Shown one piece after another: positions 1-64,000 of a DNA stretch of 64,000 nt. Position numbers and translations under genes: made by a program. The notes under the pieces were generated by a model. That model worked only from the letters and a program-made list of their open reading frames with translations, did not search any database and was not told the DNA's origin. The first letter of the stretch is position 1, and each line of letters begins with the position of its first letter. The DNA is from Gammaproteobacteria bacterium (GTDB lineage Bacteria; Pseudomonadota; Gammaproteobacteria; Eutrophobiales; Eutrophobiaceae): the NCBI GenBank assembly GCA_965222155.1, contig CBDCTH010000004.1:480001-544000 (forward strand), written 5' to 3'.

Positions 1-1
1 C

Positions 2-307
2 AATCTCATGGAGGACCGCGCCACGCTGCGAATTTCCAGCCAGCATATTGCCAACTGGTTCTACCATGGCATTGTGACCAGGGAGCAGGTGATCGATGCC
101 TTTAAGAAGATGGCGCCCCTGGTGGACTACCAGAACGCCGAGGACCCCCAATATATCAACATGTCCCCTGACTTTGATAAGAGTATCCCGTTCCAGGCGG
201 CCCTGGACCTGGTCATCTGTGGTCGTGAGGAACCCAACGGCTATACGGAGCGGGTACTGCATGCACGCCGGCGTGAATATAAAAGTGGGCAGGGGAACAA
301 CAACTGA
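2..307 (+). CDS. glcB: Malate synthase G, C-terminal part (5' end outside window)
   Basis: [17 protein letters not shown] and QPNGYTE-like (EPNGYTE) motifs typical of the malate synthase G C-terminus. Confidence 0.9.
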
Positions 308-419
308 GTGAGGGCACGGGCAGCCTTAATTTATTAAGTATGCGTTTGACCCAGTAAAATATTGCATTGCACAATCAAAAGTAATAAAATAATCTTACTT
401 ATTACTGATGGAATAATCG

Positions 420-1235
420 ATGCAAATACAAGATAGAGTTGCCGTTGTTACAGGTGGGGCAAGTGGTATCGGCCGCGCCGTCTCTCTGGAATTGGCCCGC
501 CGCGGCATTAAAAAAATTGCCGTAATCGATCAATCTAAGCAAACGGAAATTGCCGTCGAACAGGTAAATAACGAAATTGCCCGGGATGTGGCGACAGCTT
601 ACCGCGGGGACGTGTCAGATGACGGGTTCCGCGCTCAAGTCTATGATGAGATTTGCGACAAGTACGGGATTCCCAGTATTTGCATCCCTGCCGCCGGCAT
701 TACGCTTGATGCGCTGGCCATCAAGCTCAACAAGGATACCGGAAAGGCCATCATGTACCCCAGGGAAAGCTTTGAGCGGGTGGTCAATATCAATCTGATC
801 GCCCCGGTCTACTGGGCTATGGAGATGATTTCACGTATCGCTGAGGACAGGGTGCTGCGCGGAATGAAAAAATGGCACCCCGAGGAGCATGTGCAGGGGA
901 CCGTGATCTTCATCGGTTCCGTGTCGTCTCAGGGGGTCAAGGGCCAGATCTCCTACGCATCCACCAAGGCCGGACTGGAGGGCGCGGCAGCGACGCTGAT
1001 GAAGGAAGCGATTTATTACGGCGTCCGTTGCGGGGTGATCCATCCCGGATATACCGATACCCCCATGGTTCGGGCGCTGGGGGATGACTATATAGAAAGC
1101 CACATCCTGCCGGATACCCAGATCAGCAGGCTGATCCGGCCCGATGAAATAGCCGATGCGATCTGTTTCATGATTTCCAACTCAATCGTATCCGGCCAAC
1201 TGTGGGCGGACGCCGGCTGGCATCCGTCGGCGTAA
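420..1235 (+). CDS. Short-chain dehydrogenase/reductase (FabG-like)
   Basis: TGGASGIG nucleotide-binding motif and YASTK catalytic motif. Confidence 0.85.
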   Translation: MQIQDRVAVVTGGASGIGRAVSLELARRGIKKIAVIDQSKQTEIAVEQVNNEIARDVATAYRGDVSDDGFRAQVYDEICDKYGIPSICIPAAGITLDALAIKLNKDTGKAIMYPRESFERVVNINLIAPVYWAMEMISRIAEDRVLRGMKKWHPEEHVQGTVIFIGSVSSQGVKGQISYASTKAGLEGAAATLMKEAIYYGVRCGVIHPGYTDTPMVRALGDDYIESHILPDTQISRLIRPDEIADAICFMISNSIVSGQLWADAGWHPSA

Positions 1236-1241
1236 CTCGCT

Positions 1242-1360
1242 CGCCATGCCGGGCTTGACCCGGCATCCATTCTGATAACGTGTCGCCCCTGGCGACACAA
1301 TATTAGACTGGATACCGGCATTCGCCGGTATGACGAACGGGGGCATTCGCCGGTATGACG
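1242..1360. repeat. CGTC-type REP pair (family A) with internal TGTCGCC-GGCGACA hairpin and a duplicated outer arm
   Basis: cgccatgccgggcttgacccggcatcca (1242-1269) faces ctggataccggcattcgccggtatgacg (1308-1335); extra ggcattcgccggtatgacg ending at 1360. Confidence 0.85.
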
Positions 1361-1374
1361 GCAAGTACCGGGCG

Positions 1375-2151
1375 TTATTCGATGACTAATTGTGGTTCGT
1401 CTTCCAGTCCTATTTCGAATATATCGTCATAGCCCTCGGAGGGCGGATTGCCGTCGTAAATCAGGTACCTGCGTTGTTGCAGGTAAGCCTCCCGGGTGAA
1501 GGAGTAGGGATCGATGGACGCCTCCTCGACGAATTCCGAAGCCTCCAGCAGGTTTGCCCTGTCATTGATTAAATTCAAGGCAGTGACCGGCAGCAGGAAA
1601 ATAGAGGAAATATAGCTGAACGGATTAGTAAAATAACTGCTCGCCACATCAGGGCTGTTACGCGCAGTGTACGGGCCGAGGAAAGGTATGTACAGGTAAG
1701 CGCCCTGGTCGACACCCCATACCGCCAGGGTCTGGCCGAGGTCCTCATCATTTTCCTTCATTCCCATTGACGTGGCGACATCGAACAACCCGCCGATCCC
1801 GATTGTAGAATTCACAACGAACCGGGTTACGTCAGAGATGCCCTGGCCGAGCTTTCCTTGCAGGAACGAGTGCATAATAACGTTCAGGTATTCCAGGTTA
1901 TCAAAAAAATTCGTTACGCCGTCACGCACCGGTTCCGGGGTGACTTTTACATAGTTTTTTGCGACAGGGGTCATGATATGCCGGTCGAGCGCGTCATTGA
2001 ATTTATAGAAGCCCCGATTGGTATCTTCATAAGGATCCGGGTTGACTTCCCCGTCGATGGTTTGATTGCCGACGCAGCCCGTAACCAGGGCAGCTGCAAG
2101 TAGTACTGCGAATAAAGAAACCGGACGATTCAGCCTGTATTCATTCATCAT
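1375..2151 (-). CDS. mlaA: MlaA/VacJ family lipoprotein
   Basis: Lipobox LVTGC, DPYEDTNR, NSTIGIGGLFDVA, EDLGQTLAVWG motifs. Confidence 0.9.
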   Translation of the reverse strand: MMNEYRLNRPVSLFAVLLAAALVTGCVGNQTIDGEVNPDPYEDTNRGFYKFNDALDRHIMTPVAKNYVKVTPEPVRDGVTNFFDNLEYLNVIMHSFLQGKLGQGISDVTRFVVNSTIGIGGLFDVATSMGMKENDEDLGQTLAVWGVDQGAYLYIPFLGPYTARNSPDVASSYFTNPFSYISSIFLLPVTALNLINDRANLLEASEFVEEASIDPYSFTREAYLQQRRYLIYDGNPPSEGYDDIFEIGLEDEPQLVIE

Positions 2152-2193
2152 TACTGCTGTTCCTCATAGCTCATAAACTGGTTCGCAAGTCAG

Positions 2194-2805
2194 TTATTTT
2201 CTCTCCATCCCGTCAATTTTAGATAAAATTTCTGTAACAAGTCCATTGTATCCTTTTTCTTTTATAACGGTAGCATATTCAGCCCGTTTTAACGACAGGT
2301 CATTCACGCCGTTGGCGCTGACGCTGACAATATACCACTTTCCTTGTTTTTCGTGCAGCAGATAATCCAGCGATACCGACTCGCCGGCAGGCCGGCGCAG
2401 TTCAGTCTTGATCAAAACCCGCCCCTTTCTTAACGGCACACGGGAGATTTCCAGAAACTCCTCGCCATCATAACCGTTGAAACGGGAAGCATAAGTGGCC
2501 GTGCTGAGGAGGCTGAATATCCTGGTGAATTCAGCTCTCTGCACCGCGTCGAGCTGATCCCGGTAGCGACCCAATACAACATCCGTGATTAACGGAAAAT
2601 CAAAACAGTCGCTGATAAGCGGCTCCAGTTCCCGGTAGCGCCCCTGGTACCCTAATTCTTCAGCCCGTTGCATGACACTAAGCAGTTTCCTGTGAAATTC
2701 ATCCACAATCGCGCCAGGCCCATCCATTTCCCCCGCGCCGGCCGGGAAGGACAGCCATAACAGCAACAAAGCGTAAAACAGGCAAGACAGCAATCTCGTA
2801 TTCAT
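2194..2805 (-). CDS. hpnM: HpnM / MlaC (Ttg2D)-type periplasmic lipid-binding protein
   Basis: Signal peptide, ATYASRF and LDYLL...WYIVSVSANGVNDLSLKRAEY motifs; lies in the hopanoid operon. Confidence 0.75.
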   Translation of the reverse strand: MNTRLLSCLFYALLLLWLSFPAGAGEMDGPGAIVDEFHRKLLSVMQRAEELGYQGRYRELEPLISDCFDFPLITDVVLGRYRDQLDAVQRAEFTRIFSLLSTATYASRFNGYDGEEFLEISRVPLRKGRVLIKTELRRPAGESVSLDYLLHEKQGKWYIVSVSANGVNDLSLKRAEYATVIKEKGYNGLVTEILSKIDGMERK

Positions 2806-2826
2806 GTCAATGGTTCCCGCTGATTA

Positions 2827-2973
2827 GGGTTTTGGGCGTTGTTATTCCGCGACTAGCGCCAGAGCCTGCCCCTGCATGCCGTAAGCAGGGGGACGAGCGC
2901 GGGCCAGAGCCTGCCCCTGCATGTTGTAAGCAGGGGGATGGCCCACGGAGCGGCCAAACAGCCCCCAAAACCC
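2827..2973. repeat. Palindromic element family E with two nested 28-bp inserts
   Basis: gggttttggg...cccccaaaaccc arms; second copy at 28067-28168 in the opposite orientation. Confidence 0.8.
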
Positions 2974-2999
2974 GGCGGTCAGAACCTACTGCCATCATT

Positions 3000-4124
3000 T
3001 CACCCCCCGGACGCCCCAGCATAACTACGCTGTTTCCAGTCCGCGCCAGCCCCGGTCCAGTGGCGCCAGGCGGAACTCCAGGTCATCAGCAGGTAAAGCG
3101 CACCGGCAAGGGGTAATCCAACGCACCAGAACGGATTGATTTCATAGTAACGCAGGGTGGGCAGGAAACTTGCCGCCATCAGGAGCAAGCCGGTAACGGC
3201 AAGTAACCGGGTAGCAGGGTCTGCGCAGAGCAGGCCGGCTACGGGCAACACAAAGCCGGCCGAGAGCAGGGCGCTGCATAACAGCAGCAGTCCGATGGAA
3301 TAACGCAACTGGGTAAAAGCAGTCCTGGCGACCATGTTCCAGATGCCCGACAGCCCGTCATAACGGCGCCGGCTGTGGGCAGAGTGTGATAAACCAATCC
3401 AGGTGGCAAAGCCGGCCTGCCTGAATTGGCGGGCCAGCGCGCAATCATCGATTAAACTGTTTTTTATCGCCTCGAAACCACCCACCTGCACAAGTGAGTC
3501 AAGCCGCAGCAGGATACAGCCGCCGGCCGCAGCGGCAACTGCTTTTGAACCGGAGTTAGACAAGTGAAACGGATAAAGCAGCTTGAAAAAATAAACAAAA
3601 GCCGGCATCAACAGCTTCTCCCAGAACGAATCCATGCGCAGGAACGCGAGTAAGGACACCAGGTGCAGGTTTTGTTCCCGCATCCTGGTTTGCAGAGCCG
3701 GGATGGCGCCCGGTCTGAGGCGGATATCAGCATCAAGTAACAAAATGGTTTTTGTCTTCACCAACGGCAGGCCCTGTTGCAATGCCCATAACTTGCCGCT
3801 CCAGCCGGGCTCCAGCGGACAGCCGTTGATAATTGTCAGGTTTTCGATATTTTGACAGCTAGCCTCAACAACAGTTGCATCGGAGGATTGGTCGTCGACC
3901 AGGACGATATGCAGGTTTTGACCCTGAGCGTCAAGGCACAGCAGGGTGTCGGCGATGACATCGGCTTCATTCCTGGCCGGAATCAATACGGTGACATCGG
4001 ACAAGTCAGCGGCCTCGGCGTCGTCCGCTTCCAGTATTTCCCTGATACGCCAGGGTTGCCAGGGAAGCGCCAGGATACCGGTCCAGAGAATGACTCCCGG
4101 TATGACGAGCCAGGCTGGATCCAT
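3000..4124 (-). CDS. hpnB: Hopene-associated glycosyltransferase (GT2)
   Basis: IPARNEA, DDQSSD, GWSGKLWA, LIDDCALA, WNMVARTAFTQL motifs; next to hpnH. Confidence 0.85.
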   Translation of the reverse strand: MDPAWLVIPGVILWTGILALPWQPWRIREILEADDAEAADLSDVTVLIPARNEADVIADTLLCLDAQGQNLHIVLVDDQSSDATVVEASCQNIENLTIINGCPLEPGWSGKLWALQQGLPLVKTKTILLLDADIRLRPGAIPALQTRMREQNLHLVSLLAFLRMDSFWEKLLMPAFVYFFKLLYPFHLSNSGSKAVAAAAGGCILLRLDSLVQVGGFEAIKNSLIDDCALARQFRQAGFATWIGLSHSAHSRRRYDGLSGIWNMVARTAFTQLRYSIGLLLLCSALLSAGFVLPVAGLLCADPATRLLAVTGLLLMAASFLPTLRYYEINPFWCVGLPLAGALYLLMTWSSAWRHWTGAGADWKQRSYAGASGG

Positions 4125-5278
4125 TAAGCGACTTGTTTGTCTTGGTTGTCTTGTTTATTGCTACGGATTATTACCGGCGCGGGTTTGAATTCCGCAACCA
4201 GTTTGGGTTTCGACAGTACTGCATCTTCATCGTAGAGGATGGGCAGTTCAGGGGTCATGTCCCCGGAAGTCCTGGGTCCCAGCACGGCTGCTTTCAACGC
4301 TTTCCACGGACGTTTGACAGCGTCTTCAACGGCTGATGCCTCGTAACCACAGTGTACCATGCAGTTGGCGCATTTCGGATTACGTCCGTTGCCGTAATTT
4401 TGCCATTCCGTTTCTTCCATCAAAGCCTTGAATGTCGGCGCATAACCCTCACCGACCAGCAGGTAACAGGGTTTCTGCCAGCCGAAAACGTTCCTGGTAG
4501 GATTGCCCCAGGGGGTGCACTGGTATTGCTGGTTGCCTGCCAGGAAATCCAGGTACAGGGATGACTGGTTAAAACGCCATTTTTTTCCAACCCCTGATTT
4601 AAAGATGTCCCGGAACAACTGTTTGCTCTCTTTGCGTTTCAGGAAGACGTCCTGGCGCGGCGCTCGTTCGTAACTGTAACCCGGGGATATGGTGACCCCT
4701 TCGACGCCCAGCCCCATGGCCATGTCCATGAACTTCGCCACTTCGTGCGCCTGTTCGCCCTGGAACAAGGTGCAGTTGATAGTCACCCGGAAGCCTTTGC
4801 TCCTGGCCTTTTTGATGACTGAAACACACTTATCGAAGACGCCGGGGCGGCAAACGGAGGCGTCATGCCGGTCCCGGTTGCCGTCAAGGTGAATGGAAAA
4901 AGTCAGGTAGGGAGAGGGCGAATAGTCATTCATGCGCCGGTCCAGCAGCAAGGCATTGGTGCACAGGTAGACATATTTCTTTCTGGCCGTGAAGCCGCGC
5001 ACTATCTCCGGCATATCCTGGTGGATTAATGGCTCCCCGCCGGCGATGGAGACGACCGGGGCGCCGCACTCGTCAACGGCCTGCATGCACTCTTCAACGC
5101 TGAGGCGTTTGTCCAGTATCTCCTCCGGATAGTCGATCTTTCCACAACCGGAGCAGGCCAGGTTGCAACGGAACAGGGGTTCCAGCATCAGCACCAGGGG
5201 AAAGCGCTGTTCGCCGCGCAGCTTTTTCCCAAGAATGTATTTCGATATGCGAAGTTGTTGAGTTAACGGTACAGCCAT
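4124..5278 (-). CDS. hpnH: Adenosylhopane synthase, radical SAM
   Basis: LMLEPLFRCNLACSGCGK (CxxxCxxC), CTPWGNPTRNVFGWQKPCYL, CANCMVHCGYE. Confidence 0.95.
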   Translation of the reverse strand: MAVPLTQQLRISKYILGKKLRGEQRFPLVLMLEPLFRCNLACSGCGKIDYPEEILDKRLSVEECMQAVDECGAPVVSIAGGEPLIHQDMPEIVRGFTARKKYVYLCTNALLLDRRMNDYSPSPYLTFSIHLDGNRDRHDASVCRPGVFDKCVSVIKKARSKGFRVTINCTLFQGEQAHEVAKFMDMAMGLGVEGVTISPGYSYERAPRQDVFLKRKESKQLFRDIFKSGVGKKWRFNQSSLYLDFLAGNQQYQCTPWGNPTRNVFGWQKPCYLLVGEGYAPTFKALMEETEWQNYGNGRNPKCANCMVHCGYEASAVEDAVKRPWKALKAAVLGPRTSGDMTPELPILYDEDAVLSKPKLVAEFKPAPVIIRSNKQDNQDKQVA

Positions 5279-5549
5279 CTGTAGCCTGCTTTTCTGATTA
5301 TCAGTTAAAGATAGAGCGTTTCAGTAGACCGAAACGCGCTCATCCGAGTAAAATATAGGATAAACATCCCAAAGTACAGGATTGTTATGCAATTTAACAT
5401 AAAAACCAGGGTAACTTCATATTATTCGGATAGAATTTTTCATAAACACGGGTCAGCGGGAACCGCTGCAAGGTGAATGCCGTAGTTGCAAGCCGCCGGG
5501 TTTCTGCTTAAAGTAACCGTTCACGACAGAGGGATAAAGAGAACTATTC

Positions 5550-7409
5550 ATGACAGAGCAAATTGAGACGCCTTTACTGGATCAAATAGAATCTCCCGTT
5601 GACTTGAGGCGTCTGCCGGAAGATAAACTGGAACCGCTGGCGCAGGAAATGCGTGCGTTCCTGTTGCATTGGGCCAGCAGGAACGCCGGTCATTTTGCCG
5701 CCAGCCTGGGCGCAGTCGAGTTGACGATTGCCTTGCATTATATTTTTAATACACCTGATGACCGGCTGGTCTGGGATGTGGGCCACCAGGCTTACGGGCA
5801 CAAGATCCTCACCGGGCGCCGCGACAGGCTGCATTCCATCAGGAAACATGGCGGGCTGGCGCCCTTCCCGAAACGCGACGAGAGCCAGTATGATACGTTT
5901 GGCGTGGGTCATTCGAGTACGTCCATCGGCGCCGCTCTGGGTATGGCTATTGCGTCCCGACACACGGGAAGCAGGCGCAAATGTATCGCCATCATCGGCG
6001 ACGGCGGGTTGACGGCCGGCATGGCCTTTGAGGCCTTGAACCATGCCGGTGACGCCGGGGTCGACCTGCTGGTGATATTGAATGACAATAATATGTCCAT
6101 TTCCCCCAACGTGGGCGCCCTGGCCAACCGGTTTGCCCAGTTGCTGTCCGGGAAGTTTTACACGACGGTGCGGGAGCGGGGCAGGAAAGTCCTGTCGCAT
6201 GTACCGGGTGCGCTGGAGATATCGCGGCGCGCGGAGGAACACATCAAGGGCATGATCATTCCGGGGGTATTGTTTGAGGAATTCGGTTTCAATTATATCG
6301 GCCCCGTTGACGGCCATCATCTACCGACCTTGCTGACGACCATCCGCAATATCAGACAGTTGGAGGGGCCGCAGTTTCTCCATATCATCACCCGCAAAGG
6401 CAAGGGGTACGGTCCGGCGGAGGCCGATCCGGTGAAATGGCATGCGGTGAGTAAACCGTTCGATCTGGAGACCGGCAAGGCGTCAACTCCGAAACCGGCG
6501 CAGCCTGCCAAGCCGACCTACAGCCAGGTGTTCAGTGACTGGGTGTGTGACATGGCAGCCCGGGATGAGCGTCTGGTGGCCGTGACGCCGGCCATGCGCG
6601 AAGGATCCGGACTGGTGCGGTTTGAACAGGAATACCCGGATCGTTATTTTGACGTGGCCATCGCCGAGCAGCACAGTGTTACCGTTGCCGCCGGGATGGC
6701 CTGCGACGGCCTGAAGCCGGTGGTGGCGATCTATTCGACCTTTCTGCAGCGGGCTTATGACCAGGTGGTGCATGACGTGGTGAACCAGAAGCTGCCGGTG
6801 TTGTTTGCCATTGACCGAGCCGGCGTGGTCGGCGCAGACGGGCCTACCCATAACGGGTCCTATGATTTCAGTTATTTACGTTGCCTCCCGCACATGGTGG
6901 TGATGGCGCCGGCAGATGAGAACGAGTGCCGGCAGATGTTATATACGGGGTTTTTGCTGGACCAGCCGGCGGCAGTGCGTTATCCCCGCGGCAGCGGTCC
7001 CGGCGTGGCGGTTGAGACAGAGATGACGGCATTACCGCTGGGCAAGGGGGAAATACGCCTGCGGGGTAAAAAGATCGCGCTGCTTGCTTTCGGGAGCGCT
7101 GTGAAGCCGGCGCTGGAGGCAGGCGCTGAGTTGAATGCGACAGTGGCGAACATGCGTTTTGTGAAACCGCTGGACGGGGAACTGGCAGCCGAATTGGCTG
7201 CGACCCATGATTTGCTGGTTACGGTGGAAGAGAACGTGGTCCAGGGAGGAGCGGGGAGCGCGGTAAATGAATATCTTGCATCACAGGGGATAATGCCGCG
7301 CATTCTCAACTACGGTTTGCCGGATCGCCTGCTGCAACATGGCTCCCAGCAGGACATGCTGGAAGATGCAAAGCTGACCAAAGCGGGGCTGCTGGAGTTT
7401 ATCGGTTAA
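5550..7409 (+). CDS. dxs: 1-deoxy-D-xylulose-5-phosphate synthase
   Basis: [24 protein letters not shown] (TPP), [16 protein letters not shown] motifs. Confidence 0.97.
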
Positions 7410-7420
7410 AACTAATCCGT

Positions 7421-7490
7421 CGCCATTCTTGCGAAGGCCGAGTAGTGGCACATGGATGTGCCGTCAACGGAGCGTAGGATGCAAATCCAG
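7421..7490 (+). repeat. Family A REP interrupted by a 42-bp family B insert
   Basis: cgccattcttgcgaaggccg + agtagtggcacatggatgtgccgtcaacggagcgtaggatgc + aaatccag. Confidence 0.8.
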
Positions 7491-7528
7491 TCGATTAAAC
7501 AATTCCTTATTCTCCTCAACCTCAATGT

Positions 7529-7577
7529 CCCGGCATCGTCATACCGGACAATCCCTGTCCGGTATGACGATGCCGGG
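7529..7577. terminator. Perfect 22-bp-arm hairpin (REP-derived) between convergent dxs and ppd; possible bidirectional terminator or RNA-stabilising stem
   Basis: cccggcatcgtcataccggaca-atccc-tgtccggtatgacgatgccggg; no clear U-tract. Confidence 0.5.
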
Positions 7578-7639
7578 CATGAGCTGCGGTTCTGTCGCGA
7601 GGCGGTGTTTATATGTCGAAGACCCGCCGGGGACAGATT

Positions 7640-8809
7640 TCAAATCTGTCTCCTGTTCCCGGCATGATCAATATGTGCCGTCAGGCGGCGCAGGATATTT
7701 TTGGGTGAGCTGGTGGGGCGGGGCAGATTACCCGGTGTGCCCGGTCTGATTTTCAGTTCCGCGAAGCGCGCGCCGTCTATGTCCATGCAGGCATACAGTT
7801 CCCTGATCACGCCCGGGTCGTTGCCGTCCAGGGCCAGGCCGTAGCCGCAGGCCGCGGCGATATCCGCAAAGCTGACGTTGGCCGATACAGTGGCTTGTGC
7901 CCCGGTCGACTCGTGGACGCCGTTGTCCAGTAATATATGGGTCAGGTTGTTTTGCCCGTAACTGCCGATGGTGGAAAAGTTTCCCATGCGCATGAGGGCG
8001 GCGCCGTCTCCATCGACAACGGTAACGTCCAGGTGCGGCCGCGCCAGGGAGATACCCAGGGCAAAGGCGGACGCACAGCCCATCGATCCCACCATATAGA
8101 TCTGGTTGCTGCGGTCGTTAATGGCGTATAACTCCCGTCCGGTGTAACCGGTTGTCCCAATCAGGATGGAATCCTGCACGGGGGTATGATTGATTATCTC
8201 CTTAAGCGCCTGTTCTCGCGTAGTGGAATTTACCAGCGTCCCCACAATACTGCTGCGCCGGCACTGCACGTATGCCCGGGAGGGAATCGATTCGCCTGTT
8301 AGCGGATGCGGGGCGACTGCACCCTGGTCCATCAGCAATGCGTACGGTCTTTGCTCTGCATCGCAATACCGGGTTGCCCGTTCCAGTACGGGACCGATAG
8401 CCCGCTGTTCAACCGGGAAGGGCTCCCAGGGTATGTCCATCAGGTCGAACAGGTCGCCCGTGATTTTCCCCATCAGTTCATGCTGCGGCTCATCCTTGCG
8501 GCCTGGCTTGCCGCGATGGGTGACAATGAGTAATACGGGTACGGCAAAAGTATGCGCCAGCGACGTCAACGGGTTGACCGCATTGCCCAGGCCCGAATTC
8601 TGCATCATAGCGACGGCGCGCTGGCCGCCCAGTGTCAGTCCGGCTGCAGTGGCGACCGCATCGCCCTCATTGGCGGATGAGATGTAGGACAGTTGCTCAT
8701 CATTGATGACGTAATTGATGAACGGGGTCAGGTAGGAACACGGCACGCCGGTATAGCGGCTGAAACCGTGACCTCGCGCAGCCTCAATGAATGTTTCAGC
8801 GGTAATCAT
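7640..8809 (-). CDS. aepY: Phosphonopyruvate decarboxylase
   Basis: GVPCSYL, ANEGDA, QNSGLGNAVNPLTSL, DEPQH, GSMGCAS, DGDGAALM motifs. Confidence 0.95.
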   Translation of the reverse strand: MITAETFIEAARGHGFSRYTGVPCSYLTPFINYVINDEQLSYISSANEGDAVATAAGLTLGGQRAVAMMQNSGLGNAVNPLTSLAHTFAVPVLLIVTHRGKPGRKDEPQHELMGKITGDLFDLMDIPWEPFPVEQRAIGPVLERATRYCDAEQRPYALLMDQGAVAPHPLTGESIPSRAYVQCRRSSIVGTLVNSTTREQALKEIINHTPVQDSILIGTTGYTGRELYAINDRSNQIYMVGSMGCASAFALGISLARPHLDVTVVDGDGAALMRMGNFSTIGSYGQNNLTHILLDNGVHESTGAQATVSANVSFADIAAACGYGLALDGNDPGVIRELYACMDIDGARFAELKIRPGTPGNLPRPTSSPKNILRRLTAHIDHAGNRRQI

Positions 8810-8910
8810 ATTTTTCTGTTTCAGCCGATGCAGAGTAATGACAGGATAGAGTTGCTGCTACAGCCTATCCAAACCTGTCTCTCCGGAACTGCATTAACCA
8901 TTATTAAAGA

Positions 8911-10530
8911 TCAATCAGTAGTAAAATCACCGGCCCTGTCTATATCATTGACGCTGTTCACGTCCAGCCAGTGGCCGTTTATGTAGTGGACGGTGATGGT
9001 CCTGCCTTGCCCGGTCAGGTGGTTGAGCAGGTCGGGCAGGGTCAGTTGATCAAAGCCGGGCTGGTTTTCCAGGGAATCCAGCGCCTGTTCCAGCCATTTC
9101 CTCCCTTCTGCCCTGACCCGCATCATGCCTGTCCAGCGACCGGAGGGGGGGTCAGCTTCGGGGGTTTTTTGTTCCGAGATGCGTTGCAGCTTGACCTTCT
9201 GCATGAACATGGAGCGGTCATCGGGTTTATCGCACCAGGCATAGTCCGGGGTGCCGGTGATCTCAATCTCGTCAACCAGGGAGTCGACGACAATGACTAT
9301 TTCACCGTCCCGTTCCAGCAGGTCCTGCAGGATATACGACCGGAACAGGAGATCGCCGTAGGTGATCACCATATCGTCGTTGAATTTATCCCTGGCGCAG
9401 GCCAGTGAATAGAGTTCACCCGTGGTTTCATAGGCAGTATTCAGGCGCATATCGACGCCGCTGACGTCCAGCGTTTCCGACTTGTACCCGGCAATGACCG
9501 TGATATCGTTGACGGCGCGTTTTCTGAACTCATCAACCAGTCTTTGCAGCAAAGGTTTGCCGCGTATATTCAGCATCGCCTTGGGCCGGTCTTCGGTCAG
9601 ATCATACAAGTTGTTGCCGCGGCTCGCCGCCAGTACCAGTGCGCGGCATTGTCCGGGTGTGTTCAGGTAACGTTCCTGCGCCCGCAGCAATTCGTCCGCG
9701 CCCTGCAGAATGAAAATGCTGTCGACGCTGGTGATGCGGTCTTCGACGCCGGTCAATGTTTCCTGTTCGAAAATTTCCCTGCTTACGTTTTCCATGGCCC
9801 TGACTGACGCGCGGATCATGTGGTTGGCCCAGATAACCAGGCTGATCCCGGCTTTCCTGAATACGTCTACGGGTGTGCTGTAGTATTTTGTCGGTACGAT
9901 TATCAGGGGGCAGGCGCCGTCCCATTCCCTGGCGAAGGCGATGATTTCATCCGGGCGTGATTGCCTGCTGTGTATCAGGATGGCATCGGCCCCGGCTGCG
10001 CAATAAGCCTCGGCCCGTTTCAGTGCCTCATCCATGCCCCAGCCCGCGATCAATGCCTCCACCCGCGCAATAATACAAAAATCAGGGTCTTGCCGGCTGT
10101 CCTTACCTGCCCGGATCTTGCCGCAAAATTCATTGGTATCGGCCAGGGCCTGTTTCTCGCTGTCTATGAAGCTGTTGGTCTTGGGGAATTCCTTGTCTTC
10201 TATACAGACCCCGGCTATGCCGCGTTGTTCGAGTTTTCTGACCAGGCGCCGCATATTATTGAAGTTGCCGTAACCGGTATCGCCATCCAGCAGGATCGGG
10301 ATATCCGTGGCGTCGGACATGAATTCCAGCATGTCGACGACCTGGGTCCAGCTTGCCTCATTACTGTCCCTGACGCAGAACTGGGCCGACATGGCCAGGC
10401 CGCTGGCCCAGATCCCCTTGAACCCTGCCTGCTGCACGAGTTTGGCCGAGATGCCGTTATGGGCTTCCAGCATGAACTCCAGTTCGGGAGATTCGAGCAG
10501 GTCGCGTAATTGTCTGCTTTTAGCCCGCAT
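8911..10530 (-). CDS. aepX: Phosphoenolpyruvate mutase with C-terminal nucleotidyltransferase domain
   Basis: PepM signature EDKxxxxxNS ([10 protein letters not shown]), DGDTGYG; second domain LAASRG...PKAML. Confidence 0.95.
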
Positions 10531-10731
10531 TACTCACCACCAGGGGTATATTTTCTATCTCCAGGGTATCCTTGAACAGGTATGAATCTACCGGATCGTA
10601 CAGGTATATCTGCCTGTCCTGTTCCGGTTTGATTGAACACAGCTCGGGATAACTGCCTGTATTTATACTATTTCGGGCAGTTGACTGCCTGAATTTTACT
10701 GATTTCCGATAATTTATGTAAGGGACAGGCA

Positions 10732-11466
10732 TTATTTTGCTTTGAACATCTGTGCCGCGCGTTCCGCGTCGGCGGGAAAATCTATCTCGATCCAGTCCCG
10801 GCCGGTGATATCCTCAAATTGGAACAGACCCGGCGTTTCCCTGAGCAGGTCACGGATCGCATCTTCGTAGGGTTCGTCGGCGCGGTTATTCTCGAGGTAT
10901 TCTCCCGTCTTGTGAGCGAGGCGCGCCGATACGGCGGCGTCGAAACGGAAAAAGCCCACTGATTCGCCCTGGTAATCCCAGGTTATATTCGTATCGGGTA
11001 TTTTTCTGAACTCCACCAGCGTATTGCCTGCTACGCATAGTTTTACCGGCTCATCGCCGGGTTCGAAATCCCGATCCAGCAGGAAGCAATTGCCGTACTG
11101 CGTCCTGAACAGGCTGCCAAGGACCTCCGGGTCATACAGCACGTCGGCATCCATCAATATACTGTCTGCCCCGTCGGTCAAAAAATCATATGCGCAATGC
11201 AGGCTCACGACGCTGCCCGCTTCATAGTCCGGATTGACGATGGTTTCGACGGACGCACGACTTTCGACCTGTTCCAGCGCCGCTTCGATTTGATCGTGAC
11301 GGTAACCCGTAACGATGATTATCCGGTCCGTACCCAGGTCATTCAGGATTTCCATGTGCCGCTGCAGCAGGGATTTACCACCGAACTGCAACAAGCATTT
11401 CGGCCGGCCCGCGGCAACGTCCCCCAGACGGTTTCCGCGGCCTGCGGCGAGGATTATTGCTTTCAT
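10732..11466 (-). CDS. Phosphocholine/phosphonate cytidylyltransferase family protein (LicC/PntC-like)
   Basis: IILAAGRGNRL...PKCL, DADVLY, GESVGFFRF, WIEIDFP motifs. Confidence 0.85.
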   Translation of the reverse strand: MKAIILAAGRGNRLGDVAAGRPKCLLQFGGKSLLQRHMEILNDLGTDRIIIVTGYRHDQIEAALEQVESRASVETIVNPDYEAGSVVSLHCAYDFLTDGADSILMDADVLYDPEVLGSLFRTQYGNCFLLDRDFEPGDEPVKLCVAGNTLVEFRKIPDTNITWDYQGESVGFFRFDAAVSARLAHKTGEYLENNRADEPYEDAIRDLLRETPGLFQFEDITGRDWIEIDFPADAERAAQMFKAK

Positions 11467-13208
11467 GCGCTCCCGGAACGATACTTGTTCATTAACTGTT
11501 GCGTGGATGAGTCATGGGATGTTTGAGTCTCAACGTCTGCCAGTTCTCCCGCTATGCGTCCCGCCAGGTTTTTGCCGAGTTCGACCCCCCACTGGTCGAA
11601 GGGGTTGACCCCCCAGATGGCGGCTTCGACAAAGGTCTTGTGCTCGTAGATGGCCAGCAGCATGCCCAGAGTGTACGGGTCGAGCCGGTCGTACAGGATG
11701 GTGGTGCTGGGCCGGTTGCCGTCGAAGTGTCGATGGGGTTCGGCAGAATTGGTCTCGCCCCGCATCAGGGCTTCTCCCTGGGCCAGGCAGTTGGCAACCA
11801 GCAATTCGTGTTGCCTGCTGTCATGACGGCTGTCAAGGGGAAGCAGAAAATCAATGGTTGACAAGCGCGTACCCTGGTGCAGGAACTGGAAAACGGCATG
11901 TTGCGAGTTGCTGCCGACACCGCCCCAGATGACCTGGGAGGTCTTTGTTCCCACCCTGTTTCCCTCCGTGTCGACCGATTTGCCGTTACTCTCCATGACC
12001 AGCTGGCTCAAATAAGCCGGCAATCTTTCCAGCCTTTGATCATAGGGGATAACGGCATGGGCGCCGACGTCAAGAAAGTTGTTATACCAGATACCGAGCA
12101 GGGCCAGGATCACGGGGATATTTTTGCTGAATTCAGCGGACCGGAAGTGTGAATCAACTTCGTGCGCCCCCGCCAGGAAACGCCTGAAATTATCTTCGCC
12201 GATGCTGATGGCGCTGCTCATGCCGACACAGGACCAGATTGAATAACGCCCACCGGTCCAGTCTTCGATCTTGAAATAACGGTCTCGGCCGATGCCGAAA
12301 CGCTCGATTGCGGCGGCGTTTGCCGATACGGCCAGGAAGTGTTTGCCGGTATCCCCGCAACCGTTCTCCCTGAGCCAGTTTTGCGCGCGCTGTGCGTTGA
12401 CCTGGGTTTCCAGTGTCGTGAAGGATTTGGAAGCGACGATAAATAGCGTTGTTTCGGGATGCGCGCGCGCCAGGACGTTCTCGATGTCAAAGGGGTCAAT
12501 GTTGGCGACGAAATCGATGTCTATCCCGTCCTGGTGATATTCGGACAGCGCCTCAATCACCAGGCGCGCACCCAGGTCGGAGCCGCCGATGCCGATGTTC
12601 ACCACCCTGGTTATGGGTTTTCCTGTGGCGCCCATGATCTCTCCGGCGCGTAATCTCTGTACGAACTCGAACATCCTGTTCAATTCCTGACACACCTGCC
12701 GGGCGGTATCGGAAAGGACGCGTTCGCCCTGGATTTCCATCCTTTGGTTCGTCAACGGCACATCCTTGTGCCACTTCTCTGCTTGCGCAGGAATGGTGGC
12801 CTCGTCGCCATCCAGTTGATTGCCGGCTGCCTCGTTGCCATTCCTGCGCAAGCAGGAATCCAGTAACAACCCGGTCCCTTCCTTGCCTTCCGGCGCTCTC
12901 AGCAGGGTATGCAGCGCGGGACGGTGTTCCGTGGTGTTGACTTCGTGTCCTGAGAATAATTCGTCTATCATGTTACCCAGCCCGCGTTGCTCGGCCAACT
13001 CCAACAACAATGACAGGGTTTCGTCAGTGATCAGGTTCTTGGAAAAATCGACAAAAACCCGCTCAAGGCCGAGTGAAAACCGTTGCGCCCGCCCCGGATC
13101 CCGGATAAATTCCTCGCGCAGGCGCAACTGCGCCACCTGCCGCTGGTGTTCTGTAAGGAGGCGCCAAGCCTTTGCCTGTTCCGGCGGATTGTTTTTTTGT
13201 ACTGTCAT
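11463..13208 (-). CDS. pgi: Glucose-6-phosphate isomerase carrying an in-frame ~45-aa repeat-derived insertion
   Basis: IGIGGSDLG, ASKSFTT, GGRYS, QLVMESNGK, FDQWGVELGK motifs; start placed at MTVQK. Confidence 0.95.
   Translation of the reverse strand: MTVQKNNPPEQAKAWRLLTEHQRQVAQLRLREEFIRDPGRAQRFSLGLERVFVDFSKNLITDETLSLLLELAEQRGLGNMIDELFSGHEVNTTEHRPALHTLLRAPEGKEGTGLLLDSCLRRNGNEAAGNQLDGDEATIPAQAEKWHKDVPLTNQRMEIQGERVLSDTARQVCQELNRMFEFVQRLRAGEIMGATGKPITRVVNIGIGGSDLGARLVIEALSEYHQDGIDIDFVANIDPFDIENVLARAHPETTLFIVASKSFTTLETQVNAQRAQNWLRENGCGDTGKHFLAVSANAAAIERFGIGRDRYFKIEDWTGGRYSIWSCVGMSSAISIGEDNFRRFLAGAHEVDSHFRSAEFSKNIPVILALLGIWYNNFLDVGAHAVIPYDQRLERLPAYLSQLVMESNGKSVDTEGNRVGTKTSQVIWGGVGSNSQHAVFQFLHQGTRLSTIDFLLPLDSRHDSRQHELLVANCLAQGEALMRGETNSAEPHRHFDGNRPSTTILYDRLDPYTLGMLLAIYEHKTFVEAAIWGVNPFDQWGVELGKNLAGRIAGELADVETQTSHDSSTQQLMNKYRSGSA
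12729..12863. repeat. Two family A REPs (one with a family B insert) inside pgi
   Basis: ctggatt-[B]-ctgcttgcgcaggaatgg and gccattcctgcgcaagcaggaatccag. Confidence 0.85.
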
Positions 13209-13279
13209 AGGGGAAATCCCTCTATTATAGTAACGACTTAAATCTACCATTCAACTGATAATATTGGAACCTGGCCTCG

Positions 13280-13477
13280 GTGGAAGATTTTCGGATAAAA
13301 TCGAGTGAAGCCAGGATATCGGGAGACCTGACCTTGTATTATCAGGAAAGCGGCAAGGGTTTGCCGCTCGTCTTTATCCCCGGCTGGACGATCTGGTCGC
13401 TTCGTCCATCACCAGCATCTGATATGAGTATATTTCAGGCAAGGTTTTTATTCTCCCACATTCTAAAGCAGGATTAG
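13280..13477 (+). pseudogene. N-terminal fragment of an alpha/beta hydrolase
   Basis: LYYQESGKGLPLVFIPGWT resembles a hydrolase start; similarity is lost after ~37 aa. Confidence 0.55.
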
Positions 13478-13560
13478 GGAATATGTCGATGTGACGATAT
13501 ATGCCATTATATCTATACTTGACACCAGCTTACCGGATACATAGCCTGAGAGAGAAGACC

Positions 13561-13758
13561 GTGGCAAGCAGCTTAAATCTATCACTGACAAATGAACTGC
13601 GGAAATTCGTCGATAGTCGAACGGGTGACTCCGGCGTTTACGCAACGCCAAGCGAATATATACGCGACCTGATCCGCCATGATATGGAAGCTGGTACGAT
13701 ACTCAATCATGTATTGGCCAGCCTTGATGATATCAAACGATGTAGTCCGTTTTATTGA
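13561..13758 (+). CDS. ParD-like ribbon-helix-helix antitoxin, orphan and possibly truncated
   Basis: SLNLSLTNELRKFVD...YATPSEYIRDLIR; GTG start; TTGACA at 13519. Confidence 0.7.
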   Translation: MASSLNLSLTNELRKFVDSRTGDSGVYATPSEYIRDLIRHDMEAGTILNHVLASLDDIKRCSPFY

Positions 13759-13802
13759 AAATGCTAATTTTGAAAACGTTAATACGCTTTGCCAGGAAGA
13801 AA

Positions 13803-13879
13803 TGGCGCCCTGAAGAGGATTCGAACCTCTGGCCTTCCGCTTAGGAGGCGGACGCTCTATCCTTCTGAGCTATCAGGGC
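13803..13879 (-). tRNA. tRNA-Arg(CCT)
   Basis: Cloverleaf gccctga...tcagggc-g-cca, anticodon loop ctCCTaa, T-loop GTTCGAATC. Confidence 0.95.
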
Positions 13880-14010
13880 GTGGCTATACAGTTTACCGGA
13901 AATCCGGTTTCAGTGATGTATCAAGTGTAATTATCAAGTTTAGCAGCAGGCAATAAATGACGCAGGATTGAAACTGCCCGGCATGTGTTGTCCCGGCATA
14001 AATATACTTA

Positions 14011-14187
14011 AGGAACCTCTGATTAAGTCAGAGGTTCCTGCGATACAGGGATGTATCGCCAAATTCAATGACAATAAGTCATTGAATTTGTAAGGAAAAC
14101 AAAAATCACATTTTTGTTTTCCGTGCTCTGGCAAGTCCAGAGCCTGTCCCGTACTTGATACGGGAATGGACTTGTTCAGAGTTTCCT
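14011..14187 (+). mobile_element. MITE-like element D copy 1 (153 bp plus a 24-bp nested insert)
   Basis: TIR aggaacctctg...cagagtttcct flanked by TA; five internal hairpins. Confidence 0.8.
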
Positions 14188-14311
14188 TAAACATAAAAGT
14201 TGAATATAATCCCACGCATGAAACCCTGGACTGGCTCGGAGCGTCTGATTTTACCCCGTTAAGACGCGGGGCACTCGGACAGGGCGGCAGTTGTAGAGGT
14301 GCTCTGTCCTG

Positions 14312-14986
14312 ATGCAGAAATATTCAATAATTATTCCCGCGTTGAATGAAGCGGATTATATCGGTGCGACCCTGGAACACCTCCAGGCTGCTCGTGGCCG
14401 GGGCCATGAGGTTATTCTTGTGGATGGCGGCAGTACTGATGACACTTGCAGGATCGCGGCAAGCGGGGTCGATCACGTGCTGGAATGCGCTCCGAGCAGG
14501 GGCGGCCAGATGAATTACGGTGCGCGGATTGCGCGCGGCGATATCTACGTGTTCCTCCATGCAGATTCCTTGCTGCATAGTGAATTTGACCGGAGCCTGG
14601 ATGCGCACTCCGTTTCCGGGAACACCTGGGGGAGCTTTGATATCGGCTTGTCCGGCAATCATTTCATGTTCCGTTGCATTGAGAAGCTCATAAATATCCG
14701 TTCCCGGCTTACCGGTATAGCAACGGGCGACCAGACAATTTTTATCGGCCAGGGTATTTTCCGGCAGATGAACGGCTATGCGGACATTCCCCTGATGGAA
14801 GATTTGGAACTGACCTCAAGACTGAATAAAATCTCCCCACCCATCCGTATCAGCCAGACTGTTATCAGTTCATCCCGCCGTTGGGAAAACAACGGAATCG
14901 CCAGGACAATATTACTCACATGGAAATTAAGGCTCTGTTATGCAATCGGATCCGACCCGCGCGATCTCGTCAAACAGTATCGGTGA
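14312..14986 (+). CDS. GT2 glycosyltransferase, rSAM/selenodomain-associated type (TIGR04283-like)
   Basis: IIIPALNEA, VDGGSTD, FLHADS, TGDQTIF, PLMEDLE, SSRRW motifs. Confidence 0.85.
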   Translation: MQKYSIIIPALNEADYIGATLEHLQAARGRGHEVILVDGGSTDDTCRIAASGVDHVLECAPSRGGQMNYGARIARGDIYVFLHADSLLHSEFDRSLDAHSVSGNTWGSFDIGLSGNHFMFRCIEKLINIRSRLTGIATGDQTIFIGQGIFRQMNGYADIPLMEDLELTSRLNKISPPIRISQTVISSSRRWENNGIARTILLTWKLRLCYAIGSDPRDLVKQYR

Positions 14987-15581
14987 AACAGCAGAGGTAT
15001 TGCTTGTTTTCACCAAAACGCCCGTGCCGGGGAGGGTGAAAACCCGTCTTATACCGGTTACCAGCGCCGTGCAGGCGGCTGCTATCCATACCAATCTGCT
15101 AAGGCAGACACTCGCAACAGCCCGCAGCTCGTCTGTGCGGGACATTGAATTGTGGTGTATGCCGACCGTGCAGCACCGGTCTCTTATTGACTTCAAGGAA
15201 GAGTTCTTGTTGTTACTGCGAGCCCAGGCCGGCGCGGACCTGGGCGAGCGTATGTATTTCGCCATGGAACAGGCCCTGGAAAACTATCGCCGCGTGGTGC
15301 TTATCGGCAGCGATTGTATTGACTTGACCGCAGCGGATATTGACCTTGCCCTGAAAAAACTGGCTGAAGGTTACGACGTCGTTCTGGGCCCGTCCCTGGA
15401 CGGCGGGTATCACCTGATCGGGTTGACCAGGTTATATCGGCAACTGTTTATGGATATCCCGTGGGGGACAGACGAGGTAATGCAGAAAACCCGGGAGCGG
15501 GTCACCCGGATGGAATTAAAACTGTATGAATTACCCGAGCGACGCGATCTTGATCGGCCCGAGGACCTTCAGTATACGTAA
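14940..15581 (+). CDS. DUF2064/CofC-like transferase (TIGR04282-like); start uncertain
   Basis: PGRVKTRL, QxGxDLGERM, IGSDC, LGPSLDGGYHLIG, DLDRPEDL motifs. Confidence 0.85.
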   Translation: MQSDPTRAISSNSIGETAEVLLVFTKTPVPGRVKTRLIPVTSAVQAAAIHTNLLRQTLATARSSSVRDIELWCMPTVQHRSLIDFKEEFLLLLRAQAGADLGERMYFAMEQALENYRRVVLIGSDCIDLTAADIDLALKKLAEGYDVVLGPSLDGGYHLIGLTRLYRQLFMDIPWGTDEVMQKTRERVTRMELKLYELPERRDLDRPEDLQYT

Positions 15582-15617
15582 CCGGGGAAGCCGGGCTTGA
15601 ATCCGGCAGGTTTCTTA

Positions 15618-15770
15618 GGGAAGCTCTGATCAAGTCCGTCCAGGACTTGTCAGAGCAAGGAAAACAAAAATGCGATTTTTGTTTTCCTTCCAAAATCAAT
15701 GACATATAGTCATTGATTTTGACGGTACATCCTTGTACCGTAGGAACCTCTGACTTAATCAGAGGTTCCT
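15618..15770 (-). mobile_element. MITE-like element D copy 2 (153 bp)
   Basis: Reverse-orientation homolog of copy 1, flanked by TA. Confidence 0.8.
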
Positions 15771-15970
15771 TAGCTGAAAATCCGCCAGAGAATGGCTGTG
15801 GTCAGTGCCAGGTTAAAGCCGGCCATCCATTGCAGCAGGTTGACTTTTCCGTCCAGACGGTTAAATCTATCTTCCCACGCGGCGACAGCCGTCGCGGCAG
15901 CGCGGGCTTTTGCCTCATCTGCGCCGGCGTTGGTCAGTGCATCATACAGTTCCGTCATCATCATACTCAT
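15770..15970 (-). CDS. Small coiled-coil protein with C-terminal TM helix (DUF1640/CCDC90-like)
   Basis: TELYDAL...ARAAA...LQWMAGFNLALT; paralog at 63580-63807. Confidence 0.7.
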   Translation of the reverse strand: MSMMMTELYDALTNAGADEAKARAAATAVAAWEDRFNRLDGKVNLLQWMAGFNLALTTAILWRIFS

Positions 15971-16106
15971 CAGGTTACGCTCCCTGTCTCCGGTTTCAAA
16001 ACATTTATGGACTGTTTACTGGCACAGGGTATTCATCCTCTGTGCCGATTTTGCTGTCATGTTGGCAAAGGTTAGTCGGCGCCGGCATTCTTGTCAAGAT
16101 ATATAT

Positions 16107-16259
16107 AGGAAGCTCTGATCAAGTCCGTCCAGGACTTGTCAGAGCACGGAAAACAATAATGCGATTTTTGTTTTCCTTCCAAAATCAATGACATACAGTC
16201 ATTGATTTTGACGGTACATCCTTGTACCGTAGGAACCTCTGACTTAATCAGAGGTTCCT
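16107..16259 (-). mobile_element. MITE-like element D copy 3 (153 bp)
   Basis: Near-identical direct repeat of copy 2. Confidence 0.8.
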
Positions 16260-16263
16260 ATAC

Positions 16264-16761
16264 TTAATTTGTCTGTGCCTTCTCTTCCTCGGGGCCGTAT
16301 TGCCTGATTAATTTCCGCGCAAGTTTTTCCGCTTCTTCCAGTTCCTCCGGCGAGAGATTCTGCTGGGCCGCCGCTAATGTAGCCATCGATTTCTTATGCT
16401 TGTGCTCAGCGCCTACCCGATACCAGGCATAAGCGTATTCATAATCTTTCGGCACTCCCCTGCCTTTCGTATAAAGCTCTGCCAGCCTGTATTGGGCTTG
16501 TTTGACACGCTGTTCCGCTGATTTACGGAACCATTTCGCCGCTTCTTCGTAGCTTTGCGCTACGCCATTCCCGCGTAAATACATCATGGCAACGTAATAT
16601 TGAGCGAGGCCGTGATCCGAGGTTTCCGCGAGGGAACGCATGGTGTTGAAGGCCTGGTCATATTCGCCTCTGGCATAGGCGTAGACGCCGTCATTAAAAT
16701 CAGCAAGTGCCGGGGTAACCGACAGACATGCCAGGACAATAATCAGGCAAAGGTTTTTCAT
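16264..16761 (-). CDS. Secreted Sel1-like repeat protein
   Basis: Signal peptide; AQYYVAMMYLRGNGV and AQYRLAELYTKGRGVPKD repeats. Confidence 0.9.
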   Translation of the reverse strand: MKNLCLIIVLACLSVTPALADFNDGVYAYARGEYDQAFNTMRSLAETSDHGLAQYYVAMMYLRGNGVAQSYEEAAKWFRKSAEQRVKQAQYRLAELYTKGRGVPKDYEYAYAWYRVGAEHKHKKSMATLAAAQQNLSPEELEEAEKLARKLIRQYGPEEEKAQTN

Positions 16762-16777
16762 AAGTGAATTATACTAT

Positions 16778-16805
16778 GGAACCTCTGATTAAGTCAGAGT
16801 TTTCC
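16778..16805. repeat. Solo/minimal D-element end hairpin
   Basis: ggaacctctgattaagtcagagttttcc just after the metF stop. Confidence 0.65.
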
Positions 16806-16807
16806 TG

Positions 16808-17701
16808 TTATCTCCCCAGTTCCGACAGCAATGTATCTAACGAACGGGCGGATTGTCCAGGCGCCATCAGGTGGACGCCGGCTATGCCGTCTATCCGTTG
16901 CATGTCCTCGATCAATTCGATACAGATGCGCCTGCCCTCCTGTTTCGGGTCAGTGCTGTCTTCCAGGCGTTGTATCAGGGCGTCCGGGAAAGCCACGCCC
17001 CAGAGGTTGTCGCGCATCCACCTGGCGGACCGGGCAGAGGCCACGGGACCCAGGCCGATGAGTATCTTTACCCTGTCGAGCAGGCCCCGTTCACCCATTC
17101 CGGCGATATATGCCTCGATCAGGTCAATGTCGTAACACAACTGGGTTTGTATGAAGCGGGCCCCTGCGTCTATTTTGTTCGTGATGGCGGGGGGCGCCGC
17201 CTTGTCAGCGAAGCGCTGCGGCAGGTCTGCCGAGCCGATATGGAAATGTGGGGGAGGGTCAATCTCACGACCATTCGGTAACACGCCTTTGTCACACATA
17301 TCCCCGGCGAGGGCGATCAAGGCGGTGCTGTCAATATCGTGAACCGCTTTGGCCTCGGGTTGATCGCCTTTGGCGGGGTCGTCTCCCGTCAGCAACAACA
17401 GGTTGGAGACGCCGAATGCCGCGCAACCGATCAGGTCTGCGCATAACGCGATCCGGTTGCGGTCGCGGCAGGTCATTTGCAGCACCGGTTCCATACCATT
17501 GGCGGCAAGCAGGGAAGCCGCGGCAACACTCGACATGGTGGTCCGGGCTGCTGCGCCGTCGGTAACGTTAATTGCTTCAACCCTGCCGTTAAGTAAACCT
17601 GCCTGCTCCAGCAGGCTGTCGGCTGCGGCCGCCAACGGCGGCACCAGTTCCGCAGTGAAGCAGAATTTCCCTTCCTTGAGGGATTTTTCCAGTTGGTTCA
17701 A
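16808..17701 (-). CDS. metF: Methylenetetrahydrofolate reductase
   Basis: TAELVPP, NVTD, TCRDRNR, LTGD, KIDAGARFIQTQ, GVHLM motifs. Confidence 0.85.
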   Translation of the reverse strand: MNQLEKSLKEGKFCFTAELVPPLAAAADSLLEQAGLLNGRVEAINVTDGAAARTTMSSVAAASLLAANGMEPVLQMTCRDRNRIALCADLIGCAAFGVSNLLLLTGDDPAKGDQPEAKAVHDIDSTALIALAGDMCDKGVLPNGREIDPPPHFHIGSADLPQRFADKAAPPAITNKIDAGARFIQTQLCYDIDLIEAYIAGMGERGLLDRVKILIGLGPVASARSARWMRDNLWGVAFPDALIQRLEDSTDPKQEGRRICIELIEDMQRIDGIAGVHLMAPGQSARSLDTLLSELGR

Positions 17702-17721
17702 TGTGTCCTCCTGTTTCTCTG

Positions 17722-18519
17722 TTATGGCTGCATCAATGTGCGGGTCAGTATTTCGTGGACGGCTTCCGGTTGTTCAGACAGCATCATATGGCCGCAATCC
17801 GGCAGGATCTCCGGTTGCACATCGGCCAGTGCGTCAAGGAGATCGGCTGCCAGCGCCGGCGGCGTCATCCTGTCTTCTTCAGCCAGGATCAGAGTTGTCG
17901 GCGCAGTAATATTTCGCGCCGCATCGATACCGTTGTAATATTCATTACAGGCCTTGAGGTCCGCATACAAAACGTTTTCCAGGGACCGTTCCAGCAAACG
18001 CATATTGCTGTTAAGTATATTAATCCCGGCGACCGGATTGCCGCCCAGTTGCGACGTATATGCATGGGAATACAACATGATCATATCAACCGCACTATGA
18101 TCATTTGCCCGCGCGGCATCAAGCAGGGGGTCAGCCACTGTCATGGGCGCTGCAGCGCCCAGTAACACGACGTTACTGATCTCTATCTGTGCCTGGGATG
18201 CGGCTTCCAGGGCCACCAACGCACCCATGCTATGGCCCACCAGCGCGGTCTTTTCAATTCCCAGGGTATCGATAAATTCAAGCAACCAGCGCGCACTTGC
18301 TTCAATGGATGGCAGCGGCCTGCCCCCCGAACGCCGGCGCCCCGGCAGGTCAACGGCGATGGAATTGAATTTGTGCCTGGCGAAGTAACGATTGAACAAG
18401 GTCCAGACCGTATGGTCCAGTCCGGCGCCATGCACGAAGACTATGCCCGGCAAACCGGGATCCAGGTCTTCCCTCCCGGTAGCGGCAAAAGCAATGTGAT
18501 TATCAATTATTATTTCCAT
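17722..18519 (-). CDS. Alpha/beta fold hydrolase
   Basis: HGAG oxyanion, GHSMG nucleophile elbow, D and CGH catalytic residues. Confidence 0.85.
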   Translation of the reverse strand: MEIIIDNHIAFAATGREDLDPGLPGIVFVHGAGLDHTVWTLFNRYFARHKFNSIAVDLPGRRRSGGRPLPSIEASARWLLEFIDTLGIEKTALVGHSMGALVALEAASQAQIEISNVVLLGAAAPMTVADPLLDAARANDHSAVDMIMLYSHAYTSQLGGNPVAGINILNSNMRLLERSLENVLYADLKACNEYYNGIDAARNITAPTTLILAEEDRMTPPALAADLLDALADVQPEILPDCGHMMLSEQPEAVHEILTRTLMQP

Positions 18520-18559
18520 CGGTCAGTATTCCCATATCGTCGTATCTGGCATAGTGTCG

Positions 18560-18915
18560 TACCGGGCATCCCCCCGTCGCCATACCGGGCTTGACCCCCC
18601 GTCGCCATACCGGGCATGACCCCCCGTCGCCATACCGGGCTTGACCCCCCGTCGCCATACCGGGCCTGACCCCCCCGTCGCCCCCCTGACCCCCCGTCGC
18701 CATACCGGGCCTGACCCCCCGTCGCCATACCGGGCAAAATGTCGCCATACCGGGCATACCCCCATCGTCATACCGGGCTTGTCCCGGTATCCAGTATGAT
18801 ACTATGTCGCCCCTGGCTTACGACATGCCGGGGCAGGCTCCGGCGACTCATTGTTTCACTGGATTTCCGTCCTTTGGTCCGTTGACGGCACTACTCGGCA
18901 TCCGTCGGAATGACG
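18560..18915. repeat. 25-bp tandem array of REP outer arm followed by a REP pair with nested C and deleted-B inserts
   Basis: About 8 copies of gtcgccataccgggc(t/a/c)tgacccccc, then cgtcataccgggcttgtcccggtatccag ... ctggatttccgtcc...ggaatgacg. Confidence 0.85.
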
Positions 18916-19002
18916 ATGGCAGGGGCATTCGCAGGCATGACGGCGGGAGCATGCGCCGAATGGCGGTGAGGGCGATAGCGGAAAACGGGTATGGATGCAT
19001 TT

Positions 19003-20295
19003 CTACTTCTGTGAGCGATACAATGCCCGGTCAAGATCGTTGATCAAATCTTCCGGGTCTTCCAGTCCGACGGACAACCTGACCAGGCCCTGAGTGATGC
19101 TGGCTTGTGTCAAGGCGTCGTCATCCATGCGGCTGTGGGTGGTTGAGGCCGGATGTATCACCAGGGATTTGGCGTCACCCACGTTTGCCAGATGGGAAAA
19201 AACCTTCAGGGACTCAATGAATTTTCGGCCTGCTTCACGCCCGCCCTTCAGTTCAAAACTGAATACCGACCCGCAACCTTTAGGCAACAGCTTTTTCGCC
19301 AGTTCGTAATCCTGGTGAGCCGGCAGTTCCGGGTAGGTGACATATTCGACGGCCTCGTTATTATCAAGACACTCCACGATTTTTCTCGTGTTGGCCACGT
19401 GTTTATCCATTCTCAGCGCGAGCGTCTCGACCCCCTGCAGGATATAAAAGGCATTACCGGGGCTCAGAGCGGCGCCGAAGTCTCGCAGCCCCTCGCGGCG
19501 CGCCCGGTGCAGGAAAGCGTCGGGACCGAAATCCTCGGCGAAATCGATGTTTAATATCCCTGCATAGGGTTCCGTAAGTGTCTTGAATTTGCCGGAGCCA
19601 TCCCAGTCGAAACGGCCGGAGTCCACGACGATGCCGCCGATGGCGACGCCGTGACCGCCGATAAACTTGGTGAGGGAATGGATGACGATATCCGCGCCGT
19701 GGTCGAAGGGTTTCAGCAGGTAAGGCGTGGTCAGTGTCGAGTCCAGCATTAACGGAATTTGCGCGTCGTGGGCTATCCCGGCAATGGTCTCAATATCGAG
19801 TACTTCACAGCGCGGATTGCCTATAGTTTCGGCATAAATCAGACGGGTTTCGGGCCGGATTGCCCGTTTGAACGCGTCAGGTTCCCGCGGGTCTACAAAG
19901 GTGGTATTGATGCCGAAACGGGGCAGGGTGTAGGTAAACAGGTTATGCGTGCCGCCGTACAGGGCATGGGATGACACGATATGGCTGCCGCCATCCATAA
20001 GCGTGCATATCGCCAGGTGGATCGCGGCCATGCCGCTTGCTGTCGCCACGGCGCCGGTGCCGCCTTCCAGTCCGGCAATGCGTTCTTCCAGTACCGCCAC
20101 GGTCGGGTTGGAGATACGCGAATACACATGTCCCGACCTGGCAAGGTCGAACATGGAAGATGCCTGATCCGTTTCTTTAAAGACAAAAGACGTGGTCTGG
20201 TAGATGGGAGCGGCGCGCGCCCCGGTTACCGGGTCGGGCCGTTGCCCGCCATGCAGGCTTATGGTATCAAAGCCTGGATATTTGAGTTTGGACAT
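19003..20295 (-). CDS. metY: O-acetylhomoserine aminocarboxypropyltransferase / sulfhydrylase
   Basis: YSRISNPT, HSLTKFIGGHG (PLP lysine), HLANVGDAKSL, HPASTTH motifs. Confidence 0.85.
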   Translation of the reverse strand: MSKLKYPGFDTISLHGGQRPDPVTGARAAPIYQTTSFVFKETDQASSMFDLARSGHVYSRISNPTVAVLEERIAGLEGGTGAVATASGMAAIHLAICTLMDGGSHIVSSHALYGGTHNLFTYTLPRFGINTTFVDPREPDAFKRAIRPETRLIYAETIGNPRCEVLDIETIAGIAHDAQIPLMLDSTLTTPYLLKPFDHGADIVIHSLTKFIGGHGVAIGGIVVDSGRFDWDGSGKFKTLTEPYAGILNIDFAEDFGPDAFLHRARREGLRDFGAALSPGNAFYILQGVETLALRMDKHVANTRKIVECLDNNEAVEYVTYPELPAHQDYELAKKLLPKGCGSVFSFELKGGREAGRKFIESLKVFSHLANVGDAKSLVIHPASTTHSRMDDDALTQASITQGLVRLSVGLEDPEDLINDLDRALYRSQK

Positions 20296-20347
20296 GTTAT
20301 ATCCTTGCAACCTGTGATTATATTGAAGATTGATAAACAGAACAGAT

Positions 20348-20671
20348 ATGGCTGAAGAAGATATTATCACAACGACAATTCGCTGGCTTGAAGAAGGCCG
20401 CCAGGTCGCCCTGGCTACCGTGATTGAAACCTGGGGTTCGGCGCCGTGTCCCAGCGGCAGTCAACTGGTGGTGGACGCGCAAACCAACTTTATCGGCTCA
20501 GTTTCCGGTGGCTGTGTGGAAACTGCCGTCATCGGTGAGGCGCAGGAAGTCATAAAAACCGGACAGCCGCGTATGCTGGAATACGGCGTGACCAATGAGA
20601 TGGCCTGGGAGGTTGGGCTGGCCTGCGGCGGGCGGATCAAGGTGTACGTAGAACCCATAGTTCAGGCTTGA
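20348..20671 (+). CDS. XdhC/CoxI family protein, N-terminal module
   Basis: TWGSAP, GSVSGGCVE, VGLACGG motifs. Confidence 0.85.
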   Translation: MAEEDIITTTIRWLEEGRQVALATVIETWGSAPCPSGSQLVVDAQTNFIGSVSGGCVETAVIGEAQEVIKTGQPRMLEYGVTNEMAWEVGLACGGRIKVYVEPIVQA

Positions 20672-20675
20672 CGGC

Positions 20676-21362
20676 ATGCGTACATCAGTACTGCAACAGA
20701 TCAATGCCTGTGGTTCGGCAAACAGGCCCTGCGTGTTGATCAGGAACCTGGATAGCCATGACAGTTTCGTGCTGGAACCCGGTCTGCACGTGGATGAAGG
20801 GGAGGCGGAACTGCACGAGCTTGCCATGCAGGCCCTGGCTGCAGACCAGTGTTTTCAGCGCAATCTCTACGGGCAGGATTATTTTATCCAGCCGTTCAAC
20901 ACTGCGCTGCGCCTGATCATCATCGGCGCCGTGCATGTAGGTCAATACCTTGCAAATTACGCGTTGTCCTGCGGCTATAACGTAATCGTGGTTGATCCCA
21001 GGCAGGCATTCGCCAGTGAGGCCCGCTTTCCCGGGGTGACGCTGAACAGGGACTGGCCCGATTTTGCCCTGGAGACGTTGGCGCCGGATACGCGCACCGC
21101 CCTGGTTACCCTGACCCATGATCCGAAGCTGGATGATCCGGCCCTGCAGGTGGTCCTGCGTTCCGATGCCTTTTATATCGGCGCATTGGGCAGCAGAAAG
21201 ACCCAGGCCGCCAGGGTCAAACGGTTGGAACAGGCCGGGTTCAGTGAGGCTGAGATTGCCCGCCTCAAGGCGCCGGTCGGTCTTGACATAGGCGCCCGCT
21301 CACCTGCCGAAATCGCTGTTTCCATCATGGCCGAGATCACGGCCACGTTGCGTAATTCCTGA
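20676..21362 (+). CDS. XdhC family protein, Rossmann module
   Basis: IIGAVH, THDPKLDD, YIGALGSR, PVGLDIGA..PAEIAVS motifs. Confidence 0.85.
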   Translation: MRTSVLQQINACGSANRPCVLIRNLDSHDSFVLEPGLHVDEGEAELHELAMQALAADQCFQRNLYGQDYFIQPFNTALRLIIIGAVHVGQYLANYALSCGYNVIVVDPRQAFASEARFPGVTLNRDWPDFALETLAPDTRTALVTLTHDPKLDDPALQVVLRSDAFYIGALGSRKTQAARVKRLEQAGFSEAEIARLKAPVGLDIGARSPAEIAVSIMAEITATLRNS

Positions 21363-21394
21363 GGGAAGTCCACGGGAAGTACGCCGTTGTCGGA

Positions 21395-21501
21395 AACAGG
21401 TCCGGGTGGGCTTTTTTGGACTATCATCCGCAGGGACAGCGGATGGTAAGCGTACAGGGATGTATTCACAGCGAGTCCAAAAAAGCCCACCCGGACCTGT
21501 T
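21395..21501 (+). repeat. Family F element: 51-bp core inside perfect 28-bp inverted arms
   Basis: aacaggtccgggtgggcttttttggact / agtccaaaaaagcccacccggacctgtt. Confidence 0.85.
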
Positions 21502-21576
21502 GTTGCAGGCTCCACCGGGAGCAGATTGGGACACCCACAGGCGCCCACCCAGACCTGTTTTCATATCTCCTTAGCC

Positions 21577-22917
21577 TTATACTTTATGTTTTCTGATCAG
21601 TCGGTTGGTATAAAACAGCAGCAGCAGGGCTGTTGCAAGACTGCCGGCGATGGCGGCGATGCCGGCGCCGACCAGGCCGATTTCCTCTAATAGCAGGACC
21701 AGGACCGATATGTGCAGGATGGTCGTGAATATCCTGACATTCATGGAGATATCGGGGCGGCCTATCGAATACAGGGCCGGGTCCAGGGCGAACGTGGTCA
21801 TCGTGACGGCTGCTCCGAACATGAGCAGGAGCAGAACATCATAGGCATGGATGAACTCTGCGCCGAAGAACAGGCTGAGCAGGGATTGCCCGAACAGGAA
21901 AATCAGCAGCAGGATTACGCCGGCGAGGGCTCCCGCAACCAGCACCGAGTGAGTGATGATCTTCCACAGACGCGGGTAATTCTTATTGACCGCGATTTTT
22001 GCCATTTCCGGGTAAACCGTTTCGTTAAATAATTGTGCGGGCTTAAGCAACACGGCCGAGGTTTCCTGGGCAATCTTGAAAAGACCGGCGCCAACCGGCC
22101 CCATCAGGAAACCGACGATAAGGGTCGCGATGTGTACGGTTGAAGTGTACAAGGTTCGATGGACATGCGAAGTTCCGATGAATGACAGGATTCCTTTATG
22201 AGGCCGGGTCAGGTGTCTGAGCTCGAGGTTCATACCTTTGCTGAAGCCCCTGTGCCCGAATTCGCGCCAGCCGAAATAAACGATGCCGAGACACTGAGCA
22301 GCGCCGGCGATAAACCAGAAGAACAGGAATGCGCTGATGTCCCGGTAAAACAAGTATGCGGCACAGGCGCCGATCAAGCGGATCGTCGGAACGACCATCA
22401 GCATCAGGGCTATCAGGTCGAAACGGTTAAACAGGCGCAGCAGGCCCTGGGGCGTTGCCTTGAAGTTGAACAGGATCATCAGGCAGTAAATGGTTGCCGC
22501 AGGAATTAGCTCCGGCGTTACGCCGAACCAGGGTCCGACTACGGAAACGGCGAGGATACCTGTCAGTGCGCCGACGCCACAAAAGCCGATGTCGAGCAGC
22601 ATGGTAAATTTGATCAGTTTCTGAAAATCCTCCCGGGCATTGCTCTCCAGGCAGATAGCGCCGTACCTGACTACGCACTGTGAGGTCTTCAGCGCGACAA
22701 AATCCCGGACTGCGACAGTGTATGCGTGGATGAGAATAAGTATGCCGAAATTGTGCGCACCCAGGGCGCGGGTGGCAAGTGCAAGGTAGATCAATCCGAC
22801 CAGCACGGTATACACCTTGCCCGCGGTCAGCATGGCGGAATTCCTGAAAACCCGGCGGAACAGGCCGTCAGCCGCTAATTGCTTAGCCCCGGAAAACACA
22901 GAGAATTTTAGCCACAC
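21577..22917 (-). CDS. MOP/Wzx-like flippase (polysaccharide biosynthesis family); start uncertain
   Basis: About 12 hydrophobic segments, RALGAHNFG, PVGAGLFKIA; downstream of spt. Confidence 0.75.
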   Translation of the reverse strand: MWLKFSVFSGAKQLAADGLFRRVFRNSAMLTAGKVYTVLVGLIYLALATRALGAHNFGILILIHAYTVAVRDFVALKTSQCVVRYGAICLESNAREDFQKLIKFTMLLDIGFCGVGALTGILAVSVVGPWFGVTPELIPAATIYCLMILFNFKATPQGLLRLFNRFDLIALMLMVVPTIRLIGACAAYLFYRDISAFLFFWFIAGAAQCLGIVYFGWREFGHRGFSKGMNLELRHLTRPHKGILSFIGTSHVHRTLYTSTVHIATLIVGFLMGPVGAGLFKIAQETSAVLLKPAQLFNETVYPEMAKIAVNKNYPRLWKIITHSVLVAGALAGVILLLIFLFGQSLLSLFFGAEFIHAYDVLLLLMFGAAVTMTTFALDPALYSIGRPDISMNVRIFTTILHISVLVLLLEEIGLVGAGIAAIAGSLATALLLLFYTNRLIRKHKV

Positions 22918-22985
22918 AGGACACAGAGATCACAGAGTGTATCGAGAAGGCTGGCGGGTCTGTCTTTTTCTGTGTCCTCTGTGGC
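22911..22985. repeat. 9-mer CACAGAG-type inverted repeat element
   Basis: gccacacaggacacagagatcacagag ... tctgtgtcctctgtggc. Confidence 0.7.
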
Positions 22986-23016
22986 CGATTATAATAGCCC
23001 AAACCTGCCTCCATCA

Positions 23017-24198
23017 TCACACGGTTGCGGACAACGCGCTAAACGCCTGGCATATTTTTTCTATTTGTTCATCGGTATGGGCTGCGCTGACGCTGATGCG
23101 TACCAGTGATTTGCCTCCGGGTGTTGCCGGCGGGAAGATCAGGTTCACATAGACGCCGTGCTCGTACAGGCCGCGCCATAATGCCAGTGCCTGTTCGCGG
23201 GTATCCAGCAGCGCCGCGATCACCGGGCAGGGTTCAGGTCCCAGTTCATAACCCGCGTTTTGCAGGTGATTGTACAGGCGCCGGGCATGTCGCCAGAGCG
23301 TCGCACGCAGATCGGCGCCCATTTCCACCCGCTTCAGCGCCTCACGGGTGGATGCTATCACCGATGGGACGGGAGACGCCGTGAAAATATAAGGTCTGCT
23401 GGCATAGCGTATGAAGTCGAGTTGCGGGTGATTGCTGACACAGTAGCCGCCCGTGCTGGCCAGGCTTTTGCTGAAGGTGCCGACAATAAAATCTGCGTCA
23501 TTGATAACGCCGGCTTCTTCAACCAGTCCTCTCCCTTTTGCCCCCAGCACCCCCAGGGAATGTGCTTCATCAACCAGTAAAAGTGCGCCGTAGGTGTTTT
23601 TGACGTCAATTATTTCCCGAATCCGTGCCTTGTCCCCCAACATGCTGTATATACCCTCGATGATCACCAGGGCGTTCGCGGCGCGCTCCCCCAATCGTCT
23701 CAGTCGTTTATTCAGGTCGTCAGGATTGTTATGTCGAAAGCGGATGATTTCGGCTCCACTCAACTGGCAACCGTCATAAATACTGGCATGGCTGTCGGCG
23801 TCTATCACGATAGTATCTTCATTATTCGCCAGACCGGAGATCACGGCCAGGTTTGCCTGGTAGCCGGTGGTGAATACGATGGCCCGCGCGCATCCGTAGA
23901 ACGCGGCTATTTCTTTTTCCAGGGAGCGGTGCCCCGAGAAACTGCCATTAGCCATTCTTGAGCCGGTTGTCCCTGTGCCCTGTTCGTCAATTGCCGCATG
24001 GGCCGCATCCAGGCATTTTTCGTCGAAGGTGAGTCCCAGGTAATTGTTGGTGCCGGCCAGGATCGTCCTCTTGCCGTTTATGCGCGCCTCCGTCGGAGAG
24101 TAGATTTCTTCGATAGGCGCGCCGAAGGGATCAACTCCCTCTCCAAGCAGGGCGTTGCGGTCGTGCGCCAATGACTGGAATTTGGCAAACAGGCTCAT
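23017..24198 (-). CDS. spt: Serine palmitoyltransferase (alpha-oxoamine synthase)
   Basis: GTNNYLGLT, GTGTTGSRMANG, DEAHS, GTFSKS, ASRPYIFTAS; coupled to an ACP. Confidence 0.9.
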   Translation of the reverse strand: MSLFAKFQSLAHDRNALLGEGVDPFGAPIEEIYSPTEARINGKRTILAGTNNYLGLTFDEKCLDAAHAAIDEQGTGTTGSRMANGSFSGHRSLEKEIAAFYGCARAIVFTTGYQANLAVISGLANNEDTIVIDADSHASIYDGCQLSGAEIIRFRHNNPDDLNKRLRRLGERAANALVIIEGIYSMLGDKARIREIIDVKNTYGALLLVDEAHSLGVLGAKGRGLVEEAGVINDADFIVGTFSKSLASTGGYCVSNHPQLDFIRYASRPYIFTASPVPSVIASTREALKRVEMGADLRATLWRHARRLYNHLQNAGYELGPEPCPVIAALLDTREQALALWRGLYEHGVYVNLIFPPATPGGKSLVRISVSAAHTDEQIEKICQAFSALSATV

Positions 24199-24446
24199 GC
24201 TGAATTGATCACGGAGTGGATTTTCCCGGCCAGGTCCTTAACGGTACGCACGTCCGCGAGCAGGTTTACCGGCATGCTTATATCGAATTCGTCTTCAATA
24301 TCCAGTAACAGGTCCAGGACCTTGAACGAATCCAGCCCCAGTTCCGTGACCAGGTCGGAAGCCTCATGCAGTTCAACGTCCGGCGCAGTGAGCCCGGATA
24401 GCTCAGTTATAACTTTTGTCAGTATTTCCTCATAAGTGGCCGGCAT
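24195..24446 (-). CDS. Acyl carrier protein
   Basis: LGLDSFKV phosphopantetheine site, IEDEFDI. Confidence 0.9.
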   Translation of the reverse strand: MPATYEEILTKVITELSGLTAPDVELHEASDLVTELGLDSFKVLDLLLDIEDEFDISMPVNLLADVRTVKDLAGKIHSVINSA

Positions 24447-24495
24447 ATGCTGCTCTCCAAGTTCAGGACACGGTTTGGTACGTTCACCGGGGGGT

Positions 24496-24596
24496 GGGTT
24501 CATGTAAGCCTTTCAGGACTCGTTGTGAATACATCCATGTACGCTTACCATCCGCTATCCCTGCGGATGATAGTCCTGAAAGGCTTACATGAACCC
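24496..24596 (-). repeat. Family F element copy 2: same 51-bp core inside perfect 25-bp arms
   Basis: gggttcatgtaagcctttcaggact / agtcctgaaaggcttacatgaaccc. Confidence 0.85.
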
Positions 24597-24607
24597 TTGT
24601 TACGCTA

Positions 24608-25516
24608 TTATACAACCGAGTCAATGGTATCGGATAATCTTACTGTTGGCCGCCATCCCAGATGGTTCGTCAAGGGCGTATTATCGCATACCCAGTCCTC
24701 GTGGGTAATCTCATTGATTTTATTCGGGGTCAGCATGGCCGGATAACGAAAGACCCTGGCCAGCAGGAGATTAATGTGGCTGAAAGCCTTTAATAGTTGA
24801 ACAGGAACCTGGATGTGTGTTATCGGGCGCTTCCAGGTGTCTTGTCCGATCGCTATGAAATCTCCCCACCGGTACCCGCCGCTGGCGCCGTCGTCCAACT
24901 CGAACAGGCCGCCGGCTTCTTTTGCCGTTAACCATTTCAGGATGGCGTCTACCAGGTCATTAACGTGGATCAGGCTGATCCTGGCGTTGGGTGTTCCCGG
25001 CGTCAGCAAAAAACCATAACGCATCAGCCGCAACAGGGGCTGCATTTCCTTGTCTCCGGGGCCGTAAATTGCCGTCGGGCGGTAAATTGTCCGGGATAAT
25101 CCGCTATACCTGTCCGACATCAGCAGCGCTTCCGCCATCGATTTGCTGCGTGAATACCAGGAATAGTCCGGATATCTGGCGGCGACCGATGAAATTAACA
25201 GAAACCTGGGCGGGGGCTTTATTCTAAGGGTTGCAGCCAGCAGGTTTTCAGTTCCCTTGAGGTTGACTTCCAGGAAGTCTTCCAGTGAATTGCCCCTGAC
25301 CGTGCCGGCGCAATGTATGACGGAAGTGCATCCCTCGACCAGTTCATCCAGTGCGGGCTGGTTGTTCAGGTCGCCGTTAACCCAGGATACAAACCCGTGG
25401 TCGGTCTGGTAGCGGCGTGTCAATGCCCGGGTCGGATAGTCTGACTTGTCAAGTGCGGCGAGAAGATTCCTTCCAACAAAGCCTGTGGCTCCCGTCAGCG
25501 CCACTTGCTCCTTCAT
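24608..25516 (-). CDS. NAD-dependent epimerase/reductase, probable ceramide reductase (CerR-like)
   Basis: TGATGFVG, YSRSK; position between the acyl ligase and acp-spt. Confidence 0.75.
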   Translation of the reverse strand: MKEQVALTGATGFVGRNLLAALDKSDYPTRALTRRYQTDHGFVSWVNGDLNNQPALDELVEGCTSVIHCAGTVRGNSLEDFLEVNLKGTENLLAATLRIKPPPRFLLISSVAARYPDYSWYSRSKSMAEALLMSDRYSGLSRTIYRPTAIYGPGDKEMQPLLRLMRYGFLLTPGTPNARISLIHVNDLVDAILKWLTAKEAGGLFELDDGASGGYRWGDFIAIGQDTWKRPITHIQVPVQLLKAFSHINLLLARVFRYPAMLTPNKINEITHEDWVCDNTPLTNHLGWRPTVRLSDTIDSVV

Positions 25517-25542
25517 AACAGTTCTGATTTCTCAGATATGTC

Positions 25543-27294
25543 TTATCCTGCTTCGGCTTGTGAAGTGATCGCCTGTTTCAGGTCTACTCTTTCGATGAAG
25601 CCTTTACGCGCGGCGACGCGGGATAATTTACCCGATGATGTGCGCGGCAAGGTACGCGGCGGTACCAGGTCCACGTAGCAGTAAATGCCAAAACCCTCGT
25701 ACACATTTCTCTGCAGTTGCTTGATCAACGATTGCCTGGCCGTGGATTCGGTGAGACGGCATTCAACCACCAGTACGACGATCTGTTGATCATCGTCGAC
25801 CTCGATATCAAATGCCGATGATTCGCCCATTCTGATCTCGTCCAGCCCTTCTGCTATCTCTTCAAGGTCCTGGGCGCGGATATTCCTGCCGTTTACGATG
25901 ATGATGTCTTTACGCCGTCCCGTCAGGTAGAGGTTGTGCTCAAACTGGAAGCCCAGGTCACCGGTATCCAGCCAGCCGTCTTCAAGGATCACCTGGTCGG
26001 TTGATTCCTGATCGTTCAGGTAACCGTTCATCAGGCTGGGGCCTTTTACCATTACTCTGCCGACGCGCAGGTCAGGCAATATATCCCCGGCGTTATCAAC
26101 AATCCTGATCTCGTGGTCGGGCAGGGCGCGGCCACAATTAACGACTTCATTCACTTTGCGATTATCCGACTTGACGCGCACGGCAATGCCGCGTTCAGCC
26201 ATGGTCAGTGCGTCCACCGACATAACGTCCAGACCGCGGTTCAATTCCGAGAAGGTAGCGGCAAGGGAGGCCTCAGCCAGTCCGTAACAGGGCAGGAAGG
26301 CATTGGAGTTGAACCCGGTTTGCGCCATTGTCTCCGCAAAAGCCTCAAATGTGCTGGAGCGCAACATCTCTGCGCCGATACCGGCAATACGCCAGCAGCT
26401 CAGGTCAAGCTGTTGCAGGTCTGCGCTGCGAATTCTACGGGTGCACAGCTCGTAACCGAATGGCGGCGAGAAGGCAATAGTGCAGCGGTTCCTGCTGATT
26501 AGACGCAGCCATTGCAAGGGGCGAATGGCAAAATCCCGTGTGCGCAGGTAATCTACCGACAACTGGGAGGCGATGGGGCCCAAAACGAAGCCGACCAGAC
26601 CCATGTCATGATAGAACGGCAACCAGGATGCGCAACGATCACCGTTGTGTACTTTTAATCCGCTTCTTACGATTCCCTGCAGATTGCTCATTACCGCCTT
26701 TCCGGTAATGATGACGCCCTGTGGGGAGCGGGTGCTGCCGGAAGTAAACTGCAGGTAGGCCGGTTCTTCAGGTCTGCTTGGCTCAAGGGAACGCTGTGAA
26801 GGAGCAATGTCAGACAGTTGGTCCGGTGTGCCTATCCATTCAAGGTCCTTGTTGTCGACGGCGGCTTCTTCCAGAAAGCTGATAAATTCTTTATGCGCTA
26901 TGGCTACTTTTGCCTTGCCGCTGGTCAACAAACCCTTGAGTTGTTGAACATAAACCGCATGGCTGCCGAGATTCAGGGGGATCGGCATGGCGAACGGCAC
27001 AAGTCCGATATACTGACAGGCAAAGAATAGAACGATGAAATCGGGGTGAGTATCAGCTACCAGAGCAATATGATCACCGCGTTTCAGATCCAGACTGAGA
27101 AGACGCCGAGCCGCGAACTTAGCCTGTTGCTGTAGTTCACTGTAGGGCAAAACGACGCTAAGGTTGCCTTTTGCATCGTAAAAATTAGATCCGGTAACAC
27201 CTGCGGCTGCGTAGTCCAGCGCTTCAGACAAACACGAGAAACCGGCAAAATTTTGCGTCAGTGTATTATCAGTGATCGTCGTTTCTCGGTTCAC
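25543..27294 (-). CDS. Fatty acyl-AMP ligase
   Basis: YLQFTSGSTRSP, SWLPFYHDMGL, CYGLAE, DTGDLG, LPRTSSGK motifs. Confidence 0.9.
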   Translation of the reverse strand: MNRETTITDNTLTQNFAGFSCLSEALDYAAAGVTGSNFYDAKGNLSVVLPYSELQQQAKFAARRLLSLDLKRGDHIALVADTHPDFIVLFFACQYIGLVPFAMPIPLNLGSHAVYVQQLKGLLTSGKAKVAIAHKEFISFLEEAAVDNKDLEWIGTPDQLSDIAPSQRSLEPSRPEEPAYLQFTSGSTRSPQGVIITGKAVMSNLQGIVRSGLKVHNGDRCASWLPFYHDMGLVGFVLGPIASQLSVDYLRTRDFAIRPLQWLRLISRNRCTIAFSPPFGYELCTRRIRSADLQQLDLSCWRIAGIGAEMLRSSTFEAFAETMAQTGFNSNAFLPCYGLAEASLAATFSELNRGLDVMSVDALTMAERGIAVRVKSDNRKVNEVVNCGRALPDHEIRIVDNAGDILPDLRVGRVMVKGPSLMNGYLNDQESTDQVILEDGWLDTGDLGFQFEHNLYLTGRRKDIIIVNGRNIRAQDLEEIAEGLDEIRMGESSAFDIEVDDDQQIVVLVVECRLTESTARQSLIKQLQRNVYEGFGIYCYVDLVPPRTLPRTSSGKLSRVAARKGFIERVDLKQAITSQAEAG

Positions 27295-27519
27295 GATGAA
27301 TAAACCCCCGTCTCGTTCTTTTTTGTGCCTGTTGACAACGACAGATTTATTTTTGACCTATAACAAAGTCCTTCCGCAAGCATAGGATACCTAACCTGTT
27401 ATTTTCAAATACGAATTATAATCATAAAACACGCCCATTGTATATCTTTACAAAGGCTAAGGCGATAAATATTACACAACCTGAAGAAAACTTCCATCTT
27501 TTTTTTAAATGTACTTTAC

Positions 27520-27978
27520 TCAGGCCGGCCACAATGACCTGAGTTCATCCCGTAGTTGATTAAAGACCGTGCCGTCAATCTGGTTATCGATCCCCAGATT
27601 CGGTGGTCCGGGCCAGGCAGAATCGGAGAATTCCGCCCCCGCATAATGACGTTTTGCCGCATAACGTGGTATCACGTGAAAATGGACGTGAGGATCAACC
27701 ATCATCAACATCAGGTAGTTCAGTTTATCATAATGAAAAAGATGCGATAATACCGTGTCAATATCATGTGTGACCTGGGCCAGTTCGGTAAAACCGGCCT
27801 GGCTGAGCTGCGAAAATGCCGTTACCGGTCCGCGGGCAACCAGTACCAGGGCGCCGAGTGTTACTTGAGCGGGGCGCAACAATACCGACCAGGTGGAATA
27901 AGTATGGATACTTGTTTCAGGCGCCCCGAATTTCAACATCGTATCGTTCAGGGTGTTAAAAGACATATCCGGTATCAC
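27520..27978 (-). CDS. HIT family hydrolase
   Basis: HVHFH triad, LMLMMVDP. Confidence 0.9.
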   Translation of the reverse strand: MIPDMSFNTLNDTMLKFGAPETSIHTYSTWSVLLRPAQVTLGALVLVARGPVTAFSQLSQAGFTELAQVTHDIDTVLSHLFHYDKLNYLMLMMVDPHVHFHVIPRYAAKRHYAGAEFSDSAWPGPPNLGIDNQIDGTVFNQLRDELRSLWPA

Positions 27979-28066
27979 CGATCAATATGATAAGGCTTTG
28001 TATACTATACGATGACAGACAAGAGATCAAAGTTCTTTTCGGGGATGAAGCAATATTCGATATCCA

Positions 28067-28168
28067 GGTTTTGGGGACTGTTTGCCCGTTCCGAGGGCCA
28101 TCCCCCCTGCTTACGACATGCAGGGGCAGGCTCTGGCGCTAGTCACGAACAAACAGCCCCCAAAACCC
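28067..28168. repeat. Family E element copy 2 with one nested C insert
   Basis: ggttttggggactgttt ... aaacagcccccaaaaccc. Confidence 0.8.
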
Positions 28169-28203
28169 ATCATAAGTGAAATTAACGGGAGTCGCTGTCG
28201 AGA

Positions 28204-29346
28204 ATGAAGCGGAAGCTGACTGACGAGATCCGGGTGACGCCGGTGAGTAACTGGCGCCAGTTGAATGCGTTTATTCGCCTGCCCTGGCGCCTGTACGCGC
28301 AGGACCCCCTGTGGGTGCCGCCATTGAAACTTGAACGCAGGTTGCATTTCTCCTCCCTGAACCCTTATTTTGCCCATGGCCGCTGGCAGGGCTGGATTGC
28401 CTGGCAGGGGGACCGGCCGGTAGGCCGTATCAGCGCCCAGGTTGATGAATTGCACCGCCGCCACTATGGCGAGAAATCCGGCCATTTCGGTTTTCTGGAG
28501 TGTGAAAACAACCCGGATGTGATGCGCGCGCTGGTAGCGGAAAGCGAGCGGTGGCTGGCGCAATATCAGACCGAAGTGATTACCGGCCCTTTCAATTTTT
28601 CCATCAACCAGGAATGCGGCCTGCTGGTGGACGGTTTCGATACCCCGCCGGTGATAATGATGCCCCATAATCATCGCTGGTACGCTGAACTGCTTGAACA
28701 GCAGGGCTATTCTGCCGCAAAAGACATGTATGCCTATTGGATTAACCCCAACTTTGCCATTCCGCGGGTCATGCAGACCTTCGTGGACAAGTTTGGCAAG
28801 TCGGTCAGGTTGAGGGGATTAAACCGGAAGAAATTCAAGCAGGAACTGGAGACCTTGCGGGATATTTTTAATGATGCCTGGTCCGATAACTGGGGTTTCG
28901 TCCCGTTCACCAGGGAGGAATTCGCCGAACTGGGAACCAGTTTACGGTTATTCGTACCGGATAATTTCATCCGTATTGCGGAGTACCAGGGGGAGCCGGT
29001 TGCGTTTATCGCCGCCCTGCCCAACCTGAATGAAGTTCTGCGGGACCTGGACGGCACTTTATTCCCGTCGGGTCTGTTTAAAATTATCCAGGCGTTGCGC
29101 AAGCGCCGCATCAGGACGGGCAGGGTCCCGTTAATGGGGGTCAGGAAGGAATTGCAGAATACCCCATTGGGAATTGCCTTGGCGTTTCTTATTATACATG
29201 AGATCAGACGGTCGATTATCGACAGGGGGATAGAGGGCGTGGAAATGTCCTGGATACTGGAGGACAACCAGGGGATGCGCAGCATCCTGGAAAGGCTTGG
29301 CAGCAAGCTGTACAAGACTTACCGGATCTACCGGAAGCAGTTGTAA
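28204..29346 (+). CDS. GNAT-fold acyltransferase, probable bacterial ceramide synthase (bCerS-like)
   Basis: WVPPL, GRISA, GPFNFSINQECGLLVDGF, FNDAWSDNWGF, SWILEDN motifs; in the spt cluster. Confidence 0.8.
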   Translation: MKRKLTDEIRVTPVSNWRQLNAFIRLPWRLYAQDPLWVPPLKLERRLHFSSLNPYFAHGRWQGWIAWQGDRPVGRISAQVDELHRRHYGEKSGHFGFLECENNPDVMRALVAESERWLAQYQTEVITGPFNFSINQECGLLVDGFDTPPVIMMPHNHRWYAELLEQQGYSAAKDMYAYWINPNFAIPRVMQTFVDKFGKSVRLRGLNRKKFKQELETLRDIFNDAWSDNWGFVPFTREEFAELGTSLRLFVPDNFIRIAEYQGEPVAFIAALPNLNEVLRDLDGTLFPSGLFKIIQALRKRRIRTGRVPLMGVRKELQNTPLGIALAFLIIHEIRRSIIDRGIEGVEMSWILEDNQGMRSILERLGSKLYKTYRIYRKQL

Positions 29347-29350
29347 CGTT

Positions 29351-30172
29351 TTGTCGAATAAACAGAAAATTGCCGTCTTGTTGTTGGCCGGGAGGCGTGG
29401 CGGCAGCGATGAGGTTGCCCGTGTTGCCGGCGTCTCCAGCAAGGTATTGGCGCCGCTGGCGGGAATACCGATGATCATGCGGGTAATCAACGCGTTGCAG
29501 GCAAGCGAGCGAATCGCCTCCTTTGTACTGTGCGGTCCGGCCCCGGCAGCCATCAACGACTGCCCGGCGTTACGGCAGTTCATCGAGGCGGACAACGTCA
29601 CCTGGATCCCCGCAACAGGCAGTCTCAGCGGCAGTGTGCAGGCCGGCCTGGCCGCGATAGACCCCGCTGCGCTGGTCCTGATTACCAGCGCGGACCATGC
29701 GCTACTGGACGCCGGGATACTTGATTATTTTCTCGATAAGGCCATTGACAGCCGCGCCGACGTCAGTGTGGGACTGGTGGAATACGGTTTGATCGAGAAG
29801 GCATACCCGGGAGTGCGGCGCACGGTGCTGAAGTTTTCCGATGGCGGCTACTGCGGCTGCAATTTATACGCACTCTCCGGTGTCCGGGCCCGGGACATTA
29901 TTTCATTGTGGCAACGGATACAGACGCAGCGTAAGCAGCCTTGGCGGATGGCTCTCAGGTTATTTGGTTTCGGCGCGCTGGCGAGGTATGTCTGCGGCCG
30001 TCTGAGTATGCGGCAGACCAGTCAGGCCATCCTGAAAACCACCGGTATTACAGTGGATTTCATCAATCTGCCGTTCGCTCATGCAGGTATCGACGTGGAT
30101 ACGCTGGCGGACAAGGAACTGGTGGAACGGATACTGGCCGGCGCCATTCCGGCGAAAGCCGGAATCCAGTGA
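29351..30172 (+). CDS. MobA-like nucleotidyltransferase; last residues encoded by a REP
   Basis: LLAGRRG, KVLAPLAG, SADHAL, IDVDT; ends AIPAKAGIQ. Confidence 0.8.
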   Translation: MSNKQKIAVLLLAGRRGGSDEVARVAGVSSKVLAPLAGIPMIMRVINALQASERIASFVLCGPAPAAINDCPALRQFIEADNVTWIPATGSLSGSVQAGLAAIDPAALVLITSADHALLDAGILDYFLDKAIDSRADVSVGLVEYGLIEKAYPGVRRTVLKFSDGGYCGCNLYALSGVRARDIISLWQRIQTQRKQPWRMALRLFGFGALARYVCGRLSMRQTSQAILKTTGITVDFINLPFAHAGIDVDTLADKELVERILAGAIPAKAGIQ

Positions 30173-30261
30173 AACAAAGTGTCGCCGGAGCCTGCCCCGG
30201 CATGTCGTAAGCCAGGGGCGACACAATATCAATCTGGATTCCGGCATTTGCCGGAATGACG
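30142..30261. repeat. Family A REP pair with a C insert in the central hairpin
   Basis: cgccattccggcgaaagccggaatccag ... ctggattccggcatttgccggaatgacg. Confidence 0.85.
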
Positions 30262-30326
30262 TACGGCATTCCTCGGCCGGATTTTTGCCCTCTGCGGCAG
30301 AATCTGAAAGTATGCGGTTGCCCTGT

Positions 30327-31055
30327 TTATGGAATCACAACGGTCTCAGCATTATCCAGGTCTTTTTTGAAGTCTATCTCGCACCAGCGGTGGCCGTTTA
30401 TGCTGCAGGCGCGTACCTGGGATTGCCCGGCCAAGGTATCCACCACGCTCAGGAACCATAAGCGCAGACCGGTTCCCTGCTTCATCTGCCGGTCCAGTTG
30501 ATCGCGGAACTGTGCCGGTCCGTCTCCCCGGAAATACAGCAGGCCGATGGATTCCGCCATGGTGTGTTCATCCGGTAATGTTTTGCTGACGGCTTGCACC
30601 ATGGAGCCATGCAGTTCGACCCGCATATCATCATTGTCGTAACTGTCTTTGTAGTCGATGGTTAATGTGACCGGCGCCGCAGGTGAATTGAGAACCGTAT
30701 CCAGTAAAGCCGGCTCAAACAGCGTGTCGCCATTCAATAAAAGAAAATCCTCATCCATTGCGTGACGCGCCATCCAGCAACTCGCCAGGTTGTCGGAAAC
30801 GCTGTAAAAGGGATTGAATACAATATTTATCCGGTCCAGGTCAGCGGCGAAGCGGTCATTGATATGCTCCTCAATGAGCGCCGAATTAAACCCGGTGATG
30901 ATGAACACCTTGTCTATTTGAGCTGCCAGTAATGCTTGCACCTGCCACTCCAGTATGGTTTTGCCGGCAACGGGAAGCATGCACTTGGGGCGCGTTTCGG
31001 TCAGGGGCAGCAGTCTTTTCCCCTGGCCCGCGCCTAATATAATTGCGTTAATCAT
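30327..31055 (-). CDS. Phosphocholine cytidylyltransferase family protein
   Basis: IILGAGQGKRL..PKC, NGDTLF, AESIG, WCEIDF motifs. Confidence 0.85.
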   Translation of the reverse strand: MINAIILGAGQGKRLLPLTETRPKCMLPVAGKTILEWQVQALLAAQIDKVFIITGFNSALIEEHINDRFAADLDRINIVFNPFYSVSDNLASCWMARHAMDEDFLLLNGDTLFEPALLDTVLNSPAAPVTLTIDYKDSYDNDDMRVELHGSMVQAVSKTLPDEHTMAESIGLLYFRGDGPAQFRDQLDRQMKQGTGLRLWFLSVVDTLAGQSQVRACSINGHRWCEIDFKKDLDNAETVVIP

Positions 31056-31151
31056 GTTGTTTTTTGTTAACTGGCCAGATATTTCCGTGTGTGAGGTGAG
31101 CAGTTTAATGAAATTTATAATACAATCAAAATTCAATTGACTGGATGCCGC

Positions 31152-32231
31152 ATGTCACATATTGAACGCTATATCATTCTGGAAGTACTCAGACCCTTCA
31201 GTTTCGTATTAATCATCCTGGTCGCCCTGTTTGCCTGTTTCAGCAGCGCAAGATACCTGGCGGAAGCGGTGACGGAGACTCTGGGCGTCTATTTCATGGT
31301 CAAACTGATTTTACTCAAGACCTTCATCGCCCTGGAAGTCCTGATTCCCATTGCCCTTTACACATCCGTCGTGATTGGCTTGGGCAGGCTGCACCGGGAC
31401 CGGGAGATGGTGGCCCTTAGCGCCGCCGGTTTCAGTAACAGCCGCATTATCGGCCCGATTGTCGTCATTTCCATCCCGATTGTCCTGGCCGTGGGTGCGC
31501 TGTCCCTGTACGGCCGTCCCTGGGCCTACCAGAATAGTTATATCCTGGATGCCAGGGCCAGGGCCGATTTGAATACGGACCGGTTTCAACAGGGACGGTT
31601 CTACGGCAATGAAGATACCGGCACGGTTATCTACATTGCCGAAAAAGACGAGGCGAGCGGCGTGATCTCCAGGATATTTTACTATACCCGCAAGGACGAC
31701 TTCAGTGAAATTACCGCGGCGGTGAATGCCGGCCAGGACAAAGGCCTGGAGAACGGCAGGCTGCGGGTAACCCTGTATGACGGATTGCTGTACCGATTGC
31801 AGCGCGATTCAATGGACGATGAAGTCATCCGCTTTGATAAGCTGGTCAGGTTTCATGAAGACCCCGAGGTAAGTATCGGTTATAAACGCAAGGCTGAAGC
31901 GACTCTCACGCTGCTCGAGTCCAATAGTCAGGAGGATATCGCAGAAGTCCAATGGCGCTTATCCCGTCCCGTTGCAACGTTGCTGCTGGCGCTGATCGCG
32001 ATACCCCTGAGCCGTTCGTCCCCCCGGCAGGGGAAAAATGAAAGGGTATTCACGGCTGCGTTGATATTTGCGGTGTATTACAACCTCAGCGGTGTTGCCC
32101 AGACCTGGGTGGAGCAGGGCATAATGGATGAGATCCCCGGGGTCTGGTGGTTGCATGTACTGATGGCGCTGGTTGTTTTCATGTTCCTTTACGAGAGATT
32201 TAATCGGCGTTTCCTGCAAGGGTTTCGTTAG
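31152..32231 (+). CDS. lptF: LptF/YjgP family permease paralog
   Basis: LGRLHRDREM, QWRLSRP, PLSRSSPRQG motifs; paired with LptG. Confidence 0.85.
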   Translation: MSHIERYIILEVLRPFSFVLIILVALFACFSSARYLAEAVTETLGVYFMVKLILLKTFIALEVLIPIALYTSVVIGLGRLHRDREMVALSAAGFSNSRIIGPIVVISIPIVLAVGALSLYGRPWAYQNSYILDARARADLNTDRFQQGRFYGNEDTGTVIYIAEKDEASGVISRIFYYTRKDDFSEITAAVNAGQDKGLENGRLRVTLYDGLLYRLQRDSMDDEVIRFDKLVRFHEDPEVSIGYKRKAEATLTLLESNSQEDIAEVQWRLSRPVATLLLALIAIPLSRSSPRQGKNERVFTAALIFAVYYNLSGVAQTWVEQGIMDEIPGVWWLHVLMALVVFMFLYERFNRRFLQGFR

Positions 32232-32282
32232 CTCGGATATTGCACCAGATGGTCTTCACCAGCGAAAAGCCAGGTAGTGTCG

Positions 32283-33347
32283 ATGAGTATCTCTGAAAAA
32301 TACCTGATGCAGCAGATCAGCGTGGGGTTATTGATCGCAGCCGCAGTCTTGTTGCCGCTGTTCAGTTTCTTTGACCTGATTGATCAGATGGATGATATCG
32401 GGGAAGGTTTTTATCGCGCGCGGGATGCGTTTTACATTGTTCTGTTGTTGTTGCCCAGGAGGTTGATTCAACTGCTCCCGTTTATTGCGCTGATCGGCAA
32501 TGTGATTGCGCTCGGGCGGCTGGCGCTGAATTCGGAAATTATTGCCATGCGCGCCGCCGGACTGTCCCCTGCGAGCATCAGCCTGGCGTCTTTCAAAGTC
32601 GGCCTGTGTCTGTTGCTGCTGCTGGGGGTACTGGAGCAATTTGCTGCCCCGTATTTTCAGAATAAAGCCATTGCCCATCGACTGGAAGCCTTGAACCAGA
32701 GCGCCGAACTGGGCGCCGACCTGGGTATCTGGACGCGGGATAAAAACCGGGTTTTGCGGCTTGGAGAAGCGATCCGTGCGTCCTACGTGGAGGACGTGGA
32801 AATATTCACCCTGGATGAACAGGGTTTGCTTAGCGGGTATATCCATGCGCAGGGCGCAGAGATAGGCAGTAGTGAACAGTGGAGCCTGTATAACGTAACC
32901 ATGAAAGAATTCACTGGGGGCCAGGTAAACACGACGTCTTCAGCGCGCATGAACTGGCGCCCTTTTTTGAGTTCCGAGCAGGTTGACAAACTGACGCGGC
33001 CGGCTGAAAGCCTGGCCCCGACGGATTTATACCGCCATATCGATTACCTGAAGAGAACGGGGCAGCAACACGACGAGATATCACTGACCTTCTGGAGGAA
33101 ATTCGGCGCCGGCCTGATCATGCTTGCCATGCTGCTGCTGTCGGTGCCTTTTGTGTTCGGCTCGATACGGACGGGCATCGGCTCGCGCCTGGTGCTGGCC
33201 GGCATCACGGGAATCTGTGTCTACCTGCTGGACCAGATATCATCCAACGCCGGGTTATTGCTCAACCTGAATCACGCACTGGTTGCATTGACCCCCGGAC
33301 TTGCCCTGATGCTGATCGGTCGTCTGTGGTTGGAGCGGGTAGCCTGA
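32283..33347 (+). CDS. lptG: LptG/YjgQ family permease paralog
   Basis: LGRLALNSEIIAMRAAGLS, PFVFGSIR motifs. Confidence 0.85.
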   Translation: MSISEKYLMQQISVGLLIAAAVLLPLFSFFDLIDQMDDIGEGFYRARDAFYIVLLLLPRRLIQLLPFIALIGNVIALGRLALNSEIIAMRAAGLSPASISLASFKVGLCLLLLLGVLEQFAAPYFQNKAIAHRLEALNQSAELGADLGIWTRDKNRVLRLGEAIRASYVEDVEIFTLDEQGLLSGYIHAQGAEIGSSEQWSLYNVTMKEFTGGQVNTTSSARMNWRPFLSSEQVDKLTRPAESLAPTDLYRHIDYLKRTGQQHDEISLTFWRKFGAGLIMLAMLLLSVPFVFGSIRTGIGSRLVLAGITGICVYLLDQISSNAGLLLNLNHALVALTPGLALMLIGRLWLERVA

Positions 33348-33382
33348 AACGGCAGGAATCCACCACGATGCCTGCGAAAGCA

Positions 33383-33471
33383 GGATATCTGGGGTCAGAG
33401 TAAAAATACCGTCAGGTTGGCAAGTGGCGCTTGTTTCTTGTAGAGCATTTTTACTCTGACCCCAGATATCC
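33383..33471. repeat. GGGGTCAGAGT-type inverted repeat element with perfect 25-bp arms
   Basis: ggatatctggggtcagagtaaaaat / atttttactctgaccccagatatcc; one arm supplies the phosphoesterase stop. Confidence 0.8.
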
Positions 33472-34365
33472 CAGTTCCCGCTTCAGGTTTGCCTCGAATT
33501 TTTGTGTTTCTGCGTTGAAAATGAACGACTTGACGCGGGCCTGCCAGCCCTCCGCTGTTTTGCTTACCTGGTAGATGTTGTAGCCGGCGGATTTGTCCGG
33601 GTCTTTATAAGAGGCCGACGCGGACGGTACGCCGAACACCGGTATCGAGTGAGCGCCGGCTTCCAGCATTGCCTGCATCTGGCGGTGTCCGTGCCCGTGA
33701 ATAAGCAACTCCGCGCCCGTATCCGTCAGGGTTGACAGCAGTTCGTCCGCATCGTTCAAGCCGCGTCTAAAACTTGAGGAGTGCGGACTGTGATGCAGCA
33801 CAACGATACGGTATAAACCCCGTTGCGCGGTCGTCTCAAGCAGGTGACGGAGGCGCTGTAACTGTTCGCCGCCCAGCTTGCCGCTGGCGCAGAAGGGCGC
33901 CGTAGGTAGTGCGGTTGAAAGGCCGATAAGCGCTACCGGGCCGCGCACCCGCAGGTAGGGGAAGACATGGCTGTAGCGCGGTTCACCCGGGTCGCTCTGC
34001 ATATAGGCAAGCCAGCGCCCGGTTGTTTCGGTAAAATCAGTGGCCACGTATTGATCATGATTCCCCGGCACGATTGATATATAATCGGGCCCGCCGATGC
34101 TGTTCAGCCAGGTTTCGGTCTCGCGGCATTCGTTTGCCGTACCCAGGTGGGTGAAGTCCCCGCTGATGATCAGGTGGTCAGCCTGATGTCTTGCCAGGTC
34201 GGCAAGCGTACGGGACAGGACTTCCCTGCTGTGCGAGTCACGGCGTTTCAATTTCCATGAAAGATAACCGAGGATACGCTTGTTCAGCAAGTCATCCCAG
34301 TTAATGTGGTCGAGCGACGACAGGTGGGGATCGGAAATGTGGGCAATCTTCAGGGTTGAATTCAC
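33451..34365 (-). CDS. Calcineurin-like metallophosphoesterase
   Basis: SDPH, GDFT, GNHD, HHSP, HGHGH motifs. Confidence 0.9.
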   Translation of the reverse strand: MNSTLKIAHISDPHLSSLDHINWDDLLNKRILGYLSWKLKRRDSHSREVLSRTLADLARHQADHLIISGDFTHLGTANECRETETWLNSIGGPDYISIVPGNHDQYVATDFTETTGRWLAYMQSDPGEPRYSHVFPYLRVRGPVALIGLSTALPTAPFCASGKLGGEQLQRLRHLLETTAQRGLYRIVVLHHSPHSSSFRRGLNDADELLSTLTDTGAELLIHGHGHRQMQAMLEAGAHSIPVFGVPSASASYKDPDKSAGYNIYQVSKTAEGWQARVKSFIFNAETQKFEANLKRELGYLGSE

Positions 34366-34403
34366 GTTGACTGGTTAAGGGTGTATTATCAGGTAAATAT
34401 AAA

Positions 34404-34526
34404 GCCACAGAGTACACCGAGTACACAGAGAAAAAAACAGGTAAACTCCAGCTTAATCGATCAACATTCAGGTTGCCCAGGTATCAGGAAGATGCTTTCT
34501 TCCTGGCGCAAGGTACTCTCTGTGGC
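34404..34526. repeat. 9-mer CACAGAG-type inverted repeat element
   Basis: gccacagagtacaccgagtacacagag ... ctctgtggc. Confidence 0.6.
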
Positions 34527-34544
34527 ACACCAGAAAGATAATTA

Positions 34545-35705
34545 ATGAATACTTATGTTCAAATCATCGGCAACAGCCGGACCAGAATATGGGGGATGAC
34601 CGGCCGTGAACGGCTGGTGCGTATGTTGGATAAAATCGCCGGGGTGGAAATCATTAGCGAACAGGCAGACTTGCCGTCCGGCGCGCCTGTCATTTTTTTC
34701 AGGGGGGATTATATATACGATACCCGGGTTTTACAGGCAGTTATCGGCATGGACGGCGAGTTTGTATTATACCGGCAGGATGGCGCTACTGCCGTCGCAA
34801 TACGGGCAAACAACTATGACGTAAATATATTCGATCTTGACCATTACCCGGAAGCATTGGCAAAGGTAGCGCTAAATCACCTGGTCAACCCCTACAACGA
34901 TCAGTTGAAAAAATATGAGCAGGCCAAGGTTTGGCAGATTAGGCCGGACAACCGGGACTTTCTTGAGCAGGCGTTGTTCAGCGGTTCTTATAAAGGCGTA
35001 ACTGACCTGGTGACCAAATGGGTCTGGCCGTTACCGGCAAGATGGGCGACAAAATTCTGCACATGGCTTAAATTGAAACCGAACCATGTGACCTTATTCA
35101 GCCTGGTGCTGGCAATCCTGGCCGGTGTTGCCTTCTGGCATGGTGCATTCACCAGCGGCTTGTTGCTGGGCTGGTTCATGACCTTTCTGGATACCGTGGA
35201 CGGTAAGCTGGCCAGGGTGACGCTGACCTCAAGCCGTTTCGGCGACCTGCTGGACCATGGCCTGGACCTGATACATCCCCCGCTCTGGTATATCGCCTGG
35301 GGAGTGGGATTAACCGTTCAAGCGGCAGAGTTGATGTCATTGACGTTGCTGATCGGCCTGATATTTGCCGCTTACCTCGGCGGCCGGTTCTGTGAAGGGA
35401 TTTTTCAACATTTCATTGCCGGTTTCTCGATCTTCATGTGGCAGCCTGTTGATTCATTGAACCGGTTAATCACTGCCCGGCGTAATCCAAATTTGCTGAT
35501 ACTGACAGCCGGGGTGATAGCGGGACGACCTGACATGGGACTTGCGCTGGTCATCGCCTGGCATCTGCTATCCACTTTGTTCCTGATCATCAGGCTCGCC
35601 AACGCCTGGCAGGTGAGACAAAACCAGGGCTCACTGGTGAGTTGGCTGGAACGGGTCGGAGCGGAAGTCCGCCATAACAGAGTGGCCGTAAAGATATTCA
35701 CATGA
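34545..35705 (+). CDS. CDP-alcohol phosphatidyltransferase with N-terminal soluble domain (CpgC-like)
   Basis: YKGVTDLVTK, PNHVT, DTVDGKLAR...GDLLDHGLD signature. Confidence 0.85.
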   Translation: MNTYVQIIGNSRTRIWGMTGRERLVRMLDKIAGVEIISEQADLPSGAPVIFFRGDYIYDTRVLQAVIGMDGEFVLYRQDGATAVAIRANNYDVNIFDLDHYPEALAKVALNHLVNPYNDQLKKYEQAKVWQIRPDNRDFLEQALFSGSYKGVTDLVTKWVWPLPARWATKFCTWLKLKPNHVTLFSLVLAILAGVAFWHGAFTSGLLLGWFMTFLDTVDGKLARVTLTSSRFGDLLDHGLDLIHPPLWYIAWGVGLTVQAAELMSLTLLIGLIFAAYLGGRFCEGIFQHFIAGFSIFMWQPVDSLNRLITARRNPNLLILTAGVIAGRPDMGLALVIAWHLLSTLFLIIRLANAWQVRQNQGSLVSWLERVGAEVRHNRVAVKIFT

Positions 35706-36664
35706 GTCGGTTTTCAGGGCCGGACATAGCGCCGGCATTACTCGACGTCATCGCCCGACAGTGCGCCGAGCCCGTTCCGGAATCCTGTGCTGCCATCACC
35801 ACGGCAATCAGGGAATCCTACGGCGCTGCGCTTCAGGGAGTCCTGTTATACGGTTCCTGCTCAAGGGATGAGGCTATGGAAGACGGCATTGTTGATATTT
35901 ACGCCATCGTCGATGACTATAATTCTGTTTATGAAAAACGTTACCTGGCATACCTGAATGCCTGGTTGGCGCCTAACGTCTTTTATCAGGAAATCTCCGG
36001 CGAGCACGGTTTAATCAGGATTAAACTGGCGCTAATCAGCCTGGCGGATTTTACCGGTGGGATCATGAACTGGTTTCATTCCTACCTGTGGGGGCGGTTT
36101 GCCCAACCGGCGCGGATACTCTATACGCGTGATGAGACAGTGCGGCGCGCAATACACAAGCTCATGGCGCAGGCTGTGTTGACCCTGCTTGAGACATCGA
36201 TCCCAACCCTGCGGGAAGAGTCCGGGAATGCAGAATCAATCTGGACCCGGGCCTTGTCTTTATCCTATTCCGCGGAATATCGACCTGAACCCGGGGCCAA
36301 AGCCGGCCAGTTGGTCAGGTCCGATTTGGCCGCTTACGCCGGCCTGCTGGACGCTGCTTTACCCATGCTCGATACGATACTGCTTCGTCAAAACGAAGAT
36401 AATTATCTGCGCCTGAGTGATCACAGTACCATGAAGGCGGTGCTACGCCGCTGGCGTCTGCGGCGCTGGCAGGGACGCGTCCTGTCTGTCCTGAGGTTGA
36501 TGAAAGCGACCCTGACGTTTCAAAACGGTGTTGATTATGCCGCCTGGAAGATCAACCGGCATACCGGCGTCACGATTGAAGTCACCCCCGAACTGCGCCG
36601 CCATCCCCTGTTGTTCGGCTGGCGGGTATTCCGGCAATTGATAAAACGGGGCGTTATACATTAA
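35702..36664 (+). CDS. Nucleotidyltransferase-fold protein (CpgA/Tam41-like)
   Basis: LLYGSC...DIY, PNVFY, WGRFAQP, KINRHTG motifs. Confidence 0.65.
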   Translation: MSRFSGPDIAPALLDVIARQCAEPVPESCAAITTAIRESYGAALQGVLLYGSCSRDEAMEDGIVDIYAIVDDYNSVYEKRYLAYLNAWLAPNVFYQEISGEHGLIRIKLALISLADFTGGIMNWFHSYLWGRFAQPARILYTRDETVRRAIHKLMAQAVLTLLETSIPTLREESGNAESIWTRALSLSYSAEYRPEPGAKAGQLVRSDLAAYAGLLDAALPMLDTILLRQNEDNYLRLSDHSTMKAVLRRWRLRRWQGRVLSVLRLMKATLTFQNGVDYAAWKINRHTGVTIEVTPELRRHPLLFGWRVFRQLIKRGVIH

Positions 36665-36671
36665 ATATAGA

Positions 36672-36817
36672 GCCACAGAGGACACAGAGATCACAGGGTG
36701 GACCGAGAAGGCCGGCAGGCCTTTGTTTCATCCGCAGATGACGCAGACGACGCAGATTAGCACAGATTAAAACTTGTCTATTTATTTTTTCTCTGTGATC
36801 TCTGTGTCCTCTGTGGC
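36672..36817. repeat. 9-mer CACAGAG-type element with perfect 25-bp arms and an internal CGCAGAT 9-mer run
   Basis: gccacagaggacacagagatcacag / ctgtgatctctgtgtcctctgtggc. Confidence 0.8.
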
Positions 36818-36873
36818 ATGACAAATCTATGCTAATCTGCAACAAAAAAGGGTTCTGGCCCATATCCTGAAAT

Positions 36874-37605
36874 ATGCAGACTGGAAAGAAAAAACATCGC
36901 CTCAGCGTGGCGCTGGGATTGTGGATCATCAAGCGGGTAGAGCAGGTTTTGATCAGGTTTTCCCTGGTTGGCGATACGCCTTTCCTGCCGCCCTCGGCAT
37001 TTGCCTGGGTGGAATTACTGGAATCCAACTGGGAGGTGATTCGCGCGGAACTGGACCAGGTATTGAAGACCCCGGAACGCATCCCGAATTTTCAGGACAT
37101 CTCGACCGACCAGGCCAATATCACCCGGGATGACAAGTGGAAGTCTTATTTCCTTTACGGATATGGCTATAAAATGCCCGACAACTGCAAGCAGTGCCCG
37201 GAAACGACGCGGATTATCGAAGCGATACCCGGTATGTTTACCGCTTTTTTTTCCGTGCTGGCGCCGGGCAAGCACATACCCAGGCATCGGGGACCTTACC
37301 GGGGCCTGCTGCGCGGTCACCTGGCGCTGGTTGTCCCTGAGCCGCGGGAAGCCTGCTGGATAGAAGTGGGCGACGAGACTACTCCCTGGGAAGAGGGACG
37401 CTGTATTGTTTTTGATGATACCTACAAACACCGGGTGGAGAATAATACCGACGGTGTCCGGGTGGTGTTGTTCCTTGATGTATTGCGTCCGTTGAAATTT
37501 CCCGGTTCGTTCCTAAACCGGGCCATACTTCAACTGATCCGACTATCGCCGTTTATCCAGGATGCCCGCCGCAACCAGGTAGCCTGGGAGAAACGCCTTG
37601 ACTAG
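36874..37605 (+). CDS. Aspartyl/asparaginyl beta-hydroxylase family dioxygenase (LpxO-like)
   Basis: CPETT, FSVLAPGKHIPRH, FDDTYKH, RVVLFLDV motifs. Confidence 0.85.
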   Translation: MQTGKKKHRLSVALGLWIIKRVEQVLIRFSLVGDTPFLPPSAFAWVELLESNWEVIRAELDQVLKTPERIPNFQDISTDQANITRDDKWKSYFLYGYGYKMPDNCKQCPETTRIIEAIPGMFTAFFSVLAPGKHIPRHRGPYRGLLRGHLALVVPEPREACWIEVGDETTPWEEGRCIVFDDTYKHRVENNTDGVRVVLFLDVLRPLKFPGSFLNRAILQLIRLSPFIQDARRNQVAWEKRLD

Positions 37606-37648
37606 TTTAAAGTTTTTAGTTATTAGTTTTTAGTGTGAGGTATTGAAT

Positions 37649-38011
37649 ATGGAGCATTCAAGAAGTTATCGGGACTTAATAGTATGGAAGAAATCGATCA
37701 ACCTGATTGGCAGAATTTATTCTTCTACATGCTGTTTTCCCAAGGAAGAGATGTATGGCATTACTTCTCAGCTCAGGCGGGCTGGGATTTCTATAGCAGC
37801 CAATATAGCAGAAGGACAGGCCAGAAACACCATCGGGGAGTTTCGGCAGTTTCTTGGAATAGCTCAAGGCTCATTGGCAGAGTTGGAGACATTACTCATA
37901 ATATCAGAGAATTTGGGTTATCTGAAAGCACAGGAAGCTGAAACCTTGCTGAACGGATGTGAAGAAATTGGCAAGTTATCAGCAGGCTTAAAAAAATCGC
38001 TAACCCACTGA
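37649..38011 (+). CDS. Four-helix-bundle protein (23S rRNA IVS / Avd-like family)
   Basis: YRDLIVWKK, FPKEEMYGITSQLRRA..SIAANIAEG, AQGSLAELET motifs. Confidence 0.9.
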   Translation: MEHSRSYRDLIVWKKSINLIGRIYSSTCCFPKEEMYGITSQLRRAGISIAANIAEGQARNTIGEFRQFLGIAQGSLAELETLLIISENLGYLKAQEAETLLNGCEEIGKLSAGLKKSLTH

Positions 38012-38048
38012 ATTATCAATCTAAAAACCAAAAACTAAAAACCAAAAA

Positions 38049-38993
38049 CTAGAAACTAAAAACAAACCGGAGAGTCGTTTCAGCCAGGTCAATCCTGTCC
38101 TGCATGGAGCGCATGATGGTATCAGTGACCTCCACCCTGACTCCCAGTTTTTCTATTTCTTCCGTTTCATGCTCGTCGATCCGGTCAATAATCAATCCGT
38201 CCAGGAAGTCGCGGTAATAGTCGGCGACTGACAGGTTGCTCGCCGGCATATTCAGTTCCTGCATGATCTTGGCCGCGGGGCCTCTCAGCGCGTTCCCCCC
38301 GATGATCGGGGAAACCGCGACAACAGGGGCGGCAACCGACTGCAGGATTGGGCGTATGTGTTTCAGGGACAGGATGGGGTCTATGCTGAGGAAAGGGTTC
38401 GACGGGCACAGGATGACAGCATCCAGGTCATTGGAGGTGAGCAGGCCGGCGAAATCCGGCTGGGCGCAGGCTATATCAGAACCGGCAAATTCGATTGATG
38501 CTACTTTGGGCTGACAACCCAGGCGTACGAAATAATCCTGGAAGGATAGCTTTCCCCGGTCAGTCACGATGAGCGTCCGCAACGGGTCATCGGTCATTGG
38601 AATGATCCTGTGTTTAATGCCGAATGAACGGCTGAGCGCCTGAGTAACCGCATCCAGCCCCAAACCCTGTTTCAATGCCCGGGTCCGGTATAAATGGGTA
38701 GCGAGGTCTTTGTCACCCAGGTTGAACCAAGCCGCCTGCTCAAAGCGGGAAATTGCCTCCATGAAACTCCAGGTTTCGCCGGCAAGTCCCCAGCCCCGGT
38801 CCCGGTCCGACACCTCAGCCAGCGTGTACATGACCGTATCCAGGTCAGGTGAGACATGCAGTCCCAGATGCTCGAAATCATCACCGGTATTGACGACAAT
38901 GACAAGGTCATCCGGCCCGACTACCTTGCTGAGACCGTGGGCAAGTTTCGCTCCACCCACGCCTCCGCACAGGGATAAAACGGTTTTATCCAT
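38049..38993 (-). CDS. cofD: 2-phospho-L-lactate transferase (F420 biosynthesis)
   Basis: GGVGGAK, NTGDD, PDLDTVMY, GDKDLATH, FQDYFV, PSNPFLSIDP motifs. Confidence 0.92.
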   Translation of the reverse strand: MDKTVLSLCGGVGGAKLAHGLSKVVGPDDLVIVVNTGDDFEHLGLHVSPDLDTVMYTLAEVSDRDRGWGLAGETWSFMEAISRFEQAAWFNLGDKDLATHLYRTRALKQGLGLDAVTQALSRSFGIKHRIIPMTDDPLRTLIVTDRGKLSFQDYFVRLGCQPKVASIEFAGSDIACAQPDFAGLLTSNDLDAVILCPSNPFLSIDPILSLKHIRPILQSVAAPVVAVSPIIGGNALRGPAAKIMQELNMPASNLSVADYYRDFLDGLIIDRIDEHETEEIEKLGVRVEVTDTIMRSMQDRIDLAETTLRFVFSF

Positions 38994-39061
38994 TGGAGAG
39001 ATAATCAATGTTTATCAAATAATAATAAAGATGTATTTTATACCAGCGAAATTCTCCCTGC

Positions 39062-39383
39062 CGTCATTCCGGCACCCGTTCTCGTCGTCATTCCGGCACC
39101 CGTTCTCGTCGTCATTCCGGCACCTGTTCTCGTCGTCATTCCGGCGCAGGCTGCACGCACGCCGTCATTCTGGCACCTGTTCTCGTCGTTATTCTAGCAC
39201 CCGTTCTCGTCGTCATTCCGGCGAATGCCGGAATCCAGTAAGCAACCTTCCTTATTATAATGAATAAGTTGTCTACTGGATTCCGGCATTCGCCGGAATG
39301 ACAGCAAGGTCGCCGGAATGACGGTAAGGTCGCCGGGATGACGGTAAGGTCGCCGGGATGACGGCAGGGTCGCCGGGATGACG
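39062..39383. repeat. Family A REP pair flanked by 24-bp (left) and 20-bp (right) tandem arrays of the REP outer arm
   Basis: cgtcattccggcacccgttctcgt x6; REPs at 39211 and 39276; ggtcgccggRatgacgg x4. Confidence 0.85.
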
Positions 39384-39389
39384 GTATTC

Positions 39390-40166
39390 TTACCTGAACA
39401 GGTCTTTGTCCGGCGCTCTTATCAGCGCGCTGGCGTCCTCGTCCCGGCCGCGCAGTTCAAGACCTTTGATCAGCACCGCCGGTATGCCCTGTGCCGCCTG
39501 GCCCATGACCAGGGAGGCGGCTGCGGCAATCTCATCTGCGATACCTACCTCGGTCACGCGCAACGGGTTGCCGTGCAAGTCGCGTTCACCGCGCAGGTCC
39601 AGCAGGCAGGGCAGGCCGGCGGCGCCGATGGCGATGCCGGTGACGCCGTTGCGCCAGGCGCGGCCGGCGCTGTCGTTGATGATAACACCGACGTGGGCGC
39701 CCCGACGCGTCTTGATTGCTGCGTGAATTTCAGCAGCGCTGACATTGGCGTCTTCGGGCAACAGCAATACCTTTTCCGAGCTGGTGTTTTGTGGGATATT
39801 GGAGTGGTCGATACCGGCGTTGGCATGGACGAATCCCAGTTTGTGTTCAACGATTAAAACGTCTTCCCGGTACCTGACCAGCCGTTTCGATTGAGCCAGT
39901 ATCAACTCCACCAGGCGCGGGTCTTTATTGACTTTTTGCGCCAGTTGCTCGGCCTGGTCCGATGGTGTTACCTCGGCCAGGTCCACGTAGCGGTTCTCTG
40001 CCTTCGAGATAATCTTCTGGGCGATAACCAGGATATCGCCGTCAACAAGAGGGTATTCCTGCAACCGGGCCAGCAGCAGTTGTGCCAGGTTATCGCCGGG
40101 CATGATTTCAGCAATACCGCGCACGGGCAGCAGTTGAATACCCTTGTCTGATTTGTTGCTGTTCAT
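39390..40166 (-). CDS. cofE: Coenzyme F420-0:L-glutamate ligase
   Basis: QKIISKAE, ANAGIDHSN, LLLPED, DSAGRAWR, ADEIAAAA, DLFR; the upstream ORF extension is repeat sequence. Confidence 0.92.
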   Translation of the reverse strand: MNSNKSDKGIQLLPVRGIAEIMPGDNLAQLLLARLQEYPLVDGDILVIAQKIISKAENRYVDLAEVTPSDQAEQLAQKVNKDPRLVELILAQSKRLVRYREDVLIVEHKLGFVHANAGIDHSNIPQNTSSEKVLLLPEDANVSAAEIHAAIKTRRGAHVGVIINDSAGRAWRNGVTGIAIGAAGLPCLLDLRGERDLHGNPLRVTEVGIADEIAAAASLVMGQAAQGIPAVLIKGLELRGRDEDASALIRAPDKDLFR

Positions 40167-40201
40167 AACAGTGATCCAAGTAACGTTCCGGCGTATGTTA
40201 T

Positions 40202-40431
40202 CGTCGTTCCGGCGCATGCCGAGTAGTGGCACATAGCCTGCCCCTGCATGCTGTAAGCAGGGGGATGTGCCGTCAACGGACCAAAGGACGGAGTAGTGGC
40301 ACATGGATGTGCCGTCAACGAACCAAAGGACGGAAATCCAGTAAATAATGAGTCGCCTCAGGCGACACAATAACATACTGGATACCGGGTCAAGCCCGGT
40401 ATGACGACGGGGGGTCAAGCCCGGTATGACG
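40202..40431. repeat. Family A REP pair with two tandem B inserts, the first containing a C insert
   Basis: B 40222-40291 (with C 40235-40262), B 40292-40333; right REP ends 40406; duplicated arm to 40431. Confidence 0.85.
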
Positions 40432-40506
40432 ACAAAGGCCGCCGCGCTATAATAAACGCCTTTGATGCCTCATGGATGACTTTTAGAACTATTCCGTGTA
40501 TTAATC

Positions 40507-42066
40507 ATGCAAGGGAAAATCATGTCAAACAATAATTACGATCATAAGAACCAGCGTATAAAGCGCATTGGAATTATCGGCGCCGGAGTCATGGGCCGGG
40601 GGATTGCCCAGTTGTTCCTGCAATCCGGTTACCCGGTGTGTCTTTATGACGCGGATACCGGTGCGCTCGACAGCGCCTCCGGGTTCATCGGCAAGATGGT
40701 CAAGCGCCAGGTTGACAAGGGCAGGTATACAAGCCCGGAAGCGGAAAACATACTTTCCAGCCTCACTCGGTGCTATAAAACAGAGGAATTATCCGCGTGC
40801 CACATCCTGATCGAGGCGATCGTCGAGTTGCTGGAAGTAAAAAAACAGTTATTTTCGGAACTGGAAAAAATCGTCTCCGACAGCGCCATCCTGGCAAGCA
40901 ACACGTCGTCGTTGCTGGTCTCGGATATTGCCTCGGCCTGTGCCAATCCGGGCCGCGTAGCCGGGCTGCATTTTTTTAACCCGGTACCGCTCATGAGGGT
41001 GGTGGAGGTCATACCGGCCGTGCTTACCGGACAGGCCGTCGTTGATGAACTGGTGGCATTGGTTGCCTGCACGGGCCATCGTCCCGTCGTTGCAGCAGAC
41101 CAGCCCGGTTTCCTGGTCAACCATGCGGGCCGCGGTTTTACCACGGAGGCGTTGCGCATCCTGGAAGAAGGGGTGGCAGACCCCGTTGACGTTGACCGGG
41201 TGATGCGCGAGGCGCTGGGGTTTCGGATGGGGCCGTTTGAGCTGCTGGACCTGACCGGCCTGGACGTTTCCGGGAAAGTCATGCAATCCGTTTACGATCA
41301 ATTTCAACAGGAACCCATGTACCGCCCCTCGTCACTGGTCCCGCCCAGGGCGGCGGCGGGATTATTTGGCCAGAAGACCGACAGGGGGTTTTACCGCTAC
41401 GAAAATAATAAAAAAATAGAACCCGAAACCCGGCCGGCCCCAAAAATCAGCCTGACAAAAGTGTGGCTGGCCGACACTCAAACCGACCACGGCAGGCAAC
41501 TGGCGCAGCTATTGACAGCCAATGGCGCAGTGATGGCGGACTCGGCCGCGGCTGAGGATACGATGATCGTATTGCAGTTCTGGGGCAATGACGTAAACAA
41601 CGCCTGTGCCGGGCTGAACCTGGACCCTGCCCGTAGCGTAGCCATTGATCCGTTGCCCGATTTAAACTCGAGACGCACCTTGATGCTGTCGCCGATCACC
41701 AACACCGAGGTGCGTGACAGTATGCACGGACTGTTGTCGGCCGATGGCGTTCCTGTCACGGTTATTAACGACAGCCCGGGATTTATCAGCCAGAGAATCA
41801 TGGCGATCATCGTCAATATAGCAGCGAACATCGCCCAACGTCGGATTGCCGGCGTGTCGGATATAGAAGCCGCCGTGACCCTGGGCCTGGGTTATCCTGC
41901 CGGGCCGTTATCCTGGGGAGACAGGATAGGAGGGGCGCAGATCGTCGAGATTTTAACCAATATGTTCAGCTTGACCCAGGACCCGCGTTATCGGTTAAGC
42001 CCCTGGCTGAGAAGGCGGGTACAAGCGGGAGTATCATTGTTGACCGAAGAAGTGGCAAGGGCATAA
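40507..42066 (+). CDS. 3-hydroxyacyl-CoA dehydrogenase (PaaH-type, ~510 aa)
   Basis: GAGVMGRG, SNTSS, HFFNP, PGFLVN, MGPF, GLGYPAGP motifs. Confidence 0.85.
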   Translation: MQGKIMSNNNYDHKNQRIKRIGIIGAGVMGRGIAQLFLQSGYPVCLYDADTGALDSASGFIGKMVKRQVDKGRYTSPEAENILSSLTRCYKTEELSACHILIEAIVELLEVKKQLFSELEKIVSDSAILASNTSSLLVSDIASACANPGRVAGLHFFNPVPLMRVVEVIPAVLTGQAVVDELVALVACTGHRPVVAADQPGFLVNHAGRGFTTEALRILEEGVADPVDVDRVMREALGFRMGPFELLDLTGLDVSGKVMQSVYDQFQQEPMYRPSSLVPPRAAAGLFGQKTDRGFYRYENNKKIEPETRPAPKISLTKVWLADTQTDHGRQLAQLLTANGAVMADSAAAEDTMIVLQFWGNDVNNACAGLNLDPARSVAIDPLPDLNSRRTLMLSPITNTEVRDSMHGLLSADGVPVTVINDSPGFISQRIMAIIVNIAANIAQRRIAGVSDIEAAVTLGLGYPAGPLSWGDRIGGAQIVEILTNMFSLTQDPRYRLSPWLRRRVQAGVSLLTEEVARA

Positions 42067-42073
42067 GTCATCG

Positions 42074-43498
42074 ATGAGCGATAAAATAAAAACCCGGTTC
42101 GCCCCCAGCCCCACAGGCTATCTGCACATCGGTGGGGTGCGCACGGCTTTATTCGCCTGGCTGTATGCCAGACACCATAAGGGTGAATTCCTCCTGAGAA
42201 TCGAAGATACCGACCGTGAGAGATCCGGCGCCGAGGCTGTAAACGTCATCCTGGAAGGGATGGCATGGCTGGGGCTGGACCATGACCGGGACATTGTCTA
42301 CCAGTCCGGGCGCACGGAAATTTATAATGATGCAATACACCGGTTGCTGGACCAGGGCAAGGCGTACCATTGTTTTTGCAGCAAGGAAGAGCTGGAAGCG
42401 ATGCGCAGTGAGGCCATGAGCAAGGGGGAGAAACCCAGGTATAACGGTAAATGCCGCGAGGGAGTTCACCGGGTCCCGGAAGGCGTTGCACCGGTAGTAC
42501 GGTTTAAAAATCCGCTTGACGGGGAAGTCGCCATCGACGATCTCATCCAGGGCAGGGTAGTGATCAGCAACCGGGAACTGGACGACCTCATCCTCGCCCG
42601 CGCCGATGGTTCGCCGACCTATAACCTGACCGTTGTGGTGGACGACGCCGACATGGGTATCACCCACGTCATGCGCGGGGACGACCACCTCAACAACACA
42701 CCCAGACAAATCAATATTTTCAATGCCCTGGATATGGCTGCGCCGAAGTACGCCCATATCCCCCTGATCCTGAATGCCGACGGCAAAAAGCTGTCCAAAC
42801 GTCACGACGCGGCCAGCGTGCTGGAATATAAAGACCAGGGATTTTTGCCCGATGCGTTGTTGAATTACCTGGTGCGCCTGGGCTGGTCCCATGGAGACCA
42901 GGAGATTTTTTCCGTTGCCGAGATGATTGAACTGTTCGATATAGGGCAGGTCAACAAGGCTGCCGCGGCGCTGAACCCGGACAAGCTGACCTGGTTGAAC
43001 CAGCACTACCTGCGGGAAAGCAACGCGGAGCGGATCGCCCCGTTGCTTGAAGAAAAATTAATTGAGCTTGGGGTTGACGTAAGCGGGTCGCCCGACCTGA
43101 CGGAGTTGGCCGAGGTGCAGAAGGAGCGGGTGAAGACAATAGCGGAAATGGCCGATCAGAGCCGCTTGTTTTATGAAGACTTTGAGGAATACGATGAAGC
43201 GGCCGCCAAAAAACACCTGCGACCGGTTGTGTTTGAGGCACTGTGCCAGGTCAAAGAGTCTTTGGCCGGGTTGGGGGCATGGGATAAGGAGGCGATCCAT
43301 GGCGCCATCAATGCCGTTGCGGAAGGACAGACCATGAAGTTCGGTAAAGTTGCCCAGCCCCTGAGGGTGGCGGTAACGGGGGGCGCCGTGTCGCCTTCCA
43401 TCGACGTGACCTTGCAGTTGTTGGGGCGGGATAAGGTGTTGTCCCGCCTGGCGCGGGCTCTGGAAGTGATTGAGCGCAGGATGATGCCCACAGATTGA
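42074..43498 (+). CDS. gltX: Glutamate--tRNA ligase
   Basis: RFAPSPTGYLHIGG (HIGH), KLSKR (KMSKS), anticodon-binding domain. Confidence 0.97.
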   Translation: MSDKIKTRFAPSPTGYLHIGGVRTALFAWLYARHHKGEFLLRIEDTDRERSGAEAVNVILEGMAWLGLDHDRDIVYQSGRTEIYNDAIHRLLDQGKAYHCFCSKEELEAMRSEAMSKGEKPRYNGKCREGVHRVPEGVAPVVRFKNPLDGEVAIDDLIQGRVVISNRELDDLILARADGSPTYNLTVVVDDADMGITHVMRGDDHLNNTPRQINIFNALDMAAPKYAHIPLILNADGKKLSKRHDAASVLEYKDQGFLPDALLNYLVRLGWSHGDQEIFSVAEMIELFDIGQVNKAAAALNPDKLTWLNQHYLRESNAERIAPLLEEKLIELGVDVSGSPDLTELAEVQKERVKTIAEMADQSRLFYEDFEEYDEAAAKKHLRPVVFEALCQVKESLAGLGAWDKEAIHGAINAVAEGQTMKFGKVAQPLRVAVTGGAVSPSIDVTLQLLGRDKVLSRLARALEVIERRMMPTD

Positions 43499-43553
43499 AT
43501 TCGTGTTTGCCGGTAATTTTGCCGGCTATAATATTAACTATAATATTAAAAAC

Positions 43554-43582
43554 TTGACAGTTTCCGCGCGGTAACGTACAGT
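43554..43582 (+). promoter_or_regulatory. Sigma70-like promoter for the tRNA operon
   Basis: TTGACA-17 bp-TACAGT upstream of tRNA-Ala, with AT-rich sequence upstream. Confidence 0.6.
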
Positions 43583-43621
43583 CTGCTGCCGTTTTGTGGG
43601 AACGACTGAAACAGTTTAATT

Positions 43622-43697
<76 letters not shown>

Positions 43698-43718
43698 GGA
43701 TTTTATATAACCTTATCT

Positions 43719-43794
43719 GTCCCCTTCGTCTAGAGGCCTAGGACACTGCCCTTTCACGGCGGCAACAGGGGTTCGACTCCCCTAGGGGACGCCA
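43719..43794 (+). tRNA. tRNA-Glu(TTC)
   Basis: gtcccct...aggggac-g-cca, anticodon TTC. Confidence 0.95.
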
Positions 43795-44228
43795 AAATAA
43801 TTATATAACTGATTGATATATAAAGGAAAAACAGGGATGTGATTAATCAGTTATTACTTCATTTATCTTATTTGTTAGACCCCACCATCATCAGTTTATA
43901 GGCATTTATAGCAGAACTTTCCTATATAGGAATTCTGTGCTATAAACGCCTATATGATCGATGGTCGGGTGACCGGATTATTGAAGACCCTGAATTCTCA
44001 ATGTGGGTAAGGAGGCAAATTAAGGACTAACCCTGGCATGTCGGCAATATTGCAAAAATATGTAATGTGTCCCCCTGAACTTCACTTTCAAAAATAACCA
44101 GATAGCTCGATTCATTAAGTTGTCAATACCGCTTGATGAGATCGAGCGGATTCATATATAGACTATCCTGCGCAACGAATCAGCGGGAGCGGCCAGAAGC
44201 CACCCTGGATTGGGAATTTGAATAACAC

Positions 44229-44256
44229 TTGACAGTGTACGCATATTGCGTATAAT
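44229..44256 (+). promoter_or_regulatory. TA promoter with palindromic operator
   Basis: TTGACA-16 bp-TATAAT overlapping tacgcatattgcgta. Confidence 0.7.
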
Positions 44257-44263
44257 TCACTCT

Positions 44264-44608
44264 GTGAATCTGGTATTTCTTGAAGCTCCGTTGTTTACCC
44301 GGCTGTTGCCTGATTATATGAGCGATGAAGATTATCAGAGGTTGCAGCTTGCGTTGATGGATGACCCTATGCGTGGAGAAGTTATGCCTAGTACAGGAGG
44401 GTTCCGGAAACTACGCTGGCGTGACCCCAATCGAGGCAAAGGGAGACGTGGTGGTCTAAGGATTATATATTACTATTTAATGTCCGATCATCAGGTCTGG
44501 TTTGTCACTATTTACAATAAAGATGAGATGATTGATTTATCCGCTGAAGAAAAACGCATACTGAAGCGGATGATACAGGCAGAATTGGTCGCCAGGAGAA
44601 AAACGTAA
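44264..44608 (+). CDS. RelE/HigB-like toxin
   Basis: FLEAPLFTR, TGGFRKLRW, GKGRRGGLRIIYY, IYNKDE motifs. Confidence 0.85.
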   Translation: MNLVFLEAPLFTRLLPDYMSDEDYQRLQLALMDDPMRGEVMPSTGGFRKLRWRDPNRGKGRRGGLRIIYYYLMSDHQVWFVTIYNKDEMIDLSAEEKRILKRMIQAELVARRKT

Positions 44609-44934
44609 TGAGCAACAAACGTAAACTGATTGATGAACTGATTCAAGGTGTTGATGCCATGCGCGCACATCGAGAAGGGAAAATCACGTTACGCACCCAT
44701 ACAGTACAAGATTTGCCGCCGCTGTCGATTGACGCCGACATAATCCGGGAAACCCGGGAGCAACTCAACGTGTCACGAGCGGTGTTTGCCCGCCATATTC
44801 GCGTGTCTATACGCACACTGGAAAACTGGGAGCAGGGACGAGCCAAGCCGAACACACAGGCTGCTGCGCTGATTATGCTGGTTCGTCAGTACCCCGATAC
44901 GTTGCAAAAACTCCATTCCTTGGCCCATGCCTGA
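44608..44934 (+). CDS. HigA-like XRE HTH antitoxin
   Basis: REQLNVSRAVFA, RTLENWEQGRAKP. Confidence 0.85.
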   Translation: MSNKRKLIDELIQGVDAMRAHREGKITLRTHTVQDLPPLSIDADIIRETREQLNVSRAVFARHIRVSIRTLENWEQGRAKPNTQAAALIMLVRQYPDTLQKLHSLAHA

Positions 44935-44971
44935 CAACCCAACCCACTCCGTCTCGCCCTGTGCGTCCACT

Positions 44972-45036
44972 GGGTATTGACAAGTTAACTAATAAATCAA
45001 GGATTTCTTGATTTTTCCGTTAACTTGTCAATACCC
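44972..45036. repeat. Miniature inverted-repeat element with 18-bp arms
   Basis: gggtattgacaagttaac / gttaacttgtcaataccc; related arm at 44115-44130. Confidence 0.7.
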
Positions 45037-45133
45037 TAAATTGAGTTGTTTCAGTTATTACTTGCTGAGTAATACCAGCTGAAACACGCTGAAACGTCAA
45101 GAAATTAGATATCGGATAAGATATTGAATAATA

Positions 45134-45748
45134 TCAGTTTTTGGAACTTCCTGAAATCCCCTGAAACGGCCCATTCACGTTCCTAGGGGACGCCAGAAAT
45201 GCCGGCTTGCTCACTTTCAAAAGGTCGCGGATGAAGTGTGAGTAAGCCCCCGGGCCGAGCGGCGCATCCATCCCGAAGATCTCGACAGACGGGCCTGCTG
45301 TCCGCTCACCAGTATTTTTCGACCCGGTCATTCTCCAGGTCAAGCCCCCTTCCCAGCGGTAGGGTTCGGTGAGCGTAACCTCAAGAACCACGTCCCACGC
45401 CCGCCTGGGGAGAGTGTCTGACGGCATATTGCGCCGGACCATGCGATCCGGCGCACGCTTGCCCAACTCAGCCATCAGTGTTTCACAGAGCGTAGCGACA
45501 ACGGTCGCATCGGTCTTCGTCCCGCCATGACAAGAAAGCAGGAGCGGTGCCGGGTCCGCCCAGGCCCCGGATGCGGCTGCCCCGGCGATAAGAAGCGCAA
45601 CCAGATATTTGCAATACATGGAAGTCAACCGATCAGAAGATGAAGTCCCCGGATCCGGTTTTCCCTCGAATACATCACCGACTGACAGATTGTATTGAGT
45701 TTCAGCGGTTTTCTGCGCGTCACCTTTGTTTTCTCTGATGGTCCTCAT
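45134..45748 (-). CDS. Hypothetical exported protein; start probably near MYCKY
   Basis: Signal-peptide-like LVALLIAGAAASGAWA; no family recognised. Confidence 0.45.
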   Translation of the reverse strand: MRTIRENKGDAQKTAETQYNLSVGDVFEGKPDPGTSSSDRLTSMYCKYLVALLIAGAAASGAWADPAPLLLSCHGGTKTDATVVATLCETLMAELGKRAPDRMVRRNMPSDTLPRRAWDVVLEVTLTEPYRWEGGLTWRMTGSKNTGERTAGPSVEIFGMDAPLGPGAYSHFIRDLLKVSKPAFLASPRNVNGPFQGISGSSKN

Positions 45749-45906
45749 GTGATTGTTATCTCCTTCAGGTATACTATAAAAATAGCATATATATGCACGC
45801 TGTATCCTGCTAACCTTACTGCAGGGACTTCCATGACGGGCTTAGTGTTTTCCTGTAGTATATTCTGTTACCTTTCGATCATTTCATTTTGTTTATTTAA
45901 GTCAGT

Positions 45907-46917
45907 ATGGATATCCTTGTTACGGGCTGTGCCGGATTTATCGGCGCGGCATTGACCAGGCGGCTGTTGGAGAGGGGCGATGAAATTATCGGGGTCGATA
46001 ACCTGAATGACTACTACGACCCCGGGTTGAAGCAGGACAGGCTGGCGTTACTGGCGGATTTTGCAAGCTTCCGATTCAGGAAACTGGATATCTCGGACAG
46101 AGAGCAGACGGAAAACCTGTTCAGGGAAATTAATCCCCGACGAGTGGTCAACTTGGCCGCGCAAGCCGGCGTACGCTACTCTATCACTAATCCCCACAGC
46201 TATATCAATTCAAATATTGCGGGATTCCTGAATATCCTGGAAGGCAGCCGTGCTACCGGCGTGGAACACCTGGTGTATGCCTCGTCGAGCTCGGTCTACG
46301 GCGCCAATGAGAAAATGCCTTTTTCGGAATCGGACCCGGCGGTGCATCCGGTCTCCCTCTACGGCGCCACCAAGCGCGCCAATGAATTGATGGCGCACAG
46401 CTACAGTCAACTGTATGACATGCCCGTGAGCGGCCTGCGTTATTTCACCGTCTACGGCCCCTGGGGCAGGCCGGACATGTCGCCTATCCTGTTTGCCGGG
46501 AAAATATACGCAGGTGAACCGATACAGGTGTTCAACCGGGGGGAGCACCGGAGGGATTTTACCTATATCGCCGATGTGGTGGAGGCGACGCTGAAAATAA
46601 CGGACAGGATACCGGACAGGGATGTAAACTGGGACGCGACCCGGCCTGATCCGGCTACCGGCCCGGCAAGATACCGGATTTACAACATCGGGAATCAAAA
46701 CGCGGTGAACCTCATGGAATATATTAATATGCTTGAGGCGGAGATCGGCAGGAAGGCCATTATCGAATTTGTAGGGGCGCAGCCCGGCGACGTGTCCAAT
46801 ACCCTGTCAGATTCGTCTAAACTGCTGGAGGAATTTGACTTTGTTCCCCGGGTATCGCTGGATCAAGGTATAAGACGGTTCATTGAATGGTATAAGAGTT
46901 ATTATAAGGTTGTTTGA
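45907..46917 (+). CDS. UDP-glucuronate 4-epimerase family
   Basis: TGCAGFIG, LAAQAGVRYS, YGATK, YGPWGRPDM motifs. Confidence 0.9.
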   Translation: MDILVTGCAGFIGAALTRRLLERGDEIIGVDNLNDYYDPGLKQDRLALLADFASFRFRKLDISDREQTENLFREINPRRVVNLAAQAGVRYSITNPHSYINSNIAGFLNILEGSRATGVEHLVYASSSSVYGANEKMPFSESDPAVHPVSLYGATKRANELMAHSYSQLYDMPVSGLRYFTVYGPWGRPDMSPILFAGKIYAGEPIQVFNRGEHRRDFTYIADVVEATLKITDRIPDRDVNWDATRPDPATGPARYRIYNIGNQNAVNLMEYINMLEAEIGRKAIIEFVGAQPGDVSNTLSDSSKLLEEFDFVPRVSLDQGIRRFIEWYKSYYKVV

Positions 46918-46985
46918 TTGAATTCCTGCTTTCGCAGGTATGGTGATTGAGGTTGTTGACTGGATTCCGGCTTGCGCCGGAATGG
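46918..46985. repeat. Two tandem family A REPs
   Basis: attcctgctttcgcaggtatgg and ctggattccggcttgcgccggaatgg. Confidence 0.7.
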
Positions 46986-46998
46986 TTTGGAACAATTA

Positions 46999-48285
46999 GT
47001 GAATAAAGACAGAAAAATCTCCGTCATCGGCATGGGCTATGTCGGCTTGCCTGTCGCCATCGCGTTCGGCCGGCTGGGCGAGGTGATTGGTTTCGATATA
47101 GATGAGCGGCGCATCGCGGAACTGAAAGACGGGCATGACAGCACTGCGGAAGTTTCCGCTGAGGAATTGTCCGCTGCCGCCATTACCTTTACCACGGACA
47201 GTAAACTACTCGAAAGGGCCGACTTTCATATCGTAGCGGTGCCTACTCCGATTAACGATGCAAAAAACCCGGATATGGAGCCTTTGATTGCGGCTTCCAA
47301 AACCCTGGGACGCATCATCGGGGAAGGCGATATTGTCGTCTATGAATCCACCGTCTATCCGGGCGCTACGGAAGAGATATGCGGCCCCATCCTGGAACGG
47401 GAATCGGGACTGGTGTGCGGGCGTGACTTCCACCTGGGTTATTCACCGGAACGCATCAACCCGGGAGACAGGGAGCATACTTTCACAAATATCGTGAAAG
47501 TCGTATCGTCCGCGGACAGTGCAACGCTCGACGTCATCAGCGAACTGTATGGCCGCGTGGTAACGGCAGGTGTGTATAAGGCTCCGTCCATCCGGGTTGC
47601 GGAGGCGACCAAGGTCGTAGAGAACATTCAGAGAGACGTCAATATCGCCTTGATGAACCAGCTGGCGCTGATTTTTGACAAACTGGATATAGATACCCAC
47701 GACGTGCTGGACGCGGCCGCGACGAAGTGGAATTTCTTACGCTTTACGCCGGGGCTGGTGGGTGGTCACTGTATAGGGATTGACCCGTATTACCTGACCT
47801 ACCGGGCAGCCAGGAGCGGTTACATCCCGGATTTAATCCTGGCGGCGCGCAGTATCAATGACGGTCTGGGCAGTTACATCGCAGCGCGTGTGATCAAAAC
47901 CATGATGCAGGCCGGCCATTTATCGGGAGACAGCTTGGTTACCGTGCTCGGACTGACGTTCAAGGAAAACGTGGGCGACACCCGCAATTCCAGGGTTATT
48001 GATATCATCAATGAATTGAAACAATTTAACGTGCCGGTTCAGGTGAATGATGTCCATGCCGAACCCGATAAAGTCCGCGCCCGGCATCAGGTTGAGCTTG
48101 TTGACCTGGATTCATTGCAGCCCGCTGATGTCGTGATATTAGCCGTACCGCATGCTGTATACCTTGATAAAAACTGGGACTGGATCCGCAGCTTGCTCAA
48201 GGGCCAAAACGGCATCGTCTACGATGTCAAGAGCCGGCTGGAACGGGATGATGCGCCTGCCGGCGTTCAGCTTGTGAGGCTTTGA
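46999..48285 (+). CDS. UDP-N-acetylhexosamine 6-dehydrogenase (TviB/WbpO-like)
   Basis: GMGYVGLP, ESTVYPG, SPERINPG, GGHCIG motifs. Confidence 0.9.
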   Translation: MNKDRKISVIGMGYVGLPVAIAFGRLGEVIGFDIDERRIAELKDGHDSTAEVSAEELSAAAITFTTDSKLLERADFHIVAVPTPINDAKNPDMEPLIAASKTLGRIIGEGDIVVYESTVYPGATEEICGPILERESGLVCGRDFHLGYSPERINPGDREHTFTNIVKVVSSADSATLDVISELYGRVVTAGVYKAPSIRVAEATKVVENIQRDVNIALMNQLALIFDKLDIDTHDVLDAAATKWNFLRFTPGLVGGHCIGIDPYYLTYRAARSGYIPDLILAARSINDGLGSYIAARVIKTMMQAGHLSGDSLVTVLGLTFKENVGDTRNSRVIDIINELKQFNVPVQVNDVHAEPDKVRARHQVELVDLDSLQPADVVILAVPHAVYLDKNWDWIRSLLKGQNGIVYDVKSRLERDDAPAGVQLVRL

Positions 48286-48304
48286 CCATTTTGGTTAATC
48301 GAGC

Positions 48305-49609
48305 ATGAACGTCGCGCTGCTGGGTGCCGGTTACGTAGGGCTGGTTTCAGGCGCTTGTTTTGCCGAGTTTGGCGCCAACGTCACCTGTATCGATATTGAT
48401 TCCGACAGGATCGGCAAGCTCAGGGAAGGTATCATTCCCATCTACGAACCGGGTCTGGCGGAACTGATCAAAAAGAACAGGGAACAGGGCAGGTTGTCTT
48501 TCCGGGATGGTTATGATGAGTCAATTGCGGAGTGTGACCTGGTTTTCATCGCGGTCGGCACGCCGGCCCGTCGCGGTGACGGCCATGCCGACTTGAAGTA
48601 CGTATACCAGGCGGTGCGGGAGATTGCACCGTACCTGCAAGGCTATACGGTGATCGTAGATAAATCCACCGTGCCCGTGGGCACTGCCCGAAACGTGAAG
48701 CGAATCATCAGGGAGAAAAATCCGGGCGCGGACTTTGACGTTGCCGCCAATCCTGAATTTTTGCGGGAAGGCGCCGCGCTGTCGGATTTCATGCGGCCGG
48801 ACCGGGTGGTCATCGGTATTGAGACGGAGCGGGCGGAACAAGTGCTGCGCGAGTTGTATCGCCCCCTCAACCTGATTGAAACACCCATGCTGGTAACCGA
48901 CCTGGAAAGCGCTGAGTTGATCAAGTACGCGGCCAACGCGTTTCTGGCTACGAAGATCAGTTTTATCAACGAGATGTCTGCCCTGTGTGAAGCCGTGAAC
49001 GCGGATGTTCATGCCGTTGCCCGGGGAATAGGTCTGGATGGACGCATAGGCAGTAAATTTCTGCACCCGGGACCCGGTTACGGCGGTTCCTGTTTTCCCA
49101 AGGATACCCGGGCGCTGGTGCGTATAGCACAGGAAAACAACGTGACCAGCCGTATCGTCGAAGCGGTGATGGAGGTGAATGAAGCGCAGAAGGCGCGCAT
49201 GATCAGCAAGATCCGGAGTGCCCTGGGCGGCAGTGAAAACGGCAAGACCCTGGCCGTTCTGGGTCTGGCTTTCAAGCCGGAAACAGATGATATGCGGGAT
49301 GCCCCGGCGTTATCCATACTGCCCAAGCTGATTGAAAACGGGGTCAGGGTTCACGCCCATGATCCCCAGGCCGTGTCTGAGGCCAGGGCACTGCTGCCCG
49401 ATTCAGTGTTGTATTTCGATGATGTCTATGCAGCCTTGTCCGGTGTGGACGCGGCCGTCCTGCTGACGGAATGGAATGCCTACCGGGGCATGGACCTGGA
49501 ACGGATTAAAAAGACAATGGATGGTAACGTGTTCATCGACCTGCGCAATGTCTATGAGCCGGATGCGATGCGTGCGGCAGGATTTGAATACTACTGCGTG
49601 GGGCGTTAA
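48305..49609 (+). CDS. ugd: UDP-glucose 6-dehydrogenase
   Basis: GAGYVGL, NPEFLREG, GYGGSCFPKD, AFKPETDD motifs. Confidence 0.92.
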   Translation: MNVALLGAGYVGLVSGACFAEFGANVTCIDIDSDRIGKLREGIIPIYEPGLAELIKKNREQGRLSFRDGYDESIAECDLVFIAVGTPARRGDGHADLKYVYQAVREIAPYLQGYTVIVDKSTVPVGTARNVKRIIREKNPGADFDVAANPEFLREGAALSDFMRPDRVVIGIETERAEQVLRELYRPLNLIETPMLVTDLESAELIKYAANAFLATKISFINEMSALCEAVNADVHAVARGIGLDGRIGSKFLHPGPGYGGSCFPKDTRALVRIAQENNVTSRIVEAVMEVNEAQKARMISKIRSALGGSENGKTLAVLGLAFKPETDDMRDAPALSILPKLIENGVRVHAHDPQAVSEARALLPDSVLYFDDVYAALSGVDAAVLLTEWNAYRGMDLERIKKTMDGNVFIDLRNVYEPDAMRAAGFEYYCVGR

Positions 49610-49653
49610 CGCGTATTGGCGTACGACACAGCCGGTCGGGATATAAAAAAAGT

Positions 49654-50799
49654 TCAGACAGGGAGTAGTTTCTTGTAGAGCGCTACCAGTTTGTCTGCTT
49701 CGGTTTCCCAATTATAGTATTTTTCAACCGCCTCTCGCCCGCGACGCCCCATGGCTTCGGCTTCAATCGGGTGTTCCAGTATCCACTGCATGGCCGCGCC
49801 AATGGCCTGGGGGTCCAGCGGGTCAACCAGCATCCCGCATCCCGCGTTTTCCACGATACGCCGCCACAGGGGAAAATCAGACACGATAACCGGCAGGCCC
49901 ACGGACATGTATTCGAACATTTTAGTGGGGTAGGCATCCAGGTATTTCGGAGTGGGATGCAATAGCACCAGCCCGGCTCGCACATTGCACAATATTGCCG
50001 CTACCCGGGTTCGATCGGCCCACCCGAAAAACTCTACCTGGCGCCATCCTGATGATGTTTCGATGTCTTTTTTCAGATCGGCTGGTTGAAAGACCCCGGC
50101 GAGGCACAGCCGGATATCTTTTTTTCCGGTATGGCCTAGCGCTTCGACCATTTCGAGAATGCCGCGGATCCGGGTAATTCCGCCGATATACGCAAAGTGC
50201 GCAGGACGACTCTCATATGCTGAGCCAGTTGAAGTGACGAGTTCATCCAATATGGGAAAATTTTGTACCAATACGGTTTTCCGGGAAGGAAAACGCTCGG
50301 CAACATGGGGTTCTGCCGATACGATTGCATCAAACGCCTGACTTGCCAGCCATTCAACCAGTGAAATAACCCAGGAAACCGACTGCCGTGTGAATGCCGG
50401 CAACCAGTATTTTGTCAGTACCTGGCGCGGTACGTCTTCATGCACATCATAAACCACCCTGTAGCCGAAACACTTCAAAACAAGTCCTAATGTCATCAGT
50501 TCAGGATCATGGAAATGCACCACCTGCGGGCGCAACCTGTGCACGGCGCGCCACATTCGCCAGACACCCAGGGTCATTCTCGCGAGACGTCCACCGGGAG
50601 ACGGACCGGTATCAATAATATGAATCTTTCCACCTGCCTCGACAGAATCACCTTTGCCATCCTGGGCGAATAATGCGACCGGTTCTCCCAGGGCCTTTGC
50701 CAGTGACCCTGTTTCCCTTACTCGAATACGGGTGTCTGCGCGTGGATGAACATTGGTTATATGGGCGATTTTTATACGTTCCATATCAGTTATGGTCAT
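49654..50799 (-). CDS. GT4 glycosyltransferase
   Basis: HFHDPEL, YDVHED, PTKMFEYMSVG motifs. Confidence 0.88.
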   Translation of the reverse strand: MTITDMERIKIAHITNVHPRADTRIRVRETGSLAKALGEPVALFAQDGKGDSVEAGGKIHIIDTGPSPGGRLARMTLGVWRMWRAVHRLRPQVVHFHDPELMTLGLVLKCFGYRVVYDVHEDVPRQVLTKYWLPAFTRQSVSWVISLVEWLASQAFDAIVSAEPHVAERFPSRKTVLVQNFPILDELVTSTGSAYESRPAHFAYIGGITRIRGILEMVEALGHTGKKDIRLCLAGVFQPADLKKDIETSSGWRQVEFFGWADRTRVAAILCNVRAGLVLLHPTPKYLDAYPTKMFEYMSVGLPVIVSDFPLWRRIVENAGCGMLVDPLDPQAIGAAMQWILEHPIEAEAMGRRGREAVEKYYNWETEADKLVALYKKLLPV

Positions 50800-50811
50800 G
50801 CTGCCTGTTTC

Positions 50812-52203
50812 TTAATCGGCCGTACTAAGCCTGAATGAACACAGTGCCTGCAACAGGTAAAACAGACACCCCGATACCGACAGTAGTATCACCAGTAAAA
50901 CCGCATCTTCATTAACCCATCCCAGGAATAGGGATAGCGTCACCATCAGGAAAAAGAAAGCCTGAAGAAATAAAACCAGCATCAGCTTTTCCCTGATGTA
51001 AAGAACACCGCCCAGGGGAGCGCATACCAGCCTGAACAGCGCCATAGGGGCCAGTATTGTTGCGTAAAGTCCCGCTTCACGCCACTCCTCGCCGAATATA
51101 AATGCAAATATTTCCGGGCCAAAGAGCATTATCAGCACAGCCGGTGGTAATCCAATGATAACCAGGAACCTGAAGGTTTTGATGAATAAAGGTTTGCACG
51201 TGCCATGCTCTTTCAAGTCTTCCATCGCTTTATTCCTGAACACGTGCAATATTGATTCTCCAAGCAACGAGATTGGCATCATGAGTACCCTGAACACCAG
51301 AAAATACAGTCCCGCGACAACGCTGGTAAATATTACAGGGATGAACAAGTACGGCATCTGCAATGACAGTATATTCAGCAGGCTTGCCGGCGATCCCAAA
51401 AAAGGGAATTTCCTGTACCTGCGGATCAGTGCAAGTAGTTTGACCCGGTTAAACCCGGGTAGTGTTACGGTTGGCTTTATTGCCTTTATGATTAAAACCA
51501 GCCCTGCAACTCTGCCCAGACAGTCCGCCAGTGCAAGCCCGGACATGATTTTAGTCAGAACCCCGACGATCAGCTGGAGGACTGATATCGAGCCGCTCTG
51601 GATAACCCGGCTCTGACTCATCAGTTCATATTGTTTTTTTCTGTTCAACCAGTGCAGTAAAACCTTGTAAACGGAAAAAAGAAAAATGCTGAACGGCACA
51701 ATATACAACCAACTCTCGATTTCCGGTTGTCCGGAAAGCACTGCAATCTGATGTCCCCATATGACAATCAACAACAGGATGATAATGCTCAATACACCCG
51801 ACATAATAAAGCTGATAAAGGCCAGCTGTACCGCCTCGCTGTCTTTTCTGGCAATCAGTACAGCCATTTCGAGTCGCCCGGTCACGATCATGGCTCCTAT
51901 GGAGATTAAAGCCATATAAACGGCAAACAAGCCAAATTCAGCAGGTGAGTAAATTCGGGTCAGGATCGGCGTGATTACAACCGGAATGGCTTGAGCGATT
52001 GTTGTGCCTGACATCAAGGTCAGCACGTTTCGAGCATATTCTGATTTAACCCATGTGTTGCGGAACACTTTGCGATACCAGTTGTATTGTAATTTCAGCT
52101 TCGGCCGATCGACGGGTTGACCAATGCCTGGGCCAGAACACCCCATCCCAGTGCGGGCAGAGGCCAATAGACCGATTTGGATACGATTATCAGCAGCAGA
52201 CAA
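50812..52203 (-). CDS. wzx: Wzx-type flippase; true start probably ~130-190 bp further in
   Basis: GTTIAQA, PILTRIYSPAEFG, FGEEWREAG; many TM helices. Confidence 0.8.
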   Translation of the reverse strand: MSAADNRIQIGLLASARTGMGCSGPGIGQPVDRPKLKLQYNWYRKVFRNTWVKSEYARNVLTLMSGTTIAQAIPVVITPILTRIYSPAEFGLFAVYMALISIGAMIVTGRLEMAVLIARKDSEAVQLAFISFIMSGVLSIIILLLIVIWGHQIAVLSGQPEIESWLYIVPFSIFLFSVYKVLLHWLNRKKQYELMSQSRVIQSGSISVLQLIVGVLTKIMSGLALADCLGRVAGLVLIIKAIKPTVTLPGFNRVKLLALIRRYRKFPFLGSPASLLNILSLQMPYLFIPVIFTSVVAGLYFLVFRVLMMPISLLGESILHVFRNKAMEDLKEHGTCKPLFIKTFRFLVIIGLPPAVLIMLFGPEIFAFIFGEEWREAGLYATILAPMALFRLVCAPLGGVLYIREKLMLVLFLQAFFFLMVTLSLFLGWVNEDAVLLVILLSVSGCLFYLLQALCSFRLSTAD

Positions 52204-53540
52204 ACGAAATTAAGCATAAACGCGAAAGTCCAGAGCGGCGCCTCCTGCTGTTTCAGGATGACTTGGCAGGCGGGCACCAGAAAACCAGACAGTGTCAGGG
52301 ATACGTACATGAGGAAGCCTGCAAGACCGTAGGTAACCCATGCCGACAGGGCATTGTGTGCATAGCGTCCGGTGTGGCCTTTTGCATATTTCCCGGTGTC
52401 TTCCTTTAATACGTGCCCGCCGAATTCACCCGTCAGCGGACTCGCGGCGATTTGTTTGAGGGCAATTTCCTGCAGGGCCAGCCTGCCTGCCCAGGATTTT
52501 GATGAAGAGAAATCAAGCACTTCAAATTGGCGGCTGAGACGGGGGAGTTCGTTCCCTTCGTCGGGAGAAGACCGTGTACCTGCCTGATCAGGGGCTGGCG
52601 TTTGCGCCGCTTCATCCGCGCCGGAAGACTTATCAGTGATTTGCGTCTGCGCACCATCACCGCTGGAAGAGTGGCTGTCCGTGGTCGGCGACTCCACAGC
52701 TTCATCAGGAGAAATGGATTCCACAAAGACTTCTATCCGGGGCGATACATCGGGTTCTGCCAGGATAAATACTTCCAGGCAAAGAAGTAACAGGAGTAAA
52801 AAATACTTTGGCTGTCTTATGCCTGAAATGACACACACCACGGCGGATAAGGCCAGAAACGCATAAAAGTCCGAGCGGCTGACCAGCAGGTAAAGTATAA
52901 ACACGCCGCCAAGAATAAAAAAAGCCCTGGAACGGAATGAGTTGAAGACTGCCATCAGCAACAACAGGGTAATCAGGATACTGCGGGCAAATCCCTGATA
53001 GGTGGATACATCTGTCGTATTCCCGTAGAGACGGTGGGCATTGTACATATTTTCGCCGGTACTGATGTAGAAATAGAGAAGAAAGCCAAGGATCACGACA
53101 AAACTGGTGAAGAATGACCAGCGTAGCGTAGTGGATTGCAACGGAAGCAGTAAGCCGATGAGAAACAGGGCGGACCAGAGGATAACTGTTTCCAGGGATT
53201 GCAGGCCGGCACTGGTTATATAATCACCACTGAGGATTAAATAGTGTGCGAGTGTCCAGACTGAGGTATAGAACAGGAATACCAGCACCGCTAGAACATA
53301 ACGGTTCCTGATGATTTTTTGCAGCCAGACGATATTCCAGGGCAACAGCACAAGGAATGCCGACAGGGCGCCCAGGGCAACGTAACCAAACAACCCGGCG
53401 GCAAATGGCGGGATCAGGCCCATGGCAACTAACTGGTGGTAAAACAGAAAACCGGGGAACAACAGGAATAAGCCGACGCCTGCAATCTTCGCTGACACTG
53501 CTCCGGCTCGCGCGGATTGATCGGGCTTGTCAATCAGCAT
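52095..53540 (-). CDS. Wzy polymerase / O-antigen ligase-like membrane protein
   Basis: About 10 TM segments, large loop, YAHN motif followed by GLAG. Confidence 0.65.
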   Translation of the reverse strand: MLIDKPDQSARAGAVSAKIAGVGLFLLFPGFLFYHQLVAMGLIPPFAAGLFGYVALGALSAFLVLLPWNIVWLQKIIRNRYVLAVLVFLFYTSVWTLAHYLILSGDYITSAGLQSLETVILWSALFLIGLLLPLQSTTLRWSFFTSFVVILGFLLYFYISTGENMYNAHRLYGNTTDVSTYQGFARSILITLLLLMAVFNSFRSRAFFILGGVFILYLLVSRSDFYAFLALSAVVCVISGIRQPKYFLLLLLLCLEVFILAEPDVSPRIEVFVESISPDEAVESPTTDSHSSSGDGAQTQITDKSSGADEAAQTPAPDQAGTRSSPDEGNELPRLSRQFEVLDFSSSKSWAGRLALQEIALKQIAASPLTGEFGGHVLKEDTGKYAKGHTGRYAHNALSAWVTYGLAGFLMYVSLTLSGFLVPACQVILKQQEAPLWTFAFMLNFVCLLLIIVSKSVYWPLPALGWGVLAQALVNPSIGRS

Positions 53541-54784
53541 GAATTGTTTAACTTTTCCAGATAACTTACAAAATTCGGGTAGATAATTTCAGCATTGAAG
53601 CGACTCTCGAACAAATTGAGGGCATTGCCGGAAAGCTCATTCCTGGTTTCGGGAGATTCAATCAGTCTGTTAACGTGTTGCAACAGTTCAGTCGCAGAGC
53701 TATAGGTGAAGCCGCAATTGTACTTCTCTATATATTCTTTTGATATGCCTTGCAACCATGTGATGATGGGCAAGCCGCTGCTGATGGATTCGAAAAACTT
53801 GTTTGACAGTGAATTCTGGTAGTCTTTGCGTCTTTCGACAGGTTGAATTGCCGCCAGGCTGTGCTTCCTGAGCCAGAACAGGTTGTCGAAATCAACCTCT
53901 CCCGGCAGAACAACATTACTGTAATCTTTCGACATGTCTATTATTTTTTCTCTATACTGTCCTGTCCCGCAGAATACGAACTTCACCCCGGGTTTAATCC
54001 GTTGCAGATTTCCGGCAGCACTCAGCACAGTACCATATACGGAATACACGGTCCGATTCAGTCTTCCTGCAAAGTAAATAATGGCATCATCATACAGGTT
54101 AACCTGTTTGCGTTTCCAGAATTCCGAAGAGGCATCCTCGTCCAGTGCCGGGACAGTCTGTTGATACCCCAACTCAAATACGCCGTCGTTTTCACCTGGC
54201 TTCCGTCCTGCATACTTCAACAGGTGATCCCGGAAAAAATCTGTGATGCCGACCAGGCCGGTAGCCTGCCTGCATGCAAAGCGCAGATCTCTTTTCATCG
54301 ACATAATCACCGGGTATGCCAGCACGGATTTCAAGCCGGTCAGTTCCGCTTCGAGAATATCCGGCCACATGTCCCTGGCATCCAGTACCAGGGGGATTTT
54401 GAACTTCCGTGAAATTAATGCGCACGCTTTAGCAAGTGAAGGTGTCGGCATGGCGCATACGACAATATCCGGCTTTTCCAGTTTTAAAGCCTGCTTGTAA
54501 AACTTGTGATATAGCAGCTGATTGTTCAGGAGCCGTGCGCTGGAAACCGGCTTTTGATAGGTGACTGCCGCATGAATGAACTTGATATCGTAGCTTGATT
54601 TATAACTGACTGTGTGGTCTTTTCCGAATCTTCCGGTTACGGTCAGATGATTAAAATCTGAGCACCAGCGCGTTACTGCATGACCTTTTTTGAGTAGTGC
54701 ATCAGCTAGCATGGACATTCTGTAGGGCCGAAAACCTGTATCTGTCGGAACAGGTTCCTCAAGTTTTACCAACCAGACATGCAT
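53534..54784 (-). CDS. GT4 glycosyltransferase
   Basis: DARDMWPD, NKFFESISSGLP motifs. Confidence 0.85.
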   Translation of the reverse strand: MHVWLVKLEEPVPTDTGFRPYRMSMLADALLKKGHAVTRWCSDFNHLTVTGRFGKDHTVSYKSSYDIKFIHAAVTYQKPVSSARLLNNQLLYHKFYKQALKLEKPDIVVCAMPTPSLAKACALISRKFKIPLVLDARDMWPDILEAELTGLKSVLAYPVIMSMKRDLRFACRQATGLVGITDFFRDHLLKYAGRKPGENDGVFELGYQQTVPALDEDASSEFWKRKQVNLYDDAIIYFAGRLNRTVYSVYGTVLSAAGNLQRIKPGVKFVFCGTGQYREKIIDMSKDYSNVVLPGEVDFDNLFWLRKHSLAAIQPVERRKDYQNSLSNKFFESISSGLPIITWLQGISKEYIEKYNCGFTYSSATELLQHVNRLIESPETRNELSGNALNLFESRFNAEIIYPNFVSYLEKLNNSC

Positions 54785-54810
54785 TATTATTCAATTACTT
54801 TGACGATCAC

Positions 54811-55926
54811 TCAATGCTGCCAGGAAAATTTGATAAAGTAATCCTTAACGCCGTCAATGATTTGCCGGACGTCCTTATCCGAAAGATGTTCACCCACGGG
54901 TAAACTCAATAATTGAGAATCCGTACGATTACAGAATGTATCGTCTGCTTCCTGGCCTAAATAGTGATAGGCATCCAGTTTTGGCAGTGCAACCGGATAA
55001 TGTATGCCGGTTTGAATTCCTTTTTCATACAGAAACGCTTTGATAGCATCCCGGTTTTCAACTCGTATGACAAATAGATGGTAAACATGCCTGGCCCACT
55101 TCTTTCTGACAGACAGAATGCAGGCTGAAATACCGGAAAGCGCATTAAAATATTTCCCGGCAATATCAATTCTACGTTCTGTCCATTGCTCAATGTGTTG
55201 CAGTTTTACGGATAAAACTGCTGCCTGAAGCCCGTCCAGCCTGGAATTCCTGCCTTCAAATTCATGGTTGTATTTGGAGACCCGTCCATGGTTGGCGATT
55301 TTTCTCAGCCGGATAGCCTTCTCTTCAGTCTGTACGGTAATCGCGCCGGCATCGCCATACGCACCCAGGTTCTTGCCCGGATAAAAGCTGAATATGCCAA
55401 AATGACCTATTGATCCCACGCGCCGATCTTTGTATTCGGAACCATGAGCCTGTGCACAGTCTTCTATTACAACTAAATCATGTTCTTCAGCCAGTTCCAT
55501 AACCGGGTCCATGTCACAGGGGTGGCCGTAAAGATGCACGGCTATAATTGCCTTCGTATTGCCTGTAATGTGGGGCTTAATCGTGTCTGCGCTTATTGTA
55601 TAAGTGTTGTGGTCAACATCTGCGAACCTGACTCTGTGATTTGTACGGGTAACGGCCTCGGCACATGAAATGAACGTATTGCCCGGAACGATAACCTCAC
55701 TGCCGATTGGTAAATTGGCGGCTTCCAAAGCTATCTCTAAAGCATCTGTACCATTGCCGACGCCGACACAATAATTACTTTGGCAATATTCAGCGAATGC
55801 GGTTTCAAACTGCTCTACTGTCTCACCACCAATAAATGCTGCATTTTCTATTACATTGAAAATTGCCGTATCTATCGATTCTTTAATCCCGTGATATTGT
55901 GCCGTCAAATCCAGAAATTTAATCAT
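54811..55926 (-). CDS. DegT/DnrJ aminotransferase (WbpE-like)
   Basis: NGTDAL, EDCAQAHG, SFYPGKNLG, NSRLD motifs. Confidence 0.9.
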   Translation of the reverse strand: MIKFLDLTAQYHGIKESIDTAIFNVIENAAFIGGETVEQFETAFAEYCQSNYCVGVGNGTDALEIALEAANLPIGSEVIVPGNTFISCAEAVTRTNHRVRFADVDHNTYTISADTIKPHITGNTKAIIAVHLYGHPCDMDPVMELAEEHDLVVIEDCAQAHGSEYKDRRVGSIGHFGIFSFYPGKNLGAYGDAGAITVQTEEKAIRLRKIANHGRVSKYNHEFEGRNSRLDGLQAAVLSVKLQHIEQWTERRIDIAGKYFNALSGISACILSVRKKWARHVYHLFVIRVENRDAIKAFLYEKGIQTGIHYPVALPKLDAYHYLGQEADDTFCNRTDSQLLSLPVGEHLSDKDVRQIIDGVKDYFIKFSWQH

Positions 55927-56386
55927 TGAACGTCCTTTTCAGGGTTGCAGGGTTGCCGGCGTAGATTCCCGGTTCCAGGATATCTTTAGTCACTACGCTT
56001 CCGGCCCCTATCACTACATGATCGGTAATATTTACCGGTAGAATTGTCGAGTTGCTTCCAATAGATACATTATTTCCTATACGGGTTTTTCCCCACCTGG
56101 ATTTATCTCCGCCCGCGGGTGCTCCATCGGCAAACCGATCGTTTATAAACATGACCCCATGTCCGATAAAACACTCGGACCCTATGGAAACCAGTTCACA
56201 TATAAAGGCGTGTGACTGGATTTTAGTAGAGTCCCCGATAACGGCATCTTTTTGTATTTCAACAAAGGGGCCTATAAAGACATTTTCTCCCAGGACACAA
56301 CCATAAAGATTGACTGGTTGGATAATTGTAACGCTGTCTGGAATTTCAGCGTTCACTATAGAGATGCGCTTGGACGTATAAGGCAT
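55919..56386 (-). CDS. Hexapeptide-repeat N-acetyltransferase (WbpD-like)
   Basis: Left-handed beta-helix repeats, GAGSVVTKD, GNPA. Confidence 0.85.
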   Translation of the reverse strand: MPYTSKRISIVNAEIPDSVTIIQPVNLYGCVLGENVFIGPFVEIQKDAVIGDSTKIQSHAFICELVSIGSECFIGHGVMFINDRFADGAPAGGDKSRWGKTRIGNNVSIGSNSTILPVNITDHVVIGAGSVVTKDILEPGIYAGNPATLKRTFND

Positions 56387-56389
56387 GGC

Positions 56390-57445
56390 TTATTTACCCA
56401 GACGACAGTTTACCGGTGAAAAACGTAATTTGACCTCTTTACCTGTTTCAATAGATTCATATATTGCGCTGATCAGTTCCAGGCTGCGTCGACCACCCAG
56501 TCCGTCAACCAGGTGTTGCTTCCCGTTTACGATACTGTCGACTACGTGATGGTAATACTCTTTATGACCAAACCCGTAAACGTCAGGAGGGTTAACGGAA
56601 TACTGTTGAATAACACTCTTATCTTCGTTTATTTCATTAACAAAGTTCCAGACTTTCATATGATTTACCGCAAAACCACCGATTTCCACACACCCTGTCT
56701 CACCCAGGATGGATAAGGACCCTTCCAGATCTACCGGTCTGGTGGCAGTCGTAGCCTCAATCAGGCCGAGCGCTCCGTTTTTAAACTTCAGGGTAACAAC
56801 TGCAGTATCTTCCACTTCGATATCAACCAATGCCGTTGTACTCATTGCGAAGACACTTTCAACCTCACCCATCATCCATTCAAGTAAATCTATATGATGG
56901 CTTGCCTGGTTCGTCAGAACGCCGCCATCCAGTGCCCAGGTGCCCCGCCAGTGATCCTGATCGTAATAAGCTTGTTGCCTGCACCAGCGCACTCTTACGG
57001 TACCCAGTACCAGTTTGCCGAAGCGGCCGGCTTCAAGTGCTTCACGCGTTTTTACAACCGGCACATTAAACCGGTTTTGCTTTACCACAAAGAGTTTACA
57101 GCCGGAAGTGTCACAGGCCTTTATCATGGCGTCAGCGTCGTCCAGCGTCAATGCCATGGGTTTTTCGACGACAATATGCTTGCCATAGCCCGATAGCTCT
57201 ATAACATGTTTTGCATGGTAACCGCTTTCCGTAAGAACAACGACAACGTCGATATCTTCAGACCGCATCATTTCATGCATATCCGAATAGGAAGGCAGAT
57301 CAAACTGGTTTGCTGTTTTTTCAGCTTTTTCAGGCACAATGTCACAGACGGTAGCCAACTTTGCGCCTGCAATTCGATTATATCCCAGTAGTTCAGAGTG
57401 ACGTTTCGAGATCCTGCCACAACCAACCAGGGCAAACTTCAACAT
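56390..57445 (-). CDS. Gfo/Idh/MocA oxidoreductase (WlbA/WbpB-like)
   Basis: GCGRI, EKPMA, VKQNRFN, WRGTW, NQASH motifs. Confidence 0.88.
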   Translation of the reverse strand: MLKFALVGCGRISKRHSELLGYNRIAGAKLATVCDIVPEKAEKTANQFDLPSYSDMHEMMRSEDIDVVVVLTESGYHAKHVIELSGYGKHIVVEKPMALTLDDADAMIKACDTSGCKLFVVKQNRFNVPVVKTREALEAGRFGKLVLGTVRVRWCRQQAYYDQDHWRGTWALDGGVLTNQASHHIDLLEWMMGEVESVFAMSTTALVDIEVEDTAVVTLKFKNGALGLIEATTATRPVDLEGSLSILGETGCVEIGGFAVNHMKVWNFVNEINEDKSVIQQYSVNPPDVYGFGHKEYYHHVVDSIVNGKQHLVDGLGGRRSLELISAIYESIETGKEVKLRFSPVNCRLGK

Positions 57446-57662
57446 GTTTTTTTCCATTCCAATGCACTCAGCCAGCAAATTTTTAAAAACCCATCATTAC
57501 ATCATTTGTATAATCAATATAATTTAAACTATAGACAGTTTGAAGTAGTTCCCGAAATTTGATTTAGAGATGTAATATATCAGGATGCTGAAAAGAAGCA
57601 GAATATGAAGAGTCCGGCAAAGCAGCTGGCTGACCTGATGGACAGGTGTTTGGTGGCTTGAC

Positions 57663-58268
57663 TTGTACCTTTTCTCAAAAAGGTTGTTTGATCTGGTTTT
57701 CAGCCTGTTCCTGGTAATCTTGCTGTTGCCGTTGTTTAGCCTGCTGTCCGTTGTGGTTTACGTCAACCTGGGCAGTCCCATATTGTTCCGGCAGCAACGG
57801 CCGGGATTGCATGGTAATCCATTTACCTTTTTCAAGTTTCGCACCATGGACGACAAGACGGAGGAAAACGGACAATTGTTGCCTGATGATGCGAGGCTGA
57901 CCGGCCTGGGCAGCTTTCTGCGTAGAACCAGCCTGGATGAATTACCCCAGTTTTTTAATGTCATCAAAGGCGAAATGAGTCTCATCGGGCCAAGGCCCCT
58001 GTTGATGGAATACCTCGAACTCTATACTGATGAGCAGATGCGCCGGCACGACGTAAAGCCCGGGATCACCGGTTGGGCGCAGGTCAATGGCCGCAATGCC
58101 ATTTCCTGGGAGGAAAAGTTCAGGTTGGACCTCTGGTATGTTGATAACCATTTTTTTTTACTGGACTGCAGGATCATTCTGCTGACCCTGGTAAAGATCA
58201 TGAAAAGAGACGGAATAAATCAGGAAGGCAGTGCGACTATGGAAAAATACAAGGGCCTCAGCTCATGA
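57663..58268 (+). CDS. Initiating phosphoglycosyl transferase (PglC-like)
   Basis: KFRTM, SLDELPQ, GPRPLL, PGITGWAQ motifs. Confidence 0.9.
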   Translation: MYLFSKRLFDLVFSLFLVILLLPLFSLLSVVVYVNLGSPILFRQQRPGLHGNPFTFFKFRTMDDKTEENGQLLPDDARLTGLGSFLRRTSLDELPQFFNVIKGEMSLIGPRPLLMEYLELYTDEQMRRHDVKPGITGWAQVNGRNAISWEEKFRLDLWYVDNHFFLLDCRIILLTLVKIMKRDGINQEGSATMEKYKGLSS

Positions 58269-58906
58269 GTTCATTGCTGATTTTCGGGGCGGGAGGTCAT
58301 GGAAAGGTGGTAGCTGAAACTGCAAGGGCTATGGATAACTGGCCGGAAATCGTTTTTGCAGATGATGCTTATCCGCAGGTAAAGTCCGTCAGTGATTATC
58401 CGGTCATCGCTGACTTCCAGAGAGCGAGGTCATTGAATGGAACCCATCCGGATGTGATCGTCGCCATTGGCGATAACCATAAACGCCTGGAGTTGACGCT
58501 GGAACTTCAGCGAGCAGGGTTTAACCCGGTTACTCTTATCCATCCTGAAGCAGTAGTAGCGCGCTCAGTTCGTATTGAAACGGGCACGGTAATCTTTGCG
58601 CAAGCGGTCGTACAGGCAGATGCCCGGGTGGGAACTGCCGTGATCATCAATACTGCGGCTACGGTGGATCATGATTGTGTAATAGGTAAAGGGACTCACC
58701 TGTCTCCCGGCTCGCACCTTGGTGGTGAAGTCAAGGTAGGTGATTACAGTTGGCTGGGAATGGGCGCCGTGGTGATCAACCGGGTGACTATCGGACAGGG
58801 CGTGACAGTTGGAGCAGGCTCGTGTGTGATTGATGATCTCCCTGATAAGGTCACGGTGGTTGGTGTGCCTGCCCGTCCCGTACGACAAAAGTCTGCGGCC
58901 TGCTGA
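58265..58906 (+). CDS. PglD/NeuD-type acetyltransferase
   Basis: GAGGHG, AIGDN, VDHDC, GVPA motifs. Confidence 0.88.
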   Translation: MSSLLIFGAGGHGKVVAETARAMDNWPEIVFADDAYPQVKSVSDYPVIADFQRARSLNGTHPDVIVAIGDNHKRLELTLELQRAGFNPVTLIHPEAVVARSVRIETGTVIFAQAVVQADARVGTAVIINTAATVDHDCVIGKGTHLSPGSHLGGEVKVGDYSWLGMGAVVINRVTIGQGVTVGAGSCVIDDLPDKVTVVGVPARPVRQKSAAC

Positions 58907-58925
58907 AACAGTTAATCCATACGTC

Positions 58926-60089
58926 ATGCTGCCCGCTCTTCCTACCTGGCCGGTATACAGTGAAGCTGAAAGAACTGCGGTCGCCCGGGTACTGGAAACG
59001 GGCCTGGGAAATTACTGGTTCGGCCGGGAGGGAAAAGACTTTGAACGGGAGTTTGCTGCGTACTGCGGCGTCAATCATGGCCTGGCTGTAGCGAACGGGA
59101 CCGTTGCCCTGGAACTCTGTTTGCGGGCATCGGGAATCGGTCCCGGTGATGAAGTGGTGACCACCCCCCGATCTTTTGTTGCCACGGCGAACAGTATAGT
59201 TTTGTGCGGCGCCAGGCCGGTCTTCGCCGACGTCGACCCGGACAGCCAGACTATCACCCCTGCATCCGTTGAAGCCGTTATGACGGACAGGACGCGTGCT
59301 ATCCTGGCGGTACACCTGGCCGGCTGGCCCTGTGATATGGCCGGGTTGAAGGGACTGGCCGAGGAAAACGGCCTGCACCTCATTGAGGATTGCGCCCAGG
59401 CCCACGGCGCTGCCATTGACGGGGTAAAAGTCGGCGCTTTGGGACACATCGCCGCATTTTCCTTCTGTCACGACAAGATTATATCCACCGGTGGAGAAGG
59501 TGGTATGCTTATTACCAATGATGAAGAACTCTGGGCAAAAGCAGCCGCCTTCAGAAATCATGGCCGTGACCCGAGAAGCATGCCGACGGGCAATCATGAA
59601 TACCCCTACCTGCACGGGTCGGTCGGCAGTAATTACCGGATGACGGAAATGCAGTCGGCAATCGGCAGGCATCAATTAACCCGGTTGGACCCGTGGCTTG
59701 AAGAAAGAAGGCGCAATGCCATGCTGTTGAGGAATGCCTTGACCGGTATGGATATCCTCCGTTTACCGGCGCCTGCAGAGAATATAAAACACGCGTATTA
59801 CCGGTTTTATGCATTTTTAAGGAAGGAAAAACTGCATTCGGACTGGAACAGGGCCAGGCTTGTCGATGCCCTGCGCAATACAGGTATCCCTTGCGATACC
59901 GGCATCTGTCCCGAGATTTACCGGGAACCGGCTTATCAGGGCCCAGAACCCCGGGGGCATCCGCGCTTACCTTATGCCAGGGCGTTGGGGGAGACTTCCA
60001 TTGCATTTCCTGTGCATCCGGGCATAGGCGATGAGTTGATGGCAGCCATGGCCGGCATGATACGCGCGGTGCTGTCCAGGGCCTGTTGA
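58926..60089 (+). CDS. PglE-type sugar aminotransferase
   Basis: ANGT, EDCAQAHG, SFCHDKII, NYRMTE motifs. Confidence 0.88.
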   Translation: MLPALPTWPVYSEAERTAVARVLETGLGNYWFGREGKDFEREFAAYCGVNHGLAVANGTVALELCLRASGIGPGDEVVTTPRSFVATANSIVLCGARPVFADVDPDSQTITPASVEAVMTDRTRAILAVHLAGWPCDMAGLKGLAEENGLHLIEDCAQAHGAAIDGVKVGALGHIAAFSFCHDKIISTGGEGGMLITNDEELWAKAAAFRNHGRDPRSMPTGNHEYPYLHGSVGSNYRMTEMQSAIGRHQLTRLDPWLEERRRNAMLLRNALTGMDILRLPAPAENIKHAYYRFYAFLRKEKLHSDWNRARLVDALRNTGIPCDTGICPEIYREPAYQGPEPRGHPRLPYARALGETSIAFPVHPGIGDELMAAMAGMIRAVLSRAC

Positions 60090-60092
60090 TCC

Positions 60093-62000
60093 ATGATGTT
60101 CAAAAATCTTGTTAACGGTCTGAAAAATTCCCAACCCGTGTTGCGCCTGTACATCCGCACGGGCGTATTTCTGCACGATGTCCTGATGATCCCGGCAGCC
60201 TGGTACTTGGCCTACTGGTTGAGGTTCAACCTGGGGACCATTCCTGAGAACTCCATGCAGGTCGCGACACTCATGTTGCCGGTGGTGATCGTCTGCCAGT
60301 CATTCAGTTACGTAATTTTCGGTTTGTATCGCGGTATCTGGCGCTTTGCCTCCCTGTATGACTTCATCCGCATCGGCAAATCGGTTTACGTCGGCGCACT
60401 GATCGCGACAGTGGTGATATTTGCCATTACCGGGATGGAGCATGTACCCAGGTCGGTGATACCGTTGTATATCATTCTGCTTGTCGTTTTCCTGGGCGGG
60501 AACAGGGCGTTATACCGTTCCCTGAAAGATCAGCGTATGCGGGCCGGCGGCGGTAAACGGGTCCTGATCATCGGCGCCGGCGAGTCGGCCCAGATGCTGG
60601 CGCGTGATATGTTGCAGCAAGCCCGGGGTGAGTACCTGCCGGTAGGCATGATCGATGATAATTCCGACAAGCTGAACCGTGAAATTCACGGGATAAAGGT
60701 GTTTGGCGGGTTCGAGGAAATTCCCGAAGTGGCAAGGAAACAGTCCGTAGACCTGATTGTGATTGCAATCCCCTCATTGTCCTCCGCCAGGATGCAGAAA
60801 CTGGTCAGCATCTGTGAAAGTACCGAAACGGAGTTTAAAACCCTGCCTAAACTTGAAGATCTGATCTCCGGACAGGTCACCGTCAACTCCATTCAGGAAG
60901 TCTCTATTGAGGATCTGTTGGGAAGGGAAAAAATCGAACTGGATCGTGTCATGATGCGGGCCGGATTGTCCGGCAAAGTTATCCTGGTTACCGGTGGCGG
61001 CGGCTCAATCGGAACGGAGCTTTGCCGGCAGGTTGCCGGCTTTGTGCCGGACGCGTTGATCATATATGAACGGAGTGAGTTCAACCTGTACCGGATACAG
61101 AATGAACTGGAACATCAGTACCCGCAACTCAACCTGGTTACGGTATTGGGTGGTGTGTGTGACAGGCAACTTGTCGAGAGCGTTTTGGAACGATATAGAC
61201 CCGACATGGTATTCCATGCCGCCGCATACAAGCACGTGCCCCTGTTACAGGCGCATCCGGCCCAGGCCGTCAAGAATAATATTATCGGCACCCGGATCAC
61301 TGCCGAGGCTGCGAGCAAATTTCAATGTGACAAATTTGTATTTATTTCCACTGACAAAGCAGTTAACCCGACCAGTATCCTCGGGGCAACCAAGCGTGCG
61401 GGAGAGATTTACTGCGAGGGGATGAATGCGGTTTCCTCCACGCGTTTTATTACGGTCAGGTTTGGCAACGTGCTGGGTTCGGACGGCAGCGTAGTCCCGC
61501 TGTTCAGGGAACAGATACAATCGGGGGGTCCGTTGACGGTAACCCATCCTGATATGACCCGCTACTTCATGACAATAAGGGAGGCGTGCCAGTTGATCCT
61601 GCAGGCCAGTGTCGTGGAAGAGGAAGGGGGAATTTACGTACTGGACATGGGAGACCCTGTCAGGATCGACTACCTGGCTGAACAAATGATCCGTTTGTCC
61701 GGTAAAGTGCCCAGAGAGGATATTGAGATAGAATACGTAGGTCTGCGGCCGGGCGAGAAGTTGTATGAGGAACTGTTTTATGGCAGTGAAGAAAAAGAAC
61801 AAACAAGGAATGACAAAGTATTCCAGGCAAAACATACCCCGATTGACTGGAACAAAGTTAAACAGGCGGTTTCCCGTCTGGAACAGGCCCTTGCGGATGC
61901 GGATGACGACAAGATAAAAAGAATACTGGCCGACCTTGTTCCCCATGACAGTGATGAAGGGCCGCCTGAGTTTGCCAGGGTAGCCCATGGTGGTGCATGA
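60093..62000 (+). CDS. Membrane-bound UDP-GlcNAc 4,6-dehydratase (PglF/WbpM/CapD)
   Basis: TM N-terminus, TGGGGSIG, AAYKHVP, STDKAV, RFGNV, RPGEKLYEEL motifs. Confidence 0.92.
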   Translation: MMFKNLVNGLKNSQPVLRLYIRTGVFLHDVLMIPAAWYLAYWLRFNLGTIPENSMQVATLMLPVVIVCQSFSYVIFGLYRGIWRFASLYDFIRIGKSVYVGALIATVVIFAITGMEHVPRSVIPLYIILLVVFLGGNRALYRSLKDQRMRAGGGKRVLIIGAGESAQMLARDMLQQARGEYLPVGMIDDNSDKLNREIHGIKVFGGFEEIPEVARKQSVDLIVIAIPSLSSARMQKLVSICESTETEFKTLPKLEDLISGQVTVNSIQEVSIEDLLGREKIELDRVMMRAGLSGKVILVTGGGGSIGTELCRQVAGFVPDALIIYERSEFNLYRIQNELEHQYPQLNLVTVLGGVCDRQLVESVLERYRPDMVFHAAAYKHVPLLQAHPAQAVKNNIIGTRITAEAASKFQCDKFVFISTDKAVNPTSILGATKRAGEIYCEGMNAVSSTRFITVRFGNVLGSDGSVVPLFREQIQSGGPLTVTHPDMTRYFMTIREACQLILQASVVEEEGGIYVLDMGDPVRIDYLAEQMIRLSGKVPREDIEIEYVGLRPGEKLYEELFYGSEEKEQTRNDKVFQAKHTPIDWNKVKQAVSRLEQALADADDDKIKRILADLVPHDSDEGPPEFARVAHGGA

Positions 62001-62869
62001 AAATAAATAAAGCCGTGTTCCCCGTTGCGGGTCTGGGGTCGCGTACCCTGCCGGCCACGAAAGTTCTGCCTAAGGAAATGCTGACCCTGGTGGACCGCCC
62101 CATTATCCAGCAGGCCGTTGAGGAGGCGCTCAGCGCCGGTATCGGCGAGCTGATTTTTGTTACCGCAGAGACAAAACAGATCATCCGGGATCATTTTCAA
62201 CCCAATGCCTTGCTGGAAAAGGAATTGGCGCTGAGGGGGAAACAGGAATTGCTCGAAACTGTCAGGAGTATTCCACCGGAAGGGACAAGCTGCCGTTATG
62301 TCATCCAGCATGAACCCCTGGGGTTGGGCCATGCTGTCCTGTGCGCCAAACCCCTTATCGGAGATGAGCCGTTCGCGGTTATCCTGCCTGATGATTTGAT
62401 TTATCACGAGACGCGCACGTGTCTGCAACAGATGCTTGCCGTTTACCGGAAGAAAAACGCCAGCGTCATCGCGGTGGAGAACGTGGCGCCTGAAGATGCT
62501 TCCCGCTATGGGATCGTTGAAACAAGTGAGGGCGCCGACGGCATAAAAAAAATGAAATCGGTTGTGGAAAAACCCGCCCCCGAGGAAGCGCCGTCAACCC
62601 TGGCGATCGTAGGGCGCTATATTTTCACGCCGCGAATCATGGCGCTGCTGGAAACCACTCCCAGGGGCGCGGGGAATGAAATTCAACTGACTGACGCCAT
62701 TGCTGCGCTGATCGCTGAAGAAGATGTGTACCTGTGTGAATTTGAAGGCAGGCGTAGCGACTGCGGCTCAATCCTGGGATATATGAAAGCCAACGTTGAC
62801 TATGCGCTCAGGCATGAGGCGATTGGAGCGGAATTTCATGCCTACCTTAAAAATCTGGTGAAAGATTAA
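61997..62869 (+). CDS. galU: UTP--glucose-1-phosphate uridylyltransferase
   Basis: PVAGLGSR.LPATK..PKEML, LGLGHA, VEKP, EIQLTDA motifs. Confidence 0.95.
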   Translation: MKINKAVFPVAGLGSRTLPATKVLPKEMLTLVDRPIIQQAVEEALSAGIGELIFVTAETKQIIRDHFQPNALLEKELALRGKQELLETVRSIPPEGTSCRYVIQHEPLGLGHAVLCAKPLIGDEPFAVILPDDLIYHETRTCLQQMLAVYRKKNASVIAVENVAPEDASRYGIVETSEGADGIKKMKSVVEKPAPEEAPSTLAIVGRYIFTPRIMALLETTPRGAGNEIQLTDAIAALIAEEDVYLCEFEGRRSDCGSILGYMKANVDYALRHEAIGAEFHAYLKNLVKD

Positions 62870-62890
62870 CAGTGTGACGCCACACTGATA

Positions 62891-63163
62891 TTATTTCGAT
62901 AAATCACGATAAAAAATTTCGTGTGAACCCAAGGCCAACAGGGTAATGCGGTCCGGTTTCTTCTCATGCCGGTAAGCCAGTAAATACTGTTTATCAGCCA
63001 CCTTGAATTTATACACGCGTACACCGGCAAGTGCGCCCTTTTTCATGGCGCCGATACTGGTGTCGTGAATAATCTTCCTTAGCGCGTCATCAACCGCTGT
63101 TTTATCTGTCTTGTGAAGCTTTTTAATCGTCCTGTAGAAGACACCGGTTTGAATCACGTGCAT
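62891..63163 (-). CDS. RelE/ParE family toxin
   Basis: KKGALAGVRVYKF, LLAY, LGSHE motifs. Confidence 0.85.
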   Translation of the reverse strand: MHVIQTGVFYRTIKKLHKTDKTAVDDALRKIIHDTSIGAMKKGALAGVRVYKFKVADKQYLLAYRHEKKPDRITLLALGSHEIFYRDLSK

Positions 63164-63378
63164 CCAAATTGATACTCGCTGAGCTCCCCGGAATCTGCCT
63201 CTTCAAGCCCGATTAATATATCTTTCACAAAGCGTAACGGTAAATCAGGGTTTTCCTCAGTCATTTTGCCAATTATCGCCCAATGTTCAATCTGCTTCGG
63301 TGGCGAACGATGAAACACTTTGGCGTATTTAGTGGCATCCGCGACTAATTGATCTGATAGTTTGATGGCTTTTGACAT
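63154..63378 (-). CDS. ParD-like antitoxin
   Basis: RSPPKQIEHWAIIG, EENPDLP; overlaps the toxin start. Confidence 0.85.
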   Translation of the reverse strand: MSKAIKLSDQLVADATKYAKVFHRSPPKQIEHWAIIGKMTEENPDLPLRFVKDILIGLEEADSGELSEYQFGCT

Positions 63379-63481
63379 GTGTCCTCACAGAAATACAAAT
63401 TTATAAAGAGTATCTATTATAACCAGAAGGTTTCTTTTTGCAACCTTCGATTCTAATAATGACACAAGTCATCGTTTAAAA

Positions 63482-63557
63482 TGGCTCCCCGGGACGGGCT
63501 CGAACCGCCGACCTAGTGATTAACAGTCACCCGCTCTACCGACTGAGCTACCGGGGA
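63482..63557 (-). tRNA. tRNA-Asn(GTT)
   Basis: tccccgg...ccgggga-g-cca, anticodon GTT. Confidence 0.95.
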
Positions 63558-63579
63558 ATAGGTTTATATATCAGGGCTG

Positions 63580-63807
63580 TCAAGCCATGGCCTGCCAAAT
63601 GAGGCCCAGTGTCAGTGCCATATTTACGCCTACCATCCATTTAAGTACCTGCATTTCCGCTTTTACCTCAACTCGAAATTCGGTCAGGTCTGTTTTAGTA
63701 GCAACTTGCGTATGATCTAAAATTGATTCAGCGGCTTTGCGGGCTTTCATTTCCGGTACATTCACACTGAGTAATGCATCATATAGTTCCGTGTTTATCA
63801 TACTCAT
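63580..63807 (-). CDS. Small coiled-coil protein with C-terminal TM helix (DUF1640/CCDC90-like)
   Basis: TELYDAL, ATKTDL, LKWMVGVNMALT; RBS-like ggagagg upstream. Confidence 0.7.
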   Translation of the reverse strand: MSMINTELYDALLSVNVPEMKARKAAESILDHTQVATKTDLTEFRVEVKAEMQVLKWMVGVNMALTLGLIWQAMA

Positions 63808-63868
63808 ATTGCCTCTCCTTATTAATTACGCTTGAGCGCTCCCACACTTGGAGATTATACACTTTTAG

Positions 63869-64000
63869 TCAACCCAGTGCATCTTTTAAACGCCCAATCG
63901 CAATCTCCAGGTTCTCCATGCTGGTGGCATAGGACAGGCGCATGTAGCCTTTTGCCCCGAAAGCCGAGCCCGGCACCAGGGCAACCTCTGCCTGTTCCAG
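63869..64000 (-). CDS. Class I/II PLP aminotransferase, C-terminal end (partial)
   Basis: Hand translation [43 protein letters not shown]. Confidence 0.8.

Follow-up and report, generated by a model that had tools for sequence, protein, structure and literature searches.

Seven times within the window (the whole stretch of 64,000 nucleotides analysed here), a short hairpin preceded by AGCCTG lies within another repeat, which raises the question of whether this hairpin is a mobile element in its own right or simply a part of the repeats that carry it. An earlier note on this DNA had favoured a very small non-autonomous insertion parasitising other repeats. The seven copies on which that reading was based were all recovered with the pattern AGCCTGYCCC (7 matches against 0.34 expected, a number that none of 100 shuffles reached) and are listed with their hosts in Table 1.

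Table 1. Copies of the AGCYTG element, host repeats and unfilled hairpins in the window.
Feature	Position	Strand	Context	AGCCTGYCCC match
Unfilled hairpin GTGTCGCC-CCT-GGCGACAC	1280..1298	.	GTCGCC type	
Host repeat E, MITE-like, terminal inverted repeats GGGTTTTGGG..../....CCCCCAAAACCC	2827..2973	+		
Element copy, F4, loop ATGCCGTAA	2863..2891	+	First internal hairpin of E MITE	2863(+)
Element copy, F4, loop ATGTTGTAA	2908..2936	+	Tip of E hairpin GGGCCA/TGGCCC	2908(+)
Host repeat D1	14008..14190	+	Second hairpin, same tip, unfilled: GCGATACAGGGATGTATCGC	
Element copy, F3', stem TCCCGTA/TACGGGA	14141..14165	+	Hairpin CAAGTCCA/TGGACTTG of repeat D1	14141(+)
Element copy, F5, bulged stem CCCCGGC/GCCAGGGG	18810..18839	-	GTCGCC/GGCGAC hairpin	18830-18839(-)
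Element copy, F4	28104..28132	-	Shortened E unit	28123-28132(-)
Element copy, F5	30189..30218	+	GTGTCGCC/GGCGACAC hairpin	30189(+)
Two tandem B units, GTAG-tagged REP-like	40221..40332	+	First filled, second unfilled	
Element copy, F4	40235..40263	+	Tip of B hairpin GGCACAT/ATGTGCC	40235(+)
Unfilled hairpin GAGTCGCC-TCA-GGCGACAC	40351..40369	.	GTCGCC type	

Unfilled counterparts of the host repeats are also present, as had been claimed: besides the two GTCGCC-type hairpins of Table 1, the filled B unit measures 70 nt (40221-40290) and its unfilled neighbour 42 nt (40291-40332), while D2 and a D copy of G019, both unfilled, are 24 nt shorter than the filled D1. At the orthologous E locus neither of the two copies of the present genome (G000) is carried by G019, its nearest species at 91% identity: the hairpin filled at 2908..2936 is unfilled there and reads gggccATGGATggccc, and the place of the copy at 2863..2891 is taken by a module of ~85 nt. 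The shortened E unit (about 28060-28172) is missing from G019, and contigs of runs X4 and X7 skip it. When B, E and the GTCGCC repeat were folded as single-stranded DNA, the element hairpin lay enclosed by the host stem; D1 has a different best fold. The flank stem is of 4 bp only at the 2863 copy and imperfect at the 28104 copy. The three-deep nesting described at 40203-40341 is real, except that both B units are inserted in the 3' arm, and not the loop, of the CGTC-type REP (40203-40220 plus 40333-40341).

Genome-wide, we collected about 143 hairpin-bearing copies, which were sorted into 53 flank classes. The element measures 24-30 nt and consists of a six-base tag (AGCCTG in 106 copies, AGCTTG in 37), located outside the stem arms on one side only, and of one GC-rich hairpin with a stem of 6-7 bp. 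The foot of the stem (CCC/GGG) is fixed and positions 2-3 are invariant in the 143 copies. The upper pairs covary, with compensatory double changes at positions 1 (C-G/T-A), 5 (T-A/G-C/C-G), 6 (G-C/T-A) and 7 (C-G/A-T), the last being a T-G pair in 29 copies (subfamily F2). Upper stem and loop together distinguish the subfamilies F1, F2, F3', F4 and F5, and the arms CCCCTGC/GCAGGGG form perfect 7-bp inverted repeats.

Comparison of filled and unfilled sites revealed a precise insertion of 24-29 nt, with unfilled paralogues for many unrelated hosts. Junctions read CAG|GGAT in H1 (seven empties read CAGGGAT), CAT|GGAT in B, CAG|GGAC and CAG|GGAT in E, CGG|GTCA in REP-A and CAG|GGGC in the F2 stem, and in an IS5-family transposase gene the element appears as a 29-nt alignment gap. 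The D junction is not perfectly clean (1-nt replacement), and that of H7 is imperfect, an unfilled CTGCG corresponding to CGG plus the element. Comparison with the loops of 30 unfilled copies indicated that, for the insert to begin with A in GTCGCC hosts, the ancestral loop must have been GG. No target duplication was detected at any junction examined, in repeat hosts or in the IS5-family gene, in agreement with the earlier note. On a tree of the H1 backbone (66 sites, 32 unfilled, 13 with F2, 2 with F1 and 19 with F2 and a nested F1) filled and unfilled states are interleaved, the closest differing pair being separated by 3 of 163 positions, and each of four B sub-variants has members of both kinds. 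These precise boundaries and filled/unfilled paralogues, together with the difference between orthologous loci, support a very small non-autonomous insertion parasitising other repeats.

The left flank in this genome is CAG in 35 of the 53 classes, and the four-base flanks CCAG (23), ACAG (9) and CCGG (7) account for 39 of them. Hairpin tips are strongly over-used as insertion sites. Complementary flanks of at least 6 bp were found in 15 of the 53 classes compared to 1.6% of 20,000 random sites, perfect flank stems of at least 5 bp in 18 classes (49 of the 143 copies) compared to 5.0% of random positions, and 9 of the 23 CCAG-flanked classes lie in hairpins of at least 6 bp compared to 1.7% of all 22,877 CCAG|G sites. 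The claim that the element occurs only in hairpin loops was however too strong: about 31 F1 copies are located within the stem of the sister element F2, at CAG|GGG (with one tandem dimer), 17 in the stemless H7 site of a MITE and 7 in the reading frame of the IS5-family transposase (IS copies), whose gene is broken. A CCRG left flank is at least as general in this genome as the loop context. A further 13 copies are hosted by B, and most copies are passengers of other mobile repeats. The genome of the window is rich in MITEs and IS copies. Orientation relative to GC skew (56 versus 52) showed no replication-strand bias, a weak test because most copies are such passengers.

Of 22 other species of the genus, 9 contain the strict pattern; none of the 18 genomes from outside the genus in the same sample does. 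This species has 95 matches and the 22 others 0-14. Unexpectedly, a scan of the collection returned at least 93 stretches with the element, in many phyla. Five distant genomes contain 8-18 copies each (the reversed control pattern gave 0), and ~20 of 29 bases are kept across MAGs of Proteobacteria, Nitrospirota, Nitrospinota, Latescibacterota, Planctomycetota, Elusimicrobiota and Chloroflexota. In the other species of the genus nearly all copies occupy either the loop of a CGTC-type REP or a B hairpin, and both orientations occur, each relative having one host context common to nearly all its copies; G003 and G008 have orthologous copies in common, e.g. L009 = L021 and L006 = L023. The host REPs have GNRA-type loops (e.g. 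GAAA, GTAA, GGAA). Contexts in other phyla are quite different, tandem heptamer arrays for example. Left flanks are CGA, CAA, TTC or ACA in the relatives and variable in other phyla.

Could the element have spread without any mobility of its own? It might have started, on a few occasions, as a variant of REP-type hairpins with a long loop and have been carried along by the repeats that host it (MITEs, REPs and an IS), with gene conversion or precise deletion between short repeats then shuffling the filled and unfilled states. The dominance of passengers, the single host context in each relative and the orthologous copies of G003 and G008 agree with such an origin, as do REP loops whose inner region is self-complementary over up to 27 bp, which PMC3733652 describes as loop variants; gene conversion among host copies could also mimic part of the interleaving. 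We consider this origin unlikely, as the identical 24-30 nt unit with identical boundaries recurs in at least 12 unrelated contexts of one genome, among them a transposase reading frame and single-copy sites, and the contexts seen in other phyla are different again. Moreover, two subfamilies, F1 and F2, both occupy the H1 site, the E hairpin is unfilled at the orthologous locus of G019, and conversion requires homology whereas the hosts are alike in only a few bases. A comparably low chance is given to a conserved site, kept by selection, that is bound or processed by some widespread protein of the host or of a mobile element (for example a recombinase, nuclease or RNA-binding factor), in which case conservation across phyla would reflect function and not selfish spread. 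The bases kept across phyla and the modest copy numbers outside this species are consistent with such a site, but we detected no conserved neighbour gene within 2.5 kb of the element (the largest protein cluster covered 4 of 80 loci), copies reside in other selfish repeats, a transposase gene is broken by them, and the expansion in one species is typical of selfish DNA.

RAYT or Y1 genes flanked by the motif, which the earlier note had suggested looking for, were not encountered: none of the nine Y1-transposase loci examined had the element alongside, neither the three Y1_Tnp matches of G000 (one of them a remnant with a stop codon) nor the six loci of five distant carrier genomes. No Y1_Tnp match was found in G003 (11 copies; assembly in 1 contig, 96% complete), G008 (9 copies) or G001, and the presence of a RAYT-like gene does not follow the element across 22 species of the genus. 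Spread via RNA, with a reverse transcriptase copying transcribed hairpins or with RNA ligation fixed by reverse transcription and a stable RNA hairpin kept, appears less probable still. The T-G pair of F2 would be a valid G-U pair in RNA, GNRA-type loops occur in host REPs and the genome contains group II introns that carry a reverse transcriptase (5 DV and 5 RVT_1 matches). However, 4 of the 5 RVT_1 matches carry stop codons, junctions bear neither poly(A) nor target duplication nor any other retro-insertion mark, the element is found in both orientations relative to the host REP, and its sequence is unrelated to intron domain V. A conventional DDE-transposase MITE, with the stem arms as terminal inverted repeats, would suit the perfect 7-bp arms and a MITE- and IS-rich genome but is very improbable given the absence of target duplication at every junction examined, the conserved tag beyond the arms on a single side and a length of 28 bp, which to our knowledge is too short for known DDE enzymes to synapse and excise as double-stranded DNA.

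The earlier note recognised no described system with this behaviour. This was too strong, as the small dispersed repeats (SDRs) of Nostocaceae are a close precedent. Nesting is reported for SDRs within MITEs, tandem heptamers and one another, and the element is likewise found inside MITEs, inside related copies of its own and, as seen in other phyla, inside tandem heptamers; we know of no enzyme for the SDRs and identified none for the element. Compared by description, SDR4, SDR5 and SDR6 are also hairpin-forming, non-coding and dispersed, with 21-27 nt, while tag and target differ. They too insert precisely at a short specific site, SDR5 after the third base of HIP1 and before the fourth, in the account given in the SDR5 passage of PMC4390886. 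SDRs are reported from Nostocaceae alone in the relevant passage of PMC5861425, whereas the element occurs in a genus of Proteobacteria as well as in many other phyla; its hairpin-tip preference is quantified here. REPs inserted within small palindromes are another precedent (PMC3733652, section 7). As described in PMC3116915 and PMC3733652, GTAG-tagged REPs and REPINs with their RAYTs resemble the element in several respects: a short conserved tag, single-stranded, lies 5' of a hairpin that is imperfect, the stems covary, the non-coding copies are dispersed, and a single-stranded HUH mechanism is presumed. They differ by the tag (GTAG versus AGCYTG) and by inverted doublets in place of single copies, while the element flanks no RAYT gene, has carrier genomes without Y1_Tnp and shows clean filled and unfilled sites within other repeats. 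CGTC-tagged REPs (dRS3-like; Di Nocera et al. 2013), the commonest hosts of the element in relatives and other phyla, share with it the inner stem type CCYGC...GCRGG and, in the corresponding text of PMC3733652, an occurrence in distant taxa without a dedicated transposase; the element has another tag, lacks the CCA(G) tail and sits within their loops. IS1397, the IS110 family and others also use REP hairpins as insertion targets, according to references given in PMC3116915 and to PMC3733652, but they are full-length with their own transposase whereas the element is a 28-nt passenger. The IS200/IS605 family and its small derivatives (PATEs), like the element, generate no target duplication, insert 3' of a short fixed sequence and have ends that are asymmetric, with a hairpin close to the end. 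The element is 10-50 times smaller, with no tnpA partner found and no replication-strand bias, and its one hairpin, where IS200/IS605 ends have two, speaks against an HUH/Y1 proposal.

On this basis, we give a probability of about 0.5 to the AGCYTG element being a REP/SDR-like family of non-coding mobile elements with a single hairpin, their mechanism being unproven. In this genome new copies would go in precisely, on the 3' side of CCRG and ahead of a G, with no duplication of the target and with a preference for sites at the hairpin tip of another repeat. We propose that an enzyme acting in trans, most likely one of HUH/Y1 type, may cut out the element or copy it in single-stranded form and join it to single-stranded targets displayed by hairpins; the HUH/RAYT mechanism is one that we infer. 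In IS608, guide sequences pair with the cleavage and target site. As in the IS608 model, the CCTG of the tag, just 5' of the hairpin foot, could be a guide that pairs with CAGG both in the target and in the 3' end of the element. Landing in or next to its own kin, which leads to nested and tandem forms, would occur because its own 3' end (..GCAGG|GG) and its reverse-complemented 5' end carry the target motif. The CCRG flank is not kept in relatives and other phyla, and the guide-pairing idea therefore fits only this genome. With its 24-30 bases, the AGCYTG element is among the smallest candidate mobile elements known.

The pattern AGCCTGYCCC was matched seven times in the window against 0.34 expected, and none of 100 shuffles reached seven. 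All seven copies of the element claimed by the earlier note were found in place, both by pattern match and by reading of the sequence. In the genome around the window (G000, 4.55 Mb in 12 contigs) the bare 10-mer occurred 182 times. Copies were defined as a tag plus a hairpin with one mismatch or bulge tolerated; four of the resulting 147 matches were dropped as chance, leaving 143 copies, and members of subfamily F2 broken by a nested F1 were left out of the F2 count. Within the window only four tRNAs reached the Rfam gathering scores, with no family for the element, and its 12-mer and four 11-mers had no relevant occurrence in the literature searched.

Copies of the element and unfilled GTCGCC hairpins in the window
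Feature	Position	Strand	Basis
Element copy	2863-2891	+	sequence reading
Element copy	2908-2936	+	sequence reading
Element copy	14141-14165	+	sequence reading
Element copy	18810-18839	-	sequence reading
Element copy	28104-28132	-	sequence reading
Element copy	30189-30218	+	sequence reading
Element copy	40235-40263	+	sequence reading
Unfilled GTCGCC hairpin	1280-1298		
Unfilled GTCGCC hairpin	40351-40369		

The 143 copies measure 24-32 nt, mostly 25 and 28-30 nt, and begin with AGCCTG (106 copies) or AGCTTG (37 copies), the reverse strand ending in CAGGCT. Upper stem and loop set the subfamilies apart: CCCCTGC-GGTTGTAA-GCAGGGG in F1, CCCCTG-TATGGAGTTGAG-CAGGGG in F2, CCCCGTA-CTTGA-TACGGGG (also TCCCGTA..TACGGGA) in F3, CCCCTGC-ATGYYGTAA-GCAGGGG in F4, CCCCGGC-ATGTCGTAA-GCC(A)GGGG in F5 and a GAAA loop in F6. 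Stem positions 2 and 3 are invariant while positions 1, 5, 6 and 7 change jointly on both sides, so that the hairpin is under constraint and the tag and stem base form the fixed recognition part. The element is thus a short imperfect palindrome with a covarying stem, dispersed and mostly intergenic, as expected of members of the REP/REPIN class. When folded as single-stranded DNA, its hairpin was enclosed by the host stem in the 42-nt unit B, the MITE-like unit E and the GTCGCC repeat.

In order to find sites with and without the element, the two flanks of each copy were joined with a short gap and sought across the genome. Unfilled sister sites were found for many hosts. The hairpin H1 (TTGCGCCCA/TGGGCGCAA) reads CAGGGAT in seven unfilled copies, plus variants, and CAG, element, GGAT when filled. 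Unfilled sites read CATGGAT in B, CAGGGAC and CAGGGAT or CATGGAT in E, CGGGTCA in the CGTC-type REP with loop TCAA, CAGGTAC or CAGATAC in an IS5-family element and CAGGGGC where F2 is itself the host. Filled and unfilled forms always differed by 24-29 nt, starting with AGCYTG and ending in a G-run, with an ambiguity of at most 1-3 nt. Duplicated target bases were seen at none of the junctions examined, in keeping with the absence of a clear duplication described before. Junctions were less than clean in repeat D, at the H7 site and, except if the loop was GG, in GTCGCC hosts. The unfilled counterparts reported in the window also exist: tandem B units measure 70 and 42 nt, and copy D1 holds 24 nt that are missing from D2 and from a D repeat in a related species.

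The MITE of which H1 forms a module is about 263-480 bp long and present in about 60-90 copies. Among 66 H1 sites, 32 were unfilled, 13 held F2, two held F1 oriented the same way, and in 19 a reversed F1 was nested in F2. Filled and unfilled states were interleaved on a tree of the 163-nt H1 backbones, the closest pair with different states differing at 3 of 163 positions, and filled copies often had a copy in another state as their nearest neighbour. Although the 163-nt sequences behind the tree are short and gene conversion could have a part in the pattern, descent of all filled hosts from one ancestral insertion, which would have undone the earlier proposal, is excluded for H1 sites. Four sequence variants of B likewise have both filled and unfilled members.

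The nearest species, G019, aligns with window 1300-4600, spacer included, at 91%, and shares the E unit found there. Both E hairpins are filled by the element in G000; in G019 the second is unfilled (gggccATGGATggccc) and the first is occupied by an H1 module of about 85 nt instead. The comparison of orthologous loci called for by the earlier note thus gave a filled and an unfilled state of the second hairpin. At the remaining five window loci the entire host repeats differ between the two genomes, so that these provide no clean test. Contigs from X1, X3, X4 and X7, four of 22 public sequencing runs listed, break at repeats over window 12000-31999 and therefore do not show whether close strains have gained or lost the 28-nt unit. 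One joint alone is relevant, 28076 to 28173 in the X4 and X7 contigs, and it skips an entire E unit. This unit (window 28066-28172) is whole in G000, and G019 keeps only about 19 nt resembling its left terminal repeat (CAGGTATTGGGGCTGTTTG), perhaps the footprint of an excision or a solo end.

The H1 module of about 85 nt (GACAAATCGG...CAATGAAC), with two hairpins whose tips resemble CAGGGATG, acts as a small insertion in its own right: it lies in the G019 E hairpin (L150, about 2985-3075), is absent from that hairpin in G000 (window 2860-2905), and is present or absent between copies of the 263-bp MITE in G000. This modular MITE (263-480 bp; G000:C12:644620-645030 and about 60-90 other places) has terminal inverted repeats AGCCCGCATATCTCACCAATTG / CAATTGGTGAGATATGCGGG and owes its length classes to nested small inserts. 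The GTAG-tagged B units (42 nt, GAGTAGTGGCACAT..AAAGGACG) always occupy one point of the 3' arm of the CGTC-type REP, ..gcCG|GAGTAG...GGACG|GAAATCCAG, both at window 40203-40341 and in flanks genome-wide, indicating that one small hairpin repeat has a set position within another as its target. The repeat at window 1300-1365 has a relative in a long tandem array (G000:C4:439937-440375), whose period is about 25 nt. Copies of group II introns were seen within or beside IS5-family copies that also hold F2 (G000:C1:17138-20213, locus L169; C12:32293-35368; C12:1282293-1285368); the genome has five domain V matches, and four of five RVT_1 (reverse-transcriptase) matches are broken by TAG stops.

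To see how the target is defined, the 143 copies were sorted into 53 flank classes, a grouping that over-splits somewhat. Perfectly complementary flanks of at least 5 bp within 6 nt were found in 18/53 classes, compared to 5.0% of 20,000 random positions, and those of at least 6 bp in 15/53 compared to 1.6%. Given a CCAG left flank, stems of at least 6 bp occurred in 9 of 23 classes and at 1.7% of all 22,877 CCAG|G sites (the bar marks the insertion point). The tip CA(G/T)GGAT(G) is common to the H1, B, both E and both D hairpins, whose stems are otherwise unrelated, and 76 such tips are unfilled in the genome; within the window, shared-tip hairpins lie at 14060-14080, 14150-14175, 2855-2935 and 40228-40270, in addition to the H1 sites. 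The claim that the element is found only inside hairpin loops was nevertheless wrong. Copies also lie in the stem of F2 (about 31 copies), which accounts for the nested form, at the H7 site of the MITE (17 copies), in an IS5-family transposase gene (seven copies in the flank class) and at several single sites. In-frame insertion in the IS5-family gene was rejected, as the 29-nt insert breaks the frame; a 513-aa open frame in one filled copy uses a different reading frame over the central stretch. The excess over controls, together with these exceptions, shows that hairpin tips are strongly preferred yet not obligatory.

The flanking bases were themselves constrained. The left three bases were CAG in 35/53 classes and the left four CCAG in 23, ACAG in 9 and CCGG in 7 (39/53 together in G000); the base after the insertion is usually G, so that the target reads CCRG|G in this genome, a sequence rule at least as general there as the hairpin context. 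The rule also fits the element itself, at its 3' end (GCAGG|GG) and, on the opposite strand, at its 5' end (CAG|GGGCAGGCT), which explains the tandem and nested forms. Dcm/Vsr-type cutting at CCWGG was dropped as a source of CCAG|G, since CCGG|G and CAT|GG are also used. The CCAG/ACAG/CCGG left-flank rule was not followed in relatives or in other phyla.

The strict pattern AGCYTGCCCCTG-N8-12-GCAGGGG matched 95 times in G000, 1-14 times in 9 of 22 other species of the genus, and not at all in 18 sampled genomes from other genera. In the relatives nearly every copy sits in a CGTC-type REP loop, as in cattcctgcGA[..]gcaggaatccag, actcccgcttttc[..]cgggagt in the opposite orientation or ggatgccggaaca[..]tccggcat, or in a B hairpin, and the left-flank bases are not CCRG. 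A scan of all prokaryotes, one genome per species, returned at least 93 stretches. Records among the matches listed (80 loci, 82 matches) were MAGs labelled Nitrospirota, Nitrospinota, Latescibacterota, Deltaproteobacteria, Planctomycetota, Elusimicrobiota, Dehalococcoidia and others; 60 of these matches had the family loop pattern, and the consensus was AGCCTG CCCCTGC AKGYAKTAA GCAGGGG. Three main contexts recurred among the matches listed. The first was the CGTC-type REP loop, flank stems of at least 5 bp being found in 12/60. The second was the inside of tandem heptamer arrays such as (GGGGCAA)n, (GGGTCAA)n or (AGCCAGA)n (loci L117, L081, L087, L101, L072 and L058, in MAGs labelled Nitrospinota or Deltaproteobacteria). 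In the third, the element directly followed a hairpin CCCCTCTTT-NNN-AAAGAGGGG and then TTAG (or CAAG, TCAG), and was itself followed by GGAGATTT; this context may be a larger conserved composite repeat and was seen in MAGs of several phyla (L094, L113, L118, L129, L074, L112, L071, L077, L119, L123 and L091). Five distant carrier genomes held 8, 9, 12, 16 and 18 strict copies compared to 0 for a reversed control pattern. Five stretches matched in viral contigs, of which one (L166) is a true family member, three are one coding-like sequence and one is doubtful, and these gave no evidence for a phage vector. Neither the spread across phyla nor the frequent residence in CGTC-REP loops had been anticipated, and both raise the interest of the element.

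We searched for the enzyme through Y1_Tnp matches, of which G000 has three: a 222-aa protein with its own flanking inverted repeats (GGGGACAC..), a 285-aa protein and a remnant. The two full-length proteins are encoded at C12:2623897-2624562 and C12:1985271-1986125. The 222-aa protein fits the 'TIRYT' type of PMC3733652. Its locus (L001, G000:C12:2622439-2625762) has inverted repeats GGGGACACAATACTTAATT and a partial duplicate of its 3' end just downstream, and further fragments of the gene are scattered in the genome. Y1 genes were present in all five distant carrier genomes, and the relatives G003, G008 and G001 had no Y1_Tnp match. The RAYT or Y1 gene flanked by the element that the earlier note proposed to look for was not encountered: no copy lay within about 1.5 kb of the nine loci examined (three in G000, six in the five distant carriers), which thus offer no counterpart to a REPtron, a RAYT gene flanked by its repeat. 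Across the genus, RAYT-like genes showed no association with the presence of the element. No gene was bounded by neighbouring copies less than 6 kb apart as an autonomous parent would be, and the 80 loci from other phyla had no conserved neighbour gene, the largest protein cluster covering four loci. No replication-strand bias was detected relative to GC skew on C12 (56 vs 52), a weak test, since other repeats carry most copies along.

That an HUH-type enzyme moves the element is thus unproven and argued from anatomy, since Y1 linkage, genus profile, neighbour genes and strand bias gave nothing. Such an enzyme would be consistent with the absence of target duplication, the one-sided tag adjoining the hairpin, the short left-flank target and the preference for DNA that would be single-stranded in a hairpin tip; the size of the element would also make a double-stranded intermediate implausible. 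In G000 only, the tag has CCTG immediately before the foot of the hairpin, on its 5' side, and this is the reverse complement of CAGG, which occurs both at the target and at the 3' end of the element, a complementarity that fits the guide rule of IS608.

Among known systems, the nearest precedents are the SDRs of Nostocaceae, the REP/REPIN-RAYT systems and the GTAG-/CGTC-tagged REPs. Cyanobacterial SDRs are dispersed repeats of 21-27 nt, absent at orthologous sites of relatives and nested in other repeats, like the element. Those described by Elhai in 2008 reportedly nest in heptamers, MITEs and each other. PMC4390886 describes SDR5 as inserting precisely within HIP1 and PMC5861425 gives SDRs as confined to Nostocaceae. 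CGTC-tagged REPs have a terminal CGTC/TGTC tag, an 8-9 bp stem that starts with AT, a 4-5 nt loop and a CCA tail, none of which the element has. Host A shows these features (cgtcattccggcgaaagccggaatccag) and is a CGTC-1 REP in the terms of the survey of GTAG- and CGTC-tagged REPs (PMC3733652). That survey describes CGTC REPs as being without transposase and makes brief mention of REPs that lie inserted in small palindromes and of REP loops with self-complementary inner regions. GTAG-tagged REPs and REPINs carry a terminal GTAG (GYAG/GTRG) beside the hairpin, which the element lacks although its hosts B and H1 have it. A miniature of the IS200/IS605 type would insert 3' of a fixed 4-5 nt without duplication. 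For the element no duplication is seen, and its left flank is CCAG, ACAG or CCGG in 39/53 classes in G000, though not in relatives or other phyla. It has one hairpin instead of two end hairpins matching a tnpA parent, none of the Y1 loci examined carries it, and the lagging-strand-template orientation bias of this family was not seen in what was a weak test. DDE-type MITEs have TIRs and a target-site duplication, whereas the element has no duplication and a one-sided tag outside the arms. The nested form AGCCTGCC-CCTGC-GAAA-GCAGG-GG-GGCAGGCT has a layout like domain V of group II introns, a reading rejected because domain V of the five G000 introns is ordinary and unrelated to the element and because, in normal copies, the lower helix has no 3' strand.

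Altogether, the proposal of a very small non-autonomous mobile element parasitising other repeats is upheld by precise insertions and by filled and unfilled sister sites: the element is real, its preference for hairpin tips and, in G000, for CCRG|G can be measured, and it belongs to the REP/SDR kind rather than to a new category. On a broader and tentative reading, to which we give a probability of roughly 0.3, AGCYTG-hairpins would mark a so far unrecognised superfamily of tagged palindromic mobile elements, the third after the GTAG and CGTC REPs, spread over at least seven bacterial phyla and moved by a putative structure-recognising enzyme that integrates a single-stranded piece of about 28 nt into exposed hairpin tips. 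If so, this putative enzyme might also mobilise the CGTC-type REPs that often host the element in their loops and that so far lack a mobiliser.

It is an open question by what means the smallest repeats of bacteria (REPs, SDRs, CGTC repeats) multiply, and to our knowledge no transposase has been described for SDRs since 2008. The family offers unusually clean material, with a defined insert of 24-29 nt, dozens of filled and unfilled sister sites in one genome, a short target motif, a measurable tip preference, self-nesting and near-identical relatives in distant phyla, so that oligonucleotides and candidate enzymes can be used to test the mechanism. On the practical side, such elements break short-read assemblies, whose contigs end inside them, and can disrupt genes such as the IS5-family transposase. 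The family also sets a lower bound on the size of mobile DNA.
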